From Bdellovibrionales bacterium (lineage in GTDB: Bacteria > Bdellovibrionota > Bdellovibrionia > Bdellovibrionales > JAUICD01): a stretch of DNA of 64,000 nt. The translations under genes and the position numbers were made by a program. Numbering within the stretch: the stretch's first letter is position 1; each line of letters begins with the position of its first letter. The stretch is from positions 96,001 to 160,000 of the forward strand of contig OZ241865.1 of NCBI GenBank assembly GCA_965203275.1, in the 5' to 3' direction. A model generated the notes under the pieces. The model did not search any database, was not told the DNA's origin, and saw only the letters and a program-made list of their open reading frames with translations. Below are positions 1-64,000 of this stretch, piece by piece.

Positions 1-2
1 AT

Positions 3-1469
3 ATTTATTTTTTATTTCATCGCCTAGCTATTATAGATACTACTTCTTTAGGCAATCAACCCTTTGAAACTGATTTTGCGATGCTCACTTGCAATGGTGA
101 AATATATAATTACATGGAACTTAAGAAACAATGCACAGATTATAATTTTACTAGTCATTCTGATTGTGAGGTCATATTACCTTTATATAAACGATGGGGA
201 ATGCAAAAGCTATGCACTTGCCTTGATGCGGAATTTGTTTTTGTTTTATACGATAAGATGAAAAAAGAATTTTTTGCAGCGAGAGATGTATTAGGTATAC
301 GTCCTTTGTTTTATGGTGTTGCTTCTAATGGAAGATATTTATTTGCCAGTGAGGCAAAAGCTCTTCATAGCATTTGTAAGAAAATAACACCCTTCCCACC
401 AGGCCATTACTGGAGCGAGTCTCAAGGATTTGTTTGTTATCAAGATGTAACAAATGTGATGAACAAATATGAAACAAACAGAAAAAAAGCAACTCTTAAA
501 ATTAAAGAGTATCTTACTGAAGCTGTACGTAAGAGATTGCAGAGTGATGTACCTGTTGGATTTTTTTTAAGTGGAGGGGTTGATAGCTCTTTGATTTGTG
601 CTATTGCCACTCATATTCTCAAACAACCCATACGGACTTTTAGTGTAGGTATTGATACAAATCCTATTGATATTAAGTATGCCAAGGCTGTGGCTGAATA
701 TATTAAAAGTGATCACTATGAATATACTTTTAGCTTAGATGAAGCTTTATCTCATTTACCAAATATCATCTATCATTTAGAAAGCTATGATATTACAACC
801 ATTAGGGCTAGCATTGGTATGTATCTTTTAAGTCAATATATACGTCAAAAGACAGACACAAAGGTATTGCTAACAGGGGAGGTCAGTGATGAGTTATTTG
901 GTTATAAATATACTGATTTTGCTCCATCTTCAGAAGCATTTCAACAAGAAGCACAAAAACGCATCAAAGAAATTTATATGTATGATGTGTTAAGGTGTGA
1001 TCGATGTGTGAGTGGGCATGCCCTTGAAGCAAGAGTGCCTTTTGGAGATCATGCTTTTTCTTCTTTTGTATTTCATATTGATCCTCGACTTAAAGTCAAC
1101 AACAATGGCATAGGTAAATCTTTGTTGAGAGAAGCTTTTGCTAAAGATAACTTATTACCTCAACATATTTTGTTTCGTGAGAAGGCTGCTTTTAGTGATG
1201 CTGTAGGTCATGCCTTAGTTGATGGTTTGAAAAAATATGCTACCACACAATACACAGCTGGCGATCTGCAGCAAGCAAAAGAAAAGTATCCTTATGCAAC
1301 TCCTAAGACGGCAGAAGCTTTGCTGTATAGAGATATTTTTGAGAAATTTTATCCTGGTCAATCGCATTGGATCAAAGGCTTTTGGATGCCCAATCCTAAT
1401 TGGAAACATTGCAGCGTAGAAGATCCTTCTGCTAGGGTTTTACCAAACTACAACCAAAGTGGCCACTAA
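3..1469 (+). CDS. asnB: Asparagine synthase (glutamine-hydrolysing), 5' end runs off the window
   Basis: Frame is open from position 3 (FHRLAIID..GNQPF) into NGEIYN, SDCEV, SGGVDSS, TGEVSDELF, LEARVPF and REKAAFS motifs. Confidence 0.95.
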   Translation: MYFLFHRLAIIDTTSLGNQPFETDFAMLTCNGEIYNYMELKKQCTDYNFTSHSDCEVILPLYKRWGMQKLCTCLDAEFVFVLYDKMKKEFFAARDVLGIRPLFYGVASNGRYLFASEAKALHSICKKITPFPPGHYWSESQGFVCYQDVTNVMNKYETNRKKATLKIKEYLTEAVRKRLQSDVPVGFFLSGGVDSSLICAIATHILKQPIRTFSVGIDTNPIDIKYAKAVAEYIKSDHYEYTFSLDEALSHLPNIIYHLESYDITTIRASIGMYLLSQYIRQKTDTKVLLTGEVSDELFGYKYTDFAPSSEAFQQEAQKRIKEIYMYDVLRCDRCVSGHALEARVPFGDHAFSSFVFHIDPRLKVNNNGIGKSLLREAFAKDNLLPQHILFREKAAFSDAVGHALVDGLKKYATTQYTAGDLQQAKEKYPYATPKTAEALLYRDIFEKFYPGQSHWIKGFWMPNPNWKHCSVEDPSARVLPNYNQSGH

Positions 1470-1630
1470 TTGAACAAAACATAAATACAAGAATAGTTGC
1501 CATTTTAAATAATGTAGGTCACAAATGAAGAAAGTCATACAGGGATTGTAAAGTTATTCCTGGCCAGTGCTATTAAAACAGTTTTTAATGATAAAAGATT
1601 TAACCCAAAAACAAGAACATAAAGCTATCA

Positions 1631-3175
1631 TTATTTTTGTTGCCAGCGAGCCTTTCTACGAAGACATTCAGGATGATTTTGAGAGGTCTGATAAGCAAGT
1701 TCAGAACGTTGCCTAAGGAGCCTGACATCCTCTCTAGTAGAACAGTGACCATAAACAATAGCATTGATTTGCGTAGTGGTTAACAGTGAAAATTGCCGAC
1801 GATTTGAAGAAGAAAAATTCTTTTGCCAAAGATCATGGGTATTAGCCATAATGCTATCTTCTTGTGGGATACGGCAGTCATAAGTACTACTTCTCGTAAA
1901 ACCACTATAATCATCTACAAGTCCTAAGAGATGAAGAACTTCATGGAAAATAGACGGGCAATCTATATCTGATTGATAATTTAAGGCATCAAGCAATGTA
2001 TTATGAGCTTGAATATAAATATCATGCTTTTGGATATTCAACGAAGTGGTTTGAGCATTTTCAATTGAAATTCTTAGCTTTTGTTCATTAAGTCCTTTGA
2101 TTTGAGAATATGCTTGATTCATACAACGTCTCACCTTTCTTAAATAATGAGCATGCAATTGATCATGAGGAATATCTCCATCATACCATCTACCAGGAAG
2201 AAATCTCATAGCTACAAACGCTGTGTGGTGATTTCTAGAATCTTTGCGAATAGCATATTGGTACATCCTGCTTCTATTTAAAAAACCGCAAATAAATCTT
2301 GTTTCTTGAACTTCATAATCAGAACATTGTTTTGGAATACTTAAAGAAGATATGAGTTTTTGAATTTCCAAAGTCAGATCCCAATAACGATATTCTCTCA
2401 ATTGAACTTCAGCCATCTCTACAAAATTCAGATCCACTTCACGGATTAATTTTAAAACACGGTTTTGTATCTCGTATATATCTTGACGCAACTTATGCTC
2501 AACAAGAAGATCTTGTTGAGTTTGTTCTATTTCTGGATATCTTTCATGGATTGAAATATATGGATCAAGCATTTTTTTGATTGTTGCTATTGCTAATCTT
2601 AAACACAAGGGACTTGCCATAGAAGCTAAATGAAACATTTGATTATATTCAGATGTATTGCCATAAAGCAGTGTATGAGCTATAGACGTGTGAGAACAAA
2701 CATGAGGGCAAGAAGAAGCCGAAGATATTTGATGAAAGGCCTCTGATGTGATAGATGGAGGTAACTCCCCTATTAAATAATGCTCCTCAGGATAAAGTAT
2801 GCGTAGGGATTGATCTCTTATCCATTGGTTTTGTGTATCCAAAAGAATTGCGTTAGCATCTACTAAACAAGCTTGTATGTCTCTTATAGAAAGCTGATCA
2901 CATAGGAGCCTTGCTTTTTCTCTGGCTATCTTAATTATTTCATTAATAAATGTAGGATTGGCATGATCAGATTGATGTAAAAGGTTTTTGGCTTGTTTTA
3001 AAAAGGAATCTAAAAAGACTTTTTTACCTCCCAGACTGATTCTCACCATATAAGGTCGATCATTAGGCTCGAGTCCTTTAATGATTTTATAAGGATCATA
3101 TAAAAAAATTGTTGTGGATAATCCAAACACTTGAGAATTAATGAATATAAAACAAATGAAAAGTAAGCATTTCAT
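1631..3175 (-). CDS. Secreted protein with a putative zinc metalloprotease domain
   Basis: N-terminal signal-like segment; HEVLHLLGLVDDY (HExxH) followed by a SIM Met-turn-like motif. Confidence 0.6.
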   Translation of the reverse strand: MKCLLFICFIFINSQVFGLSTTIFLYDPYKIIKGLEPNDRPYMVRISLGGKKVFLDSFLKQAKNLLHQSDHANPTFINEIIKIAREKARLLCDQLSIRDIQACLVDANAILLDTQNQWIRDQSLRILYPEEHYLIGELPPSITSEAFHQISSASSCPHVCSHTSIAHTLLYGNTSEYNQMFHLASMASPLCLRLAIATIKKMLDPYISIHERYPEIEQTQQDLLVEHKLRQDIYEIQNRVLKLIREVDLNFVEMAEVQLREYRYWDLTLEIQKLISSLSIPKQCSDYEVQETRFICGFLNRSRMYQYAIRKDSRNHHTAFVAMRFLPGRWYDGDIPHDQLHAHYLRKVRRCMNQAYSQIKGLNEQKLRISIENAQTTSLNIQKHDIYIQAHNTLLDALNYQSDIDCPSIFHEVLHLLGLVDDYSGFTRSSTYDCRIPQEDSIMANTHDLWQKNFSSSNRRQFSLLTTTQINAIVYGHCSTREDVRLLRQRSELAYQTSQNHPECLRRKARWQQK

Positions 3176-3408
3176 AAAATTTATAAAAGCACTTTTAAAT
3201 TATTATGTCAAGTCTATGAACCTTGATACAATGAATACTTTGTGGATTGAGTTAAAATAAGACTTTATTATTACAAAAAAAAGAAATTCTTTTTTATCCT
3301 CATAAACTTATTGCAATTGTTTTTCTTCATTTAATTCTTCACTCAAGATGAATGGATTTGACATATTAAGCTACACAAAGGATAATAATTTTTGAAAAGG
3401 AGGTCCTT

Positions 3409-4221
3409 ATGCTCACCAAAGACACTTATAGAAATAAAACTCTCTCTCGAAGAATCAAAATCTGTGCTATTTTATGTTTAATAGCCTGTGTTGTATTTTC
3501 AACAGGAATTGACAAAAGCCAAGCTTTAGCAGTTTCTCCAAGTACAATTATCTTAATTAATGATAACTATACAGTTTTGTTTTATAGAGATTTTCGTTAT
3601 CATACAAACCATCAAGGGATGACTATTTTAATCAATGATGTTGTCATTAAACCTTGCAAAAACCTTACTGTTATTGAATCTATATCTGACTGTCAATTAG
3701 CATCTGGTCAATCACTTAGAAGGGTTTCTGTCAATACATTTAAAGAAAGAATCAAAGAAGGCTTAAAAATTCTTACAAATGCAAATGCTCATTTTACTTC
3801 AAAAAATGATGGAACTATCCATGATATGCTTTTTGTTCACCAAAGTATTCAAGAAGACATTATGGATATCAAAGCAAGATATGATGAGAAAAATGCACAT
3901 TTTCAATCATTGCAAGAGATCATAAATACTTATGGAAGACATGCTCTATCACAAGATGAAGATCAACAATATGAAACTTTGAGAGAAGAACTATTAGATA
4001 TACAGGATCAAGCTACTCAGTGGATTAACTACACTGAAGAAGTTGCTATAGAAATTGATGACCTCATAGATGTTTTACTTAATGAAATGCTTTCTTTAAA
4101 TGCAGGTTTACAACATCATATTGTAAGTAATGCTATTGCTTTTACTTCAGATTCACAAGATCATTTTATACTCCACTTGTTGATAGGATATTTAAATCAA
4201 GCTCCTTTAAAATTATTCTAG
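3409..4221 (+). CDS. Hypothetical secreted or membrane-anchored coiled-coil protein
   Basis: AAGGAGG RBS before ATG, hydrophobic N-terminal segment, 270 aa. Confidence 0.7.
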   Translation: MLTKDTYRNKTLSRRIKICAILCLIACVVFSTGIDKSQALAVSPSTIILINDNYTVLFYRDFRYHTNHQGMTILINDVVIKPCKNLTVIESISDCQLASGQSLRRVSVNTFKERIKEGLKILTNANAHFTSKNDGTIHDMLFVHQSIQEDIMDIKARYDEKNAHFQSLQEIINTYGRHALSQDEDQQYETLREELLDIQDQATQWINYTEEVAIEIDDLIDVLLNEMLSLNAGLQHHIVSNAIAFTSDSQDHFILHLLIGYLNQAPLKLF

Positions 4222-4300
4222 TGGATGTATCTTTGTGAATAAAAATGAAATAATACAAACAATACTCTATCATTAACAAAAATAAATCATTGGATATTTT

Positions 4301-5527
4301 ATGAAAGTATTTTTGCTTTTTATATTGATCAGCAATCATGCCTTTGCTTACACTTTTGATGAGGCGATTGCTCACTTAAGCCATCATCCTGTTGTTCAGT
4401 CCATTCATCAACAAGCTTTTTTATTTAAGCAAAAGGGACAGCAAGAGGGATCATGGGGTGATCCAATCTTTCATGTTTCTATGAGGAATATGACAGGTCG
4501 CACAGTGTCTTTTCCTACAGTTGATCCCACAATCATGCAAAGCATAAATTTTCAAATCTCTCAAAAGGTAGCCTTGACTCCTGTTTATGGTACGAAAAAA
4601 AAATCACTTTTTCAAATGGCTCTAGCCCAAGAGCATACAAAAGAAGATCAAAAAAGAAAATTAATTATTGATTTATGGATTCACTTAATTACAAATAGGA
4701 GTCTCAATGAAGAAATGCAAATTCTCAAAGAGAATCTTGACTGGATGATGAATACTATAAGTGTTTCAGAAAAACTCTATGTCAATGGCACAATCTCTCA
4801 ACAAGCACTTCTCAATATTAAAATCAGGAAATCTGAGATGGAATCTGATATAGAAAATAAAAAATCACAAATTAAAAAACAAAGCGAACATCTCAAATAT
4901 CTTGTTGATTTAGAAGGCACATTAGATATTGCTACAATCCCTTGGGATTTTTTAGAAACCAAAACTATTCGCACAGATCTACAAGATTTTAAGCAAAAAG
5001 CTTTTGACGCTCAGCTCACATCTAAAGAGTTAAAACTAAAAGCTACCAAACTAGCCTATATACCAGATATGACTCTTTCATTAGGTTATACAAAAATGCT
5101 TCAACATAATAAAGAGGGATTTATTTCTGCTGGTATAACATGGACCCTCCCTTTATCTCGTCAAAAATATGCAGCTCGTTTAAGTGCAGAATTTGAAAAA
5201 CAAAAAACCATAGAAGAAATAAATCAATACCAGAGGCTTAAAGAAAATCAAACAAAGAAACTTTTGCATGATATTCAAGAAAACAAATCTCAACTTCAGA
5301 TCATTCATCAACAAGCTATTCCCTTTGCTAGAAATTCTAAACAAATCACATCTCAATCATATAGACTAGGTCAATCTAACTATGTAGATCTTTTGCAAGC
5401 AGAACTTCAAATGCAAAAATTATTACTTAAAAGTAGCCTTTTAAAAGCTAGCCTTGCTAAAAATCAAATAACATATAAATATTTAATAGGTGATGATCTC
5501 TATAGAGGAAATATGAATCTAAAGTAA
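4301..5527 (+). CDS. TolC-family outer membrane protein (heavy-metal efflux type)
   Basis: Signal peptide; SWGDP, LYVNGTISQQALL, IPDMTLSLGY and SYRLGQSNYVDLL OEP-like repeats. Confidence 0.75.
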   Translation: MKVFLLFILISNHAFAYTFDEAIAHLSHHPVVQSIHQQAFLFKQKGQQEGSWGDPIFHVSMRNMTGRTVSFPTVDPTIMQSINFQISQKVALTPVYGTKKKSLFQMALAQEHTKEDQKRKLIIDLWIHLITNRSLNEEMQILKENLDWMMNTISVSEKLYVNGTISQQALLNIKIRKSEMESDIENKKSQIKKQSEHLKYLVDLEGTLDIATIPWDFLETKTIRTDLQDFKQKAFDAQLTSKELKLKATKLAYIPDMTLSLGYTKMLQHNKEGFISAGITWTLPLSRQKYAARLSAEFEKQKTIEEINQYQRLKENQTKKLLHDIQENKSQLQIIHQQAIPFARNSKQITSQSYRLGQSNYVDLLQAELQMQKLLLKSSLLKASLAKNQITYKYLIGDDLYRGNMNLK

Positions 5528-5611
5528 TCTTTTTCTCTAAAATATGAAAATAGCTAAAGAAATCAAGAATATCAAAGACAACAAATCAAAGCTTCCATTG
5601 TTAGTAAATGG

Positions 5612-6199
5612 TCACACCGAAGAAGAGTTATTAATAATATTTTTAATAATATTGTGAAATAGTTGATAAGAATGATCAAATTCATTATTGATCACTTGGT
5701 GATCATAAAGATGAGCCATTTTAATTTCCTCTTTGGCATTTTTTAGCCTCAGCTCTAAAAATTTTGTCTCCCCATCTCTTTTTCTTAGTCTTTTTTCAAG
5801 TTCTTCCATTGATGGGGGTAAGATAAAAATAGTGTGAGCAAAGGAATATTGCTTTTTTAAAATTTTAGCTCCTTGAACATCAATATCCATAATCACAATG
5901 CGTCCTTGTTTCCATGCATCCTTAAGTTGTTGCTTTGATGTTCCATAATAATAAGAATGTACAACAGCCCACTCTGCAAAAAGTTCTTTATGAATCATCT
6001 GTAAAAACTTTTCTTCTGTGATAAAAAAATAAGGATGACCATAAGCTTCACCCTTACGAGGATGCCGAGTGGTATGACTAATGCTATGAATTAAAATGGG
6101 GAATTGACCTAATGCTTTGTTACAAAAACTAGATTTGCCAGATCCACTAGGGGCTGAAACAATAATTAATCTTTGCTTTGCTACTTTATCTTGAAGCAT
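5612..6199 (-). CDS. gmk: Guanylate kinase
   Basis: SAPSGSGKS P-loop, SHTTRHPR, YYGT, DIDVQGA, IFILPPS; start uncertain (6199 or 6250). Confidence 0.95.
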   Translation of the reverse strand: MLQDKVAKQRLIIVSAPSGSGKSSFCNKALGQFPILIHSISHTTRHPRKGEAYGHPYFFITEEKFLQMIHKELFAEWAVVHSYYYGTSKQQLKDAWKQGRIVIMDIDVQGAKILKKQYSFAHTIFILPPSMEELEKRLRKRDGETKFLELRLKNAKEEIKMAHLYDHQVINNEFDHSYQLFHNIIKNIINNSSSV

Positions 6200-6293
6200 A
6201 ACCTTGAACCATAAATCATTCTTTGTTGCACATTGTTTATATGACAACACACATAAAAACTAAAGAGAAATTTTATATTGAAAATCAGAAGCT

Positions 6294-6662
6294 CTATCTG
6301 GCATATTGCCTTTTAAGATTTTCTCTCATTTGAGCTCCCTCAATACTTAAAGATGTCCAAGGAATTGCCATCAACCTTTTTGCTTCAATAGGTTCTTCTG
6401 TTTCATCACATATCCCATAAGATCCATCTTCAATCCTTGCAAGTGCATTTTCAATTTCAACCAATCGATGCTTAAGTCGCTCACGCTCTAAGACTGCATC
6501 TTGCTCTTGACGAAGAGTCACTGTTTGATCAGCTTCATCTCCGCCTCTCTTATCTACTAAAGAAAAATTTTGACGGTTCATTTGAAGTCTGTTCATAATT
6601 TTAACTTTTTCCTTCAAAAGATCCTCTTTACGTTGGTTTATAAAAGTATTCTGTAATGCCAT
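6294..6662 (-). CDS. dksA: DksA/TraR family transcription factor
   Basis: GDEAD coiled-coil tip; IENALARIEDGSYGICDETEEPIEAKRL.AIPW. Confidence 0.85.
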   Translation of the reverse strand: MALQNTFINQRKEDLLKEKVKIMNRLQMNRQNFSLVDKRGGDEADQTVTLRQEQDAVLERERLKHRLVEIENALARIEDGSYGICDETEEPIEAKRLMAIPWTSLSIEGAQMRENLKRQYAR

Positions 6663-6951
6663 TGTAACCCCCTCTCTTTTTATAATGTTCTATAAAAAAT
6701 ATTTTATAAAACTTAAACTATTCAAATAGCATTGCTTAATAGAAAAAAACTATAAAACTCCTTTAGATTTGACCTTTAAATTTAATTATTACTTATAGCT
6801 TTGTTGTAACTGGCCTATTCAAATATTTATAAACTATCTATGTCAAAAATCAACATAGATTCTTATGTTTTTTATATTTTTTTTAAATAAAAATGCTATT
6901 ATTAGGATTTGGTTTTAGATAGCATAAATTTTATTTATGATAGGTGTTGAT

Positions 6952-7740
6952 TCAATCTTCAATTTCTATAGCGATAGGACAGTGATCTGACCCTTGGATA
7001 TGATCTAAAATTTCCACACCAATAACTCTTTCAATTAACTTGTGTGTGACACAAATCAAGTCAATCCTCCATCCTTTATTAGAAGGGCGAGCTACTTCTT
7101 TTAAGCTCCACCATGTATAGCAATCTTTTTTATCTGGATAAAAGTGGCGAAAGGTATCTATAAACCCTAAGTCTAACATTTCCTGGAACCAAGTCCTTTC
7201 TTCTGGTAAAAATCCACTTATATGACAATGTTTTTGTGGGTCATAGAGATCTATTTCTGTAGGAGCTATATTATAATCTCCTAAGACAATAATTTCTTTT
7301 CCAGAATCAATATCTTTTTTAAGGGTATTTAAAAATACTTTATTAAATTGTCTTTTATAATTAAGTCTTGCTTCTGAACTCCTCCCATTAGGAAAATACA
7401 CATTATATAATTTAAAGCTTTGATCTGTAGATATTAAACTGCCATGACAGCTAATTAAAAAACGGCCTTCATTATCAAATTGTGGATGACCAATTTGAAA
7501 TGAAGTTTCCTGTGGCTCTTGACAAGTAAAAGTTGCTACACCTGAATAGCCTTTTCTTTCTGCACTGGACCAATAAGAAAACATCCCACAAGGCTCTAAA
7601 AGCTCTTGAGGAACCTGCTCTTTGTGTGCTTTGGTTTCTTGAACACAAAAAATATCAGGTTGTTGTTCTTTAAGAAAAGACATCAACCCCTTTCTATAAG
7701 CAGCACGAATACCATTAACATTCCACGAAATAATCTTCAT
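6952..7740 (-). CDS. xth: Exodeoxyribonuclease III
   Basis: SWNVNGIRA, CVQETK, GYSGVA, GDYNIAP, GWRID and SDHCP motifs. Confidence 0.95.
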   Translation of the reverse strand: MKIISWNVNGIRAAYRKGLMSFLKEQQPDIFCVQETKAHKEQVPQELLEPCGMFSYWSSAERKGYSGVATFTCQEPQETSFQIGHPQFDNEGRFLISCHGSLISTDQSFKLYNVYFPNGRSSEARLNYKRQFNKVFLNTLKKDIDSGKEIIVLGDYNIAPTEIDLYDPQKHCHISGFLPEERTWFQEMLDLGFIDTFRHFYPDKKDCYTWWSLKEVARPSNKGWRIDLICVTHKLIERVIGVEILDHIQGSDHCPIAIEIED

Positions 7741-9265
7741 TTGGACCTTCTATTGTCTAATTTCGTCTTTTTTGCACTAAAAGTGGTCTGACCTCTAGTC
7801 ACTTTCTGGTTGCCAGCCGAAGGCTATTCGCCTTCTTATTCTTTTTCACTAAAAATAAACCAGCCTCTGGCTGTTTTTGAGCTGGATCTTCAATTTATTT
7901 CTTAAATTTCAAAATCATTGCCCTGAGACCAGACTCTTTCCCATTTATATCATTAGTTTTTATCACTTTTTACTCATTTGGCTTTGAAATTCTGTGCTTG
8001 CAAATAAAAAATCTGGATGCGAATGGTAATGGGCATTGCTCTGACAGCTTACGCTGTCTAAAAAGAGCAATGCCTCAAAAATCTGTTTATTTTTAGTAAG
8101 GAGGAAGCCTTCATTTTTTACTACATGTTAAGGAAAAAGTTCCTTCTATCAAAATTCCCTCAAAATTTCCCTTCCCTGAATATTCTAATCTAATTTCGTA
8201 TATCCATCAGGTCAAGCTCATTTCAGAGAACTGAAAGGTCAATTTTGAGGAGATCGGCTAGAAAATCACTGCATAACATCTTAATATGTACTCTTTGTTG
8301 TATATATTATTCTCAATCCTTTCTTTGAACCTTCTGTCTTTGGACCTTCTATTGTCTAACTTCGTTGATCCTCATTTGGACCTTCTATTGTCTAATTTCG
8401 TTGATCCTCATCTACCCGTACGAACCTCTTTCAGAGATACGTGAACTGTTTCCCTCAAAATTTCCCTTCCCTGAATATTCTAATCTAATTTCGTATATCC
8501 ATCAGGTCAAGCTCATTTCAGAGAACTGAAAGGTCAATTTTGAGGAGATCGGCTAGAAAATCACTGCATAACATCTTAATATGTACTCTTTGTTGTATAT
8601 ATTATTCTCAATCCTTTCTTTGAACCTTCTGTCTTTGGACCTTCTATTGTCTAACTTCGTTGATCCTCATCTACCCGTACGTATTTGATTTTCACTCAAA
8701 ATAAATCATGCCTCTGTTTCACTAAAAGTAAACCAGCCTCTGGCTGTTTTTGGGCAATCAGCCCGACGGCTCACGCCGTCGATCAAAGGCTGATTGCCTC
8801 AAAAATCCGTTTACTTTGAGTAGGGCGGATCTCCTTGCTTCTGACACCATGTTAGGGAAAAAGTGCTTTTATTACCTTAAGAGCAAGTGGTTTACGAATG
8901 AGGAACTTTTTCCTTAACATGTAGTCAAGAGACGAAGAGATCCTTTCTACTAAAAGTGGTCAGGCTTTCTAGGTGATGACCATTTTATCGATGGCGAAAG
9001 CCATTGCGGTCATTGTCCATTACCATTCGCATCTAGATTTTTTATTTGCAAGCACAGAATTTCAAAGCCAAATAAGATGAAGGTTTGTACAAGCTAATGA
9101 TATGAATGGGAAAGAGTCTGGTCTCAGGGCAATGATTTTGAAATTTAAGAAATAAATTGAAGATCCAGCTCAAAAGTGGCCAGAGGCCAGTTCATTTTGA
9201 GTGAAATGTTAAGGAAAAAGTTCAGTTTTAGTACCTGATGCCGGGTTGCCAGATCCCAGATCCCT
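7741..9265. repeat. Cluster of the structured palindromic element family plus accessory modules
   Basis: Cores at 7845-8140, 8716-8863 and 8900-9207; 221-bp direct duplication 8155-8375/8450-8670; 152-bp inverted inserts 7880-8031/9018-9170; GGGATC module 9236-9264. Confidence 0.9.
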
Positions 9266-9336
9266 TTAGTTGTTTTGAAATTTGGTATACTCCTTTAAAT
9301 CCATACCAGCAAATCTTATAATTTAAAAAAGGCAAA

Positions 9337-9735
9337 TTATTTTTTCAGCTTGAGAATGTCGTCTTTGGACAAACCTGTCATTGTAGAGATCAATGAAATA
9401 TTGAGATTTTCTTTCAACATATTTTGTGCTACTTTCTCCATTCCATCCTTACGACCTTTTTCCATCCCTTTTTCCATTCCTTTTTCCATCCCTTCCTTAC
9501 GACCTTTTTCCATCCCTTTTTCCATCCCTTTCTCCACTCCTTCCTTACGACCTTTTTCCATCCCTTTTTCCATTCCTTTTTCCATCCCTTCCTTACGACC
9601 TTTCTTCATCCCTTTCTCATAAGCACCCTCTTCTCTGGCTACTTGATCTTTTCTGTCTCTCTCTTTCACCATTGCAAGTTCCTGTAATGTCTCATCTTTT
9701 GATAATATCCATAAATGCTTTGCTGCTTCTGCCAT
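9337..9735 (-). CDS. Putative intragenic RpnS (in-frame internal start, 132 aa)
   Basis: AAGGGAGG-TATT-ATG in frame at Met214; same site in all three rpn copies. Confidence 0.65.
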   Translation of the reverse strand: MAEAAKHLWILSKDETLQELAMVKERDRKDQVAREEGAYEKGMKKGRKEGMEKGMEKGMEKGRKEGVEKGMEKGMEKGRKEGMEKGMEKGMEKGRKDGMEKVAQNMLKENLNISLISTMTGLSKDDILKLKK

Positions 9736-10374
9736 AATACCTCCCTTGTTTTGAAAATTGGTATACTCCTTTAAATCCATATTACCAGAGTTCTTTAAAA
9801 GATAACACCAATCTGCCTTTTTGTCAAATAATTCATGCAAACTTGACTGAAACTTGCCTAATTCTACAATGACAAAACACAATCCACGAGACATAATCAC
9901 TTCTGGTGGTTTTGTCCGACGGATATTGCAGATATGATAGTAATCCTTTATCCCTGCAAATTCTTTTAAATTAGCTGTTGTAAAAACAAGTGAATACACA
10001 GGAAGTAATTTATTAAAATCTTCGCCTTTCTTTATCTGACCAGAATAAGCCCTAGAAGCATAAACTAATATCCGATCTGTAAAAAACTTTTGACTTGTTG
10101 TTTGAACTTCTACATGGACAATATCTGTATCTTGAAGAACGCCTCTGATCCGTCTTCTTAATTTTACACGCAAATCTAAAGTAAAGGATTTGTATTCGTC
10201 TGGAACCTTATCGGGAAGAAGCTCTGTGTTTAATAATGAAACACCCTCTATCACAGAACCCTTAGGCAAAGGCACAAAATTCTCTACCAGTGAAATTAAA
10301 AGGTCTTCTCTCTTTTCAAAAAAAGCCTTGAAAATAGCATCTATTGTTAATTGTAATAAAACTCTCTCTGTCAT
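9337..10374 (-). CDS. Rpn/YhgA-like PD-(D/E)XK nuclease (recombination-promoting nuclease family)
   Basis: D..FKAFF, LDLRV, VEVQ, DR.L.Y.SR.YS.Q, W.Y.LK, EKG(M/R) repeats, C-terminal TGLS helix-turn-helix. Confidence 0.9.
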   Translation of the reverse strand: MTERVLLQLTIDAIFKAFFEKREDLLISLVENFVPLPKGSVIEGVSLLNTELLPDKVPDEYKSFTLDLRVKLRRRIRGVLQDTDIVHVEVQTTSQKFFTDRILVYASRAYSGQIKKGEDFNKLLPVYSLVFTTANLKEFAGIKDYYHICNIRRTKPPEVIMSRGLCFVIVELGKFQSSLHELFDKKADWCYLLKNSGNMDLKEYTNFQNKGGIMAEAAKHLWILSKDETLQELAMVKERDRKDQVAREEGAYEKGMKKGRKEGMEKGMEKGMEKGRKEGVEKGMEKGMEKGRKEGMEKGMEKGMEKGRKDGMEKVAQNMLKENLNISLISTMTGLSKDDILKLKK

Positions 10375-10582
10375 AACTTTGAACCTCCCTTTATATCTTT
10401 AAACATAATACAAATACCCTAAATGAAACCAAAACACAATATCCACAAATAGCAACTTTTAGCTTAATATTATCTCTAGCATTGATTTATTTATCTGAAA
10501 TTTCGTTTTTCCCCTTATTTTTAGGTTTTTTATATTGTCATCATACGAAAAAACAAAAATTAAGACAAATATAGAATTGGTA

Positions 10583-10924
10583 TTATTCTATAACTCCGGC
10601 CTCTTTTAAGAGGCTTACAACCTTTATATAGCCTTCATGACTAGTATCCATTAAAGCCGTCTCGCCAAATTTGTCTTGATGATTGACGTTAGCTCCATTT
10701 TCTAGCAATACCCTTACAACTTCTATATGGACTCTAGGGTCATCAGTGTCTTGAAGATTGACGTTAAGAGCTCCATTTTCTAGCAATACCCTTGCAACCT
10801 CTATATGGCCTTCAGAGTTAATATGTATTAAAGGTGGCAGTGGCATAAGGCTTTTAGCACAAGCCCATAGAGAATCACTAGAAACAAGCAAAGCAATAAA
10901 TAGGATAAAAATATATTTTTTCAT
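10583..10924 (-). CDS. Short secreted ankyrin-repeat protein (probably internally deleted)
   Basis: GHIEVARVLLENGA and GANVNHQDKFGETALM; leader shared with 26860..28659. Confidence 0.75.
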   Translation of the reverse strand: MKKYIFILFIALLVSSDSLWACAKSLMPLPPLIHINSEGHIEVARVLLENGALNVNLQDTDDPRVHIEVVRVLLENGANVNHQDKFGETALMDTSHEGYIKVVSLLKEAGVIE

Positions 10925-10951
10925 TTGTACCTTCCTTTTGAATTTTTGATT

Positions 10952-11368
10952 TTATTTTCACTAAAAATAAACCAGCCTCTGTTTCACTCAAAGTGAACTG
11001 GCCTCTGGCCACTTTTGGACAATGACCGCAAAGGCTTTCGCCTTTGACAAAATGGTCATTGTCTCAAAAGCCTGTTCACTTTGAGTAGGGAGGATCTCTT
11101 CGTTTCTTAACACCATGTTAAGGAAAATATCCTTCTAATACCAGTTAGCCCGACGGCTACCGCCGTCGATCAAAGGCTAACCGCCTCAAAAGCTTGTTCA
11201 ATTTTAGGAAGGAGGATGTCCTCATTTCTTAACACAATGTTAAGGAAAAAGTTCATTCTTACACCTCTCGACTGTCGTCGTCGATCAAAGGCTAACTCCC
11301 TCAAAAGCTTGTTCAATTTTAGTAAGGAGGATGTCCTCATTTCTTAACACAATGTTAATAAGGAAAAT
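10952..11368 (-). repeat. Structured element cluster (one full core, two 5' halves, one stacked 3' end)
   Basis: ACTCAAAGTGAAC 10986-10998 pairs with GTTCACTTTGAGT 11074-11086; repeated TAACA..TGTTAAGG modules. Confidence 0.9.
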
Positions 11369-11972
11369 GCACCTTTTTCTTTCCACTATTCATATTATAA
11401 CTGCCAAGGCACGCATTCCAGTAATATCTGCACATCTCTTCATGATATTTCTTTTGTAACTGCCATATCTTTCGTGCAGAAGTGCCAAAGTATTGACCAT
11501 TGCCAGAGAGTACAGTATTGCCACCAATCCTAGCATCACCAGCGACAATAACACTGCCACGGACCTGAGCATTGCCAGCAACCACAGCTTCACCAGCAAC
11601 TACAGCATTGCCAGAAATCACAGAATTACCAGAGACCCTAGACCTGCTAAAGATCCTAGCACCGCCACGGACAGTAGCATCTTCAGAAACCTCAGCTTCG
11701 CCATTGACAGTAGCATTTTCAGAAACCCTAGCATTGTTATGGACCAGAGCATAGTCCAAAATCTTAGCATTGTCAGAGACCTGAGCATAATCGCAAACAG
11801 TAGCATGTGGCCCTACAAAAACTGTTGCGTCTACCAAAGCTGTATTGGCTACAAACCCACCACCACGATGTATATAGCCTTCAACACCTTCACCACAAGG
11901 TGTGTTTGCTAAAGCAAATACATTCAATGACATACTCAATAAAAATACCATTATTACATTTATAAACTTCAT
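11355..11972 (-). CDS. Secreted left-handed beta-helix (hexapeptide repeat) protein
   Basis: AAGGAGG RBS, signal peptide, GGFVA.TA.V followed by V.xnA.V hexapeptide repeats. Confidence 0.8.
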   Translation of the reverse strand: MKFINVIMVFLLSMSLNVFALANTPCGEGVEGYIHRGGGFVANTALVDATVFVGPHATVCDYAQVSDNAKILDYALVHNNARVSENATVNGEAEVSEDATVRGGARIFSRSRVSGNSVISGNAVVAGEAVVAGNAQVRGSVIVAGDARIGGNTVLSGNGQYFGTSARKIWQLQKKYHEEMCRYYWNACLGSYNMNSGKKKVHFPY

Positions 11973-12616
11973 AAGTCCTCCTTCTTGTTCCTTGTTCGTT
12001 CATAATGATTCATACATAATTCATGGCAAGAAATACCGATTAATACATTCTTTGTCAATACATTTCTTAAGAGAATCTACTTATACTTTTAAGAAAATTT
12101 ACTTATAGGTGAATCCCATAAGAGCTATATCCACTGTGCTTTTTATTTTCTTTCAGAATGTCAAACTTTTTAAGGTTTTTTGCTGTACGTCAAGATATTC
12201 AAAAATAAGGAAAAACGTATCCATCTCTGGCTTGCAGACCCATAGAGGCTGACAAGTGTTTTAGAGAATGTGGCAGGTTTTTTACACTTTAATCTTGATC
12301 TTAATGATCAACCCCTCTATATAAAATCTCTGAAATCATATTTGCTTTGCTATTTTTGCCTTTTTTGCTTTTCTTAAAGAAGCTTTTTAAAAAGCCCAAA
12401 AACAATTAATACAATCTCTTTTTTTATTAATTCAAGGCAAAAAGGTTTAACAGCCCTTTTGTTTTTACGTAATGAATAGCAAAATAAGATTTTTTTTGCA
12501 TATTCAGTTTTTTTATTTATGATTTACTTTTTTCTTGCTTTCTTTTAAAAATAATCCTATAACTTAAGATAAGCATTTTAGAGTATTTTAGAAACATCAA
12601 CTCAATGGAGGGTTTT

Positions 12617-12790
12617 ATGGATACTAAAGATATCACAAAAAAGGCAATAGCTACTATAGAGAAATCAGTCTTAGAGAAATGTGGCGGTGATCAGTCCAAA
12701 GCAGATGCTATAATAAAAGAAGTCAAAAAGAATCTTGATACAAATTCCATTTGGCAGACAGTATTTAATTCACCAGATCCAGATAAATAA
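12617..12790 (+). CDS. Small hypothetical protein
   Basis: GGAGG RBS before ATG 12617; helical composition. Confidence 0.5.
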   Translation: MDTKDITKKAIATIEKSVLEKCGGDQSKADAIIKEVKKNLDTNSIWQTVFNSPDPDK

Positions 12791-12805
12791 CATACGAAGG
12801 GTTGC

Positions 12806-13141
12806 ATGGATAAAAAAGAAGAAATACAAATAAAAACGTGTTTGGATATACTTGAAGCACATTGTGAGTATCATAATAAATGTTATGATCTTTTAAATAA
12901 CGTTGTTAGCAAAACATACTATTCTTCACCAGATGACGATAGCCTTGTTGATAGCTTTAATAAAGATGAGCTAAAAATTTACCTGTTGTTAGGACTCATA
13001 GCTAATGTTCTTACAAAGAATGATATAGCTCCACATATTTTCTTACTAAAGATTATCGAATTTCTTGAAGAACATGGAGTAAAAGCACTAAGTAAAAAGC
13101 CCTTACAATCATCTAAATTGAGAGTCTTTAATAAAAGTTAA
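12806..13141 (+). CDS. Hypothetical protein
   Basis: 111-aa ORF co-oriented with the upstream small ORF. Confidence 0.55.
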   Translation: MDKKEEIQIKTCLDILEAHCEYHNKCYDLLNNVVSKTYYSSPDDDSLVDSFNKDELKIYLLLGLIANVLTKNDIAPHIFLLKIIEFLEEHGVKALSKKPLQSSKLRVFNKS

Positions 13142-13151
13142 AAGATATCGC

Positions 13152-13692
13152 GTTTGTTTCACTAAAAGTAAACTGACCTCTGGTCACTTTTGGGTTGCCA
13201 GCCGAAGGCTATTCGCCTTCTTATCTTTTTCACTAAAAATAAACCAGCCTCTGTTTCCCTAAAATTGAACTAGCCGTCATTTTCACTCAAAATGCATCAT
13301 GCCTCTGGCATGTTTTTGGGCAATGACCGCAATGGCTTTCGCCATTGACAAAATGGTCATTGCCTCAAAAATCTATGCATTTTGAGTAGGGAGGATCTCC
13401 CTGTCTCTTGACACCATGTTAAGGAAAATATCCTTCTAATAGTTTGCCCGACGGCTACCGCCGTCGATCAAAGGCTAAGCTGTTTCACTAAAAGTGGTCT
13501 AGCCTCTGGCTACTTTCTGGCAATGACCGCAATGGCTTTCGCCATTGGCAAAATGGTCATCGCCTAGAAAGCCTGACCACTTTTAGTAGGAGGATCCTTT
13601 CCTCTTTTAACATCATGTTAAGGAAACAAAATGCTTTCAAAATTATATTAAAAGAGCAATGCCTCAAAAATCTATGCATTTTGAGTGGAAAC
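13152..13692 (-). repeat. Structured element cluster
   Basis: Full cores at about 13280-13430 and 13482-13630; stacked 3' ends at 13227-13278. Confidence 0.9.
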
Positions 13693-13694
13693 AT

Positions 13695-15491
13695 TCAAGG
13701 ACTACTTGGAGCTGGTGAAGCTGTAGGTGTAGAAGCTGGAGAAGACGAAGCAGGGGCGGTAGCTACTGGCGAAGCTGGCGAAGCAGTCTTCAAAGTAACT
13801 GAAACAGCTACTATTTTAGATTCTTCTGCTCCACTCTTAGCTTGAACATGGAGATAATATTTTTGTGGAGATGAGCTGGTAGCTGTTTTTGTTGCAGTCA
13901 CAACATTAGCAAAAGCTTCATTGTTGACAAAAGGATTATACTCACTGATAGAGTAAGGGCTTGTGATATGATCAGGAAGACTTTGATTGAGCACAAAGCG
14001 ATATGTGCAGTCTTTTTTGGGGCAATCCCACTCCCAAGTCTTTGATGCTACTTCTTGAGTGTCATCTTTTAAGCCCTTAACATGTAGGCATGTGTAGTCG
14101 CTTGCATTAAAGGATTCATTGGCCTTGCCAAAATAACATTCATTACTAGAAGAAGGACAGTATTTAAAAAACTTGTGTGTATCTTCATTGAGTGTATTTG
14201 TAAGATCATTTGCATCTGTATTTGTAAAAGCATCCACATTCTTATCATTTTTCTTATCATCTTTATTATCTTCTTCTGGATCTATCTGTATATTACTCAC
14301 TTTAAAGTTTAAAAAATGTCTGTGTTCACAAGCTTGGAGATTTTCTGCTTGTAAAAAATCTGCATTTAAAAATTCATGCACTTCTGAGTCTCTGTCCAAC
14401 TGATTGCAATTTTGATATTGCAAAGGTTTTGCTAGTTGATATTGGTTGTTGTGTTTTTGATAAATTTTTGCATATTGACACGTATCTGCATGATAGCCAA
14501 TAACCACTTTAGGGTTTGTGTTAGAATGTCTTATTTTTTGATATCCGTATCTGTCAAATTCATCACCCTTCCGAGGTGCCAAATAAACATTTTCAGGATT
14601 TTCAGAATCTACAACTCTTAATTGAATCACAGGTTGTATGAGCTGGTCACTTCCTACAACAATGTATTCCTGCTGTCTATGAGAAATACACTCTTCATCT
14701 TCAAATTCGACAAAAGATTTTACAAATACAGGACCTTTAATATCTGTCCAATCAACACTTAAACTGCTATCATCACCCACAGCCAATAAATTGCTATCAA
14801 GAGCTACTTCATCGTCTTGTGTGACAGCCCATAAAAAGCTGTTGATAGTATCAGAATTTTGGCCATCATCTCTGAACACATTAAAAACAGATTGACTGCC
14901 TGATTTGAGAGTATTTCTTTCAAGTTCAATTTCTAAAGGAGGAGTTAAATCGCATTCTCCGACGACTAATGTTTTATGGACAGTACTAACTGAATCATCT
15001 GAGCCTTTTAAGTCTACTGAAATTTTATAAACACCTCTTTCTGAGAAAGTCCAGCTATAACTAGAAGTGGTTGTGACCTTATCTGTACTAGATTCATTGA
15101 CAATAGTTGACTCTTCAGGTGTTGTTTGACCCTGTGTCACCATTCCTAGCTTTTCAATAGTCCATGTAAACTGATTGTAATCCTCAAGCCTGATCTGTCC
15201 TCCAAACGTTTGTAATTTAATGGCAATAGCAGTATCTGTATCAAAATAATCCATTGGAGCATTTTCAGGATCACTTGCAAGGCTTGTCAGGATAGAAACA
15301 AGAGGTGAAGTGCTTGCAGGTTTAGGAGTAGGACTCTTAGAAGGAGCTGGAGAAGCGTTGGTAGATGGTTTGATTCCCTGCTCATATTTCTGTTGACCAC
15401 AGTTTTGAAATCCTATGATGAGAACAAATAAAAAAGCAAATAAAGATAAAGTTTTCCAACGACTTAGATGACTTTCTTTAAATAATTTCAT
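13695..15491 (-). CDS. Bdellovibrio-type FQNC lipoprotein with Ig-like beta domains and Pro/Ser/Thr-rich ends
   Basis: AAGGAGG RBS before ATG 15491; IIGFQNCGQ lipobox; YYLHVQAK strand. Confidence 0.75.
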   Translation of the reverse strand: MKLFKESHLSRWKTLSLFAFLFVLIIGFQNCGQQKYEQGIKPSTNASPAPSKSPTPKPASTSPLVSILTSLASDPENAPMDYFDTDTAIAIKLQTFGGQIRLEDYNQFTWTIEKLGMVTQGQTTPEESTIVNESSTDKVTTTSSYSWTFSERGVYKISVDLKGSDDSVSTVHKTLVVGECDLTPPLEIELERNTLKSGSQSVFNVFRDDGQNSDTINSFLWAVTQDDEVALDSNLLAVGDDSSLSVDWTDIKGPVFVKSFVEFEDEECISHRQQEYIVVGSDQLIQPVIQLRVVDSENPENVYLAPRKGDEFDRYGYQKIRHSNTNPKVVIGYHADTCQYAKIYQKHNNQYQLAKPLQYQNCNQLDRDSEVHEFLNADFLQAENLQACEHRHFLNFKVSNIQIDPEEDNKDDKKNDKNVDAFTNTDANDLTNTLNEDTHKFFKYCPSSSNECYFGKANESFNASDYTCLHVKGLKDDTQEVASKTWEWDCPKKDCTYRFVLNQSLPDHITSPYSISEYNPFVNNEAFANVVTATKTATSSSPQKYYLHVQAKSGAEESKIVAVSVTLKTASPASPVATAPASSSPASTPTASPAPSSP

Positions 15492-15912
15492 TATAAATTT
15501 CCTCCTTAAATACTCACTCAATTTATTTAAAAATCTCATTTTGACTGTTCAAAATGAGAAATTCTTTTATTTTTGTTTCTTATTGATACATTTTATTCGG
15601 TCAAAAATTTACAATACTTTAGTTTTTTTGATTAAATTTTACTTAAATTTATTTATTTCAGATAAATTTAGGATGATTTAGGATGATATTGCGACTTTGA
15701 ACCCCGCCCTAAGAAGAAAAAAGCTAAAAAATGATACTTTTTTAAGTATTTCCTTAATTACACAAAATATTCATAAAATGCTTCACCCTTGACTATGGTT
15801 TACAAATATCTAAAAAATATTTAGCTTTTAAGTAAAAGCAGTATAAAATATCGTAAATAAGATAAGTTTTCATCGTAAAGAATAAACAAAAGCATAAAAA
15901 ATAAAAGAGAGC

Positions 15913-18351
15913 ATGGCATTGGACTTTTTGAATAATATTCTCAATTCGTCTTGTTATATTGTAATAATCACCTTGTCTTTGGTGTTATTTTTTGGATATA
16001 AAGGCTTTCCCTTGATAACTTATGCTGTGGTTGTTTTAACTGCACTCTATTTAATGCAATGTCCTCTTTGGGTATTGCTTATTGTCGCTGTTATTTTCCT
16101 TATCTTTTTAATCAAGCCCATTCGCAGTGTTCTCATATCTGATTTTATTATGAAGTTTATTAAAAAGATTAATCTTATTCCTCAAATTTCACCCACTGAG
16201 CGTACTGCTATTGAAGCAGGCACATTATGGGTTGATAAAGATTTATTTTCTGGTAATCCTGATTATCAAAAACTCATGTCTGAAAGTTATCCTCAACTGA
16301 CAGAGCAGGAGCAAGCTTTTTTAGATGGGCCTGTCAATGAGCTGTGTCGTCTGACTAACAATTTTGATATTATTAATAAGAGAAGAATCCCTCAACCTGT
16401 GTGGGATTACATGAAGAAAGAAAAGTTCTTTGGCATGATTATTCCTCAAAAATACGGAGGATTAGGTTTTTCTGCTTTAGCTCACAGTGCTGTCATTGCA
16501 AAAATAAACTCTCGATCATCTGCTGTTGCTGTGACTGTTATGGTTCCAAATTCTTTAGGTCCAGCAGAACTTTTAATGCATTATGGGACAGAAGAGCAAA
16601 GGCAATATTATCTCCCTCGCTTAGCTGATGCTAGAGAGATCCCTTGCTTTGCATTGACAGAACCAGAAGCTGGTAGTGATGCTGGCTCTATTCAGTCTAC
16701 TGGAGTTGTCTTTAAAGGTGAGGATGATCAACTCTACATACGTCTTAATTGGAATAAGCGTTGGATCACATTGGCATCCATTTCTACAGTGATGGGCTTG
16801 GCCTTTCGTTTGAAAGATCCTGATCACTTATTAGGTGATAGGGAAGATATAGGAATTACTTGTGGGTTAATTCCTTCTAAAACAAAAGGAGTTACTTTGG
16901 GACGTCGTCATAATCCTATGGGTATACCATTTCACAACTGCCCCACACAAGGTCAAGATGTGGTTGTACCTATTGATGCTATTATTGGAGGCCGTCAAAA
17001 TGCAGGTAAGGGCTGGAGCATGTTGATGGAATCCCTGGGTGTAGGAAGGGGTATTTCCCTCCCTTCGCAGTTATGTGGTAGTTGTAAATTACTGACAAAA
17101 GTGGTATCTAGTCATGCTGTGATTCGTAAACAGTTTGGATACTCTATAGGCCAATTCGAAGGTGTCCAAGAGCATCTTGCTAGAATTGCTGCAAAGACTT
17201 ATATGATAGATGCTACAAGAATTTACACACAAGGAGCCTTAGATAGTGGAATCAAACCCGCTATCATTACAGCTATTGTCAAATACCAAACGACAGAGAT
17301 AGGACGTGATATAGTCAATGATGTGATGGATGTGATGGGTGGTGCTGGACTTTCCTTAGGACCTCGTAATTTGGTGGCTTCTTTTTACATTGTCAATCCT
17401 ATTGGAATCACAGTAGAAGGAGCCAATATTTTAACGCGTACATTGATGATTTTTGGTCAAGGAGCTATGCGAGCACATCCTTATGCCTTTCAAGAGATCA
17501 ATGCTTTAGAAAAAGGTAATTTAAAAGCATTTGATGAAGCATTTTGGAGTCATGTAGGCCATGTTGTACATAATTTATGTAGAAGTATTTGTTTGAGTTG
17601 GACAAGGGGTTTCATAGCAAAGTCTCATGGGGATGTTCATACAAAGAAATATTTTAAAAGGCTCTCATGGATATCAGCTTCTTTTGCTTTAATGACAGAT
17701 ATTGTGATGGCCCTTTTTGGTGGCACTCTTAAAAAGCGAGAGATGCTCACAGGTCGGTTTGCAGATATTTTGTCTCATTTATATATGGCAACAGCTGTAT
17801 TGAGACGTTATGAAGCAGAAGGTCGTCAAAAAGAAGATCTGCCTTTTATGCATTACAGTATAGCCTATTGTTTCAACCAAATACAAAAGGCTTTTGATGG
17901 TATTTTCCGTAATATAGATACCAAAGGCCTTGCTTGGTTTTTCAATGGTCCTTTACGTATATGGTCTGATGTCAATAGTGTGACAGAAAATATTAGCGAT
18001 GATCTCATTCGAAAGGTCACAAAAATTATTTTAACAGACACTTCTGCTAGAGAACGCCTCACACAAGGTGTTTACCTGCCTGATGATCGCAATCAACAAA
18101 TAGCCCGGTTGGAGTACGCTTTTAAGATGATCTTACAGTCAGAGAAAGCAGAACGTAAAGTAAGAAGTGCTATCAGGAAAAAGCAATTGCCTAAAAATAA
18201 GATACGCTTTGTCATTGATGAAGCTCTTGAAAAGAAAATTATTTCTCAAAAAGAATACAACGAATTAAAAGAATGTGCAAATATTCGATTAGATGCCATC
18301 CAAGTGGATTCCTTCACAGAAGAAGAATATCTTAACAATAATAATAGCTGA
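15913..18351 (+). CDS. fadE: Acyl-CoA dehydrogenase FadE
   Basis: [54 protein letters not shown]; 812 aa. Confidence 0.95.
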
Positions 18352-19973
18352 TGAGAGATATGATCACCAAAGTTAAAGGTTTGAGTGTTGGAGAAAAAAT
18401 GGAAGATTCTGATAATTATAAAATAAAACCTGTGAAATCTTATTATGATCAAAAAAACTTAGAAAATTTATACCACAATCCTCATCAAGTTCCTGGTCAA
18501 TATCCTTTTTTAAGAGGCATTCATCCTGACATGTACAAGGGTCGCTTATGGACTATGAGACAATACGCTGGTTTTGCTGATGCTCAAACAAGCAATAAAC
18601 GTTACCATGCTCTTTTAAAAAATGGACAAACAGGATTGAGCATTGCTTTTGATCTGCCTACTCAAATGGGTTATGACTCTGACCATCCAATGGCTCAAAG
18701 TGAAGTTGGTCTGGTGGGAGTTGCTATATGTACTCTGGAAGATATGGAAATGCTTTTAAAAGATTTGCCTTTGGATTCTATTTCAACATCTATGACGATC
18801 AATGCCACAGCTGCTATTTTATTAGCCTTTTATATTGCAGTTGCTAAAAAACAAAATATTTCTTTTTCAAAATTAAGAGGTACAATTCAAAATGATATTC
18901 TCAAAGAGTACATTGCAAGAGGGACTTACATTTATCCTCCTCAACCTAGTTTGAGAATCATCACTGATATTTTTAAATACTGTCAAAATCAAAATTTTAA
19001 TACCATAAGCATTTCTGGCTATCATATTAGGGAGGCTGGTAGTAGTGCAGCTCAGGAGCTTGCTTTCACTCTAGCTAATGGCATCACATACGTAGAAGCT
19101 GCCTTAAAGGCAGGTTTAACTATTGATGAGTTTGCCCCTCGATTAAGTTTTTTCTTTAACATTCACAATCACTTTTTAGAAGAAATAGCTAAACTAAGAG
19201 CTGCTAGAGTCCTTTGGGCAGACATTATGAAAAATCGGTTTAAGGCACAAAATCCTAAGTCTCAAACATTGCGATTCCATGCTCAGACAGCAGGCTCTAC
19301 CTTGACCGCTCTACAACCTTACAATAATATTGTTAGGGTAGCTTTGCAAGCTATGGCTGCTGTCTTAGGTGGTACGCAAAGCTTACACACCAATGCTATG
19401 GATGAAGCATTAGGGATACCCACACAACAATCTGCCACAATTGCTTTGAGAACTCAGCAAATTATTGCCCATGAAACAAATGTCATAGAGACATCTGACC
19501 CACTTGGAGGCTCTTATTATATAGAGGCTTTAACTTCAGAACTCATCAAAGAAGCTCAAAGTTATATTCAAAGGATTGAAAGTTTAGGAGGAGTTGTCTC
19601 TTGTATTGAATCAGGCTGGATACAAAATCAAATCCAAGCAGAAGCTTATAAAACACAAAAAGCCTTCGAAGAAAAATCTCAAATACACATAGGAGTTAAT
19701 GCTTTCACCACAGAAGAAAACTTCAAACCAGAAACTTTAAAGATAGATCCTTTAATTCAAGCAGAACAAATAGCTCGCATAAAAGCTTTTAAAGCTAGGA
19801 GGGATCCTCAAAAAGTCCATCAACAATTAGAAAAAATTTATAATGTTGCTAATTCTAAAGAAAATTTAATGCCTGTTTTAGTAGAAGCTGTAGAAAACTC
19901 TATCACACTTGGAGAAATTTCTTCTGCTTTGGAAAAAGTATTCCACAGATATCAAGAAGTGATTACTTTTTGA
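18351..19973 (+). CDS. Methylmalonyl-CoA mutase, substrate-binding (N-terminal) subunit
   Basis: [44 protein letters not shown]; no B12-binding domain (split enzyme). Confidence 0.9.
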
Positions 19974-19984
19974 AAGGATACATT

Positions 19985-21154
19985 ATGAATGTAGGGATTT
20001 TAGGAGGAGGACAGTTAGCCTTAATGCTTTGTGAAGCAGCTAACAAGCTTAGACTAAAAACCCTTTGTTTAGCTTCATCTCACAGTCCTGCAAGTTATGT
20101 ATCAGAGACAACAGAGGACATGCAAAAACTTATAGCTCACAGTCAAGTGATTGCAATAGAAAATGAATTTCTTAAAGATGAAGATGCTCATTTACTGCAA
20201 GAAGCTCCTATAAAACCAAACCTGCAAACCATCCAGCTTTTTAGCAATAAGTTAGAACAAAAAAAGCTTTTAGATTATGTTGGGTTACCCACAAGTCATT
20301 ATATAGAAAAGCCTCTTGCCCTCTCAGCAAAAGTTTGGGTGCCAGAGGTCAGAGAAAAGTTTTTAAAAGGTGTAGTGATCAAATGGGGGCGAATGGGCTA
20401 TGATGGCTTGGGGACTTATTTTTTAAAAGATATCAGTGATGAAAAATCTGCTATAGATTTTGTTCATCAAGCTGATCAAAAGAATATCCCTGTCTATGCT
20501 GAAGAAATGGTTTTTTTTGATAAGGAAGTCGCTCAGGTCACAGCTTTTTCTGCTCTACAAAAAGAATTTTATCATTTTCCACTTGTGGAAACTATACAAG
20601 AAAAAGGCATTTGTTCTCGTGTTTATAATATGCCATTGGATGATTTTTCTAAAACTCTTGAGAAAAAGGCACAAGCTTATGCAGAAAAGCTAGCTTTATC
20701 TTCTCATCTGGTAGGAACTTATGCGATAGAATTTTTTTTAAAAGAGGGTGAACTTTTGATCAATGAAATTGCCCCACGGGTGCATAATTCAGGGCATTGG
20801 TCACAAATCTCTCGTTTTAGTCAATTTGAAGCTCATTGGCAAGCCTTGCTGGGAAGGTCCTTTCCAAAGCAAGTGATGTATCCTCCTTATTTTAGTATGC
20901 ATAATATTCTAGGCTTGCCCAAAATTTATAAAAATCTTTTAAAAGAAACCAAGAAGTATATTGATCTTAAGGGTAATCCTAGTGTATATTGGTATGGCAA
21001 GACAGAGATGCGTCCTCGGCGTAAACTAGGACATATTTGTTGTTTTGCAGATAACCGTAAAAAACTTGAAAGCATAGATAAAAAGGCAAAACAAATGAGA
21101 CAACAATTGCTTTTAGACATACAGAGAAAAGGCCTCTGCAATGAAAAAGCTTAA
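19985..21154 (+). CDS. purK: N5-carboxyaminoimidazole ribonucleotide synthase
   Basis: [31 protein letters not shown]. Confidence 0.93.
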
Positions 21155-21653
21155 GAAAACATCTGCTAAGGTGGCTATTATTATGGGAAGTTCTTCGGAT
21201 TTCCCTGTCATGAAGGAAGCAGGTGTAGCCCTTAAGAAACTTCAATGTAAGTATGCATTTTATGTTGTATCTGCTCATCGTACGCCAGAGTGGATGTTTG
21301 AATTTGCTAAGACAGCTCGTGTCAATGGTTTTCAGGTCATTATTGCAGGGGCAGGTAAGGCAGCTCATTTGCCAGGAATGGTTGCCTCTTTGACGGACTT
21401 GCCTGTGATTGGTGTCCCTGTCCCTGTGGGGGAGATGCAAGGTCAGGATGCTTTATTTTCTATCGTACAAATGCCCAAGGGAGTGCCTGTAGCCACTGTG
21501 GGCATAGGTAATAGTTATAATGCAGGATTATTAGCAGCTAAGATATTGGCATCAAGTTGCCTACAAGAAGATAGTGATTTATTCAAAAGATTAAATGCTT
21601 TAGCACAACAATCTCAAAAAGCAACCCTTAAAAAATCTCTCAAGGTGTTATAA
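21141..21653 (+). CDS. purE: N5-CAIR mutase
   Basis: [39 protein letters not shown]. Confidence 0.97.
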
Positions 21654-21902
21654 AATTTGGGTTTGATAGTTTTTGGTGGTTTTCTTAGTAGGTTGTAGGT
21701 TTTTTAAAAAAGTGCCTGAGTTTTTATCTTGCTTTTTTTATCAATCTTTTTTTTCATCAATTTTTCAGAAAAGTTAAATACATTTTGAGCATTTGCGATT
21801 GAAAAATACAATATAATAAGATAATTATAACACAACAGCTTTGTTCATAATATTATAAAGATATTTATTGACAAGATATTTTATTTCTACTATAGGTAGG
21901 TT

Positions 21903-22220
21903 ATGGTTATGGAAAAGTATAAACAGAAATACAATCAGTATTGGCTTCAAGTCAATGCTATTGCTAATAAGATAGAAAGCTGTGGGTATGATAGCAATGC
22001 AGCTGTCTGTGGTGTTCAATTCTATCTAAAAAGACAAGGTGATGTTTTTACAAGAATGAGTATAGAGGCAAGGCCATATATCAAAGAGCTGATTGATCTT
22101 GGCAATGAGATGCGAGAGCATCGGATCAATCCAGTGTGGTTTTATGAGGCTTGGAGAGTTGAAAGGTATAAATCACCAAAGCCATCAAAAAGAAATCCTG
22201 TCCCTGTCGTCACAACATAA
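21903..22220 (+). CDS. Hypothetical protein
   Basis: 105-aa ORF preceded by TTGACA (21868) and followed by an AAAGCC-AAG-GGCTTT hairpin. Confidence 0.5.
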   Translation: MVMEKYKQKYNQYWLQVNAIANKIESCGYDSNAAVCGVQFYLKRQGDVFTRMSIEARPYIKELIDLGNEMREHRINPVWFYEAWRVERYKSPKPSKRNPVPVVTT

Positions 22221-22392
22221 TTTGAGTTTACTTTTTGAAAGCCAAGGGCTTTTTATTCTTGTTAAGATCACCTCATCACACAATGTTCTCTTTTTGAGAT
22301 AGAGGCCACTTTATAATTCCGGGCGTATGCTTTGTTTTATCATCACACAACGTTCTCTTTTTTTTAGAGGCTACCCTATAAATTTGATATGT

Positions 22393-22862
22393 GATGGTGA
22401 CCATTTTGCCAACGTGAAGTAAACATCTCTTGTTTCCTTAACATGTAGTTAAGAGATGAGGAGATCCTTCTTACTAAAAGTAAACGGATTTTTGAGGCAA
22501 TCAGCCTTTTATCGACGGCAAGAGCCCAAAGGTGTAAGAAGGAACTTTTTCCTTAACATGGTGTTAAAAAATGAGGAGATCCTCCTCTACTCAAAATGAG
22601 CAGTTTTTTGCGGCATTGCTCTTTTTAGACAGCGTAAGCTGTCAGAGCAATGCCCAAAAACACACCAGAGGTGTGGCTCATTTTGAGTGAAACAACTAAC
22701 TCCTTACTCAAAGTGAACAGGCTTTTGAGACGATGACCATTTTGTCAAAGGCGAAAGCCTTTGCGGTCATCGTCCAAAAGTGACCAGAGGTCAGTTCACT
22801 TTGAGTGAAACAAACTCCTTAACATGGTGTTTATCCGGGATCTGGGATCCCGTATCCCAGAA
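22393..22862 (+). repeat. Structured element cluster upstream of rpn
   Basis: Core ACTCAAAATGAGC 22589-22601 pairs with GCTCATTTTGAGT 22676-22688; second core 22706-22812; GGGATC module 22833-22860. Confidence 0.9.
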
Positions 22863-23009
22863 GGATGATCTTTGTAGAGAAGATCACAGGATAATACATA
22901 TCATTCTTAGAGCAGTTATAAGGCAGTTAAAAGTTATGACAAACAGAATATATTTGACTTAAGTGATTTTTTACTATTAAACTAAGATAATAAAAATGAG
23001 GTATACAAG

Positions 23010-24035
23010 ATGAAAAAACCAAGCAAGAATTTAAGTTTAACAAAAGATCGTAATTTCAAGGCCTTCTTTACAAGGAAGAAAAAGCTTTTGATTTCGATAA
23101 TGGAGAATTTTCTTCCATTGCCAGAGGGTTCTGTAATAGAAGACATTCATATATTAAATACAGAACTTCCATCGGATAAATTCCCGGAGGAGTATAAATT
23201 TTTTGTTTTAGATTTGCGAGTACAATTAAGAAGAAGGATTAATGGCATTCTTCAAAATACAGAGACAGCGAATGTAGAAGTTCAAACAACAGCTCAAAAG
23301 CATTTTACGGATAGGTTACTGATGTATCTATCTCGGCTCTATTCAGGTCAAATTAAGAAAGGGGAGAATGTTGATAAGTTACTTCCCGTGTATTCATTGG
23401 TTTTCACAACTGTAAATTTAAAAGAATTTGAAGGAATAAAGGACTACTATCATGTTTGCAATATTCGTCGGACAGAGCATCCAGAAGTAGTGATGTCTCG
23501 GGGTATGAGTTTTGTGATAGTAGAATTAGATAAATTTCAGTCCCAATTAGGAGAATTATTTGACATAAAAGAGAATTGGTGTTATTTTTTAAAGAGGTCA
23601 GGTCAGATGGACCAAAAGGAATATTTATATTTCAAAGATAAAGGAGGAATCATGGCAGAAGCAGCTGAGCATTTATGGATATTATCAAAAGATGAGACAT
23701 TACAAGAGCTTGATATGGTGAAAGAGAGAGCTAGGAGGGATCAAGTAGACAGAGAAGAATTTGTTCGTGACGAGGGTCGTGAGGAAGGTCTTGAGAAGGG
23801 TTTTAAGAAGGGTCTTGAGAAGGGTATTGAGAAGGGTATTGAGAAGGGTATTGAGAAGGGTCGTGAAGAAGGTATTGATAAGGGTATTAAGAAGGGTCTT
23901 GAGAAAAAACAAAAAGAAATTGCACTTAAACTAATTGAGAGAAATGCAAAATTACAAGATATCTGTGAAATCACTGGCCTATCAGAAGCAGAAATCAAAA
24001 AAATTCGCCAATCGTTTTCACTCAAAGTGAAGTGA
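23010..24035 (+). CDS. Rpn/YhgA-like PD-(D/E)XK nuclease
   Basis: DRNFKAFF, LDLRV, VEVQ, EKGI repeats, TGLS HTH; last codons are supplied by the element end. Confidence 0.9.
   Translation: MKKPSKNLSLTKDRNFKAFFTRKKKLLISIMENFLPLPEGSVIEDIHILNTELPSDKFPEEYKFFVLDLRVQLRRRINGILQNTETANVEVQTTAQKHFTDRLLMYLSRLYSGQIKKGENVDKLLPVYSLVFTTVNLKEFEGIKDYYHVCNIRRTEHPEVVMSRGMSFVIVELDKFQSQLGELFDIKENWCYFLKRSGQMDQKEYLYFKDKGGIMAEAAEHLWILSKDETLQELDMVKERARRDQVDREEFVRDEGREEGLEKGFKKGLEKGIEKGIEKGIEKGREEGIDKGIKKGLEKKQKEIALKLIERNAKLQDICEITGLSEAEIKKIRQSFSLKVK
23652..24035 (+). CDS. Putative intragenic RpnS (127 aa)
   Basis: AAGGAGG-AATC-ATG at 23641-23654, in frame. Confidence 0.65.
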   Translation: MAEAAEHLWILSKDETLQELDMVKERARRDQVDREEFVRDEGREEGLEKGFKKGLEKGIEKGIEKGIEKGREEGIDKGIKKGLEKKQKEIALKLIERNAKLQDICEITGLSEAEIKKIRQSFSLKVK

Positions 24036-24062
24036 CCAGAGGTCAGTTCACTTTGAGTGAAA
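24016..24062. repeat. Two element ends fused into a 16-bp perfect hairpin between convergent genes
   Basis: TTTCACTCAAAGTGAA-15 nt-TTCACTTTGAGTGAAA. Confidence 0.8.
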
Positions 24063-24143
24063 CAACATAGATTTTCTAAAATTCTGCCACAAAAACAAAA
24101 ACCTAGTGGCACAAAATCTCTTTCGACTCATAACCTACTGATT

Positions 24144-24581
24144 TTACTCAACTTTATTTTTGCAGGCTATCAAACTCAGGATTTGATCTAAAGCCCCGGT
24201 AGCAAAGTCAAAACCCATTCGTCTAGTATTAACTTTATTTACGTCGGTAGCTAAAGGGCCGTTATATACACCAGAGGCAGGCCTTGTCGTTACGTTGACG
24301 TTGATTCCTACGGCCCCTCTATCTGCTATATTCCAGCCGGCCGTATAATAGGAAAGTCCCGCTTGGTCATATCCCATTTGTTCAAGATTTGCTGTTGCAT
24401 AATCCCATTCTGTTATAAACGTCATTTGGGCCGCATAAATACTAGTTAGTGTTGTCTTTGCATTTGTTTGAATAGCCCTTCGTTTAAATTGACCATACTG
24501 TGGTACAGCAATCACAGCTAAAATACCAATAATAGCCACAGTGACCATTATCTCAATTAAAGAAAACCCTGATTGTTTCAT
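24144..24581 (-). CDS. Type IV pilin (PilA-like); C-terminus replaced by a repeat, possibly truncated
   Basis: MKQSG/FSLIEIMVTVAIIGILAVIAVPQY class III signal; the last ~12 codons lie in a 79-bp repeat also found at 58156-58234. Confidence 0.85.
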   Translation of the reverse strand: MKQSGFSLIEIMVTVAIIGILAVIAVPQYGQFKRRAIQTNAKTTLTSIYAAQMTFITEWDYATANLEQMGYDQAGLSYYTAGWNIADRGAVGINVNVTTRPASGVYNGPLATDVNKVNTRRMGFDFATGALDQILSLIACKNKVE

Positions 24582-24621
24582 ATTCTGTTTCCTTATCTTG
24601 CACCGGTCGCTTGCAATACCT

Positions 24622-25701
24622 TTACCATCCCCGGTTCACACAGTTAGGTTTATGGCCACAGAGTTGCGGATTTGCCCCGGCCGCTCGCAATACCTTTACT
24701 ACTTCTCTATGGTTGCTTACATAAGCCTTTTCTAAAGCTGTCCTGCCCCAATGTCGAGGACTAGGATGTTGATAATTGACGTTAGCCCCGGCCGCTAGCA
24801 ATAACTTTACAATCTCTACATTGCCCTTACGCAAATCAGTAACATAAAGTAAAGGTGTCATGTAATTAAAGTTTATAATATTAGCGTTGGCTCCGACTGT
24901 TAGCAATAATCTTACAGTCTCTGTATGGCCCCTCCTACTAGCATGCATTAAAGCCGTATTGTCCCTAATGTTTTGATGATTGACGTCAGCCCCGGCTGCT
25001 AGCAATATCTTTACAGATTCATGCATGTCTAAAAAAATCTTTACATAATCATGTCTAAGTCTAAAGACCGCACTGGCATGTAGTAAAAGCGTATTGTGGT
25101 CTTTGTCCATCAGCATATTAACGTCCATACAAGTACTTTTTAAAAATAGCTTTAAAATTTCTGTATTTTTGACAAGGGCCACTATGCTCGAATAATCATC
25201 CCTGTTCATAACCTTGTTAATAGTCGAAAAACTACGAGGGTCTGCTCCGGCCGCTAGCAAATTCTTTACACCCTCTATATCACCATTAATAACAGCCGTC
25301 TTTAATCTCGTAGCACCATAATTAGGCCTGCAAGTGTATGTTGTTGGTCTTAAAACTTGCTGTTGAGCTGGAGTTGGTCCTGGAATCAGAATCAGAGTTG
25401 CATTTGGTTCTGGAATCCGAGCTGGTCGTGGAGTCGGAGTTGGTACTGGAGTCGGAGTTGCTGTTGGTCCTGGAGTCGGAGTTGGAGATGGTCCTGGAGT
25501 TGCTGTTGGTCCTGGAGTCGGAGTTGGAGATGGTCCTGGAACCGGAATCGAAGCTGGCTTTTGTTCTATTTGAGATCTGGACGTCTTACTGTCAAAACGG
25601 CCTTTTGAACAGTTGTTAAAACTGAATACCAAACAAGACACAATAAGCAATGCTAACGATAAATAAGCAAGCTTTTTTTTAGATTTTAGATTTTTAAACA
25701 T
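24622..25701 (-). CDS. FNNC lipoprotein with Pro/Thr linker and ankyrin repeats
   Basis: FSFNNCS lipobox, (PGPSPTPTPGPTAT)x2, LLAAGADVN and TALMHA ankyrin motifs. Confidence 0.85.
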   Translation of the reverse strand: MFKNLKSKKKLAYLSLALLIVSCLVFSFNNCSKGRFDSKTSRSQIEQKPASIPVPGPSPTPTPGPTATPGPSPTPTPGPTATPTPVPTPTPRPARIPEPNATLILIPGPTPAQQQVLRPTTYTCRPNYGATRLKTAVINGDIEGVKNLLAAGADPRSFSTINKVMNRDDYSSIVALVKNTEILKLFLKSTCMDVNMLMDKDHNTLLLHASAVFRLRHDYVKIFLDMHESVKILLAAGADVNHQNIRDNTALMHASRRGHTETVRLLLTVGANANIINFNYMTPLLYVTDLRKGNVEIVKLLLAAGANVNYQHPSPRHWGRTALEKAYVSNHREVVKVLRAAGANPQLCGHKPNCVNRGW

Positions 25702-25763
25702 ATTGTACCTACCTTGATAAATATTGAAAAAAGGGCCATTTTTTAGTGATTCTAAATGACCTT

Positions 25764-26177
25764 AGTGATTTCAAGGACTTAGCACTGTAACTTTTGTATA
25801 AAAGTTACAATTTGAAAGAGCAAAAAACAGGCAAATTTTTGCAAGAAAATTGTTTTGAAAAATCAAACAAATCAAAAGTTATAAAACACAAATGAAAAAT
25901 CATTGTTTATTTTACTGATCTTATGTCTTTAAGATTGGTAAAGTGTTTCAAGATGATACAAAAATTAAAAAAAGTGATTCTTTTTGATACAAAATGTCAC
26001 TTTTTTTGATTTTTTTAACAAAAATATAAAGTTTTATATCATAATAACCGATAAGAATTATGTTAGACGAAAAATTTAGATATTTCTAAAGTTGACCTGC
26101 AAAAAGTCTAACAATTACAAACACTTAATACTGTAACTTTTATACAAAAGTCACAATACTAACTTATTGAAATCACT
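25764..26177. promoter_or_regulatory. 46-bp imperfect inverted repeats (24-bp palindrome plus IHF-like site) flanking a sigma28-like promoter
   Basis: TGTAACTTTT-GTAT-AAAAGTTACA 25786-25809 and its inverse at 26132-26155; TAAAGTTT-N12-ACCGATAA 26027-26054. Confidence 0.5.
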
Positions 26178-26237
26178 GGATTTCTAATTTTCAAATACTT
26201 TTTTCACTATCTTTTAGAAAAAATACAGAGATTACGA

Positions 26238-26810
26238 ACATCTTGTTTCCCTAACATGGTTTTCATCTGGGATCCGGGATCTGGCAATCAGGCAAACCGG
26301 CATCAGAAGGAAAAGGTGTAAGAAAGAGCTTTTTCCCTAACATCGTGTTAAATGAGAAATGGATCCTCATTACTAAAAGTGGTCAGGCTTTCTAGGTGAT
26401 GACCATTTTATCGACGGCGTGAGCCGTCGTGGTCATCGCCAGAAAGTAGCCAGAGGCTAGACCACTTTTAGTGAAACAAACCCTTAACATTGTGTTAAGA
26501 AATGAGGACATCCTCCTTCCTAAAATTGAACAAGCTTTTGAGACAGTTAGCCTTTGATCGACGGCGAGAGCCGTCGGGCTAACTGTCCAAAAGTAGCCAG
26601 AGGCTAGACCACTTTTAGTGAAACAAACCCTTAACATCGTGTTAAGAAATGAGGACATCCTCCTTCCTAAAATTGAACAAGCTTTTGAGACAGTTAGCCT
26701 TTGATCGACGGCGAGAGCCGTCGGGCTAACTGTCCAAAAGTAGCCAGAGGCTAGTTCAATTTTAGGGAAACAGAGGTCAGTTCACTTTGAGTGAAAATGA
26801 CGGCTTGACT
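26238..26810 (+). repeat. Structured element cluster with a 147-bp tandem duplication
   Basis: Units start at 26481 and 26628; GGGATC leader 26264-26306; stacked 3' end at 26771-26797. Confidence 0.9.
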
Positions 26811-26859
26811 TTTGAGATATATGCGGTTATAAAATCAAAAATTCAAATGGAAGGTACAA

Positions 26860-28659
26860 ATGAAGAAATATATTTTTATCCTATTTATTATTTTGTTTAC
26901 CGCTAGTGATTCTCTATGGGCTTGTGCTGAAAGTCTTATGCCACAAAACCAAATGGATGACAAAATACATATACAAAGAGATATACTCAGAGAATTTGGT
27001 CCTCGCTCTCAAGATATATTATCTAAAGCTTCATTAATAGCTTATGCTTCTGGGTCTCAAACAGTGAATGTGAACCACATTATTTTAGCTACTATGACGC
27101 GTGTTGAATCTTTAAATGGAAGAACCAATCGTTTAAATGAGATATATCTCATAGACTACACCCATCATTTTTATAATTTTGCTCTTATTTTAAAAGAATT
27201 AAATATTTTAAAAAGAGTGCAAGAGCTTCTTTTAAGTCAATTAGATGTTCAGACTCGTAACTCCATATCAACTGAAAAGCACAATAATGATTTACTTGTT
27301 CTTCATTTCGGAGATCTCTTTTTTATACCTACACTTCCTTATGATGAGAGTGCCAAAGCCTTATTGGAAAGAACTATTGTTGAGAAAAAAGATGGGATTT
27401 TATATAGGTGGAATCTAGGTAATAAAATTTTTTTCGTTCCTACATTTGACGAGAATTTATTCCTAGTAGCTTCGAAGATGAATACAGTTATTAGAGAAGT
27501 TTTAAATGAGAATGAAGTATTCAAACTTAGTAAAGTTTTATTGAAGGATATTGAGGAAGGCCAGATTGAGATTGTAAAAGAGATGCTAAAGCAGGGTATA
27601 CCTCCTGATATTCAAGATGAAAATGGCAAAGCACCTCTAATGCAAGCAGTTTCTTCTGGTCAGATTGAGATTGCAAAGTTTTTACTAGCGAACGGAGCGG
27701 ATGTCAATCTTCAAGCCAAAGATGGCACTACAGCCTTAATGCAGGCTGTTTCTCAGCACCATACAGAGCTTGTAAAATTATTGCTAGGAGCTGGAGCGGA
27801 CGTCAATCTTCAAGACAATCGTGGCAGAACGGCCTTAATGTTGGCTAATGCTGAAAATACAAAGCTATTGCTAGAAGCTGGGGCCAAAGTCAATCTTCAA
27901 GCCAAAGATGGCACTACAGCCTTAATGATGGCTGCTTTCGATGCTAAGCTTTTAATGCTGTTGCTAAAAAACGGAGCAGATCCAGATATTCAAGACGATC
28001 TTGGTAGAACGGTCTTAATGATTATTAGTCGGCGAGAAGGGCATGAGGGTAATTTAATGCTGTTGCTAACAAAAGAAGGAGCAGATGTCAATATTCAAGA
28101 CAAAGAGGGTATTACGGCTTTACATTTTGCCACTTTGAACAATTTTACTACCTATGTAAATATATTGCTAGCGATCGATGCAGATCCAAATCTTCAAGCC
28201 AAAGATGGCACTACGGCTTTACATTTGGCTTGTAGGTATAGTCGTCCTAAAATTGTAAAGCAATTACTAGATAACGGTGCAGATCCAGACATTCAAGATG
28301 TGGGTGGCAATACGCCCTTAATCTGGGCTAGCCTTTACGGACATCTTAATAGTGTAAAAGCCTTGCTGGAAGCTGGTGCCAACATTCATATCCAAAATCA
28401 TGGTCTCCACCTCACAGCTTTAAGTATTGCTAGGGAAAATGGACATACTAAGATTGTAAATCTCTTAAGGAAGACGGAAATTATACAAAGGATGATTGAT
28501 GAAGGGTATACCGAGAGTGCAAATCTCTTAAAGGATGCCAATTTTACAAGGGATATCGGCGGTGAGATTCCTGAGTTTACAGCACCTGAGATTATAAAGC
28601 TCTTAAGGGATGCCGGTTTTACAGAACAAGCCCAACACGAACATTGGCAAAATCATTAA
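26860..28659 (+). CDS. Secreted multi-ankyrin-repeat protein
   Basis: Signal peptide, about 9 ankyrin repeats (GADVNLQAKDGTTALM); stop TAA lies within the element TAACA hairpin. Confidence 0.9.
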   Translation: MKKYIFILFIILFTASDSLWACAESLMPQNQMDDKIHIQRDILREFGPRSQDILSKASLIAYASGSQTVNVNHIILATMTRVESLNGRTNRLNEIYLIDYTHHFYNFALILKELNILKRVQELLLSQLDVQTRNSISTEKHNNDLLVLHFGDLFFIPTLPYDESAKALLERTIVEKKDGILYRWNLGNKIFFVPTFDENLFLVASKMNTVIREVLNENEVFKLSKVLLKDIEEGQIEIVKEMLKQGIPPDIQDENGKAPLMQAVSSGQIEIAKFLLANGADVNLQAKDGTTALMQAVSQHHTELVKLLLGAGADVNLQDNRGRTALMLANAENTKLLLEAGAKVNLQAKDGTTALMMAAFDAKLLMLLLKNGADPDIQDDLGRTVLMIISRREGHEGNLMLLLTKEGADVNIQDKEGITALHFATLNNFTTYVNILLAIDADPNLQAKDGTTALHLACRYSRPKIVKQLLDNGADPDIQDVGGNTPLIWASLYGHLNSVKALLEAGANIHIQNHGLHLTALSIARENGHTKIVNLLRKTEIIQRMIDEGYTESANLLKDANFTRDIGGEIPEFTAPEIIKLLRDAGFTEQAQHEHWQNH

Positions 28660-29744
28660 CATGATGTTGATCCAGGATCTGGGATCCGGGATCTGGCAAG
28701 CGGGCAACAGATGTAAGAAGGAACCTCCCTAACCCCACCCACCGCCCTTCGATTCTGCTTTCCCATTTTGTTTTTATTTGAGGATGGGGCAGTGTGAGCC
28801 TTCCGAAGTCCTCAATTTTTTTCACTCAAAATGAACTGGCCTCTGGCCACTTTTGGGTAGCCAGCCCGACGGCTCTCGCCGTCGTAAAAGGCTGGCTACC
28901 TCAAAAGCTTGTTCATTTTGAGTAGAGGAGGATCCTTTTATTCCTCTACACCATGTTAGGGAAACAAGATATGCCTCTAAAATGTTTTTGGAGAGCAAGC
29001 TCAATTTGCGGAAGATCTCCAGTCTCCCACTGCCCCATCCTCCTCCCTAATTACTTCTTTTTTGAAAATTACGCAGAATCTAAAAAAAATAAAAAAACAA
29101 AAATACGAATATCTTGTTTCCTTAACATGGTGTTAAAAAATGAGGGGATCCTCCTTCCTAAAATTGAACAAGCTTTTGAGGGCATCAGGCAGAAAAGGCA
29201 TTTTGTTTCCTTAACATGGTGTTAAGAGACAAGAAGATCCTCCCTACTAAAAGTGGTCAGGCTTTCTAGGTGATGACCATTTTATCGATGTGAAGTAAAC
29301 ATCTTGTTTCCTTAACATGGTGTTAAGAGACAAAGAGATCCTTCCTACTAAAAGTAAACGGACTTTTGAGATAGCCAGCCTTTGATCGACGGCGGTAGCC
29401 GTCGGGCTGGCTATCCAAAAGTGACCAGAGGTCAGTTTACTTTTAGTGAAACAAATTCTTGATTTGGTGGATGTACGAAGTTAAAAATAAAAGATTCAAA
29501 GAAGGGAAATTGATAGAAGGAACTTTTTCCTTAACATCCTGTCAAAAAACGAAGGGATCCTCCCCTACTAAAAGTAAACGAACTTTTGAGACAATGACCA
29601 TTTTGTCAAAGGCGAAAGCCTTTGCGGTCATTGTCCAAAAGTGACCAGAGGTCAGTTTACTTTTAGTGAGCCAATGCACGTATCTCTGAAAGAGGTGCGT
29701 ACGGGTAGACGAAAACACATGAAGTTAGACAATAAAAGGTCCAA
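28657..29744. repeat. Structured element cluster with G4-motif composite and portable RBS module
   Basis: Minus core 28820-28965; plus cores 29305-29452 and 29520-29670; accessory IR 28750-28810/29020-29085. Confidence 0.9.
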
Positions 29745-30626
29745 ATGATGAAAAAAACAAATGATCAACAAACATCAAATGATCAACAAACATCAAAAGA
29801 TCAGGAATTTCTGATTCCGTCTCCGACTCCCCTGTCTAATAGAAACTTACTTTATAAGCCCTTTGTAACTTTTCTCTATAAAGAGATTAAACGTTTTTGG
29901 CGTGTAAAGGGGCAGACAGTGATAAACCCTTTAGTTCAAAGTTCTCTTTATCTTTTAATTTTTGGTGTGAGTTTAGGTAAAAGCATCACTTTACAAAACG
30001 GCCTAAGTTATATGGAATTTTTAATTCCTGGTCTGGTGATGATGGCAGCTTTAAATAATGCCTTTCTCAATTGTTCTGGTTCAATTGTGACTTCTAAGTT
30101 TCATGGAGATATTCAGGACCTTAAAATTATCCCCTTATCTGATTATTTTATTTTGTTAGCTTTTGCTTTAGGTGGGCTTATTCGAGGTATGGTTGTAGGG
30201 CTATTTACTCTGTTGGCTTGTCAAATATGCTTCTTTTTTATCAATGGTCATTTGCTCTCTATTGCATATCCTTTTTTATTTTTTGCTTTCTTATGTATAG
30301 GTGGTTTATCTTTTGGTTTCCTGGGGGCTTTTACAGCTTTTTGGGCAAAAACCTTTGATCATGTCAATGCCATTAGTGGCTTTGTGGTTTTGCCTCTACT
30401 CTATTTAGGGGGTGTTTTTTACTCTATAGAAACATTACCTGAAACTTTGCAAATCATCTCAAAGATGAACCCTATGCTTTACTTTATTAGTGGTGTACGT
30501 TATGGATTTTCACAACAGAGCGATATAGAATGGATCTATTGTTTAGGGGTTGCTGTGGTGTCTATGTTTGTGTGCATGTATTTGAGTGTCAATCGTTTCC
30601 GTAGCTCCACTTTCCATCGTTGGTGA
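29745..30626 (+). CDS. ABC-2 transporter permease (YadH-like)
   Basis: KEIKRFWR..QT, YMEFLIPGLVMM, P..YLGGVFYSI..LP, NPMLYFISGVRYG. Confidence 0.88.
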   Translation: MMKKTNDQQTSNDQQTSKDQEFLIPSPTPLSNRNLLYKPFVTFLYKEIKRFWRVKGQTVINPLVQSSLYLLIFGVSLGKSITLQNGLSYMEFLIPGLVMMAALNNAFLNCSGSIVTSKFHGDIQDLKIIPLSDYFILLAFALGGLIRGMVVGLFTLLACQICFFFINGHLLSIAYPFLFFAFLCIGGLSFGFLGAFTAFWAKTFDHVNAISGFVVLPLLYLGGVFYSIETLPETLQIISKMNPMLYFISGVRYGFSQQSDIEWIYCLGVAVVSMFVCMYLSVNRFRSSTFHRW

Positions 30627-30865
30627 TCCATCTCTTAAATTCACTCTAGTCAAAAAATAAGAAAATCTCTTTTGAGGAAAAGAAAATATTTTCCATTTAT
30701 TGTCTTTATCTTAAGTCCTCAAATCTTCAAATCCTTAAATCTTCATCTAAAATAAAATATTGTGCTGCGTCATAAAATATTTATGATATAATAAAAACAA
30801 AGCTCAAATAAGCTATAATAATGATAATACTTTCTTCTCAAATTTATCATATCAATAGGTGATCT

Positions 30866-32224
30866 ATGTTAAAAGGCATTTTATTATATATATTTTTTCT
30901 GTGGATCAGCATTTCACATCAAAGTGCTTATGCTAAGCCACAAATTCACTTTGATGTAGAAAGATTAACTTTGAAGAATGGTTTGACAGTTCTCATGCAT
31001 ACAGATCATTCTGTTCCTTTGATCAGTTATCATACATGGTTTCGTGTGGGGTCTGTAGATGAGGAACCAGGCTTTACAGGCATAGCTCATCTCTTTGAAC
31101 ACATGATGTTTAAAGGAGCTAAAAGATATGGCAATAAAGAGTTTGATCAAGTACTCCGTTCTCAAGGAGCTATCAATAATGCTTTTACAAGCAAAGATTT
31201 TACAGGCTATTACATAAACCTACCTAGCTCTGGTTTAGAGTTAGCGATGGATGTAGAATCCGATCGCATGCAATCTGTACAAATCACATCAGCTAATCTT
31301 TTAAGTGAAAAAGAAGTCACAAAAGAAGAGCGACGTTTCCGTGTTGAAAATAGTGTAGCAGGCACTTTATATGAACAGCTTTTTTTAACAGCCTTCCAAC
31401 GTCATCCTTATCGCACTCCTGTTGTAGGTTTCATGGATGATCTCAATAATGTCACTGTTGAAAAATGCAAAGAGTTTTTTAGACAATTTTATGCTCCCAA
31501 CAATGCTGTGATTATCATTGTGGGAGATTTTCAAAAAGATAAAGCTAAAAAATTAATTCAAAAATATTATGGCTCCATTCCTCGTCAGACCATTCATCGT
31601 AGAGCTTACCTAAAAGAACAACCTCAAAAAGCAAAACGTTCTAAAGTTATCTTTAAAGATGTACAGAATGATTCACTTTCAATAGGCTTCCATATTTCAA
31701 AGGCAGGAGATCCTGATTCTTATGCTCTTGATCTACTAGCTGATGCTTTAGCTGGTAAAAAATCAAGTCGATTATACAGAAAATTAATCTATCAATCACA
31801 GCTTGCAAGCAGTGTTGCTGTATATTCCTATACTCCTAAAGACCCTGGTATTTTGCAGATTTCTGTTGCATTAAAACCTAAAGTCAATAGTCAACATGTG
31901 TTACGTATTATTACTGAGGAGTTGAAAAAAATACAAAAAACACCTCTGACTTCAGATGAGTTAGAACAAGCTAAAACCTCTGTTTTATTAGCACATGTAA
32001 ATAGTATGAAGTCTTTCCATGGAAAGGCTCAGGCCCTTGCTCTTAACGAGATCGTTATGGGAGATTATCGATTCTTTTTTGAAGACATACAAAGATACTT
32101 AAATGTTTCATCTCAGCAAATTCAAAAAGTAGCTCAAAAGTACCTTAACCCCTGGCAACAAACTTTAATTCATATTCAACCTCAACAAAACAACGCTCAA
32201 AAAACAACAAGGAAAAGCCAATGA
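30866..32224 (+). CDS. M16 zinc peptidase, catalytic subunit
   Basis: GIAHLFEHMMFKG (HxxEH), NAFT, EERRFR, FY.PNNA. Confidence 0.93.
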   Translation: MLKGILLYIFFLWISISHQSAYAKPQIHFDVERLTLKNGLTVLMHTDHSVPLISYHTWFRVGSVDEEPGFTGIAHLFEHMMFKGAKRYGNKEFDQVLRSQGAINNAFTSKDFTGYYINLPSSGLELAMDVESDRMQSVQITSANLLSEKEVTKEERRFRVENSVAGTLYEQLFLTAFQRHPYRTPVVGFMDDLNNVTVEKCKEFFRQFYAPNNAVIIIVGDFQKDKAKKLIQKYYGSIPRQTIHRRAYLKEQPQKAKRSKVIFKDVQNDSLSIGFHISKAGDPDSYALDLLADALAGKKSSRLYRKLIYQSQLASSVAVYSYTPKDPGILQISVALKPKVNSQHVLRIITEELKKIQKTPLTSDELEQAKTSVLLAHVNSMKSFHGKAQALALNEIVMGDYRFFFEDIQRYLNVSSQQIQKVAQKYLNPWQQTLIHIQPQQNNAQKTTRKSQ

Positions 32225-33600
32225 AAAAATATCTCATAGCAAGTCTTTTTTTCTCTCTGACCTCTTGTGCAAGTCTTTCACCGGTCAACAAGCCATTTGT
32301 TATTCGAGATTATCAAGAAGCAACTTTAACAAATGGTTTAAAAGTGCTACTTGTAAAAGACAATAGTTTGCCTTATATTTCGGCTACTTTGATGATTCAT
32401 TCAGGGAGTGTTAGTGATCCGTCTCCGCATTTTGGACTGACTTCTTTTGTCAGTGGCATGCTCGATAGAGGGACCAAAAAATATTCTACAATGGAAATAG
32501 CAGATGCTTTTGGAAGACTTGGTACAAATCTTTCTATTGCGACTGATAGAGAATATACTTTCATTACAAGTAACACTCTTTCAGATCATCAAGTTACATT
32601 GTTTGATTTGTTAGGTGAGGTGATCAGTCAAGCCACTTTTCCTCAAAAAGAAATTAAGCGTTATAAAAGTGAAGTTTTAGCAGCTTTAAAAACTATGGCA
32701 GATAAACCCTCTTCGTATACTCAGAGAATGTACGATGCTTATTTATATGGAGATCATCCTTATGGACGTTTGACTGTTGGTTCTATTAAAAGTGTAGAGA
32801 TGATAACAAGACCTCAAATCTTAAATCATTATTCAAAAGTCTTTCGTCCAAATAATGCCACTTTAGCTGTTGTAGGTGACTTTAAAGAGAACATTATATC
32901 TCTATTAGAAGACTCTTTCAAAGATTGGAAAGAGCAATCAATAGAACCTATAGCTTTTGCCTCTAAGCCAGTGATGAAAAAGCGTCTTGTACGTTTAGTG
33001 ACCAAAGAAGATTTAAAACAAGCAGAGATACGCATTGGACATATTGGAATTAAACGAGATAATCCTGATTTTTTAAAATTAAGGGTTGCTAATACTATTT
33101 TAGGGAGAGGATTTGTGAGTCGATTGATGGATCATATTAGAGATAACTTAGGCTTAACTTATAGTATTTCAAGTGACTTTGATGCTCGTTTAGATTATGG
33201 TCCTTTCACTATTGCAACTTTTACCAACAATCAAACAGTGGCTAAAACTATTGAAGAAACCTTAACTCTTTTAGAAACTTTTCACAAAGAAGGTGTAACA
33301 AAAGAAGAAGTTTCAGTAGCTAAAAAATATCTTTTAGGGGTTTTTCCGCAGGCCATAGATACACCTGAAAAGCTAGCTTTTAATTTATTACTTTTGAGGC
33401 TATATTCTATCCCTGATAGTTATTTAGAAACTTATTCTTCTAAAATTTCTAAGATCACTGTCAAGGACGTCAATCAAGTGATCAAAAAATACATTGATCC
33501 TTATAACTTAAAGATTTTGGTTTATGCTCCTTCTAAGGTCTATGCTCAGGTACAGTTTGTTGGTGAGACTGAAGTTCATCCTCACACAAATTTCAAATAA
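32221..33600 (+). CDS. M16 peptidase, non-catalytic partner subunit (lipoprotein)
   Basis: LTSC lipobox, no HxxEH, SRLM..IRD..GLTY; overlaps the upstream stop. Confidence 0.88.
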   Translation: MKKYLIASLFFSLTSCASLSPVNKPFVIRDYQEATLTNGLKVLLVKDNSLPYISATLMIHSGSVSDPSPHFGLTSFVSGMLDRGTKKYSTMEIADAFGRLGTNLSIATDREYTFITSNTLSDHQVTLFDLLGEVISQATFPQKEIKRYKSEVLAALKTMADKPSSYTQRMYDAYLYGDHPYGRLTVGSIKSVEMITRPQILNHYSKVFRPNNATLAVVGDFKENIISLLEDSFKDWKEQSIEPIAFASKPVMKKRLVRLVTKEDLKQAEIRIGHIGIKRDNPDFLKLRVANTILGRGFVSRLMDHIRDNLGLTYSISSDFDARLDYGPFTIATFTNNQTVAKTIEETLTLLETFHKEGVTKEEVSVAKKYLLGVFPQAIDTPEKLAFNLLLLRLYSIPDSYLETYSSKISKITVKDVNQVIKKYIDPYNLKILVYAPSKVYAQVQFVGETEVHPHTNFK

Positions 33601-33700
33601 AAATTTAAAAGCATCTTTCAAGAACATAGCAAATTAGTTTTCTTATTATTTTTTTTAACTCTCATTGAAAGCTCATCAATTAAAAATCAGGGTACGAATA

Positions 33701-35020
33701 ATGTCTAAAGTGGCTATTTTAGGATCTCCAAATGTAGGTAAGTCCACTCTGTTTAATATCTTAACAGAGACAAGAGATGCCCTTGTGAAAAATCAACCAG
33801 GCGTAACAAGGGATGTGCATATTGGTCAAGTTCAGTGGGAAAATCATAGATTTGAGATTATAGATACAGGGGGCCTGACACAATCTCAAACTGATAGCTT
33901 CTCAAGTTTAATTAAAAATCATATTCAAAAAATCATTCCCTCCGTTAATTGCTTAATTGTAGTGGTGGATGCACACACCAATTTATCTCCTCAAGATCAA
34001 GAGGTTGTTCATTTTGCAAGACAAACAAATAAACCTTTTTTAATTGTGGCTAATAAAGTCGATCGCATTCAAGATTGGCAAAACCTACAAAGTGACTTTT
34101 ATTCATTAGGACAAACTGTTTATCCTGCGGCTTTTGAAAAACATTTAGGTGTTTCAGAAATTTTAGACTGGATCACTTCTCATATTCCTCTTAATGAGGC
34201 TTTTCAACAACCTATTCAGGCTTTAACTCAACCTATTTTAAGCTTGATTGGAAAGCCCAATGTAGGTAAAAGCCATTTATTCAATCACCTTTTAGGTTCT
34301 CAACGTATGCTTGTCACAGATATCCCTGGTACCACAACAGATAGCATCGATAGCCTGATTGAATACAAAGACAAATCTTATACCTTAATTGATACAGCAG
34401 GATTAAGGCGAAAGTCTTACAGAAAACAAGAAGGACTAGAAATCCTAGCTGGATATAAAACAAAACAGGCTATGTATAAAGCAGATATCATTTTACTCTT
34501 AGTAGATGTTCTGGAAGGACTAGGCAAGCAAGAAGCCCAGTTAGTTCAACAAGCTTTAGAAATGCATACACCTGTTATTTTAGTGATCAATAAAACCGAT
34601 TTAGCTCTACCAGAGTTTCGTAAGAATATACAAGAACAAATCAACAAATGTTTTCATTTTTTTACTGATATACCTGTCGTATTTATTAGTGCAGAGACAG
34701 GCGTAGGTTTAGATTCTCTTTTTTTGAAAATAAATACTATTTGGAAAAAGCTTCATTTTCGTATCTCAACTTCTCACCTCAATCACTTTTTCACTCAAGT
34801 GACAAATCAACAACCACCTCCTCTTGTAGGTTCTACTCCTATTAAATTTTACTATTTAACTCAGACCCATCAAGTTCCTCCAAGCTTTATTGCTTTTACA
34901 AATAAATCACAAGGTCTTACGTCCAACTATAAAAAATTCTTAATCAGAAAAATCAAACAAAAGTGGTCTTTATCTGAAATCCCTATTCGCATCTTTCCTC
35001 TTAAAAAAAGCAAGGTCTAG
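33701..35020 (+). CDS. der: Ribosome biogenesis GTPase Der
   Basis: Two G domains (GSPNVGKS/DTGG/NKVD and GKPNVGKS/DTAG/NKTD) plus a KH-like tail. Confidence 0.95.
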   Translation: MSKVAILGSPNVGKSTLFNILTETRDALVKNQPGVTRDVHIGQVQWENHRFEIIDTGGLTQSQTDSFSSLIKNHIQKIIPSVNCLIVVVDAHTNLSPQDQEVVHFARQTNKPFLIVANKVDRIQDWQNLQSDFYSLGQTVYPAAFEKHLGVSEILDWITSHIPLNEAFQQPIQALTQPILSLIGKPNVGKSHLFNHLLGSQRMLVTDIPGTTTDSIDSLIEYKDKSYTLIDTAGLRRKSYRKQEGLEILAGYKTKQAMYKADIILLLVDVLEGLGKQEAQLVQQALEMHTPVILVINKTDLALPEFRKNIQEQINKCFHFFTDIPVVFISAETGVGLDSLFLKINTIWKKLHFRISTSHLNHFFTQVTNQQPPPLVGSTPIKFYYLTQTHQVPPSFIAFTNKSQGLTSNYKKFLIRKIKQKWSLSEIPIRIFPLKKSKV

Positions 35021-35100
35021 TTTATCTTAACTGGATTTTGAATATTCATAGCTTCAAAGTAAAATATCAAAATAAGATATCACAAAAACGGCGTTATAAT

Positions 35101-36834
35101 ATGAATAATGTGCGACCCATCTCAATTAATTTCAAAAGATTTTGCTTATTTATTGGCCTGACTTTTTTATTAGGTCTTTTCATACGTTTTTTAGGTTTAG
35201 ATATGAAGCCTCCTCATTTTGATGAGGGAATCAATTGGTTTTTTACTCAAGCCCTTTTAACAGAGGGTTTTTATAAATATGACCCACACAATTACCATGG
35301 ACCTCTACACTTTTACTTACTAGCTATAGTCGATCAACTTTTAGCACCAGAGGTGTGGAATTACCGGCTTGTGACCTCTTTTTTCTCTGTATTGACTTGT
35401 ATTTGTTTATTTTACACAAGGTCTTTGATGGGGTTCACAGCTGTTTTTGCCACTATTTTTATGTTGATCAGTCCAGCATTTACTTTTTATGCAAGATACG
35501 CCATCCATGAAGCTGAATTTGTATTTTTTCTTGTTTTAATGATTTATGGACTTGTGGCTATGGCCCAGCAAAAAGCACACAGGGGTTTTTGGGCTTTGAT
35601 GATAGGGGTTACAGGTTGTTTTTTAACAAAAGAAACTGTCATTATCCATTTGACTGCTTTTGTTGGTATTTTTGTGCTTTTGTTATTAAAAAAGAATTTA
35701 TTTGTTTTAAAAGTTTGTGAAACTGCTAAAACTTTACCTAAAATTGTTTACATTTCAAGTACTGCTCTGATGCTCTTGACACTTTGCGTGTTTTATACAG
35801 GGTTTTTCCAAAACTTAAATGGCATACGAGATTTTTTCACAGCTTATTTCTTTTGGATCACAGATAAGGATAAAGGACTTGATACCACAGGAGGCCATGC
35901 TAGGCCTTTTTACTTTTTTATTGATCTCTTAAGGCGATATGAATGGCCTATTTTACTAGGATTGATTGCATCTCTTGGATGGATTCTGCCTGTTCATTCA
36001 TGGAGCCGATATTTTCAAAAGATGACAAAAAAAAGCAAAAAAAAGTTATCACGCAAAAAGCCATCTGAAACTTCACTTAAAGACTCTTGTCTTGTGTTTA
36101 TATCTGCTTATGGTCTTTTGGTTTTTTTAGGTTATTCTCTGATACCTTATAAAACACCTTGGTGTTTAATTTCTATGGCATGGCCTTTTTGTTTTTCAGC
36201 AGGCTATTTTGTAGAAAAATATGTTTTTCTTAGCTCTTTACCTTCTTTAACTAGCCAATGGGTGTGGGGCTTTTGGAGAAAGACTCAGAATGTTTCTACT
36301 TCTTTGATTTATTTTTTGTTATTTTTTGTTGTGATCAGTGTTTCCATTTATCAAACGATATCTCTCAATTTGGTCAAATACAGTGATACATTTTCTCATA
36401 AATATGTCTATGTACAGACTAAAAAAGACTATTGGGATTTTATCTTACGTTTGAAAATCTTAGTTCAAAATAATCCTGTAGCTCTTTACAAATATCCTAT
36501 TTTAGTTTTAGCTGAATCTAAGTCTTATTGGCCCTTGCCTTGGGCTTTGTCTCATTTTTCTGTCAGTTACATAGATTTAGGTTTTATAGAAAACAAAGAA
36601 AATATCACTATTGATATTGAAAAATATCCTTTTATGATCATAGAAGGTATTTATTTTGATATTTTTAAGAGACAAATTGAAAAGTTAATTCATCAGCCCA
36701 ATAAAACAAATACTTTTACAGGAGTGACTTATCATTCCTTAGATTTAAACAATGCTATTGCAAAACCTTATGTTTTGGTATTTTCTAATTCTGTTTTTAA
36801 AGATACAAGCTGGTGGAACAAGATTGTTCATTAA
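35101..36834 (+). CDS. GT-C/PMT-like membrane glycosyltransferase (TIGR03663-like)
   Basis: HFDEGIN, YDPHNYHGP, SP...YARY.IHE, TKET, YKTPW, YWPLPW. Confidence 0.75.
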   Translation: MNNVRPISINFKRFCLFIGLTFLLGLFIRFLGLDMKPPHFDEGINWFFTQALLTEGFYKYDPHNYHGPLHFYLLAIVDQLLAPEVWNYRLVTSFFSVLTCICLFYTRSLMGFTAVFATIFMLISPAFTFYARYAIHEAEFVFFLVLMIYGLVAMAQQKAHRGFWALMIGVTGCFLTKETVIIHLTAFVGIFVLLLLKKNLFVLKVCETAKTLPKIVYISSTALMLLTLCVFYTGFFQNLNGIRDFFTAYFFWITDKDKGLDTTGGHARPFYFFIDLLRRYEWPILLGLIASLGWILPVHSWSRYFQKMTKKSKKKLSRKKPSETSLKDSCLVFISAYGLLVFLGYSLIPYKTPWCLISMAWPFCFSAGYFVEKYVFLSSLPSLTSQWVWGFWRKTQNVSTSLIYFLLFFVVISVSIYQTISLNLVKYSDTFSHKYVYVQTKKDYWDFILRLKILVQNNPVALYKYPILVLAESKSYWPLPWALSHFSVSYIDLGFIENKENITIDIEKYPFMIIEGIYFDIFKRQIEKLIHQPNKTNTFTGVTYHSLDLNNAIAKPYVLVFSNSVFKDTSWWNKIVH

Positions 36835-37241
36835 TAAGTATAGCTATGATAAATTTGATTTTTTCTCATCTTATATTGTTTGTCTAAGAGATATTCTTGT
36901 AGATGATGCTGACATTCTGGATATTTTGCTAAGATGGATTCTTTTAAAAAACTCGACCTAGAAAAGTTTCTCCAAATCATACCTTGCTTGCAATAATTCC
37001 TTAAAAAAGTCCTTGCTTGTTGGGGTGAATCCTTAACAAATTTAGATGCTGTTTCAATTAAAAGAATACAATGTTGTGGAAATTGTCCTTGATTCCATTC
37101 TTTATAACACTTTTGGCTATATCCTTTATGACGAGAGATATAGTGCAGTCGAACTTCTAGCTCTTCCACAGAAGATGTATTGATCACGATATTATAAAGA
37201 TGAAATTGAAGAGAAAAAGCTATAATTTGTAAAATGATCAT
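36831..37241 (-). CDS. Hypothetical secreted protein
   Basis: ATGA coupling with the upstream gene, hydrophobic N-terminus, spaced cysteines. Confidence 0.55.
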   Translation of the reverse strand: MIILQIIAFSLQFHLYNIVINTSSVEELEVRLHYISRHKGYSQKCYKEWNQGQFPQHCILLIETASKFVKDSPQQARTFLRNYCKQGMIWRNFSRSSFLKESILAKYPECQHHLQEYLLDKQYKMRKNQIYHSYTY

Positions 37242-37675
37242 AGAAACTCCAATATTTGTGTCAAAACAGGCCCCATTAATAACATTAGGAATGCTGGAAA
37301 TTGCAAACAAAGCAAGGGGATGGTTGATTTTAAAGGTATGCTATCAACAAAAGCTTTCATGTCTGCTATGGCAGCTTGATTGATTTCTTCTTTTAAATTT
37401 TGTAGCTCTTGATAAATACTTTGACCTTTCAACTCAGACCAAAGTAAATCTTTTAAAGCACTTCTATAGATCGTCTTTGATCTCAATGTGGATGGACGTT
37501 TATTTATTAAAAAATTCTGAAGAAGCTCTTGAATTTCATAAGCAAAATGATTTTGATCGGTCGAAGATTTTTCTGCCTTTATGTATTTTTTCAGACCAGT
37601 TTGAACTGATTGTCCTTCAGCTAGAGCTTGTTCAATGTATAAAATGCATTTAAGTGGTGGTGGTATTTCATCCAT
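37238..37675 (-). CDS. TadC-like membrane platform protein
   Basis: K.TIPLLCLQFPAFLMLLMGP C-terminal helix. Confidence 0.6.
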   Translation of the reverse strand: MDEIPPPLKCILYIEQALAEGQSVQTGLKKYIKAEKSSTDQNHFAYEIQELLQNFLINKRPSTLRSKTIYRSALKDLLWSELKGQSIYQELQNLKEEINQAAIADMKAFVDSIPLKSTIPLLCLQFPAFLMLLMGPVLTQILEFL

Positions 37676-37687
37676 TGTCTGTCCTCC

Positions 37688-38437
37688 TTAAATTTTCCAT
37701 TTAAATCTTCTAGGAATATTCATTAGTATATAAGTCCCAAGAACCATAAATGGCAGAGAGAAAAAAAGCCATGATTTGACCACAGGGAACCCGTATGTTT
37801 TTGACATCAAAAGGGCAGTGATGACATAAACTCCAATTAAAATTAAACCTTGTAAGCGAGTTTGAAATGCAGCCTGCATAGATTTATTACGAAAGTCGTT
37901 CCTCATTTTCATTTCATTTCTTAAATGAATGATTTGATTTAAACGATGAGAGGGTGATTGCATAATAGCCTGCAATCTTAAAACAATCTCTCGGTCAAAA
38001 CCTTTCAGTGAGTTAGCTTGTTTTTCATTCCAATATTCAAGCAAGCTGACAATATTACGCATTTTTTTTTGCAGAATAGGTTCACTTTCTTGACAAATAC
38101 TTTGGAAGGCATTTAAAAATGAATGTCCTGATCGCATTTTAAGGACTAAAATATTCAAGATATGACTAAAATGATATCGCATTTTTTGTTCTAAATATAT
38201 TTGGACTAGAGGTTTGAGAGCAAATGAACTGAGACACAGGATTCCAAAGACCCAATAATTAGCGGGAAACTTGAGTTGAAAGATAAAAAATATCAAAATA
38301 CAAGAAGCACCAGCTACATAAAAACTTTTTCTTATATAAAAAGATAGATTTATTAATCCAAATAAACCGAAAATGAGATAAATATTCCGGAATATAGTCA
38401 AAATGCCGAAAAATAAAAATAAAAACTCAAAAATCAT
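37688..38437 (-). CDS. TadB-like (T2SS F family) membrane protein
   Basis: LKMRSGHSF..A, then Q.RLQ..IL and two C-terminal transmembrane helices. Confidence 0.6.
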   Translation of the reverse strand: MIFEFLFLFFGILTIFRNIYLIFGLFGLINLSFYIRKSFYVAGASCILIFFIFQLKFPANYWVFGILCLSSFALKPLVQIYLEQKMRYHFSHILNILVLKMRSGHSFLNAFQSICQESEPILQKKMRNIVSLLEYWNEKQANSLKGFDREIVLRLQAIMQSPSHRLNQIIHLRNEMKMRNDFRNKSMQAAFQTRLQGLILIGVYVITALLMSKTYGFPVVKSWLFFSLPFMVLGTYILMNIPRRFKWKI

Positions 38438-38631
38438 AATATTTACCTTCTTGATATTTATGATTAGCAAAAAAGATGCTAAAAAAAATATTTTTTTGTT
38501 TTTTTTTAAAAAAAATAGTTGACGAAGATTTTGATTATTGTCAATCTATTATTAAAAGGTGCAGTAATTTTTTATAAATTACTTTGTTTAATCATTCACT
38601 TTATCATTTATTTAAAAAAAGAGGAGTTATA

Positions 38632-38847
38632 ATGGCAGCTAAAGCAAGAAAATCAACCAAAAAAGCAGCTAAAAAAAAGGTAACCAGAAAGAAGGCCACA
38701 AAAGCCAAAAAAGGAGGAGCTAAAAAGAAAGTAACTAAAAAGAAGACTAGAAAAAAAGTAACTAAAAAGAAGCCTGCGACTAGAAAAAAGGCTAAAAAAG
38801 CAGGTAAAAAGGTAGCTAAAAAAGCAACTAAGAGAAAACGTCGTTAA
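38632..38847 (+). CDS. Histone H1-like Lys/Ala/Arg-rich DNA-binding protein
   Basis: GAGGAG RBS; repeated KKA/KKVTKK units. Confidence 0.8.
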   Translation: MAAKARKSTKKAAKKKVTRKKATKAKKGGAKKKVTKKKTRKKVTKKKPATRKKAKKAGKKVAKKATKRKRR

Positions 38848-38883
38848 TTGATTTAAGTATTTCTTTACTTAATAAATTGAATC

Positions 38884-38915
38884 AAAAAGCTCTACTCTAT
38901 TGGTAGGGCTTTTTT
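38884..38915 (+). terminator. Intrinsic terminator
   Basis: AAAAAGCTCTAC-loop-GTAGGGCTTTTTT. Confidence 0.75.
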
Positions 38916-39247
38916 GTTTCATTCAAAATAATCCTTGTTTTTAATGGCTGTCTCGTAATGATCGCAACAGATCAAATATGTCTTTTATGTAGGTCATCGT
39001 TAGAAGGTTGAAACATCTTGGTCTTTATATGTTCATATAAGATTTTAAGGAACAAATGAAAATAGTAAAAATCTGTTTGCTTTTTCTTGACTTGATTTCT
39101 TTGTATTATATGGTAGATATGATAAAAAATTCAATCATTGATGAAAATTTCATTGATGAAATTAAAATAAGTTACTTTTTAGACAAAAATTAACTCTAGC
39201 CCCCTTATTAAATATACAAAAACAGATATATAAAAAGGTGATTTAGT

Positions 39248-40303
39248 ATGCCATTGCAAAACCAAGAAAATTCTTGTCATTCTTCTACTACTTCTAAAAA
39301 AGATTATTTACTTTTGTGTTCTAGTGCAGTTGTTTTAGGAGGATGCGTTTTTTATCTTATTGTCCAATGGACCGGATTATCTTTACCACTTTCTTTATAT
39401 ATATTTGCTCATTATGAATATATGTTACTTAAGCAGATGTGGATAGGTATTATGCTAGGGATCATTTCTGTAGGATTACTTAGTTATGTACCTAGGGAAA
39501 TTGTGATGGGTATTTTAGGTCCAGGTCAAAGTGTTAAAGGATTATTAAGAGCTATTGTGGCAGGATTATTTTTAGATGTATGTAGTCATGGTATTTTAAT
39601 GATAGGGATCAAGCTCTATGAAAGAGGTGCAAGTTTAGGTCAGATGATGACCTTTTTGATTGCTAGCCCATGGAATTCTTTTTCTCTATCTCTCATACTC
39701 CTCACATTGATTGGATGGAAATGGACTTTATTGTTTATTTTACTATCTGCTGTGATTGCATTTTTATCAGGAATGGTTTTCGAATGGTTAGTAGTAAAAA
39801 AGATTTTACCTGCTAACCCTTATCAATATCAAATGCCACAACATTTCAATTTAAAATCTGAATTGTGCCAATTATTGCAAAATAAGTCATTTCATTGGGG
39901 CTTTGTATTATCTGTTTTGAAAAAAGGATTGCAAGGAGCCAAAATGATCATTAAGTGGACTTTTGTAGGTATTATAGTGGCTAGTTTGATCAGGGTTTTT
40001 GTTCCTCAAGATATTTTTGCTAGTTATTTTGGAGCTACTTTTTTAGGGTTGTTTTTAACTGTGATCGTTGCCTCTTTGATAGAGGTTTGTTCAGAGGGTT
40101 CTACTCCTATAGCTACAGAATTTATAAAACAAGCACCAGGCAATACATTTGCTTTTTTGATGACAGGTGTTTCCACCGATTACACAGAGATTATGGCTAT
40201 TAGAGAAAATTGCAAGTCTTGGAAAGTTGCTTTCTTTTTACCGCTCATTACTTTACCTCAAGTTTTTGCTCTTTCCCTCTTGATCAATCATTTAAGTGCG
40301 TAA
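39248..40303 (+). CDS. Predicted permease (DUF318/ArsP_1-like)
   Basis: LDVCSHG, FLIASPW and EVCSEGS.P motifs; multiple transmembrane helices. Confidence 0.75.
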   Translation: MPLQNQENSCHSSTTSKKDYLLLCSSAVVLGGCVFYLIVQWTGLSLPLSLYIFAHYEYMLLKQMWIGIMLGIISVGLLSYVPREIVMGILGPGQSVKGLLRAIVAGLFLDVCSHGILMIGIKLYERGASLGQMMTFLIASPWNSFSLSLILLTLIGWKWTLLFILLSAVIAFLSGMVFEWLVVKKILPANPYQYQMPQHFNLKSELCQLLQNKSFHWGFVLSVLKKGLQGAKMIIKWTFVGIIVASLIRVFVPQDIFASYFGATFLGLFLTVIVASLIEVCSEGSTPIATEFIKQAPGNTFAFLMTGVSTDYTEIMAIRENCKSWKVAFFLPLITLPQVFALSLLINHLSA

Positions 40304-40728
40304 TCTTTTTGTTGTATTATTTCCTTTTGAATGCTATCAAGAACTCCATTAATAAATCGGCTAGAATCAAGTGTGGAATACTCTTTTGCAATTTCAATTG
40401 TTTCATTGATCACCACAGAAGGGTCAATATGAAGATACTTGATTTCGTAAGTACCTATTCTGAGTATAACTTTATCTACACTCACCATACGTTCTAAAGT
40501 CCAACTTGTGGTATGTGCAGAAATCATTTGATCAATGGTAGCTTGATGAGAGAGGACTCCTTTGACAAGACTTTGAGCATAATTGAGGATCTCAGCGGAT
40601 AAATTGGTTTGATCTTTATAAATGGCTTCTTCTTTATTGATAGATTTTGGAACTTGAAATTCATAAGGAAAAAGCATTTTCAAGGCTAACTGCCTGGCCC
40701 TTCTTCTGCGATATATTTTTTGATTCAT
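40288..40728 (-). CDS. nusB: Transcription antitermination factor NusB
   Basis: RRRARQLAL, W.LERM..VDK.ILR, INETIEIAKEY, FINGVLD. Confidence 0.95.
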   Translation of the reverse strand: MNQKIYRRRRARQLALKMLFPYEFQVPKSINKEEAIYKDQTNLSAEILNYAQSLVKGVLSHQATIDQMISAHTTSWTLERMVSVDKVILRIGTYEIKYLHIDPSVVINETIEIAKEYSTLDSSRFINGVLDSIQKEIIQQKDYALK

Positions 40729-40805
40729 AAAGGCTCCATATCACTCTAACTGCTTTACATTTAATTATTTTTGTGTTGAGTTGTCATCTGTCTTTGAAAT
40801 AAAAG

Positions 40806-41621
40806 TTAAAGGGTCTTAAAAAAGGGAAAGAACAAAACAAGGATATAATCTACAAACCATTGATCTCCACCAAAGATATAAATTGCACTTGATAAAGCTA
40901 AAAAAGGACCATAAGGAATCCCTGTCTTCAAACCTTGTTTAGTCGATCCCATCAAAAAAAAACCTGCAAAAATGCCGAACATACTAGATACAAGAATAAC
41001 AAAAGGAATACTTTTAATACCTAAGACTGTTCCGATCCATGCTAATAATTTAATATCACCACCACCTAAGCCTTCTATTTTACGTAAAGAATAATAAACA
41101 GAAGCCATAGCCCAAAAAAATCCACCACCTACAATTAATCCTACAAAACTATCTAAAAACGAACGTTCTGGATTCAAAGCTGCCCCTAAAAGCCCTAACA
41201 CAATACCTGTTAAACTTAAAATATCAGGGATCAAAAAGTACTTCAAATCAATAACTGTGATAGCTGTCAATCCAAATAAAAGGAAGGCATATTCTGCTAA
41301 AGTCCATTTTAAACCAATATGCCAATATAGAGATAAGAAAAGCAAAGCCATGAATATTTCTATTAAAAAGTAGTCAAAACCAATTTTATACTCACAGGAT
41401 CGGCATCGTCCTTTTAAAAACAACCAAGAGATCAATGGGATATTATCATATCCAGCAATGTATGTTTGACAATGAGGGCATTGGCTCCAACAAAAGAGAA
41501 AAGGCTTTCCGGCAGGCCATCTTAGAATAATAGTATAAGCAAAGCTACCCATGTATGCCCCAAGGACAAATATAATGTATGGAGATGCTATCTCCATAAA
41601 TGCAAGGGCATCTTCAAGCAA
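40806..41621 (-). CDS. pilD: Prepilin peptidase
   Basis: SQCPHC, NIPLISW..LKGRCRSC, IDLKY..IPD, GGGDIKL, IPYGPFL. Confidence 0.92.
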   Translation of the reverse strand: MLEDALAFMEIASPYIIFVLGAYMGSFAYTIILRWPAGKPFLFCWSQCPHCQTYIAGYDNIPLISWLFLKGRCRSCEYKIGFDYFLIEIFMALLFLSLYWHIGLKWTLAEYAFLLFGLTAITVIDLKYFLIPDILSLTGIVLGLLGAALNPERSFLDSFVGLIVGGGFFWAMASVYYSLRKIEGLGGGDIKLLAWIGTVLGIKSIPFVILVSSMFGIFAGFFLMGSTKQGLKTGIPYGPFLALSSAIYIFGGDQWFVDYILVLFFPFFKTL

Positions 41622-42384
41622 GGTCTTTTCTCCTAAAAATTAAATGGGCAATAGCTTGTAAAACAAATATCCAACTTATGGCATAGAAAAAAGTATAAGT
41701 TAAAAGTGTTGTATCTATAATGAAAGTTTCTTGAAATATAACTGACTTCCAATCCCACCTCTCAAAATTAGGAATAATATAAGGTAGCACATTTGTTAAA
41801 AGTTTTAATATTTCATTGTCACTTCTGTTTAAAAAATACTCTAATGTGGAAGTCCATTTACCTATTAAAAGCACACCTATTGTCAAAGGTACTGTTAGGG
41901 TAGGTCTGACGATGACTCCTAATAAAATAGTGATAGAGATCAAAACAGCAGCTTCTAAAGCAAAACCATAAATGACTGCTAGAAATATGCTATCAAATGT
42001 CCATTCCATATAAAGTAGTATACCTATCAAAATAAGAGATAAAAAGAAAAGTGCAGAGAATACCACAGCATATAATCCTAAAAACTTTCCCATCAAGAAA
42101 GACCCTCTAGTGATAGGACGAATCAGTAATGTAAATACTGTTTGCTTTTCAATTTCTCTGAAGATAATTGTAGAGCCTAAAAAAATGGAGAGGATTATGA
42201 TACTTAGCTCTAAGCCTGCTAAGCCTAAACTCAAAGCAATTCTTGTGTGATCTATATAAGTCAGTTGTGATAAAAGAAATCCTGAGACCAAAAACAAAAC
42301 TGAAACAATAAAAATACTATAAATAATACGATCTCTGATAAACTCACGAAAAGTATTGATAGCAATAGTGATTATAGATCCCAT
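41614..42384 (-). CDS. ABC transporter permease (PilI-like)
   Basis: IAINTFRE.IRDR, REIEKQT..TLL.RPI.R..F.MGKFLG, FRRKDL. Confidence 0.8.
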   Translation of the reverse strand: MGSIITIAINTFREFIRDRIIYSIFIVSVLFLVSGFLLSQLTYIDHTRIALSLGLAGLELSIIILSIFLGSTIIFREIEKQTVFTLLIRPITRGSFLMGKFLGLYAVVFSALFFLSLILIGILLYMEWTFDSIFLAVIYGFALEAAVLISITILLGVIVRPTLTVPLTIGVLLIGKWTSTLEYFLNRSDNEILKLLTNVLPYIIPNFERWDWKSVIFQETFIIDTTLLTYTFFYAISWIFVLQAIAHLIFRRKDLA

Positions 42385-42394
42385 TTATTAACCT

Positions 42395-43300
42395 CTATTT
42401 TTTCTTATCTCTTAAAAATAACTTTAAAAAAGCTTCTTCTAAGCTGACTTTTTTAGGTGTGACATATAAGATGTCTGCTTTTGCTTTAAGCTGTGTTTGG
42501 AGCAAATGATGTAAATCTTTTTGAGACTTAACTGCGAGGGTTTCAATCTTACTGTCTTTATTAGCAGGCTTAACTTGCACTTCATAACCAGAACCTAGAT
42601 TTTTCAAAAGGTTTTCCATAGAGCCTTGGTAGGCAACAAGTCCTTTATTGAGGATGACAAGGTTTTCACATAAATTTTCTACATCATGTAGAAGGTGGCT
42701 ACTAAAAAATACAGTTTTATTCTTAGCAGCTGACTTGATCAGGTTACGAATCATAGCTCGCCCATCGGGGTCTAAACCTGCCATAGGTTCGTCTAATACA
42801 ATTAATTGTGGTTGATGTAAAATGGCTTGTGCAAAACCTATACGTTGCAACATTCCTTTAGAATAAGACCTAAGGGAAATATTTTGAGCGTGTTCTAAAT
42901 TGACTTGTTTAAGGATGTGGTCAATAGCTTGATTGAGGTGACCTAATTTGTTATTCCAGCTAAGTTTACCATAGAATTTTAAGAACTCTCGACCTGTAAG
43001 GTATTCATAAAAGTAGGGTCTTTCTGGCAAAAAGCCAATTTTTTTTCTATTTTCAATAGTTAGGGGGCCTTGTCCAAAAAAAGAGTAAGAACCAGAAGTG
43101 GGTTGAATAAGGTCAAATAAACATTTAAGGGTTGTGGTTTTCCCTACTCCATTAGCACCTAAAAATCCTGTAACTTTCCCCTTTTCTACATGAAAGTTAA
43201 GCCCCTTTAAAACTTCTATTTTCTTTTCTCGTAAAGCACGAGGTAAGAAGTAAGGGAGTGGAAATGACTTTTTTAAATTAGTGACTGATATAATCTTCAC
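42395..43300 (-). CDS. ABC transporter ATP-binding protein (PilH-like)
   Basis: GANGVGKTT, GFLPERPYFY, YSKGMLQRIG, LDEPMAGLDP. Confidence 0.88.
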   Translation of the reverse strand: MKIISVTNLKKSFPLPYFLPRALREKKIEVLKGLNFHVEKGKVTGFLGANGVGKTTTLKCLFDLIQPTSGSYSFFGQGPLTIENRKKIGFLPERPYFYEYLTGREFLKFYGKLSWNNKLGHLNQAIDHILKQVNLEHAQNISLRSYSKGMLQRIGFAQAILHQPQLIVLDEPMAGLDPDGRAMIRNLIKSAAKNKTVFFSSHLLHDVENLCENLVILNKGLVAYQGSMENLLKNLGSGYEVQVKPANKDSKIETLAVKSQKDLHHLLQTQLKAKADILYVTPKKVSLEEAFLKLFLRDKKK

Positions 43301-43463
43301 AAATCCTCCAAAATCTTTTATTTCCGTATTTTAATTTTAAACCTTCTATTAATTATTTTAAAAACAAATAATAAAAAAATGCAAATATTTTTTTAGATAT
43401 TGTGACAAATTATTGAAGTTTTTATATTTTAGCATTTTACGTGATTTTTCTTAAGGTGGTGTG

Positions 43464-44590
43464 CATCCGGGATCTGGGATTTGGGATCTGGGATCCGGCA
43501 TCTGGTCAGAAGGAACTTCCCTAACCCCACCCCCCGCCCTTCGATTCTGCTTTTATATTTGTATGTTTTTTATGAGTGGAATGCGAAGGCAGGCTTCCGA
43601 AGTCCTCATTTTTTTTCACTCAAAATAAATCATACCTCTGGCATGTTTTCTGGCAGTTAGCCCGACGGCTACCGCCGTCGATCAAAGGCTAACTGCCTAG
43701 AAAATCCATTTATTTTGAGTAGAGGAGGATCCTTTTATTCCTCTACACCATGTTAGGGAAACAAGATATGCTTCTAAAACTTTTAGTGAGCCAACACTTC
43801 CAGTCTCCCACTGCCCCATCCTCCACCTAATTATTTTTTGTTTGAGAGTTACGCAGAATCTAAAAGAAAATAAAAAAAACAAAAAAGGAACATCTTGTTT
43901 CCTTAAAATTTCACTCAAAATAAATCATGCCTCTGGCATGTTTTCTGGCAGTTAGCCCGACGGCTACCGCCGTCGATCAAAGGCTAACTACCTAGAAAAT
44001 TCATTTATTTTGAGTAGGGCGGATCTCCTTGCTTCTGACACCATGTTAAGGAAACAAGATATGCTTCTAAAATGTCTTTGGAAAGCAAGCGGATTGCGAT
44101 AAAGGAAATTTTTCCTTAACATCATGTTAAGAAACGAAGAGATCCTTTCTACTAAAAATAAACGGATTTTTGAGGCATTGCTCTTTTAATATAATTTTGA
44201 AAGCATTTTGTTTCCTTAACATGATGTTAAAAGAGGAAAGGATCCTCCTACTAAAAGTGGTCAGGCTTTCTAGGCGATGACCATTTTGCCAATGGGAAAT
44301 AAACATCTTGTTTCCTTAACATCGTGTAAAGAGACAAGAGGATTCTTCCTACTAAAAATAAACGGATTTTTGAGGCAATCAGCCTTTGATCGACGGCGAC
44401 AGCCGTCGGGCTGATTGCCCAAAAACAGCCAGAGGCTGGTTTATTTTTAGTGAGACAAACGCGGTCATTGTCCAAAAGTAGCCAGAGGCTAGTTTACTTT
44501 TAGTGAACCAGAGGTGTGGCTCATTTTGAGTGAAACAGAGGTCAGTTCACTTTGAGTGAACCAGAGGTCAGTTCACTTTGAGTGAAAACG
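43464..44590. repeat. Structured element cluster (G4 composite, head-to-head dimer, nested halves, stacked 3' ends)
   Basis: Minus cores 43612-43762 and 43909-44055; plus core 44310-44455; stacked ends 44463-44588. Confidence 0.9.
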
Positions 44591-45362
44591 ATTGGCGAAT
44601 TTTTTTGATTTCTGCTTCTGATAGGCCAGTGATTTCACAGATATCTTGTAATTTTGCATTTCTCTCAATTAGTTTAAGTGCAATCTCTTTTTGTTTCTTC
44701 TCAATACCTTTCTTAAAACCCTTCTCAATACCTTCTTCACGACCCTTCTCAATACCTTCTTCACGACCCTTCTCAATACCCTTCTCAATACCTTTCTCAA
44801 TACCTTTCTCAATACCTTTCTCAAGACCCTTCTTAAAACCCTTCTCAAGACCTTCCTCACGCCCCTCGTCACGAACAAATTCTTCTCTGTCTACTTGATC
44901 CCTCCTTGCTCTCTCTTTCACCATATCAAGCTCTTGTAATGTCTCATCTTTTGATAATACCCATAAATGCTCAGCTGCTTCTGCCATGATTCCTCCTTTA
45001 TCTTTGAAATATAAATATTCCTTTTGGTCCATCTGACCTGACCTCTTTAAAAAATAACACCAATTCTCTTTTATGTCAATTAATTCTCCTAATTGGGACT
45101 GAAATTTATCTAATTCTACTATCACAAAACTCATACCCCGCGACATCACTACTTCTGGATGCCCTATCCGACGAATATTGCAAACATGGTAATAGTCCTT
45201 TATTCCTTCAAATTCTTTTAAATTTACAGTTGTGAAAACCAATGAATACACGGGAAGTAACTTATCAATATTCTCCCCTTTCCTAATTTGACCTGAATAG
45301 AGCCGAGATAGATACATCAGTAACCTATCCGTAAAATGCTTTTGAGCTGTCGTTTGTTTCAC
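44568..45362 (-). pseudogene. 5'-truncated rpn copy that keeps an intact RpnS frame (44568..44987)
   Basis: Near-identical to 23010..24035 from QTTAQKHF onward; N-terminal ~90 codons, including the LD and E of EVQ, are replaced by an element end; AAGGAGG RBS for RpnS is intact. Confidence 0.85.
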
Positions 45363-46092
45363 TCAAAATGAACTGGCCTCTGGCCACTTTTGGGTAGCCA
45401 GCCCGACGGCTACCGCCGTCGTAAAAGGCTGGCTACCTCAAAAGCTTGTTCATTTTGAGTAGAGGAGGATCCTTTTATTCCTCTACACCATGTTAGGGAA
45501 AATTTCTTTTATTACCTCAAGAGCAAGCGAGTTACAATAAAGGAACTTTTTCCTTAACATCATGTCAAAAAACGAAGATATCCTTCCCTACTAAAAGTGG
45601 TCAGGCTTTCTAGGTTGCCAGCATTTGAGAAGGCGAAAGCCTTCGGCTGGCAACCAGAAAGTGACCAGAGGTCAGACCACTTTTAGTGAAAAAAACTATG
45701 TAAAGTTTACAAAGTACCCTATAACCTTTACAATGTGGGTTGTTTTCGTTTGCAATCTGTTGCAATCTATGCATAATAAGGCAAGAAAGGATTCATTCCG
45801 GGATCCGGGATCCGGCAATCGGGCAAGCCGGCATCAGAAGGAAATCTTTTTCCTTAACATAGTGTTCATTCCGGGATCCGGGATCTGGCAATCCGGGAGC
45901 CGGCATCAGAAGGAAATCTTTTTCCTTAACATGGTGTTAAGAAATGAGGACATCCTCCTTCCTAAAATTGAACAGGCTTTTGAGGCAGTTAGCCTTTGAT
46001 CGACGGCGGTAGCCGTCGGGCTAACTGCCCAAAAGTAGCCAGAGGCTAGTTCAATTTTAGGGAAACAGAGGCTGGTTTATTTTTAGTGAAAC
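45356..46092. repeat. Head-to-head element dimer plus a further core and GGGATCC modules
   Basis: GTTTCACT 45356 to AGTGAAA ~45691; core 45961-46061; heptamer runs 45795-45836 and 45868-45908. Confidence 0.9.
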
Positions 46093-46242
46093 AAACTATG
46101 TAAAATTTACAAAGTACTATATAACCTTTACAATGTGGATTGTTTTCGTTTGCAATCGTTTGTAATCTGTGCATAATAAGGCAAAAGGTATTACATTGAA
46201 GATTTTTTAATGATTAAAAGACTTAAAGAAAGGAGAAAAATT

Positions 46243-47160
46243 ATGAAACCATTAAGCATTATAATAATAACTATAATAACTTTATTTTTCAGTTCAACGG
46301 CTGTTTTAGCTCAAACAACTAACCTTTGTGATTCTGATTGGTATAGTTCTGCCAGTAGCAACGATGTATCAAATGCTATCAGAAGTGGCTCTAACGTCAA
46401 TCAATCTTGCTCAAGTGGGTCGTCGCCTCTACTACTTGCCTTAGATTATGGCAGAGCCGATGTGGTCCTGGCGTTGATACGGGCAGGTGCTAATTTAGAT
46501 CATCAAGACCCTTACACTCAAAAAACACCCAATCAAGTGATCACCGACCAATGTGATAGGGGCCGGATCGATCGTAGTGTGTGCAATGAAGTTAGACGTG
46601 GATTTGAGGCAAGAGCCGAAGCTCATAATAACCTGTGTAACCCGCGTTGGTGGCAGTCGTTCTATCGGCAGAGTCAAGCTCAAGCCACAAGTCGTATGCA
46701 AGCTGTGATGCGTACACCAGGTTTAGATGTTAATTATGATTGTGGTAGAGGTGATCGCCCTTTACATATTGCCCTACAAGATTCCCTAACTCCACTAACA
46801 ATAGGAGCTGCCTGGGCTATAGGAACTTTTATGCAGGAAGCTAACAATTTAGATCATTTTGTAAGGAATGGATCTGGCAGATCCATTATGGAGCTTGCAG
46901 AAGTTAGATATGACCATCAAATCAGAGGTAATTATGTTAATCTTTTAAAGAAATTTTGTAACAATCAAATAACAGAACAAGAATATAATCAACAAGCTAA
47001 TCAAATTTATGACCAAGAAGTAAGCGTATATATATATATAAAAGGATATGGAAGTGATCAAGCGTATCAAGAAGCTAGAGCTAATTTTAATCAAGAAATT
47101 TTTGGTACAACTCAAACTGGTGGAAAAAACAGAGAGCAACTCTGTTTAAAATATAGGTAA
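46243..47160 (+). CDS. Secreted Cys-containing ankyrin-like protein
   Basis: AAGGAG RBS, signal peptide (AVLA-Q), SPLLLAL..GRADVVLALIRAGANLD, RPLHIAL, duplicated NLC...W motif. Confidence 0.75.
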   Translation: MKPLSIIIITIITLFFSSTAVLAQTTNLCDSDWYSSASSNDVSNAIRSGSNVNQSCSSGSSPLLLALDYGRADVVLALIRAGANLDHQDPYTQKTPNQVITDQCDRGRIDRSVCNEVRRGFEARAEAHNNLCNPRWWQSFYRQSQAQATSRMQAVMRTPGLDVNYDCGRGDRPLHIALQDSLTPLTIGAAWAIGTFMQEANNLDHFVRNGSGRSIMELAEVRYDHQIRGNYVNLLKKFCNNQITEQEYNQQANQIYDQEVSVYIYIKGYGSDQAYQEARANFNQEIFGTTQTGGKNREQLCLKYR

Positions 47161-47326
47161 AATAATTTTATAGTTGAGCATATTAATTATCTAAAATATT
47201 GACAGTTTGATAAAAAGTAGACACTGAAAAGCAAATAAATGCCTTAAAACTTGGCATCCCCCTTGCAGGTTTTAAAGTAGGTGAGGTTTTATTTCATGTA
47301 CTTTCAAATCAAAGGGGGATTGATTT

Positions 47327-48997
47327 GTGATCAATAAAAAGTATTTCTTAAGAACTCTATTTTGTCATACTAGTTTAATTATTTATATTGGCCTTATATT
47401 TGTCTTTATTCCTACTTTAAGCTTAGCACAAGGAGCAGAAACTCAATCTGTAAGTAGACCATTTGGCAATTTAGGTGATATGTCCTTTGAAGATAGACCT
47501 ATAATCCCTTATGATCAACAAGGCCGTGTGACAACTCCCACTATAAGCCCTCGGCATACTGAAGCAATAGAACATGCAAGAAACAACCCCGCAACGGATA
47601 CTGCAACAAAAAGTGGTAATAGATTTGGTATATATTCAATGGCTTGCACCACTATTCAAAGCACAGTCCTAAATTTAGCATGCAATCAGAAGGCTTATAA
47701 AGATGCTACCAAACCCGTTACAGATCGCTTTGAACAGATGATGGCCAATAATAGCAATGGCAGTCAGAAGGACCAATGTCAATTGACACAACAGATGAAT
47801 GAAGTAACTAAAAAAATCAATCAATCCATCACAGGCAAATGCCATACGGCCATTCTCTCATGCAAAGCTACTTGTGGTATGGCCCTTAAAAATGCAAAAG
47901 TAGCCCACGCTGCTGCTATTGAACCTACGGCCAAAGCTATGTTCTGGGCAGAGATGACCGCTATTAGCAAGAGTATGGCAAGCTGTGCTAGCAAATGGGC
48001 CAGTGTTAAGAAAACCAGCGATCTTCAGATAGCTCGTAATACAGATGCCATTAAGCAAGCTAAAGACTGCGTAGATGGTTTGGGTGGATCCGGTGAGTTG
48101 AGCGATTCTTCTAATTGCGATCAACTTCCGCTAGCTAAAAAAAACCTCTGTCAACAACTAGGTGAGGTGGCCTTTTGCAAACAACATCCAAAGATAGATT
48201 TTTGCCATAGTGTAGATAGCCTCTTTGCCGGCAAGACAGATACCCCCGGTCCTGGTCATACGAATGCCAATGCCATCGACTCAAATCCCCTAAAACAAAG
48301 GCTTCCCAGGGGGGGGGGGGACAAACGTCCAGGAGATCAATCGCAACAAGACTTAGCCACGTCTGAGATATGTCAACAAGATCCAGATAGTCCGGAGTGT
48401 AAGAGAGATGAGTGTAATTCTTTACCAACTTCAGATACTCGTAGTTTATGCCATGCAGAGGGTATAGAAGAGACTTGCAAATATGTCCCTCAATTACCTC
48501 GATGTAAAAAAAGAGCAACCGATTTAGCTAAGAATAAGGTCGACCCTTTAAGTGGTCATACAAGTTTAGGGTTAAAAGGTGGTTTTGCTGGTGGTGGAAG
48601 TGCTGGTAGTTCTGCTGGTGGAGGTTCTGGCAGTGGAGGAGGCTCTGGCAGTGGTGGCTTAGGTGGCAGTGACTTTGCAAGTGGAGATGGTGCAGAAGGA
48701 TTAAAGCCACTGGCAGGATCATCTGTGATAAAGGTGGATAAGGATGGGAATGTCCATGCTCTTGTGAATGGTCGATATACAAATTTAGGTAGTGGCAGGC
48801 GAGCAAGGAATCTCCACAAAAAAATATCAGGTTTAAGTTATAGTGATTATCTATTGAGGAAGCCTCAAAAGCGAGGACCTGCAAGTATCCAACAAGCTAA
48901 AAGCGAAGATGTAACACCTGCAAATGGTTTAACCAACTTCCAAAAAGTCTCCCGCACCATAAAGCTGTTGTTTCCTACATTGGTTTACTCAAAGTAA
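47327..48997 (+). CDS. Secreted Cys-rich, Gly-rich Bdellovibrio-type protein
   Basis: Signal peptide, many paired Cys, Gly/Ser linker, RGPAS motif, internal G12 tract. Confidence 0.75.
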   Translation: MINKKYFLRTLFCHTSLIIYIGLIFVFIPTLSLAQGAETQSVSRPFGNLGDMSFEDRPIIPYDQQGRVTTPTISPRHTEAIEHARNNPATDTATKSGNRFGIYSMACTTIQSTVLNLACNQKAYKDATKPVTDRFEQMMANNSNGSQKDQCQLTQQMNEVTKKINQSITGKCHTAILSCKATCGMALKNAKVAHAAAIEPTAKAMFWAEMTAISKSMASCASKWASVKKTSDLQIARNTDAIKQAKDCVDGLGGSGELSDSSNCDQLPLAKKNLCQQLGEVAFCKQHPKIDFCHSVDSLFAGKTDTPGPGHTNANAIDSNPLKQRLPRGGGDKRPGDQSQQDLATSEICQQDPDSPECKRDECNSLPTSDTRSLCHAEGIEETCKYVPQLPRCKKRATDLAKNKVDPLSGHTSLGLKGGFAGGGSAGSSAGGGSGSGGGSGSGGLGGSDFASGDGAEGLKPLAGSSVIKVDKDGNVHALVNGRYTNLGSGRRARNLHKKISGLSYSDYLLRKPQKRGPASIQQAKSEDVTPANGLTNFQKVSRTIKLLFPTLVYSK

Positions 48998-49972
48998 TCC
49001 GGATTCGGCATCCGGGATCCGGGATCTGGGATCCGGCAGAACTTTTTCCTTAACATCGTATTAAAAAATGAGGACATTCTCCCTACTAAAAGTAAACGGA
49101 CTTTTGAGGCATTGCTCTTTTTAGACAGCGTGAGCTGTCAGAGCAATGTCCAAAAACACACCAGAGGTTGGTTTACTTTTAGTGAACCAACTCCTTAACA
49201 TGGTGTTAAATGAGAAATGGATCCTCATTACTAAAAGTGGTCAGGCTTTCTAGGTTGCCAGCATTTGAGAAGGCGGTAGCCTTCGGCTGGCAACCAGAAA
49301 GTGACCAGAGGTCAGACCACTTTTAGTGAAACAAACTCCTGTAGCCTGCCTTCGCATCCCACTCATAATATTTATATTTAATATTTATATTTTTTGAAAA
49401 TTACGCAGAATCTAAAAAAGAATAAAAAAAATAAAAAAACGAAACTCTTTTTCCCTAACATCGTGTTAAAAAACGAAGAGATCCTCTCTACTAAAAGTGG
49501 TAAAGCTTTCTAGGTTGCCATTGGTGATGAAGGAATTTTTTCCTTAACATCATGTTAAAAGACGAAGAGATCCTTCCCTACTAAAAGTAAACGGACTTTT
49601 GAGACAATGACCATTTTGCCAATGGCGAAATATCAAAGTGAAATAAACATCTTGTTTCCTTAACATTGTGTTAAGAAATGAGGAGATCCTTCCCTACTAA
49701 AAGTAAACGGACTTTTGAGACAATGACCATTTTGCCAATGGCGAAATATCAAAGTGAAATAAACATCTTGTTTCCTTAACATTGTGTTAAGAAATGAGGA
49801 GATCCTTCCCTACTAAAAGTAAACGGACTTTTGAGACAATGACCATTTTGCCAATGGCGAAAGCCATTGCGGTCATTGTCCAAAAGTAGCCAGAGGCTAG
49901 TTTACTTTTAGTGAACCAGAGGTGTGGCTCATTTTGAGTGAAACAGAGGTCAGACCACTTTTAGTGAAACAA
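48998..49972 (+). repeat. Structured element cluster with a 3x116-bp tandem repeat
   Basis: GATCCTTCCCTACT at 49569, 49685 and 49801; full cores at 49042-49188, 49193-49332 and 49770-49916. Confidence 0.9.
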
Positions 49973-49973
49973 C

Positions 49974-50819
49974 TCACTTTTGACTAATATGTCTTAAAGC
50001 TTCTGTTAATGAGGTTTTTTTATTTGTTTTTTCTGATCTCTGGCCAATAATTAAAGCACAAGGAATGTGATAAATCCCTCCAGGGAATTTTTTAGGCCGG
50101 ACTCCAGGTATGACAATAGCATTCTGGGGGACTCGTCCTTTAAAAACTTGAGGCTCTGAAGTAGTTACATCTATAATAGGAGTGCTTGCCGTGATCACAA
50201 CACCCGCACCTAAAACAGCACCCTCCTCCACAAGAACACCTTCTACAATCACACACCGACTGCCTACAAAGACTTGATCCTCTATGATCACAGGTTTTGC
50301 TTGTAAAGGTTCTAATACACCTCCAATACCAACACCACCAGATAAATGGACATTTTTACCAATATAAGCACAACTGCCTACAGTCGCCCATGTATCTACC
50401 ATGGTTGATGAGCCTACAAAAGCTCCTATATTTACAAAACTAGGCATTAACACCACAGAAGGTGCAATATAAGAACCCTTACGAATTGTAGCAGGAGGAA
50501 CGACTCGAATGCCATTTTCTGGTTGTTGATCACTCCAATCCTGCAAGAAGACTTTATCACGATAGGTTAAATCAGAGCCTTTACAGAAAGTCTTTATAGG
50601 AGATATTTGCAAATAAAGCAAAATAGCCTTTTTGAGCCATTGATGAACAATCCACTGGCCTGAAATTTTCTGACAGACTCTCCAGTGTCCTGATTCTAAA
50701 CCATCAAAAACATCCTTTATTACAGATACAAGATCACAATGGTGTTCTTTACAGAAAGCTTTATCATCAAATGCTCGCTCTATAAGCTCTTTTATTTCTT
50801 TCTCATTATTGCTGACCAT
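49974..50819 (-). CDS. dapD: Tetrahydrodipicolinate N-succinyltransferase
   Basis: WLKKAILL, RVVPPA, MVDTWATVGSCA.IGKNVHLSGGVGIGGVLEP. Confidence 0.96.
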   Translation of the reverse strand: MVSNNEKEIKELIERAFDDKAFCKEHHCDLVSVIKDVFDGLESGHWRVCQKISGQWIVHQWLKKAILLYLQISPIKTFCKGSDLTYRDKVFLQDWSDQQPENGIRVVPPATIRKGSYIAPSVVLMPSFVNIGAFVGSSTMVDTWATVGSCAYIGKNVHLSGGVGIGGVLEPLQAKPVIIEDQVFVGSRCVIVEGVLVEEGAVLGAGVVITASTPIIDVTTSEPQVFKGRVPQNAIVIPGVRPKKFPGGIYHIPCALIIGQRSEKTNKKTSLTEALRHISQK

Positions 50820-51228
50820 ACACAATACTCCTTTTTGTGTTTTCATCACCTGTTAAACAGATGCATTTTTGAAACTCATTGTCTGTCTGCTTGTATGTCA
50901 GACTTTTGTTATATTGTATACAATATATAATTAAAATTTTGTTTATTTTTTAAACACCTATTTTTAGAACATTTCTTAAATTTTAGCAAAGTTTTTATTT
51001 TCACACCGATATATTATGACATTATGCCTAAAAAATTTTTAGACAAAATACCAAAAATAAAGTGTGTTTGATAGTAAGTGTTTTAACTTGAAACACTTAT
51101 ACCCAAAAGTCACTCAAAAGTGTTTAAAAATTAGACTTTTCATACTTAAAATTCAAAAAATAAATACATTATTTTGAAAAAAATATTTAAGTTATATGCG
51201 AAGGAAAACGATATATTTTATAGAATGA

Positions 51229-51747
51229 ATGTTGGAGGTTGCATTGAATATTTCACATTTACATCAAGAAAAACTTATTGAAAAAATCACTCATTTTGTA
51301 AAGAAGTCTTCTGGTTTAACCACAAATGCATCTAATGAATTTTCTATACAAATTCAACAGCTTGCAGATGGTAAATCATTGCCTATTCATATTTATAATT
51401 TACATAATGTTATTTTAAGAAAAGACTCTCAAAACAGAAATTTCATACAGGTTGACTTTGTCAATGGGTATAAAATTTTAATCACGCAACTATTGATTGG
51501 CTTTAAGCCTTATCCTATTGACAATTTAGATATGAAAGAAGTCCCTAATGTTGTCACTACCCCTGACTTACATAAAGTTTTTCAAACATTAGAAGAAGCT
51601 ATAGCATTGGATGAAAACCATATCGAAGTTGAAATTTTAAATAAAATTTTTAGGTCTATACTTAAAGGTGGTCAAAATGTTGGATTTGACCTCAAGAATG
51701 AAAGAGCTTGGTTTCATCGACTGTCTTATTTTACTGCCACTGCTTAG
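51229..51747 (+). CDS. Hypothetical protein
   Basis: 172-aa ORF with LIGFKP and PNVVTTPDL segments; function not recognised. Confidence 0.65.
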   Translation: MLEVALNISHLHQEKLIEKITHFVKKSSGLTTNASNEFSIQIQQLADGKSLPIHIYNLHNVILRKDSQNRNFIQVDFVNGYKILITQLLIGFKPYPIDNLDMKEVPNVVTTPDLHKVFQTLEEAIALDENHIEVEILNKIFRSILKGGQNVGFDLKNERAWFHRLSYFTATA

Positions 51748-51812
51748 AATCACTAATGGTTTTATTAAAATAAAAGATTGATTACATTACATTAAAGAAG
51801 ACTGTCATAAGA

Positions 51813-52895
51813 TTATTCTGTAATAGAAAAATTAAGTGTTTCTGTTCTGCCATTACGTTCTATGTTAATGGCAATATTAGAGTCTGTTTTAAGGCTATTG
51901 TAAAGTTGCATAGCCTTAGCTGGGTCATTGACAGCTTCTCCATTAACAGCTTTAATAAGATCATTTCTTCTAAGGCCTAATTTTTCATAAACGCTTCCAG
52001 GCTGTATATCCACTAAACGGAATCCATTCACAGCTCCTGTGTTAGGGTCCATATTGGGGACAGCCCTTGCTTGTTGTAAGAGGGCTGGTAAATTCTGCAT
52101 ATATTGATTGATCTCAGATCTTTTTAAGGAAAAATTATTACCTTGTTGTCTCACAGAAGATCTACCTGAACGTAAAGGATTAGATGGTCTTTTAGTAGGT
52201 AGAGCAAGTCCTTCGACTTTCATTTCTATGTATTCCAATCGTCCATTTTGAGTGTTTCTAAAAATGGCTTGATGGCGTTCCACTTTGAGGAGCTTAGCTA
52301 AAGAGTCCATATCATCATTAGGGATATATGGAGTCACTTTACCTTGCATTGCAACAGTAGCCACAGAGCGATCAGGGTTGGCGTGAACAATTGTGCCAAC
52401 AAGTTTCATCGGAAGCTGAGAAGGTACAGGATTACTTAAATCTTCATTATTAGGTTGATTTTCACTTGAAAGAGGTGGAGGGATGAGACCTGATGCACTA
52501 AAAATATTTCTATCTGTGATGACATTGTATTCTGCACGAGTAGGTTGTTTGGCTAAAAATGCTCTTTGAGGTGAAATACGCATTGCTGATGAAGCTATAA
52601 ACTTATCTCGAATACTCAATATACCTAAATCAGCAAGTAGCCAGCCTAAGAATAAAGCAAATAGATAGGCATAAGCCCATTCAAAAGGTGGTTTTTTATA
52701 GCCATCTTCTGATTTGTTGACCGATACATAGCGTGATTGATCCACTGTTTTAGAGAGATTGTCTTGATGGGCAGAGGGTGTGGTGGAGATACGTTTTTTC
52801 TTTTTAAAAAACTTAAAGGGAATTTGAAAAAGCTTACCTATTGGTAACATTTTTGGTAATATTTTAATTTTTTTAAGAAACAACATAGCAGACAC
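51813..52895 (-). CDS. gspC: Type II secretion system protein C (PDZ-containing)
   Basis: Transmembrane helix, RNIF, LVGTIV HR domain, QARAVP, GFRL..I.PGS.YEKLGL..ND.I..VNG PDZ. Confidence 0.88.
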   Translation of the reverse strand: MSAMLFLKKIKILPKMLPIGKLFQIPFKFFKKKKRISTTPSAHQDNLSKTVDQSRYVSVNKSEDGYKKPPFEWAYAYLFALFLGWLLADLGILSIRDKFIASSAMRISPQRAFLAKQPTRAEYNVITDRNIFSASGLIPPPLSSENQPNNEDLSNPVPSQLPMKLVGTIVHANPDRSVATVAMQGKVTPYIPNDDMDSLAKLLKVERHQAIFRNTQNGRLEYIEMKVEGLALPTKRPSNPLRSGRSSVRQQGNNFSLKRSEINQYMQNLPALLQQARAVPNMDPNTGAVNGFRLVDIQPGSVYEKLGLRRNDLIKAVNGEAVNDPAKAMQLYNSLKTDSNIAINIERNGRTETLNFSITE

Positions 52896-52964
52896 CTATT
52901 TCTTTAAACTTAAATAATAAAATTGTATATGTTTAGTCTACTTATTTTTTATGAGGCTGTCAAT

Positions 52965-53435
52965 TTGGACCTTTTAATTTGTTTCACTCAAAATAAATCA
53001 TGTCTCTGGCATGTTTTCTGGCAGTTAGCCCGACGACTGTCGTCGTCGATCAAAGGCTAACTGCCTAGAAAATCCATTTATTTTGAGTAAGGGAGGATCT
53101 CATCGTCTCTTGACATGATGTTAGGGAAAAAGTTCTTTCTTACATCTTTTGGCTGTCGCCGTCGATCAAAGGCTGATTGCCTCAAAAGTCCGTTTACTTT
53201 TAGTAGGGAGGATCCCTTCGTCCCTTAACTCCATGTTAAGGAAAATATCCTTTTAATACCAGTTAGCCCGACGGCTGTCGCCGTCGATCAAAGGCTGATT
53301 GCCTCAAAAATCCGTTTATTTTTAGTAGGGGAGGATCCTCTCGTCTCTTGACTACATGTTAAGGAAAAATTCAGTTTTAGGATCTGATGCCTGACTGCCG
53401 GATCCCGGGTTGCCGGATCCTAGATGCCGGATAAA
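52965..53435 (-). repeat. Structured element cluster
   Basis: Full core 52981-53130, two 5' halves, GCCGGATCCCGG module 53380-53432. Confidence 0.9.
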
Positions 53436-53602
53436 GGTCAAATCAAAAAATGAAATGTCAAACTCAGAGGTTATGAAATGACAAATGCATTTTTTGTTTA
53501 AGTTTAAAGATAAATGAGCCGAAGTATATTCTAAAGTTAAATTTAAATAAAAAATCTATTTATTCTAAGGTATTTATGAAAAGAAAGGCATGCTAAACAC
53601 TT

Positions 53603-55336
53603 ATGGACCTGAATAAAAACACAGCCATTGGATTACTTAAATTTTTAAAAGAATTTAGTGAATTAAGAAGTAAAAAGATCTTAACAGTGGATCAATTTGA
53701 GTCAGTTATTTATTTTTCTGACATCCCTCAAGAAAAAGAATGTAGTGTGATCACAAGGCATATCGAACAAAATCAAAAAAATCAAAAAAATATCAATTAT
53801 GATAAATGGATTGAGGTGAAAAAGCCTCAAAATATAGAACCCCCTCATCCACCCTCTACCATAACTGATTGGATTAAACATCAAGACTTAAATTCTTATC
53901 ATCAAGATTTAAAGCTTTTCTCTTATATTATACAAGAAAGTCTAGGTGTGAATGCTGAAGTCTTTACTCAAAAAGTTTTTATAGAAGATAATCCAAAAGT
54001 CCAACAAGCATTTGATATGTACTATCAACAAAAATGGCTTCCGTGGGCTGAAGAAAAAAGACGCATTGAACCTGTACAGAAACTTTATAATCAACTTTAT
54101 AACATTTATAACAAATATAAAAATCTAAGCGAAAACTATCAAATAGTATTAGGTTTAGGACTTCTCTCTACTTCAAGCTCAAATTCAAAAAATCAATCCC
54201 AATATATCAAAAGACATATTGTCACCACCCCAGCCTTAGTAGAATTTCATATTCAAACAGGCACAATAACCATTAAGCCTAAAGAAGATATGGAACTATC
54301 CCTTGAGCAAGAAATGCTTGATCTGAAAGAAATACCAGATGTGAGTGACAAGATAGACAAACAACTCAGTGAAATAGGAAATAATTTTTGGTCAAATGAT
54401 GCATTTTATAATTGTCTTAAGTCATGGATTCACTCGTATGATTCAGAAGCTCAATTTTGTCAAAATATTAATCAATTAAACTCGAGCTAAAGAAATAAAA
54501 ATATTAGGACAGGTGAGCATTGATGATCATAAAATTCGCTCTTATGAAGATGTTATTAAATTAAATGATCGCCTAGAAGCTCGCAGGGCAAGTCAAAAGT
54601 TAAACAAATTATGGGCCAATAAAATTTCAAGCTTAGATACTTCTAGTGATTTAGGTAATAATTATCACTACTTCAAAGATCTTTGTGAACCATTAGAAGA
54701 ATGCTTGAAGATTCATAAATCTGTTGAAGGCATAAAATCTATATTAAGTAAATACAAAATAGCACAACCGCAATGGCATTTACAAAATTTAAAAAAAGAA
54801 TTACAAATCATCAAAGCAGTATATGCCAATAGACAAAAAGCAAACATAGAATCTCAATTTGAAAACCTTACTTTACAATTAAAACCTTTTGAAAACCAAA
54901 AAAATCAAATGGCCTATCAAATGATACAATGTATTTATAATAGAGATTGTGATTCTTATGATTTTTTCTATACAAAGCTAAAAGATATTATTATGTATCA
55001 AGAGAGTTTTCAAAAAATAAATTCAATGTTTTTTTGAAAATAATAGATAAAGGGTTTCAGGTGATACCTCAATATGAAATTGGAGATTATAAGATCGATA
55101 TGGTTATTATCGGTCAAAAAGGCCAATTAGCTATTGAATGTGATGGTGATTTTTACCACCATGAAGGCAATAAAGCAGATGATCAACAAAGACAGTGGAA
55201 ATTAGAGCGGTGTGGTTGGACATTTTGGAGATTAAAGTATAGCAGATTTCAGTGGGACAAAGATAAATCTTTAGAAGAGCTATGGGAAACGCTCAAACAA
55301 ATGAATATAAATCCTAAGATTGGTAGCTGGGCTTAA
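53603..55336 (+). pseudogene. Fragmented large helicase/DUF559-type (Vsr-like) nuclease gene
   Basis: Three consecutive ORFs; the first has LY..LY..Y and IVLGLGLL..IKRH; the last has PQYEIGDYKIDMV..LAIECDG.FYH..D..RQ..LER.GW.FWR; no Walker motifs remain. Confidence 0.6.
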
Positions 55337-55611
55337 AAAATATCAATAAATTCTTGCTGAGATATTTGTTTTATATTACACATAATATAATAAGCCTTAG
55401 ATGCACTAAAATACGAATGTATCACAACATTACATTATGAAGAAGACTTTAAAAATAGCAGATGTATTTGATCAACAGGCTAAAGTTTGAGTTTTATTTC
55501 TCTATAAAAGTTGATAGAGCTACTAAAAAATTGCTTTTGCTTTAGTAATAAAAAATCATATTAAAACTTTTAAAGATTATTTTCAGGAAAAAAGAACAGG
55601 TTAAGAGGTGT

Positions 55612-57087
55612 ATGGAATCTCACGTAAGGGTACGCTTTGCTCCGAGTCCTACAGGCTATCTCCATATAGGTGGAGCAAGAACTGCCTTATTTAATTATTT
55701 GTATGCAAAACACACATCAGGTCAGTTTCTATTAAGAATAGAAGATACAGATCAAGAGCGATCAAATCTTGATTTTTTACAAAGTCAATTGCAAAGCCTT
55801 CAGTGGCTTGGACTTCAATGGGATCCATTGAATCCTTCAGAAGGTCAATTATCTAAAGACAACCTTTATCATCAAAGTCAAAATTTAAAAGTGTATAAAA
55901 AATATGCAAACCAATTGCTCCAAAATGGCAAAGCTTTTTATTGTTTTTGTACTGATCAAGAGATAAGCAGTAAAAAGCAAAAAGCTATTGCACAAGGTTT
56001 ATCGCCTCATTATGATGGAACTTGTTATCAATATTCATTAGATGAGGCCCAAGCAAAAAAAGCTACAGGGCAACCAGCCGTCATTCGTTTTAAAGTGCCG
56101 AAGATTCAAAAGCAATATCATGTACCCGATCTCATCAGAAAAGACGTATACTTTCCATCTAATATGATAGGAGACTTTGTGATTTTGCGATCGGATGATA
56201 TGCCTGTTTATAATTTTTGTTGTGTCATTGACGATCATCTTATGAAGATCACACATGTTTTTCGATCAGAGGAACATTTAAGTAATACTTTAAAGCAAAT
56301 GATGCTTTATGAAGCTTTTAATTGGTTATTGCCTCACTTTGTTCATTTGTCTTTCATTCTCTCTAATGATGGGAAAAAGCTCAGTAAGCGACTAGGTGCC
56401 ACATCTTGCCATGAATATCAAAAAAGAGGATTTTTACCAGAAGCTTTACTTAATTATTTAGCTTTATTGGGTTGGAGCGATGGTACAGATCAAGAAATTT
56501 TTACTCTTGAAGATCTCATTTCAAGGTTTACACTTGATCGTATTAACATTACCCCTGCAAGGTATGATGAGGACAAACTCAAAGCCATTAATGTTCATCA
56601 CTTGAGAAACTTGCCTTATAAGGAGCTTTGGCACAGAATCACTCCTTTTTTACAGACAGCTCATTTGGATATTAAAGGAACAACTCAATGGAAATATCAA
56701 TCTTTAGAGGTTTTAAAAAATTATATAGAAACCTTAGCAGATGTTCCTGCTTTGTATAAAATGTTAATGGATGCTTATTTTGAAGTGACAGAAGAAGGCT
56801 TAGAGGTTTTAAAATGGCCAAAATCTCATACAATACTTTTAGCTTGGCAAAAAAATCTAAACAATTTTTCAGGAGAGATTATGGATCAAGAACATTTTAT
56901 AAGCACACAAAAAGATATTCAAAAGCACTGTGAGGTCAAAGGTAAAGATCTATTTATGCCTTTAAGAGTGGCTATTTTAGGTCAACCACAAGGTTTAGAG
57001 CTTAAAAAACTTGTGCCATTATTTAAAATATCTTCTCTTCAAAAACGAGTGCAACAAGCTATAGATAAGCTAGATAAACGATCATGA
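55612..57087 (+). CDS. gltX: Glutamate--tRNA ligase
   Basis: RFAPSPTGYLHIGGARTA, LRIEDTD, CFC, KKLSKR. Confidence 0.97.
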   Translation: MESHVRVRFAPSPTGYLHIGGARTALFNYLYAKHTSGQFLLRIEDTDQERSNLDFLQSQLQSLQWLGLQWDPLNPSEGQLSKDNLYHQSQNLKVYKKYANQLLQNGKAFYCFCTDQEISSKKQKAIAQGLSPHYDGTCYQYSLDEAQAKKATGQPAVIRFKVPKIQKQYHVPDLIRKDVYFPSNMIGDFVILRSDDMPVYNFCCVIDDHLMKITHVFRSEEHLSNTLKQMMLYEAFNWLLPHFVHLSFILSNDGKKLSKRLGATSCHEYQKRGFLPEALLNYLALLGWSDGTDQEIFTLEDLISRFTLDRINITPARYDEDKLKAINVHHLRNLPYKELWHRITPFLQTAHLDIKGTTQWKYQSLEVLKNYIETLADVPALYKMLMDAYFEVTEEGLEVLKWPKSHTILLAWQKNLNNFSGEIMDQEHFISTQKDIQKHCEVKGKDLFMPLRVAILGQPQGLELKKLVPLFKISSLQKRVQQAIDKLDKRS

Positions 57088-57965
57088 TCACAGAGAAAGG
57101 GCATCTTTTTGTTGTCGGTCTACCTATAGGCCATATAGAAGATATAACCTTAAGAGCTTTGTTGACTCTCAACCAAGTGGATATTATTGCAGCAGAAGAC
57201 ACAAGAAGTTTTCAAAGATTTTATCATCAAGTAAATAAAAAGTTACAAAATGATTTTCAATTTAAAGTCATATCTCAAAAATCATCTTTTAAAATTATAA
57301 GTTATCATAAGCACAATGAAGCTAAAGCGACTCAATATCTTCTCAAGCTTCTGTATGCTCAGAAAAGTGTAGCTCTTGTTTCAGAAGCAGGAGTACCTCA
57401 AATCAGTGATCCTGGATACAAAATCATATCTCAATGTTACCAAGAAGGTATTCCCGTGATAGCTATTCCAGGAGTTTCAGCTTTAACAACAGCACTCTCT
57501 CTTTCTCCTTTTCATTCTAGTCATCATTATTTTATAGGATTTCCACCTAAAAAAGCTCATAAAAGAGATAATCTTTTTCAAATTTTGAGTCATTATGATT
57601 GTCAGCTTATTGCATTTGAAGCACCTCATAGATTGTTAGAGCATATACACTCTGCTCAAAAATGGTTTGCTAATCGCTCTGTTTGTATTCAAAAGGAACT
57701 GACCAAACCTTTTGAAAGCATCAAAATCTATCCTAGTCCCAGTTGCTGTGTTTTAGAACAGAAGCCTCAAGGTGAATTTGTTATTATTTACTCTGCTCCA
57801 CATCATCAAAAATTCAGTAAAGAAAAAACAACAGAGCATATTCACCAGATGATAAAGCAAAATAAAACATCTAAAGAAATTGCAAAACAGCTTGCTCCCC
57901 ATAGTATCTTAAACAGGTCAGAGATTTATCGTCTTGTAGAAAAATTACAAAAGGTTTACTTTTAG
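57084..57965 (+). CDS. rsmI: 16S rRNA C1402 2'-O-methyltransferase
   Basis: PIGHIEDITLRA, AAEDTR, VSEAGVPQISDPG, FEAPHRL, ELTK; stop lies within an element end. Confidence 0.92.
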   Translation: MITEKGHLFVVGLPIGHIEDITLRALLTLNQVDIIAAEDTRSFQRFYHQVNKKLQNDFQFKVISQKSSFKIISYHKHNEAKATQYLLKLLYAQKSVALVSEAGVPQISDPGYKIISQCYQEGIPVIAIPGVSALTTALSLSPFHSSHHYFIGFPPKKAHKRDNLFQILSHYDCQLIAFEAPHRLLEHIHSAQKWFANRSVCIQKELTKPFESIKIYPSPSCCVLEQKPQGEFVIIYSAPHHQKFSKEKTTEHIHQMIKQNKTSKEIAKQLAPHSILNRSEIYRLVEKLQKVYF

Positions 57966-58234
57966 TGAGCCAACTCCTCCAGCCTGCCTTCGCATCCCAC
58001 TCATAATATTTATATTTTTTGAAAATTACGCAGAATCTAAGAAGAATAAAAAAACAAAAAAAGAAATCTTGTTTTCTTATGCATTTTGAGTGAAGCAAAC
58101 GGCTGGTTTATTTTTAGTGAGACAAACGTGGTCATCACCAGAAAGTGACCAGAGACTAGTGGCACAAAATCTCTTTCGAATCATAACCCACTGATTTTAC
58201 TAAACTTTATTTTTGCAGGCTATCAAACTCAGGA
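57952..58234 (+). repeat. Element 3' ends, accessory module and 79-bp repeat
   Basis: GTTTACTTTTAGTGAG at rsmI stop; GCCTGCCTTCGCATCCCACTCAT..GCAGAATC module; 58156-58234 matches 24103-24181. Confidence 0.8.
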
Positions 58235-58274
58235 GCAACCTACTGAAAAATTTAATATTTTTTCTTATTTTTGT

Positions 58275-58301
58275 TAAAGATTTTTTGCAAACATCCGATA
58301 C
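58275..58301 (+). promoter_or_regulatory. Putative sigma28 (FliA) promoter
   Basis: TAAAGATT-N11-TCCGATAC. Confidence 0.45.
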
Positions 58302-58412
58302 CATACTTAAGTAGTGATCACCATGTAAATCTTAAAACCATTAATTCAGTAAGCCGTGGAGGTATGAGTCCCATAGCTCTTTTTAATTTTAATTTAAACA
58401 GAGGGGGTAAAA

Positions 58413-58661
58413 ATGAAATATTTAATTTGTTTTTTATTTGCTTTTGGTATTTCCAGTTTGGCCAATAATGCCTTTGGATATGACAGCACAACATTTATTG
58501 GAAATAGTGCTTATTATTCTGACGGCACTAGTTCAAGAAAAATTGGGAGTGCTTGGTATAATTCAGACGGCACTAGCTCAAGAAAGATTGGGAATACTTT
58601 ATTTCATTCAGACGGCGAAAGCTCAACACAAATAGGCAACATTATTTTTCATAATCAATAA
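58413..58661 (+). CDS. Small secreted beta-hairpin repeat protein
   Basis: Signal peptide; three copies of SDG(T/E)SS..IG. Confidence 0.7.
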   Translation: MKYLICFLFAFGISSLANNAFGYDSTTFIGNSAYYSDGTSSRKIGSAWYNSDGTSSRKIGNTLFHSDGESSTQIGNIIFHNQ

Positions 58662-58761
58662 AGCTTCTGTGAGACGACCTTATAATCATCCACATTGGCA
58701 AAAGCTAAGTGGATGCTGTGAGGGTTTATTAATTTAACTAGTTAAAAGAGGGGGCAAGAAA

Positions 58762-59025
58762 ATGAGGTATTTAATAATATTTTGCATGTTTTTTATTCCT
58801 TTACCTACATTTGCTGGGAACTGCGACTATTCTTGGCAAAGAGATTCGGCAGGACGTCGATGCGGAGGGAGGGCGGCCAATGTTCGACCTGGTGGACGAC
58901 TTGGCGGGACCGGACATTATATAGATTCTTATGAAAGGCCTAGAATTTATGGCAGAGATAATGATCCATACGATGATTTTAATTTTAATTATGAGGATGA
59001 TGAGAAAGACTCATGGGATGATTAA
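58762..59025 (+). CDS. Small secreted Cys/Gly/Arg-rich protein
   Basis: Signal peptide, then GNCDYSWQRDSAGRRCGGRAA..RPGG. Confidence 0.7.
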   Translation: MRYLIIFCMFFIPLPTFAGNCDYSWQRDSAGRRCGGRAANVRPGGRLGGTGHYIDSYERPRIYGRDNDPYDDFNFNYEDDEKDSWDD

Positions 59026-59054
59026 TTTAACCAACTAAAAGAAGGAGATAGATT

Positions 59055-59270
59055 ATGGACTTTTTATCGTCTGTTTTATATTTTGCTCTCTTGGTGGCTG
59101 TGTGTGTGATTGTCGTTTTCTGTGTTCTGTCAATACTTGGTAAAATTGAAGCACATAAAGAGCGAGAGAGACTTAAGAGAAACATTGCACAAATGAATGA
59201 CTTCGAAATTTCTCTTTTCTTGATGTATTTAAGAAAAGCAAAGACTATGAGATGGTACGCTTCATTATAG
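59055..59270 (+). CDS. Small membrane protein
   Basis: AAGGAG RBS; single transmembrane helix. Confidence 0.5.
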   Translation: MDFLSSVLYFALLVAVCVIVVFCVLSILGKIEAHKERERLKRNIAQMNDFEISLFLMYLRKAKTMRWYASL

Positions 59271-59699
59271 CGATCAGAACTGAGGTAATGAAAGAAAGAA
59301 TGGAAGAAATCGGAATTCGTGAACCTGAGAAATAGAGTTTTTTAGCCAGTGTTTTCCATCTAGTTCATTTGCTCGCTTTTTTTCAGTTATTATAGGCTTT
59401 TTTGTTGGATATTTCTGGTTATTTCAAGCATTTAAACTCCTTTTTAATACATGGATTCATTTTAACATTAGTGTATCACCTATTCTCATAAGCGACTTGA
59501 AAACTAGATAAACAGTCAGTCTATGAAATATGGAGTGAGGTCAGTGCAAGAAGAAGATTTACAGAAGATACGGAAAATACAGGATTGAGATTAGATGCAT
59601 TAAAAAGTATCTTTTTTGATAAGCATAAGATTTGCAATGTAGATATATTTGATGTTTTAGCATCTGCGTCTTTATTGATTAAATTATCAATAATCCTTT

Positions 59700-59936
59700 C
59701 TACATGTAGGGCATGGGATGATTTTCCTTTTTAAAGGTTGTCCAATTATTAATATCTGGATAAAATTTTTGCTCTCCATGATCAACTACAATACGGGAAG
59801 CATAAGCAATAGAAGGTAAATTAATAACTAAAATGCCAGATTTTTTATTTACTTTGCCATCATACATGCTTGAGTATATTTCCCAATCAATGTGTTTACG
59901 ATCTTTTGTTTCTTTACCGACAAGAAGAATCGTCAC
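59700..59936 (-). pseudogene. Remnant of a ThsB/MTH538-like TIR domain
   Basis: VTILLVGKET..RKHIDWEIYSS...K.SGILVINLP; N-terminal strand and start are missing. Confidence 0.65.
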
Positions 59937-59969
59937 AGTGGACTTAAATATAAAAAAGTAAAATGTGCA

Positions 59970-60878
59970 TTAGATGGGAAGAGATAATCTGTTTGAATGA
60001 AGTGATAACTTTATAAATTCTCTCTGCAAAGTATCAGGTCTTATAGCCTCAATATAATGAGGATTTTTCTTTCCTAACTCTTTCAAAACTGTTTCCTTTT
60101 TTTTCTTCTCAAGATGATTCAATAGCATTTCAACAGTAATACCTGCTCCAATACCAAAAACAATTGACCCACCTTTTGAAATATTAAAAAGATTCCTTGC
60201 TACATGGTACCCAGCTATTCCTGCAAGTGGAGAGGCTGTTCCCCTCAACAAATCATAAGACTGTATCTTCCCATGATAGACACCATATCCAAGACCACAA
60301 ACTCCTAAAATAACTTGGAGTGGGTTAGCTGTTGCAAAACCAAGGCAAAGCGTGCTAGCTGTAACCCTCGATATAGCTTTAGGATCACCTGATCGTATAG
60401 CTGAAATAAGAAATAAAACATTAAGACCTGAAGCAAAAGCTTCCCCTGCATTGATACTATTTATATCCCTCATGTATTCTCGGATTTGTCCAGGAGTAAT
60501 GATTCCACCTAAGCTTCCTGAAATTTCAGAACTTAAACTTTTATAAGCTGGTCTGTCTAAAGTAAAAAGAGGGATACCTTCAGGAGTAACAAACTCATTA
60601 AAGTGTGCCTTGATGTATTCAAAAAAATCTACCGATCCTGTTTGGTCTTTAATAGCTTTATAGCTACCTACTAAAGTATGAAAGCCATCAAATGATCTGT
60701 GAGATCCTCCCCCAATATGTGTTTTGTTATAAACCTCGTCCATAATTTTACTATATTGGCTCGGACTATGATTTTCTAAAAATTTAAAAAAGCCTTTATG
60801 AGTTTCTAAAAACATAGCACTAGCAAATAAACTTGGATCTTTAAGACCTTGAAATTTCTTCTTGGGTTTATAGAACAT
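59970..60878 (-). CDS. Hypothetical membrane protein
   Basis: GGGAGG RBS; GGSHRSFDGFHT motif; Gly-rich hydrophobic C-terminal helices. Confidence 0.65.
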   Translation of the reverse strand: MFYKPKKKFQGLKDPSLFASAMFLETHKGFFKFLENHSPSQYSKIMDEVYNKTHIGGGSHRSFDGFHTLVGSYKAIKDQTGSVDFFEYIKAHFNEFVTPEGIPLFTLDRPAYKSLSSEISGSLGGIITPGQIREYMRDINSINAGEAFASGLNVLFLISAIRSGDPKAISRVTASTLCLGFATANPLQVILGVCGLGYGVYHGKIQSYDLLRGTASPLAGIAGYHVARNLFNISKGGSIVFGIGAGITVEMLLNHLEKKKKETVLKELGKKNPHYIEAIRPDTLQREFIKLSLHSNRLSLPI

Positions 60879-60892
60879 AAACATCCTCCCTA

Positions 60893-62041
60893 TCACCAGT
60901 CATAAGCCTGAGACATTTCTTTAGCCTTTTTATATAAAGAGATTGTTTTGTTTAAGTTTTCTTTATTAGATTCAGATAATTTATTTTGCAGTTCTTCACT
61001 TCTAGTTTCTAGTTCTTCTAAACTTTTATTAATTTGTTCATGGATCAAGTCAGGTATTAGAGAAGCTTTGTAAAAGTGTTTTTGTACCCGCCCTATAGCT
61101 AAAGCTAAAGGAAGAACCATTTGAGTTTGTTGTTCCATTCCTTTTAAATTTTTAACAGTAGAAGCACTGCCAACTATTGCACCAGTAGTAAATCCTAAAA
61201 TTTGACCACCAAGCATTCCAAATCCGCCTGATGCCAATGAACCACCCCCTAACAATGCTAATCCATAGTTAGTTGCCGCTGCACCAGATAGTCCAGCTAG
61301 ACTACCAATGCAACCGGCAGCTATAGGAGTTAAAAACAAACCGCTTGCACCCATTGCTAAACCACCCATTATAACTTTTCCTACATATCCTACCTTCTTC
61401 CAAAATATACCATGTAATTCATAGGAGGCTTCTTCAATTTCTTTGGCTATATTCACTTCTTGCATTTCAGTAAGCAGGGGACATAGTTCTTTCTTTAATG
61501 ATAAAATATCTTTGTTTGGAAAAAATATTTCATATATCCAATATATCCATCTTATCCACCACGACTGTTTAGTAGATAATGAAAGCTCTTTTGAAGATAT
61601 GACTTTAATTGATTCTTTAATAAATCGCTCAAAAAGTTTTTGGTTTTCTTCAGCAAATTCTTTATGATCTGGTATTTGTTTCCCTTCTTTGTTTGTAGTA
61701 AAAAAGGGGTATATATAATTTCTAAAAAAGACAAACTGCAATCGATATAGTAATCCATATCTTCTATCTTTGGCTTTAATCCGCTTATGTTGCTTGTACC
61801 ACTCTAACTCCTCAATCCACCACTGTTTTACAAAAATAGAAAATAAATCAGAATCATTCTCTGAATATTTAAGTTGCAATTTAGGAAATGATTGCAGAGC
61901 ATTATTGAGTTGTTTTTTTCTCCTCGCTTGATCTTCTGGACAAGGTGTATTTTGAACAGTATTTTTAGCACAGTCAATGAGAAGCCATTTTATAATTTCT
62001 TTTTGATAATCTGTGGTTTTCTCTAAATTTTCAAAATGCAT
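60893..62041 (-). CDS. Hypothetical protein with Gly-zipper membrane region
   Basis: AGGAGG RBS; GLSGAAATNYGLALLGGGSLASGGFGMLGG; C-terminal coiled coil. Confidence 0.7.
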   Translation of the reverse strand: MHFENLEKTTDYQKEIIKWLLIDCAKNTVQNTPCPEDQARRKKQLNNALQSFPKLQLKYSENDSDLFSIFVKQWWIEELEWYKQHKRIKAKDRRYGLLYRLQFVFFRNYIYPFFTTNKEGKQIPDHKEFAEENQKLFERFIKESIKVISSKELSLSTKQSWWIRWIYWIYEIFFPNKDILSLKKELCPLLTEMQEVNIAKEIEEASYELHGIFWKKVGYVGKVIMGGLAMGASGLFLTPIAAGCIGSLAGLSGAAATNYGLALLGGGSLASGGFGMLGGQILGFTTGAIVGSASTVKNLKGMEQQTQMVLPLALAIGRVQKHFYKASLIPDLIHEQINKSLEELETRSEELQNKLSESNKENLNKTISLYKKAKEMSQAYDW

Positions 62042-62153
62042 GCAACACCTCCTATTTAATGGTTTTAAAAAATATTTAATTCTATACATAATTTAATTTT
62101 ATACATAAAGTTATATCGGTCACATAATTGAAAAACTTAAGTTAAATCTTTTA

Positions 62154-62262
62154 TTTCACTAAAAGTGGTCAAGCTTTCTAGGTTGCCAGCATTTAAGAAG
62201 GCGAAAGCCTTCGGCTGGCAAGCCAAAAGTAGCCAGAGGCTAGACCACTTTTAGTGAGCCAA
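62154..62262 (+). repeat. Isolated element core
   Basis: ACTAAAAGTGGTC...GAAGGC-GAAA-GCCTTC...GACCACTTTTAGT. Confidence 0.85.
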
Positions 62263-62335
62263 CTCTTGACAAGCTTAAACATAAGTGCTTAGCTAGTACT
62301 TCCAACAACTCAGAGGGCAATAATAAGGAGGTTTT

Positions 62336-62494
62336 ATGTCTGCTAAAGTTACTCAAAAAGGCATACAGACAGCAAAGGAAAAGCAAGATATTTTATTACC
62401 AAAAAAAGCTGGTTCTATCCACAACGATGCTTTCCAAGGTGTTTTTGATGATGAAGACAGACTAAAGCGACTGCTTTTTTTCCACTCAAAATAA
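62336..62494 (+). pseudogene. 52-codon gene start truncated by an element; possibly an Rpn/YhgA N-terminus
   Basis: TAAGGAGG RBS; HNDAFQGVFDDEDRLKRLL resembles the YhgA HD..FK..F start; the frame ends inside CACTCAAAATAA. Confidence 0.4.
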
Positions 62495-63512
62495 ATCATG
62501 CCGTCTGTTTCACTTGAAATGAACCACACCTCTGGTGTGTTTTTTGGTGTTGCCTGCAAAGGCTTTCGCCTTTGACAAAATAGGCAACACCTAAAAAATC
62601 CATTCATTTCAAGTAAGAAAGGATATCCTTGCCACTTGACATCATGTTAAGGAAAATGTCCTTCTAATGGCAGTTAGCCCGACGGCTACCGCCGTCGATC
62701 AAAGGCTAACTGCCTAGAAAATCCATTTATTTTGAGTAGGGAGGATCCTTTTATTCCTTTACACCATGTTAAGGAAATTTTTCTTTTATTGTCTTAAGAG
62801 CAAACAAGCTTACAAATGAAACTCTTTTTCCCTAACATTGTCTTTATCCGGGATCTGGGATCCGGCAACCCACCATCGGGCAGATAGTTATCAAAAGGAA
62901 ATTTTTCCTTAACATGTAGTTAAGAGACGAGGAGATCCTCCCCTACTCAAAATGCATAGATTTTTGAGGCAATGACCATTTTGTCAAAGGCGAAAGCCTT
63001 TGCGGTCATTGCCCAAGGTGTAAGAAGGAACTTTTTCCTTAACATGTGGTCAAGAGACGAGAGGATCCTCCCCTACTTGAAATGAACAGATTTTTGAGGC
63101 ATTGCTCTTTTTAGACAGCGTGAGCTGTCAGAGCAATGCCCAAAAACACACCAGAGGTGTGGTTCATTTCAAGTGCAAAAGACGGCATGATGCATTTTGA
63201 GTGAAAAAAAACGTATCGAATTTTGAGTATATCTTGTATAATTTGAAGGACTGTGATATTCTTAAAGATGTAAAAGATAATGTGATTCGACCTTCATTAT
63301 GGACCTTTCAACAGATATGGTCTTTAAAGAAAGGTCAAGATCAGAAGTCAAGTAAAAGTCTTGTTTCCTTAATATGGTGTTTATCAAGAGATCCGGCAAA
63401 CAGGCAAGGATGAAGCAAACGCCTTGTTTTCTCATGATATTCATCTGGGATCCCGGATTGACACAATGTTAAGGAAACAAGCTGGTTAGCACGACGGCTG
63501 TCGCCGTCGATC
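62483..63512. repeat. Structured element cluster
   Basis: Minus cores 62506-62775; plus cores 62897-63205 (ACTTGAAATGAAC 63075-63087 pairs with GTTCATTTCAAGT 63162-63174); degenerate pieces 63355-63512. Confidence 0.88.
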
Positions 63513-63604
63513 TCTCTAACACCTATAAATAAAACATTCTCAAAAAAAAAGATATCCACATTCGCAAATCAAATGTCAAGCTCAGGAACTGTCAAAGTCA
63601 GGAC

Positions 63605-64000
63605 TTATAATTCAAGTTCATTAAGGACGTTATTTTCAGAAAGTTCTTCGATGATGCCTCTTACATTCGTGACCAAATTTTCCCATTGCTCTTTTGTGAT
63701 AGCTATAACTAGTCCTGTTTCGTGTGGGTGATTCTCTTGGGCATAGTCAAAAAGCATTTGACCGCCTACAATACTCGCACTAGCTAAAACAGCTCGAAAG
63801 GTCCATCGACCTACAAATTTGCTAGCTCTCACAGCTTTGCTTATAATCACTGAAAGAGTGAATCTGATTTTTCCTGCTTTGAGATATTTTTTAAAGTCTG
63901 TTGGATCATCTGATTGTAATGCACCTATTAACTCATCAAAATATTCTTTTTCAATATATTTTAAATAATAAAAATTATTTGCCGGTTGCCATTTTCCATC
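63605..64000 (-). CDS. Hypothetical protein, 3' part only (5' end off the window)
   Basis: Frame is open from 64000 (DGKWQPAN...) through 63850 to the stop at 63605. Confidence 0.65.
   Translation of the reverse strand, partial: DGKWQPANNFYYLKYIEKEYFDELIGALQSDDPTDFKKYLKAGKIRFTLSVIISKAVRASKFVGRWTFRAVLASASIVGGQMLFDYAQENHPHETGLVIAITKEQWENLVTNVRGIIEELSENNVLNELEL

Follow-up and report, generated by a model that had tools for sequence, protein, structure and literature searches.

The genome of a Bdellovibrionales bacterium (G000) carries an abundant family of repeats, and the evidence supports its being a non-coding, non-autonomous family that was previously undescribed. The unit of about 145 nt is made of a leader (TTTCC-TAACA), a three-way-junction core of helices P1 to P5 and a GAAA tail; it contains no ORF and, with about 650 cores, accounts for 6.2% of the genome DNA. 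What is new in this analysis is a strand-specific difference between G·T and A·C mismatches in its helices, by which the fold of the sense strand is seen to be selected at amplification. On balance, we consider it somewhat more likely than not that the repeat is a selfish, non-autonomous element that acts as a single strand and enters DNA breaks by being copied, starting at its 3' end.

Results

Architecture and copy number

We analyzed a 64-kb stretch of one contig (the window) together with the rest of the genome. A scan of the window for a 13-bp P1 flanking the P5 loop, with at most one mismatch, found 23 cores, and found none in each of 10 triplet-shuffled windows. A k-mer inventory added a loop variant (52982-53129) and a copy whose P1 arms are different alleles (26479-26623), giving 25 complete cores, 23 of them with a leader, among 68 pieces altogether. 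The initial annotation had counted about 25, which agrees, and the five P1 arm pairs that it quoted are present at 22589/22676, 29347/29435, 45590/45675, 45961/46049 and 63075/63162; its core length of 98-101 nt has to be widened to 98-103 nt.

On the minus strand, complete elements (leader, P1-P5 core and GAAA) lie at 8717..8860, 10982..11126, 13281..13427, 13483..13626, 28820..28964, 43614..43761, 43909..44054, 45357..45501, 52982..53129 (the P5 variant) and 62508..62655. On the plus strand they lie at 22548..22692 (core 22589-22688), 29307..29451 (core 29347-29447), 29526..29671, 44311..44455, 45549..45691, 45921..46065, 49045..49187, 49190..49331, 49771..49916 and 63034..63178 (core 63075-63174), and in a tandem of three with a period of 147 (26332..26476, 26479..26623 and 26626..26770), the second being a single-crossover chimera. 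Two further plus-strand cores are complete, one with its leader cut at unit position 35 (22700..22810) and one with no leader (62158..62259).

RNAalifold, applied to 33 copies, returned the three-way junction that had been claimed, with 42 pairs, double changes in 31 of these and an invariant T·G closing P1. It predicted no base pair in the leader, where the initial annotation had placed three hairpins before each core; among 606 leader-bearing copies of the genome, AAGGAA stands within 16 nt upstream in 146, TAACA/TGTTA pairing is perfect in 243 and GAGGA..TCCTC is present in 93. Alignment and consensus show nearly invariant sequence at both element ends and in the P5 loop; sequence is thus important as well, in addition to the fold that is selected at amplification (see below). 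The loop is of the form G..A in 631 of 647 copies, 209 of which are GNYA and so outside the RNA GNRA class. GNA and GNNA loops are stable in DNA.

The genome contains 1,894 pieces, including 671 full copies, 620 3' pieces and 429 5' pieces, and the most frequent type of cluster is a single full copy. The first leader base is the start of 1,071 of the 1,894 pieces and GAAA the end of 1,240, and the P5 loop is a hot spot at which 138 3' pieces start.

No Rfam 15 family matched the window at or above the gathering threshold, the 10 weak matches in 22300-30000 being far below it, and blastn against phage and plasmid collections gave no match; no copy was found outside the genus. With insertion visible against paralogous empty sites, the suggestion of an undescribed non-autonomous mobile element stands. 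Misassembly does not explain the clusters: across four public runs, taken from four studies, the summed depth of element bins was far above that of single-copy bins (1,800-9,800 versus about 51 in run X2), and unique contigs of X2 end at the edges of element clusters.

Helix alleles and selection of one strand

Alleles with at least three copies number 17 for P1, 6 for P2, 30 for P3, 10 for P4 and 8 for P5, and minimum spanning trees of the alleles contain 39 double Watson-Crick changes across helices. Four-gamete violations occur for every helix pair, which indicates that helix alleles have been reshuffled by recombination among copies. The covariation reported initially is genuine, but the 25 copies are not independent sources of it: its basis is a set of 6-30 alleles for each helix, with about 39 double changes in all, that has been shuffled in the form of nested modules.

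Single-mismatch helix alleles seen once comprise 16 with G·T and 14 with A·C, and those seen three or more times comprise 14 with G·T and one with A·C (Fisher p 0.008). The excess of G·T among amplified alleles means that the fold under selection during copying is that of one strand, the sense strand. Rare point changes show no strand asymmetry (C>T 37, G>A 52). The filter is leaky, since a P1 chimera with two mismatches has been amplified 16 times and P1 arms are discordant in 74 of 610 typed full copies.

Junctions and nesting

The two ends of the element behave differently. The 3' end is a fixed GAAA followed by 0-7 extra bases, whereas the 5' end is sloppy, with donor flank or a fold-back. 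We compared 80 filled sites with empty ones that are paralogs within the same genome, many lying in other repeats and several being redundant. The gaps ranged from -55 to +382 nt. A few extra bases, rich in A and C, stand at the 3' joint, and linkers of 0-55 nt at the 5' joint; the 80 pairs share no target duplication of fixed length, and deletions reached about 380 nt. No strain-level empty allele was seen in the four public runs. A MITE mobilized by a DDE enzyme does not agree with these gaps, nor with ends that are unlike each other and hence form no terminal inverted repeats.

A fold-back arm of at least 6 bp onto TTCCTT was found at 99 of 442 distinct 5' junctions in the genome, versus 8 after shuffling, and in sister-species loci at 8 of 63 versus 2.9. 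In sister-species copies the P5 loop is extended by 1-3 fold-back units of 14 nt.

The element also inserts into its own P5 loop. In stacks of a 5' piece, a full copy and a 3' piece, the two outer pieces have matching P1 arms in 39 of 88 cases, where chance would give 12.3, and in most of these 0-29 nt are missing. The window has several groups of fragments. Three stacked 3' fragments starting at unit positions 126, 122 and 78 occupy 13157..13275 (minus strand), four of different alleles, three of them starting at the P5 loop, occupy 44461..44587 (plus), and two of 26-29 nt with P5-loop starts occupy 49915..49969 (plus). Pairs of 5' fragments lie at 11142..11358 (minus; each followed by a linker of about 20 nt and then the next leader), at 53151..53367 (minus) and, back-to-back, at 62668..63016, and three 5' fragments lie upstream of element 49771, at 49450..49746 (plus). 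A 150-nt cargo repeat (7881-8030), with 24 near-full copies in the genome, splits an element between P3' and P2' beside 3' fragments at 7772..8136 (minus), and the same cargo splits a second element at 8909..9206 (plus). The data show directly that the two ends differ, that paralogous targets suffer deletions, that the element inserts into itself and that it has insertion hot spots.

Neighboring elements are back-to-back in 149 cases and head-on in 27. In 84 back-to-back pairs the spacer is related in 65, and many different allele pairs are combined, as expected of independent insertions. Pairs whose tails point outward stand in place of 139-345 nt in rpn genes. In the window, the pair 45357..45501 and 45549..45691 has a 47-nt spacer, and the 3' end of its left member abuts an Rpn gene that lacks its 5' part (44568..45362, minus) and has element clusters on both sides. 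Another Rpn gene (23010..24035, plus) is preceded by a cluster and has a 3' fragment at the stop codon, and a third, of the PDDEXK_2 type (9337..10374, minus), has a cluster 130 nt behind it; we regard the latter gene as a target, any role as mover being putative.

Orientation shows no bias relative to transcription (80:69) or to replichore (346:325, on a noisy, skew-based replichore call). Intergenic placement shows a mild excess between convergent genes (88/373 versus 177/1,012, p 0.014).

A four-helix-bundle gene associated with the element

A gene of 101 aa with a PF05635 four-helix bundle, whose ortholog in genome G001 matches the S23p structure XCC0516 (E 1e-4), is carried by a multi-copy cassette that is palindromic and flanked by repeats. 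The element lands at 3-4 spots in these genes, in gene sense. Of 25 fragments that start inside the gene, 21 follow an element tail in gene sense (positions 9, 203-206, 250 and 264), and in 11 of 14 that retain only the 5' part a leader in the same sense comes next. A heptamer array of GGGATCT type ending GGCAACCCGGCATCAG, then a linker and a leader stub, lies at 9235..9265 (minus) in the window; such arrays also flank PF05635 genes elsewhere in the genome, and 108 of 140 array ends have a leader within 60 nt downstream. The 5' UTR of the cassette is a fold-back palindrome, which in other genomes of the order, at loci picked as pairs, carries a full inverted twin gene.

Within the family, PF05635 hits number 14-19 in three genomes, each of which also contains this repeat or, in G004, another hairpin repeat with at least 50 matches; the two genomes with no hits contain neither. 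However, the element was recognized in 4 of 8 four-helix-bundle loci fetched from the sister genome. It was not found beside the G004 loci (8 of 9 shown), and PF05635 is widespread, being present in 47 of 121 genomes of the order, whereas the element occurs in a single genus, so that the gene is not sufficient.

Enzyme searches

The initial annotation had proposed an HUH, IS110 or reverse transcriptase partner; none of these was found in the genome, which is 90% complete by markers, so that an enzyme may be absent from the assembly or supplied by a phage. There was no Y1_Tnp (PF01797), no RVT_1 (PF00078) and no hit in a motif scan for reverse transcriptases, and an HUH motif search gave no match worth following. 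Y2_Tnp (PF04986) and the IS110 DEDD recombinase (PF02371) gave no hit in either genome of the genus, which speaks against an IS110/bridge-RNA element. G001 has one Y1 gene, of ordinary IS200 type and with no element flanks, and three reverse-transcriptase hits with no counterpart in G000, whose motifs suggest enzymes of group II introns and retrons. Neither of two Xer-like tyrosine recombinases lies beside elements, and polymerases and nucleases are tied to the element by proximity only.

Discussion

In the model that we favor, the active molecule would be the sense strand, probably in the form of single-stranded DNA; a DNA intermediate appears appreciably more probable than an RNA one. Entry would occur at nicks or breaks, where a host 3' end would be joined to the 3' tail, probably by priming on it, and 0-7 bases would be added under loose templating. 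We lean only slightly towards primed synthesis over strand transfer, and the junction polarity fits rolling-circle strand transfer equally well. The antisense copy would traverse the unit, overshoot the leader into donor flank or fold back on itself, and then anneal by microhomology across the break, with 0 to about 380 nt deleted or up to about 23 nt duplicated. Preferred break sites would be older copies (the P5 loop and, on the other strand, the leader), four-helix-bundle cassettes and other hairpin repeats, a preference that would generate nested clusters. Recombination among the 650 or so copies would reshuffle helix alleles, and amplification would be restricted to folds intact on the sense strand.

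The leading candidate partner for copying, although a tentative one, is the PF05635 (S23p/Avd-like) cassette with a host polymerase. PF05635 proteins are described as having no known catalytic activity, within the text available of PMC4990558, and Avd as a cofactor of the reverse transcriptase of diversity-generating retroelements (DGRs; PMC6182149, in part). The element may share its copying route with this long-unexplained gene, or the cassette may be only a target. We presume Avd and PF05635 proteins to be kin.

A doubtful but more substantial alternative than those below is a REP/REPIN-like or rolling-circle element whose HUH tyrosine transposase is missing from the assembly, recently lost or too diverged for Pfam. 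The tail would then be the nicking end and the leader a leaky stop, and the back-to-back pair might, with similarly low probability, be a REPIN-like doublet. One sharp end, one leaky end with donor flank and the related spacers agree with this, as does a single-strand fold that is specific to one strand and has a bulged base, such as TnpA-REP and IS200/IS605 enzymes need according to the part of PMC8266576 available. Besides the missing enzymes, the variable bases at the 3' joint, the extent of target loss and the mixed allele pairs argue against it, as does the lack of a GTAG or CGTC tag in alignment and consensus.

That the Rpn (PD-(D/E)XK) nucleases, with about 30 copies in the genome (PDDEXK_2 14 hits, Transposase_31 16 hits), cut and are the cognate factor, host repair copying the element in, seems unlikely. 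An element lies within 150 nt of the 3' end in 15 of 19 full-length rpn genes versus 218 of 796 control genes (p 6e-6, although rpn copies are kin), and interruptions are found in many rpn copies; an insertion that knocks out a toxic gene may simply persist. G003 has 16 Transposase_31 hits and no element, and two PDDEXK_2 loci inspected in G001 lack it. The available text of PMC10400941 reports toxin-antitoxin phage defence and no evidence of autonomous transposition.

We give equally little credence to a SINE-like element, whose sense RNA with a tRNA-like 3' end would be copied by a reverse transcriptase in trans, through target priming and template jumping. The 3'-end start, the head-to-tail stacks of 5'-truncated pieces with extra bases at the jumps, and the tails GAAACA, GAACCA and GAGCCA, which resemble an NCCA end, would suit it, as would a neighboring small protein in the fold class of Avd. 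However, the required enzyme is lacking in G000, the GNYA loops and the unbiased transcriptional orientation do not fit, and adenine-specific mutagenesis is not seen (A>N 48 versus T>N 23, the base counts being unequal). The outer stack pieces, often one older copy, indicate insertion and not jumping. A host-serving terminator, RNA-processing or nucleoid-binding site spread by recombination or gene conversion, with no dedicated mobility, is very improbable: the convergent-gene excess and the allele reshuffling are compatible with it, but rpn genes, four-helix-bundle genes and other copies are broken at fixed unit positions with non-homologous joints, orientation is unbiased, and 6% of a small genome is occupied.

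IS91/ISCR and Helitron types have one fixed end and one leaky end with donor flank, and make no fixed target duplication. The element resembles them in all these respects; no Y2/Rep enzyme was found in either genome of the genus, and its fixed end has variable bases. In integron attC sites, structure is conserved over sequence, one strand is active and a base is extrahelical. These traits recur in the element; nevertheless, it forms no gene-cassette array, there is no integron integrase, and its joints are imprecise, with deletions.

REP, BIME and REPIN repeats with their RAYT enzymes, as presented in the parts available of PMC3116915, PMC8266576 and PMC3733652, are likewise extragenic, lineage-restricted and present in hundreds of copies, with a bulged single-strand fold, inverted doublets, ordered clusters and compensatory changes, the last also within one genome (PMC3116915). 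REP is, however, a 20-40-nt hairpin, and no RAYT gene was found in the genome. Target deletions, donor-flank linkers, P5-loop self-insertion and modular helix alleles also set the element apart. ORF-bearing 23S rRNA intervening sequences (PMC4990558, in part) resemble the cassette as multi-copy carriers of a PF05635 gene, but the cassette is not in rRNA. To the reverse transcriptase, template region and adenine mutagenesis of the DGR system of Avd (PMC6182149, in part), the present system has no counterpart. CGTC-type REPs and Rickettsia palindromic elements are also abundant structured repeats, for which the text available of PMC3733652 gives no dedicated transposase. The element has another fold and is not an in-frame gene insert. 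A second repeat of the genome (TCCTCA..CTGCGG), which may resemble the Rickettsia palindromic elements, is itself an insertion target of the element.

Abundance and fold of the element

The genome of the window (G000) consists of one contig of 2.57 Mb with 35% GC and is 90% complete; the window, G000:C1:96001-160000, contains housekeeping genes along with genes for ankyrin proteins and for three Rpn nucleases. The initial annotation had described about 25 complete cores of a palindromic family here, and we found 25, 23 of them with a leader, among 68 element pieces, with the P1 arms it had located present at those positions. A core detector gave 23 matches in the window and none in 10 shuffles; over the whole genome it gave 686 cores (403 distinct), 648 after filtering, and element pieces amount to 160,395 bases, or 6.2% of the genome. 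That the clusters might be assembly chimeras was checked and an artefact ruled out, since repeat depth was far above single-copy depth in four independent runs and the unique contigs of run X2 stop at the edges of element clusters.

RNAalifold applied to 33 copies gave the same three-way junction that had been drawn from the sequence, in which 31 of the 42 pairs show double changes and a T·G beneath P1 is invariant. It predicted zero pairs in the leader, and the three leader hairpins said to precede each copy were found in only 146, 243 and 93 of 606 copies, so that neither result supports these hairpins as a conserved structure. The element is real, mobile, fold-selected and, among the genomes searched, restricted to its genus. 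The proposal of an undescribed structured mobile repeat stands: Rfam gave no match above threshold, and neither the repeat nor its link to four-helix-bundle genes is described in the literature searched, which comprised few subscription papers. The element works like the already known REP/REPIN-type repeats, as far as the parts consulted of PMC3116915, PMC8266576 and PMC3733652 describe them, but the tag test and the RAYT test both separate it from them, and the membership tests for MITE, IS91, IS110, retroelement and attC each place it outside those kinds.

Distribution

The element was found in G000 and in a sister species of the same genus (G001), and among 150 genomes of the order the only other matches were in G004, a genome of the same family. 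G004 was rejected as a second genus carrying the element: its 12-13 matches sit on the small contigs C1, C4 and C11. Contig C11 is probably foreign and derived from the window's genus, because its second rplN gene is 98% like that of G001 while the rplN of contig C14 is only 79% like that of G001, and the two rplN genes of G004 are 79% alike to each other; C11, C1 and C4 together appear to be foreign contigs of this origin, the rplN evidence bearing on C11. Partial extra rplN copies lie near the ribosomal protein operon at G004:C11:41626 and 44512 and at G001:C1:2850419, and at another inspected locus (L003) elements lie between rpsQ and rplN.

No match was obtained in phage or plasmid collections. 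A metagenome scan with a loose pattern gave at least 118 loci, and the covariance model, applied to 80 of them, gave a best E of 0.51. The same kind of scan of GTDB genomes gave at least 43 loci, 29 of them in one Bdellovibrionales MAG record; among the matches listed, this MAG alone held true copies outside G000, and the other 14 loci, as well as 2 viral loci, gave no covariance-model match. Run X9, from a sponge metagenome, covers a strain close to G000.

Covariation and selection of one strand

Alleles with at least three copies numbered 17 for P1, 6 for P2, 30 for P3, 10 for P4 and 8 for P5, and 45 were perfect. Minimum spanning trees connect them through 39 double Watson-Crick changes, 25 steps into or out of G·T and 22 into or out of a mismatch. 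The family is a within-genome record of compensatory evolution in which G·T intermediates are visible between perfect alleles. Of 610 typed full copies, 536 had concordant P1 arms, where 15% would be expected at random. Both arms of one helix are co-inherited (Cramer's V 0.93-0.97), adjoining arms of different helices are more loosely associated (0.52-0.77), and every helix pair violates the four-gamete test, which indicates an exchange of helices as nested modules. In the sister genome the same fold is built from alleles of its own, with double changes at 32 of 42 pairs on the 65 distinct rows of alignment A2, a count biased toward the model to which that alignment was fitted.

Single-mismatch alleles seen once comprised 16 G·T and 14 A·C, as symmetric mutation predicts (rare point changes were 37 C>T and 52 G>A), whereas those seen three or more times comprised 14 G·T and 1 A·C (p 0.008). 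Because a G·T reads as A·C on the opposite strand, this difference means that amplification selects for the fold of the strand as written. Orientation relative to transcription was unbiased (80:69); replichores of G000 were assigned from a noisy GC skew. P4 loops have the form G..A in 631 of 647 cases, 209 of which are GNYA, a pattern closer to that of DNA mini-hairpins than to the GNRA loops of RNA.

Ends, joints and a proposed mechanism of copying

The unit spans TTTCC to GAAA, 1,071 of 1,894 pieces beginning at the former and 1,240 finishing at the latter. In G000 we counted 671 full copies, 620 3' pieces and 429 5' pieces; 138 3' pieces start at the P5 loop. Clusters are ordered as 5' pieces, then full copies, then 3' pieces, and neighbours lie back-to-back more often than head-on (149 vs 27). 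No fixed duplication was seen in 80 filled/empty pairs, which are paralogous sites, several redundant and many within other repeats; the gaps varied between overlaps, of 23 nt at two clean sites and of about 10 nt in rpn, and deletions that reached 382 nt. When contigs from public reads were compared, none among the matches listed bridged an empty site.

The 3' joint gains 0-7 A/C-rich bases. The 5' joint carries a linker of 0-55 nt, and the same linkers recur at different sites and therefore derive from donors; a fold-back arm onto TTCCTT is enriched at this joint (99/442 vs 8). The element also inserts into itself: in 39 of 88 stacks, against 12.3 expected, the outer pieces carry the same P1 allele, mostly with 0-29 nt lost; these matching alleles weaken pure template-jumping as the origin of the 26-nt stacks. 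The leader on the opposite strand is a second self-target (101 of 1,233 tails), and sister-species copies hold one to three extra 14-nt fold-back units inside the same P5 loop.

On balance we lean towards copy-in at breaks, in which a folded single strand would be copied into a DNA break from the element's 3' tail onwards, with closure through microhomology or through fold-back past the leader. With about 650 copies whose joints can be read, the family provides a direct statistical sign of one-strand fold selection during copying, and the candidate partners open to testing are few.

Other repeats accompany the element. Split elements at window 7881-8030 (-) and about 9020-9170 (+) hold a 150-nt cargo between P3' and P2', present in 24 near-full copies. 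A 260-nt non-coding repeat (window 8161-8420 (-) and about 8430-8690; 104 blast matches, 11 near full) also makes up the region upstream of the exonuclease III gene at 7740 and is one of the element's targets. A second hairpin repeat with a TCCTCA..CTGCGG core, near window 28800 and 43600 and G000-wide, provides with its arms the spacer of most back-to-back pairs; it presumably resembles the Rickettsia RPE.

Candidate mobilizing enzymes

An HUH enzyme, lost or unrecognised, would predict the same polarity of joints as copy-in at breaks; neither a Y1 transposase nor a Y2 was found in G000, despite the suggestion of a co-occurring HUH gene, and we regard this explanation as unlikely. The IS110 gene suggested with it was likewise not found there. 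An Rpn nuclease as cognate factor would accord with the enrichment of element neighbours at rpn genes (15/19 vs 218/796), but G003, another genome of the family, has 16 Rpn-type matches and no element, and evidence in the part of PMC10400941 consulted argued against transposition by Rpn, which makes this role improbable. Equally doubtful is a route through RNA, for which the reverse transcriptase that had been proposed was not found in G000. A host function without mobility seems extremely improbable.

Several further candidates were rejected. Tyrosine recombinases are Xer-like and without linkage to the element; GIY-YIG proteins are represented by one UvrC-sized frame of 645-653 codons per genome; IS256-like and IS1634-like families of G000 (the names are our reading) make inverted-repeat ends, which the element does not have; and no DGR-type adenine mutagenesis was seen among element copies. 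By-eye inspection of 96 genes with elements on both sides showed rpn, four-helix-bundle, ankyrin, IS and housekeeping genes and no new candidate.

Two Rpn genes of the window, 9337-10374 (-) and 23010-24035 (+), have an internal ribosome-binding site and an internal start ahead of 4-residue repeats, the RpnL/RpnS layout in the part of PMC10400941 consulted. In four other rpn copies of G000 the element is inserted exactly at the internal start, and a fifth is cut there. G000 also has a 126-member ankyrin-rich gene family and a 65-member family of small membrane-helix and coiled-coil genes with tandem arrays at G000:C1:209338-212474, 585874-589044, 654134-659491 and 2207636-2211731. In G001 we noted a 590-codon reverse transcriptase that we read as retron-like, fused to an N-terminal domain (L052), and what we read as a group II intron with a deleted twin (L050/L053). 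Neither G003 nor G004 gave a Phage_integrase (PF00589) match, so no XerC/D was detected in them.

The four-helix-bundle genes

Among candidate partners, the four-helix-bundle gene (PF05635) has the closest physical tie to the element. Of 25 gene fragments starting internally, 21 sit behind an element tail of the same sense as the gene, at four positions; 11 of 14 fragments with only the 5' part precede a leader, as do 108 of 140 ends of heptamer arrays (a separate regex count mixing both strands was left aside). PF05635 matches numbered 14 in G000, 19 in G001, 19 in G004 and none in G002 or G003. What counts against a partnership is that PF05635 occurs in 47 of 121 genomes from the order, and the gene may be a mere target.

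The 5' UTR of the gene is a fold-back palindrome, which in other genomes of the order holds a whole inverted twin gene (six divergent pairs parsed among 13 loci picked as pairs). G004 has a different hairpin repeat, with 50+ matches, beside some of its four-helix-bundle genes.

Avd, which we take to be akin to PF05635, might serve as a functional model for the four-helix-bundle protein. In the part of PMC6182149 consulted, Avd is a pentamer that binds the template RNA and confers processivity on the DGR polymerase; PF05635 has no known activity according to the part of PMC4990558 consulted. A structural relative, XCC0516, was matched at E 1e-4. We tentatively propose, with low confidence, that the PF05635 protein may be the factor that acts in trans in a copying system without transposase or reverse transcriptase: it would bind folded single strands and deliver them to host polymerase at DNA breaks, moving its own heptamer-flanked cassette, which would leave fold-back palindromes and twin genes, plus parasitic genome-specific structured repeats, such as the three-armed element and the unrelated G004 hairpin repeat. 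If true, this would supply a mechanism for several orphan bacterial repeat families and for rRNA intervening sequences; if the link to the element holds, a protein family so far without a role would gain one.

The hairpin repeat of G004 (L013:687-804) is 118 nt long with a C-GAA-G loop; its 50 matches came from scoring 40 of 137 candidates, and of five genomes only G004 has it. At L221-L233 (G035, G031, G095, G025, G113 and G026, genomes of the order) divergent twin genes flank a perfect 30-60-bp palindrome that contains both ribosome-binding sites, and the single four-helix-bundle genes of G000, G001 and G004 retain a stub of the inverted twin.

Follow-up and report, generated by a model that had tools for sequence, protein, structure and literature searches.

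A branched repeat in the window

The region at 29347-29447 of the analysed DNA, a window of 64,000 nt (positions 96,001 to 160,000 of contig OZ241865.1, forward strand, in which all window positions are counted), was identified as the three-way-junction core of one copy of a repeat of about 150 nt, consisting of an outer stem (P3), a long arm (P4) and a side hairpin (P5). The parts of this copy and the other copies referred to in the text are listed in Table 1. The folding z-score of the copy is -11.9 for DNA and -9.4 for RNA, and its two strands fold nearly equally well (-44.3 and -44.0 kcal/mol).

Table 1. Positions of the repeat copy at 29304..29454, of its structural parts and of further copies in the window
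Feature	Position	Strand	Evidence and details
Full copy of the ~150-nt repeat	29304..29454	+	Profile match, 148 bits; model columns 3-153
Near-invariant 9-base motif at the 5' side	29310-29318	+	Within feature 29310..29327
Weak hairpin P1	29311-29317 / 29321-29327	+	Loop TGG; mismatches across copies are A-C on the + strand
P3 outer stem, 5' arm, 13 bp	29347..29359	+	Sequence
T-G pair at the P3 foot	T29346 opposite G29448	+	Fixed in 732/738 copies
Long arm, 5' side	29363..29393	+	P4a 29363-29368, bulged A 29369, P4b 29370-29380, 6-nt bulge 29381-29386, P4c 29387-29393; sequence, folding
GNNA tip loop GGTA (not GNRA)	29394..29397	+	Closing pair C29393-G29398, context GC-GGTA-GC
Long arm, 3' side (P4c', P4b', P4a')	29398..29421	+	Watson-Crick throughout in this copy
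Side hairpin P5, 5 bp, loop AGA	29422..29434	+	Chief landing place of new same-strand copies
P3 3' arm (29435-29447) and A-rich 3' end joined to target DNA	29435..29454	+	
Two copies truncated at the 3' side (columns 3-75 and 4-90), lying upstream within this cluster	29114..29290	+	Profile search
Next full copy, loop GAAA, other stem alleles	29522..29673	+	Profile search
Full copy, inverted, 5' ends back to back	28817..28967	-	Profile search
Copy with GACA loop (44398-44401)	44308..44458	+	Loop census
5'-truncated copy with five-base loop GAATA (7825-7829)	7770..7835	-	Profile search, sequence

The genes of the window include three for Rpn proteins (PDDEXK_2) at 9337-10374, 23010-24035 and 44568-45362, with variable C-terminal repeats of four residues, the last of which is truncated at its 5' side by the repeat copy at 45354-45502. 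Ankyrin-repeat genes are located at 26860-28659 and 24622-25701; about 128 similar proteins form a cluster genome-wide, an abundance in line with a host-associated life. Contigs of one sponge-metagenome run cover single-copy genes of the window. Comparison of positions 21500-33000 with the contigs of four runs gave no usable empty site, because the contigs break at the repeat.

Copy number and distribution of the repeat family

By profile search, a total of 1,441 non-overlapping pieces were identified in the 2.57-Mb host genome (G000), making up 6.3% of its length, with 752 pieces on the plus strand and 689 on the minus strand. The pieces form 429 clusters, 738 of them are full length, and only five lie in called genes. 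A covariance model of the repeat matched three of 151 genomes of the order: the host genome, a sister genome (G001) and a third genome (G004), in which the repeat was found only on contigs nearer to the host genome than to a repeat-free relative (G003) in 16 of 16 genes. As judged from these matches, the repeat family appears to be confined to the genus-level lineage of the host genome. No match was found in Rfam or among the viral contigs, metagenome contigs, plasmids and phages searched, and CRISPR spacers gave nothing beyond a 12-nt chance match. A pattern match in Rhodobacteraceae (L068) was rejected as a chance hit without the fold. No description of the repeat was found in the literature, which was searched mostly at the level of titles and abstract openings.

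Within G004, the contigs with the repeat and with the 16 G000-like genes are C1, C4 and C11 (L091-L095), and C6 and C12-C15 are G003-like; this assembly looks chimeric or mis-binned, and its repeat-bearing part would then represent a third member of the host lineage. In the sister genome, several copies (L002, L017 and L030) were seen by eye to be fused to sequences resembling tRNAs, among them a tandem unit of tRNA and repeat, and the P5 loop (e.g. at L051, L073 and L077) often carries a nested mini-hairpin insertion of 12-14 nt, sometimes duplicated. Adjacent orthologue pairs of G000 and G003 are syntenic in 9 of 146 cases with a repeat copy between them and in 162 of 475 cases without one, a comparison confounded by operon structure. 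GC skew is absent in G000 and clear in repeat-free G003.

Base pairing and covariation of the stems

Parsing of 669 of the 738 full copies gave 25,627 Watson-Crick stem pairs (97.7%), together with 258 G-T (1.0%), 135 A-C and 197 other oppositions, which bears out the sequence-only reading of this locus in its claim that stem changes are mostly Watson-Crick rather than G-U. All 42 major perfect alleles (at least five copies each) are wholly Watson-Crick, and the commonest imperfect haplotypes reach at most 21 copies. For comparison, G-U accounts for 65 of 814 stem pairs (8.0%) in the 39 tRNAs of the same genome, which serve as an imperfect control since the repeat swaps its alleles as modules. 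The stems of the sister-genome copies contain 2.2% G-T.

Covariation among 30 aligned copies exceeded that in 500 of 500 shuffles and in every slid control. Modules are less strongly associated the further apart they lie, except that the value is high again for the arm with which a module pairs (AMI 0.56 between the P3 arms versus 0.09 between P3 and the loop), indicating that pairing, and not linkage, keeps the arms together. Asymmetric features are also conserved, including the bulged A (641 of 669), the 4-7-nt bulge, the G-A loop and the AGA loop (657 of 669). The recurrence of cores at separate loci was 62 of 195 for perfect cores and 4 of 94 for those with several mismatches; cores with a single mismatch, in classes too small for significance, recurred in 12 of 35 cases with G-T beside the bulge, 6 of 32 with G-T elsewhere and 1 of 13 with A-C. 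The fold thus matters for spread, and copies with broken stems probably stop spreading. Recurrence counts, here and for the loops below, are confounded by the age of the copies and by common alleles being assembled anew.

Folding energies do not separate DNA from RNA, as 94-96% of the reference pairs were recovered in all four combinations of strand and polymer, and ViennaRNA assigns an identical energy to all 16 GNNA loops.

The tip loop of the long arm

A total of 1,013 pieces cover the tip of P4, of which 59 were unparsed. Among the four-base loops, 817 of 847 are GNNA, comprising 514 GNRA and 303 GNYA, and 73 of the 76 five-base loops read G-N3-A. The earlier description of the loop as GNNA rather than RNA-type GNRA was thus confirmed on a genome-wide census, as were three of the loops that it had cited, GGTA, GACA and, on the minus strand, GAATA (Table 1). 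With 36% of the four-base loops being GNYA, the share of GNRA stays below an RNA-like level, as does the level of G-T in the stems when set against G-U in tRNA.

GNYA loops are found on eight stem alleles, in 14 combinations, among 362 distinct cores. Among perfect cores, GNYA recurs at separate loci as often as GNRA (21 of 69 and 35 of 104, respectively; p=0.74; with the confounding named above), which indicates no visible selection on the third loop base.

Melting temperatures of 69.5-76.5 C are reported for d(GCGNNAGC) variants whatever their third base, and of 39 C for r(GCGAAAGC) (Kimoto and Hirao, PMC13037366). The tips of the host-genome copies match this mini-hairpin motif, with C-G as the closing pair in 99%, G-C as the next pair in 92%, and any third base in the loop. 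Among triloops, the same paper gives GNA as the only one forming mini-hairpins, which excludes the AGA loop of P5. The known biological cases of such hairpins are priming or promoter signals of phages and plasmids, not repeats. The loops of the sister genome, counted on 88 distinct full copies from 568 kb of G001 with 77 parsed, differ in that 36 of 65 are closed by T-A and 27 by C-G, and 39 are GNRA, 9 GNYA and 9 ANNA. The strict GC-GNNA-GC context is therefore a trait of the host lineage and not of the sister genome, and the unusual stability of the d(GC-GNNA-GC) mini-hairpin, pointed out earlier, is not supported as the selected trait of the family. Over the loops of the two genomes, the family-wide rule is better described as a purine...A loop closed by a pyrimidine-purine pair.

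The folding strand and its orientation

A helix of RNA is expected to favour G-U broadly over A-C. When mismatches were counted on the strand ending in GAAAC, P4b contained 140 G-T against 30 A-C, an excess located mainly in the two pairs adjoining the bulged A; the other four helices together were near-symmetric (118 G-T against 105 A-C). Among single-mismatch haplotypes, P3 leans to G-T (12 against 2), and P4a and P5 are even. The strand signal is concentrated in one helix, P4b; together with the fixed T-G pair at the foot of P3, it supports the view that the core folds on the GAAAC strand. The counts also show that G-T is not broadly welcome in the repeat stems, unlike the expectation for an RNA helix. 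The bias of P1 is the opposite, with 514 A-C against 46 G-T on the GAAAC strand, and P1 either folds on the opposite strand or is merely a sequence motif. The notion of one preferred strand stands for the core, but not for the whole element.

The suggested orientation bias relative to replication direction was not seen (307 against 286 runs with dnaA-based replichores, and none by scanning of origins, permutation p=0.85), in a weak test, as the host genome is without replichore skew and its genes are also split 793 to 735. Association with local skew gave odds of 1.42 at 5 kb and, reversed, of 0.78 at 100 kb, on pieces that are not independent. No bias was found relative to flanking genes (163 against 145). 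Within clusters, the 5' ends are arranged back to back in 135 cases against 29 with the 3' ends facing each other. An excess of C-to-T changes on the folding strand is weak (25 against 18 at unpaired sites).

Junctions of inserted copies

Comparison of filled with empty paralogous sites gave 53 pairs, of which 27 passed the identity filters, duplicates and both sides of doublets included. In the filtered pairs, the 3' end is located 0-23 nt past the stem and carries a short A-rich tail absent from the target; the 5' end is variable and carries passengers, 0-345 bp of the target are lost, and the overlap is at most 3 nt. An insertion in an Rpn gene of the sister genome also replaced target DNA. 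A duplication of 10-11 bp, first read at an Rpn insertion, was not general among the site pairs and was dropped. The idea of terminal pairing or terminal inverted repeats was likewise given up, as no covariation was seen between the two ends of the element (AMI 0.03).

More than half of the distinct 3' junctions (535 of 978) enter another copy of the repeat. Of 417 self-insertions on the same strand, 218 continue at the hairpin P5 or directly after it (columns 123-139), and of 118 on the opposite strand, 73 fall in the P1 loop. Short homology with the tail may contribute to the landing at P5.

A total of 96 back-to-back inverted pairs were found, with a median spacer of 45 nt. In five independent cases, an inverted doublet has taken the place of 139-345 bp of a Transposase_31-type gene, and both ends of these insertions lie 4-15 nt beyond a stem. 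The two ends of a doublet would thus be processed separately, each on the strand to which it belongs, a mode more easily reconciled with DNA than with a single transcript. The spacers of about 45 nt form a family with a common motif in 67 of the 96 pairs (in the window at 8865-8904, 44058-44108 and 45503-45544); a similar spacer is present on a G004 contig (L091:4780), and the doublet may therefore be old.

Three CRISPR arrays of the host genome (C1:238802-245850, 369340-376815 and 2266100-2268200) end where the 3' end of the repeat joins inside the CRISPR repeat. One array lies beside a gene of 1,325 aa, which we take to be Cas12a-like, and another beside genes presumably of type I. Four Rpn paralogues other than those of the window, and likely a fifth, have a repeat copy directly ahead of an internal ribosome-binding site with its ATG, at which the small antitoxin form would be expected to begin (PMC10400941).

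Search for a mobilising enzyme

The host genome is 90% complete by markers, and the searches that follow refer to it as assembled. Reverse transcriptase was not found with Pfam and a profile of the relatives' enzymes (best E 0.91), and RT genes are present in the sister genome. A Y1 HUH nuclease (PF01797) was likewise not found, the control matching in 6 of 14; the sister genome has one Y1 gene, IS200 transposase-like, with no repeat copy in its 3.4-kb locus. IS110, Rep_trans, relaxase and Ku were not found in the host genome. The search for Y2 gave no match in four genomes, with the control also matching nowhere. Two tyrosine recombinase genes of the host genome show no link to the repeat, and the variable junctions argue against them. 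One encodes, at 187 aa, a protein common to G000 and G001 and absent from G003, with no repeat copy within about 3.8 kb, and the repeat-free genome G002 has seven tyrosine recombinase matches. The proposal of an HUH nuclease or a recombinase as the partner is thus not supported; in addition, the junctions are imprecise with deletion of target DNA. Subtraction of G003 from G000 left 715 of 1,799 genes, with no clear mobiliser among the part of the candidate list inspected, over 381 kb of G004 and 568 kb of G001.

Loci disrupted by the repeat are frequent among Rpn genes (7 of 16 and 16 of 29) as compared with IS256 and IS1634 (2 of 19), although the events are not independent; four-helix-bundle genes are disrupted at 14 of 23 loci. 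RpnA is a non-specific nuclease that leaves primable ends allowing template switching, with no cruciform preference (PMC5350276). An apparent tracking of the repeat by Rpn (PF12784) within the family, 3 of 3 against 0 of 2, collapsed: the Rpn gene of G004 lies on a G003-like contig and its repeat-bearing contigs look mis-binned, G022 has 14 Rpn matches without the repeat, and a Transposase_31 Rpn is present in repeat-free G003. Rpn nucleases as the mobiliser are a lead only.

At about 23 loci, a 101-aa gene, presumably encoding a four-helix-bundle-like protein, is found beside 7-base tandem repeats (e.g. C1:472364-472669; heptamer arrays also lie near 49010 in the window), making up a second, mobile-looking system.

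Discussion

Comparison with known systems

By analogy, the repeat would work most like REP, BIME and REPIN sequences and resembles bcr1 in size and branching, but it departs from the defining features of each. With REP/BIME/REPIN (PMC3333891, PMC3116915) it shares the state of a high-copy, intergenic palindromic repeat with compensatory changes, required unpaired bases, a strand-specific fold and spacer-bearing inverted doublets; the doublet as a unit was found here in the 96 back-to-back pairs and in the five independent doublet insertions. The REP-type unit is 30-40 nt long as described in these sources, against 150 nt with a three-way junction here. Where REP has its 5' GTAG, the foot on the folding strand reads CTAC here and overlaps the stem; GTAG occurs only 3' and on the other strand. 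A TnpA-REP (RAYT) gene flanked by repeats is lacking in the host genome, in which no Y1 was detected, and the insertions delete target DNA and carry non-target tails. The bcr1 repeat of the Bacillus cereus group (PMC3184786) is likewise about 155 bp, dispersed and lineage-restricted, with a branched, compensated fold, but bcr1 is described as transcribed and as having 5-bp direct repeats, whereas no fixed duplication was found here. The mini-hairpin motif is matched by the host-genome tips; in the sister genome, C-G closes only 27 of 65 loops.

Integron attC sites (PMC5737381) are also folded ssDNA, in which bases protrude from the helix and one of the strands is preferred; the repeat differs in having no cassette array, single crossover point or IntI-linked locus. 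In the box layout of attC, AAC and GTT face each other, an arrangement present here only in the small P1 hairpin. One-ended transposition of IS91/ISCR and elements derived from IS200/IS605 is marked by one fixed end, a variable, passenger-bearing end and no target duplication. In these respects the repeat is alike, but it has neither a fixed target tetranucleotide nor a precise junction, and Y1 is absent in the host genome as assembled. The terminal inverted repeats and fixed target-site duplication of a MITE mobilised by a DDE enzyme were not found.

Mode of spread

The repeat likely spreads as folded ssDNA of the GAAAC strand with the aid of an enzyme acting in trans, a reading to which we give a probability of roughly 0.58. 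The GAAAC strand would be freed and then fold; a structure-specific nuclease would cut it 4-15 nt past the foot of P3; the cut end would be joined at a break in the target DNA; and copying would run back through the element, stopping either at an arbitrary point or where a second, inverted copy ends. The proposal that the functional form is folded ssDNA rather than an ncRNA is favoured in its DNA part by the GNYA loops, the Watson-Crick stems, the failure to find a reverse transcriptase, the landing of new 3' ends in or beside hairpin loops and the doublets inserted with both ends defined; the part naming an HUH nuclease or recombinase is not. Speaking against ssDNA are the T-A-closed loops and the 2.2% G-T of the sister genome, the opposite bias of P1, the lack of a replication bias (in a weak test) and G-T at positions 1-2 of P4b, which recurs like perfect cores and is allowed by RNA as well; and motifs of ssDNA and ssRNA are described as hard to tell apart computationally (PMC5737381).

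RNA-templated insertion, too, leaves a 3' end that is fixed, a tail rich in A and a 5' end that varies. It is unlikely, but deserves weighing, that a transcript from neighbouring promoters is cut back as far as the P3 foot and then written into DNA breaks by a reverse transcriptase acting in trans, or that the repeat is a structured ncRNA. The observed tails and 5' passengers agree with such a route, as do the majority of GNRA in both genomes (514 of 847 and 39 of 65), the tolerance of G-T beside the bulge, the fixed T-G pair, the RT genes of the sister genome and the transcription of the similar-sized bcr1 (PMC3184786). It is countered by the lack of a detectable reverse transcriptase in the host genome, by G-T being eightfold rarer than in tRNA and not above A-C in the four helices together, and by the equal recurrence of GNYA and GNRA; moreover, no orientation bias to flanking genes and no Rfam match were found, promoter-like sites occur at chance level (3 against 1.8), and the far end of a doublet would lie on the strand where a transcript would not fold in the preferred way. 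The near-equal folding of both strands and the symmetry of G-T and A-C in P4a and P5 agree instead with a mutational process, in which template switching in hairpins or cruciforms perfects the pairing and copies spread passively as break patches with no strand recognition; imprecise junctions with deletions and the abundance of Rpn genes, with the primable, switch-permitting ends made by RpnA (PMC5350276), also fit. Such a process would, however, be expected to correct the bulged A, the 4-7-nt bulge, the G-A loop and the AGA loop, all of which are kept; just one end is fixed, the orientation is back to back, and RpnA is described without a preference for cruciforms in the same source, making this origin quite improbable.

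A site for a tyrosine recombinase like attC, or for an HUH enzyme like REP, whose enzyme has since been lost or lies outside the assembly, appears highly improbable: there is no fixed crossover, with tails ranging over 0-23 nt and as much as 345 bp deleted, neither a gene-cassette arrangement nor an orientation to genes was detected, GTAG is absent 5' of the stem foot, Y1 was not found in G000 and its locus in G001 is without the repeat, and G002 combines seven tyrosine recombinase matches with absence of the repeat. These outweigh the extrahelical bases and preferred strand that recall attC (PMC5737381), the likeness of the inverted doublets to BIME/REPIN, and the 187-aa recombinase shared by G000 and G001 but not G003.

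Beyond spread as folded ssDNA of the GAAAC strand, we tentatively consider, as a possibility well short of even odds, that the repeat is mobile DNA of a new class, a branched ssDNA with a three-way junction, selected for DNA-specific geometry (sheared purine-A tip, strict Watson-Crick helices, bulged A). The nuclease that cuts it and joins it at hairpin loops would then belong to none of the HUH, DDE, IS110, tyrosine recombinase and RT classes and might be a PD-(D/E)XK enzyme of the Rpn type from the host, and the host chromosome would have been scrambled by the repeat.

Significance

A natural ssDNA structure more elaborate than a hairpin is called rare in PMC5737381. With about 740 full copies and 42 fully compensated stem alleles in one genome, the repeat amounts to a natural mutagenesis experiment of unusual depth on a fold of this kind, and the GNYA loops and the per-strand counts of G-T against A-C provide concrete rules for separating DNA from RNA motifs. 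If it is true that an unknown nuclease joins the folded strand at hairpin loops, this would be a new transposition chemistry. In the host genome, the repeat coincides with the loss of both GC skew and synteny.
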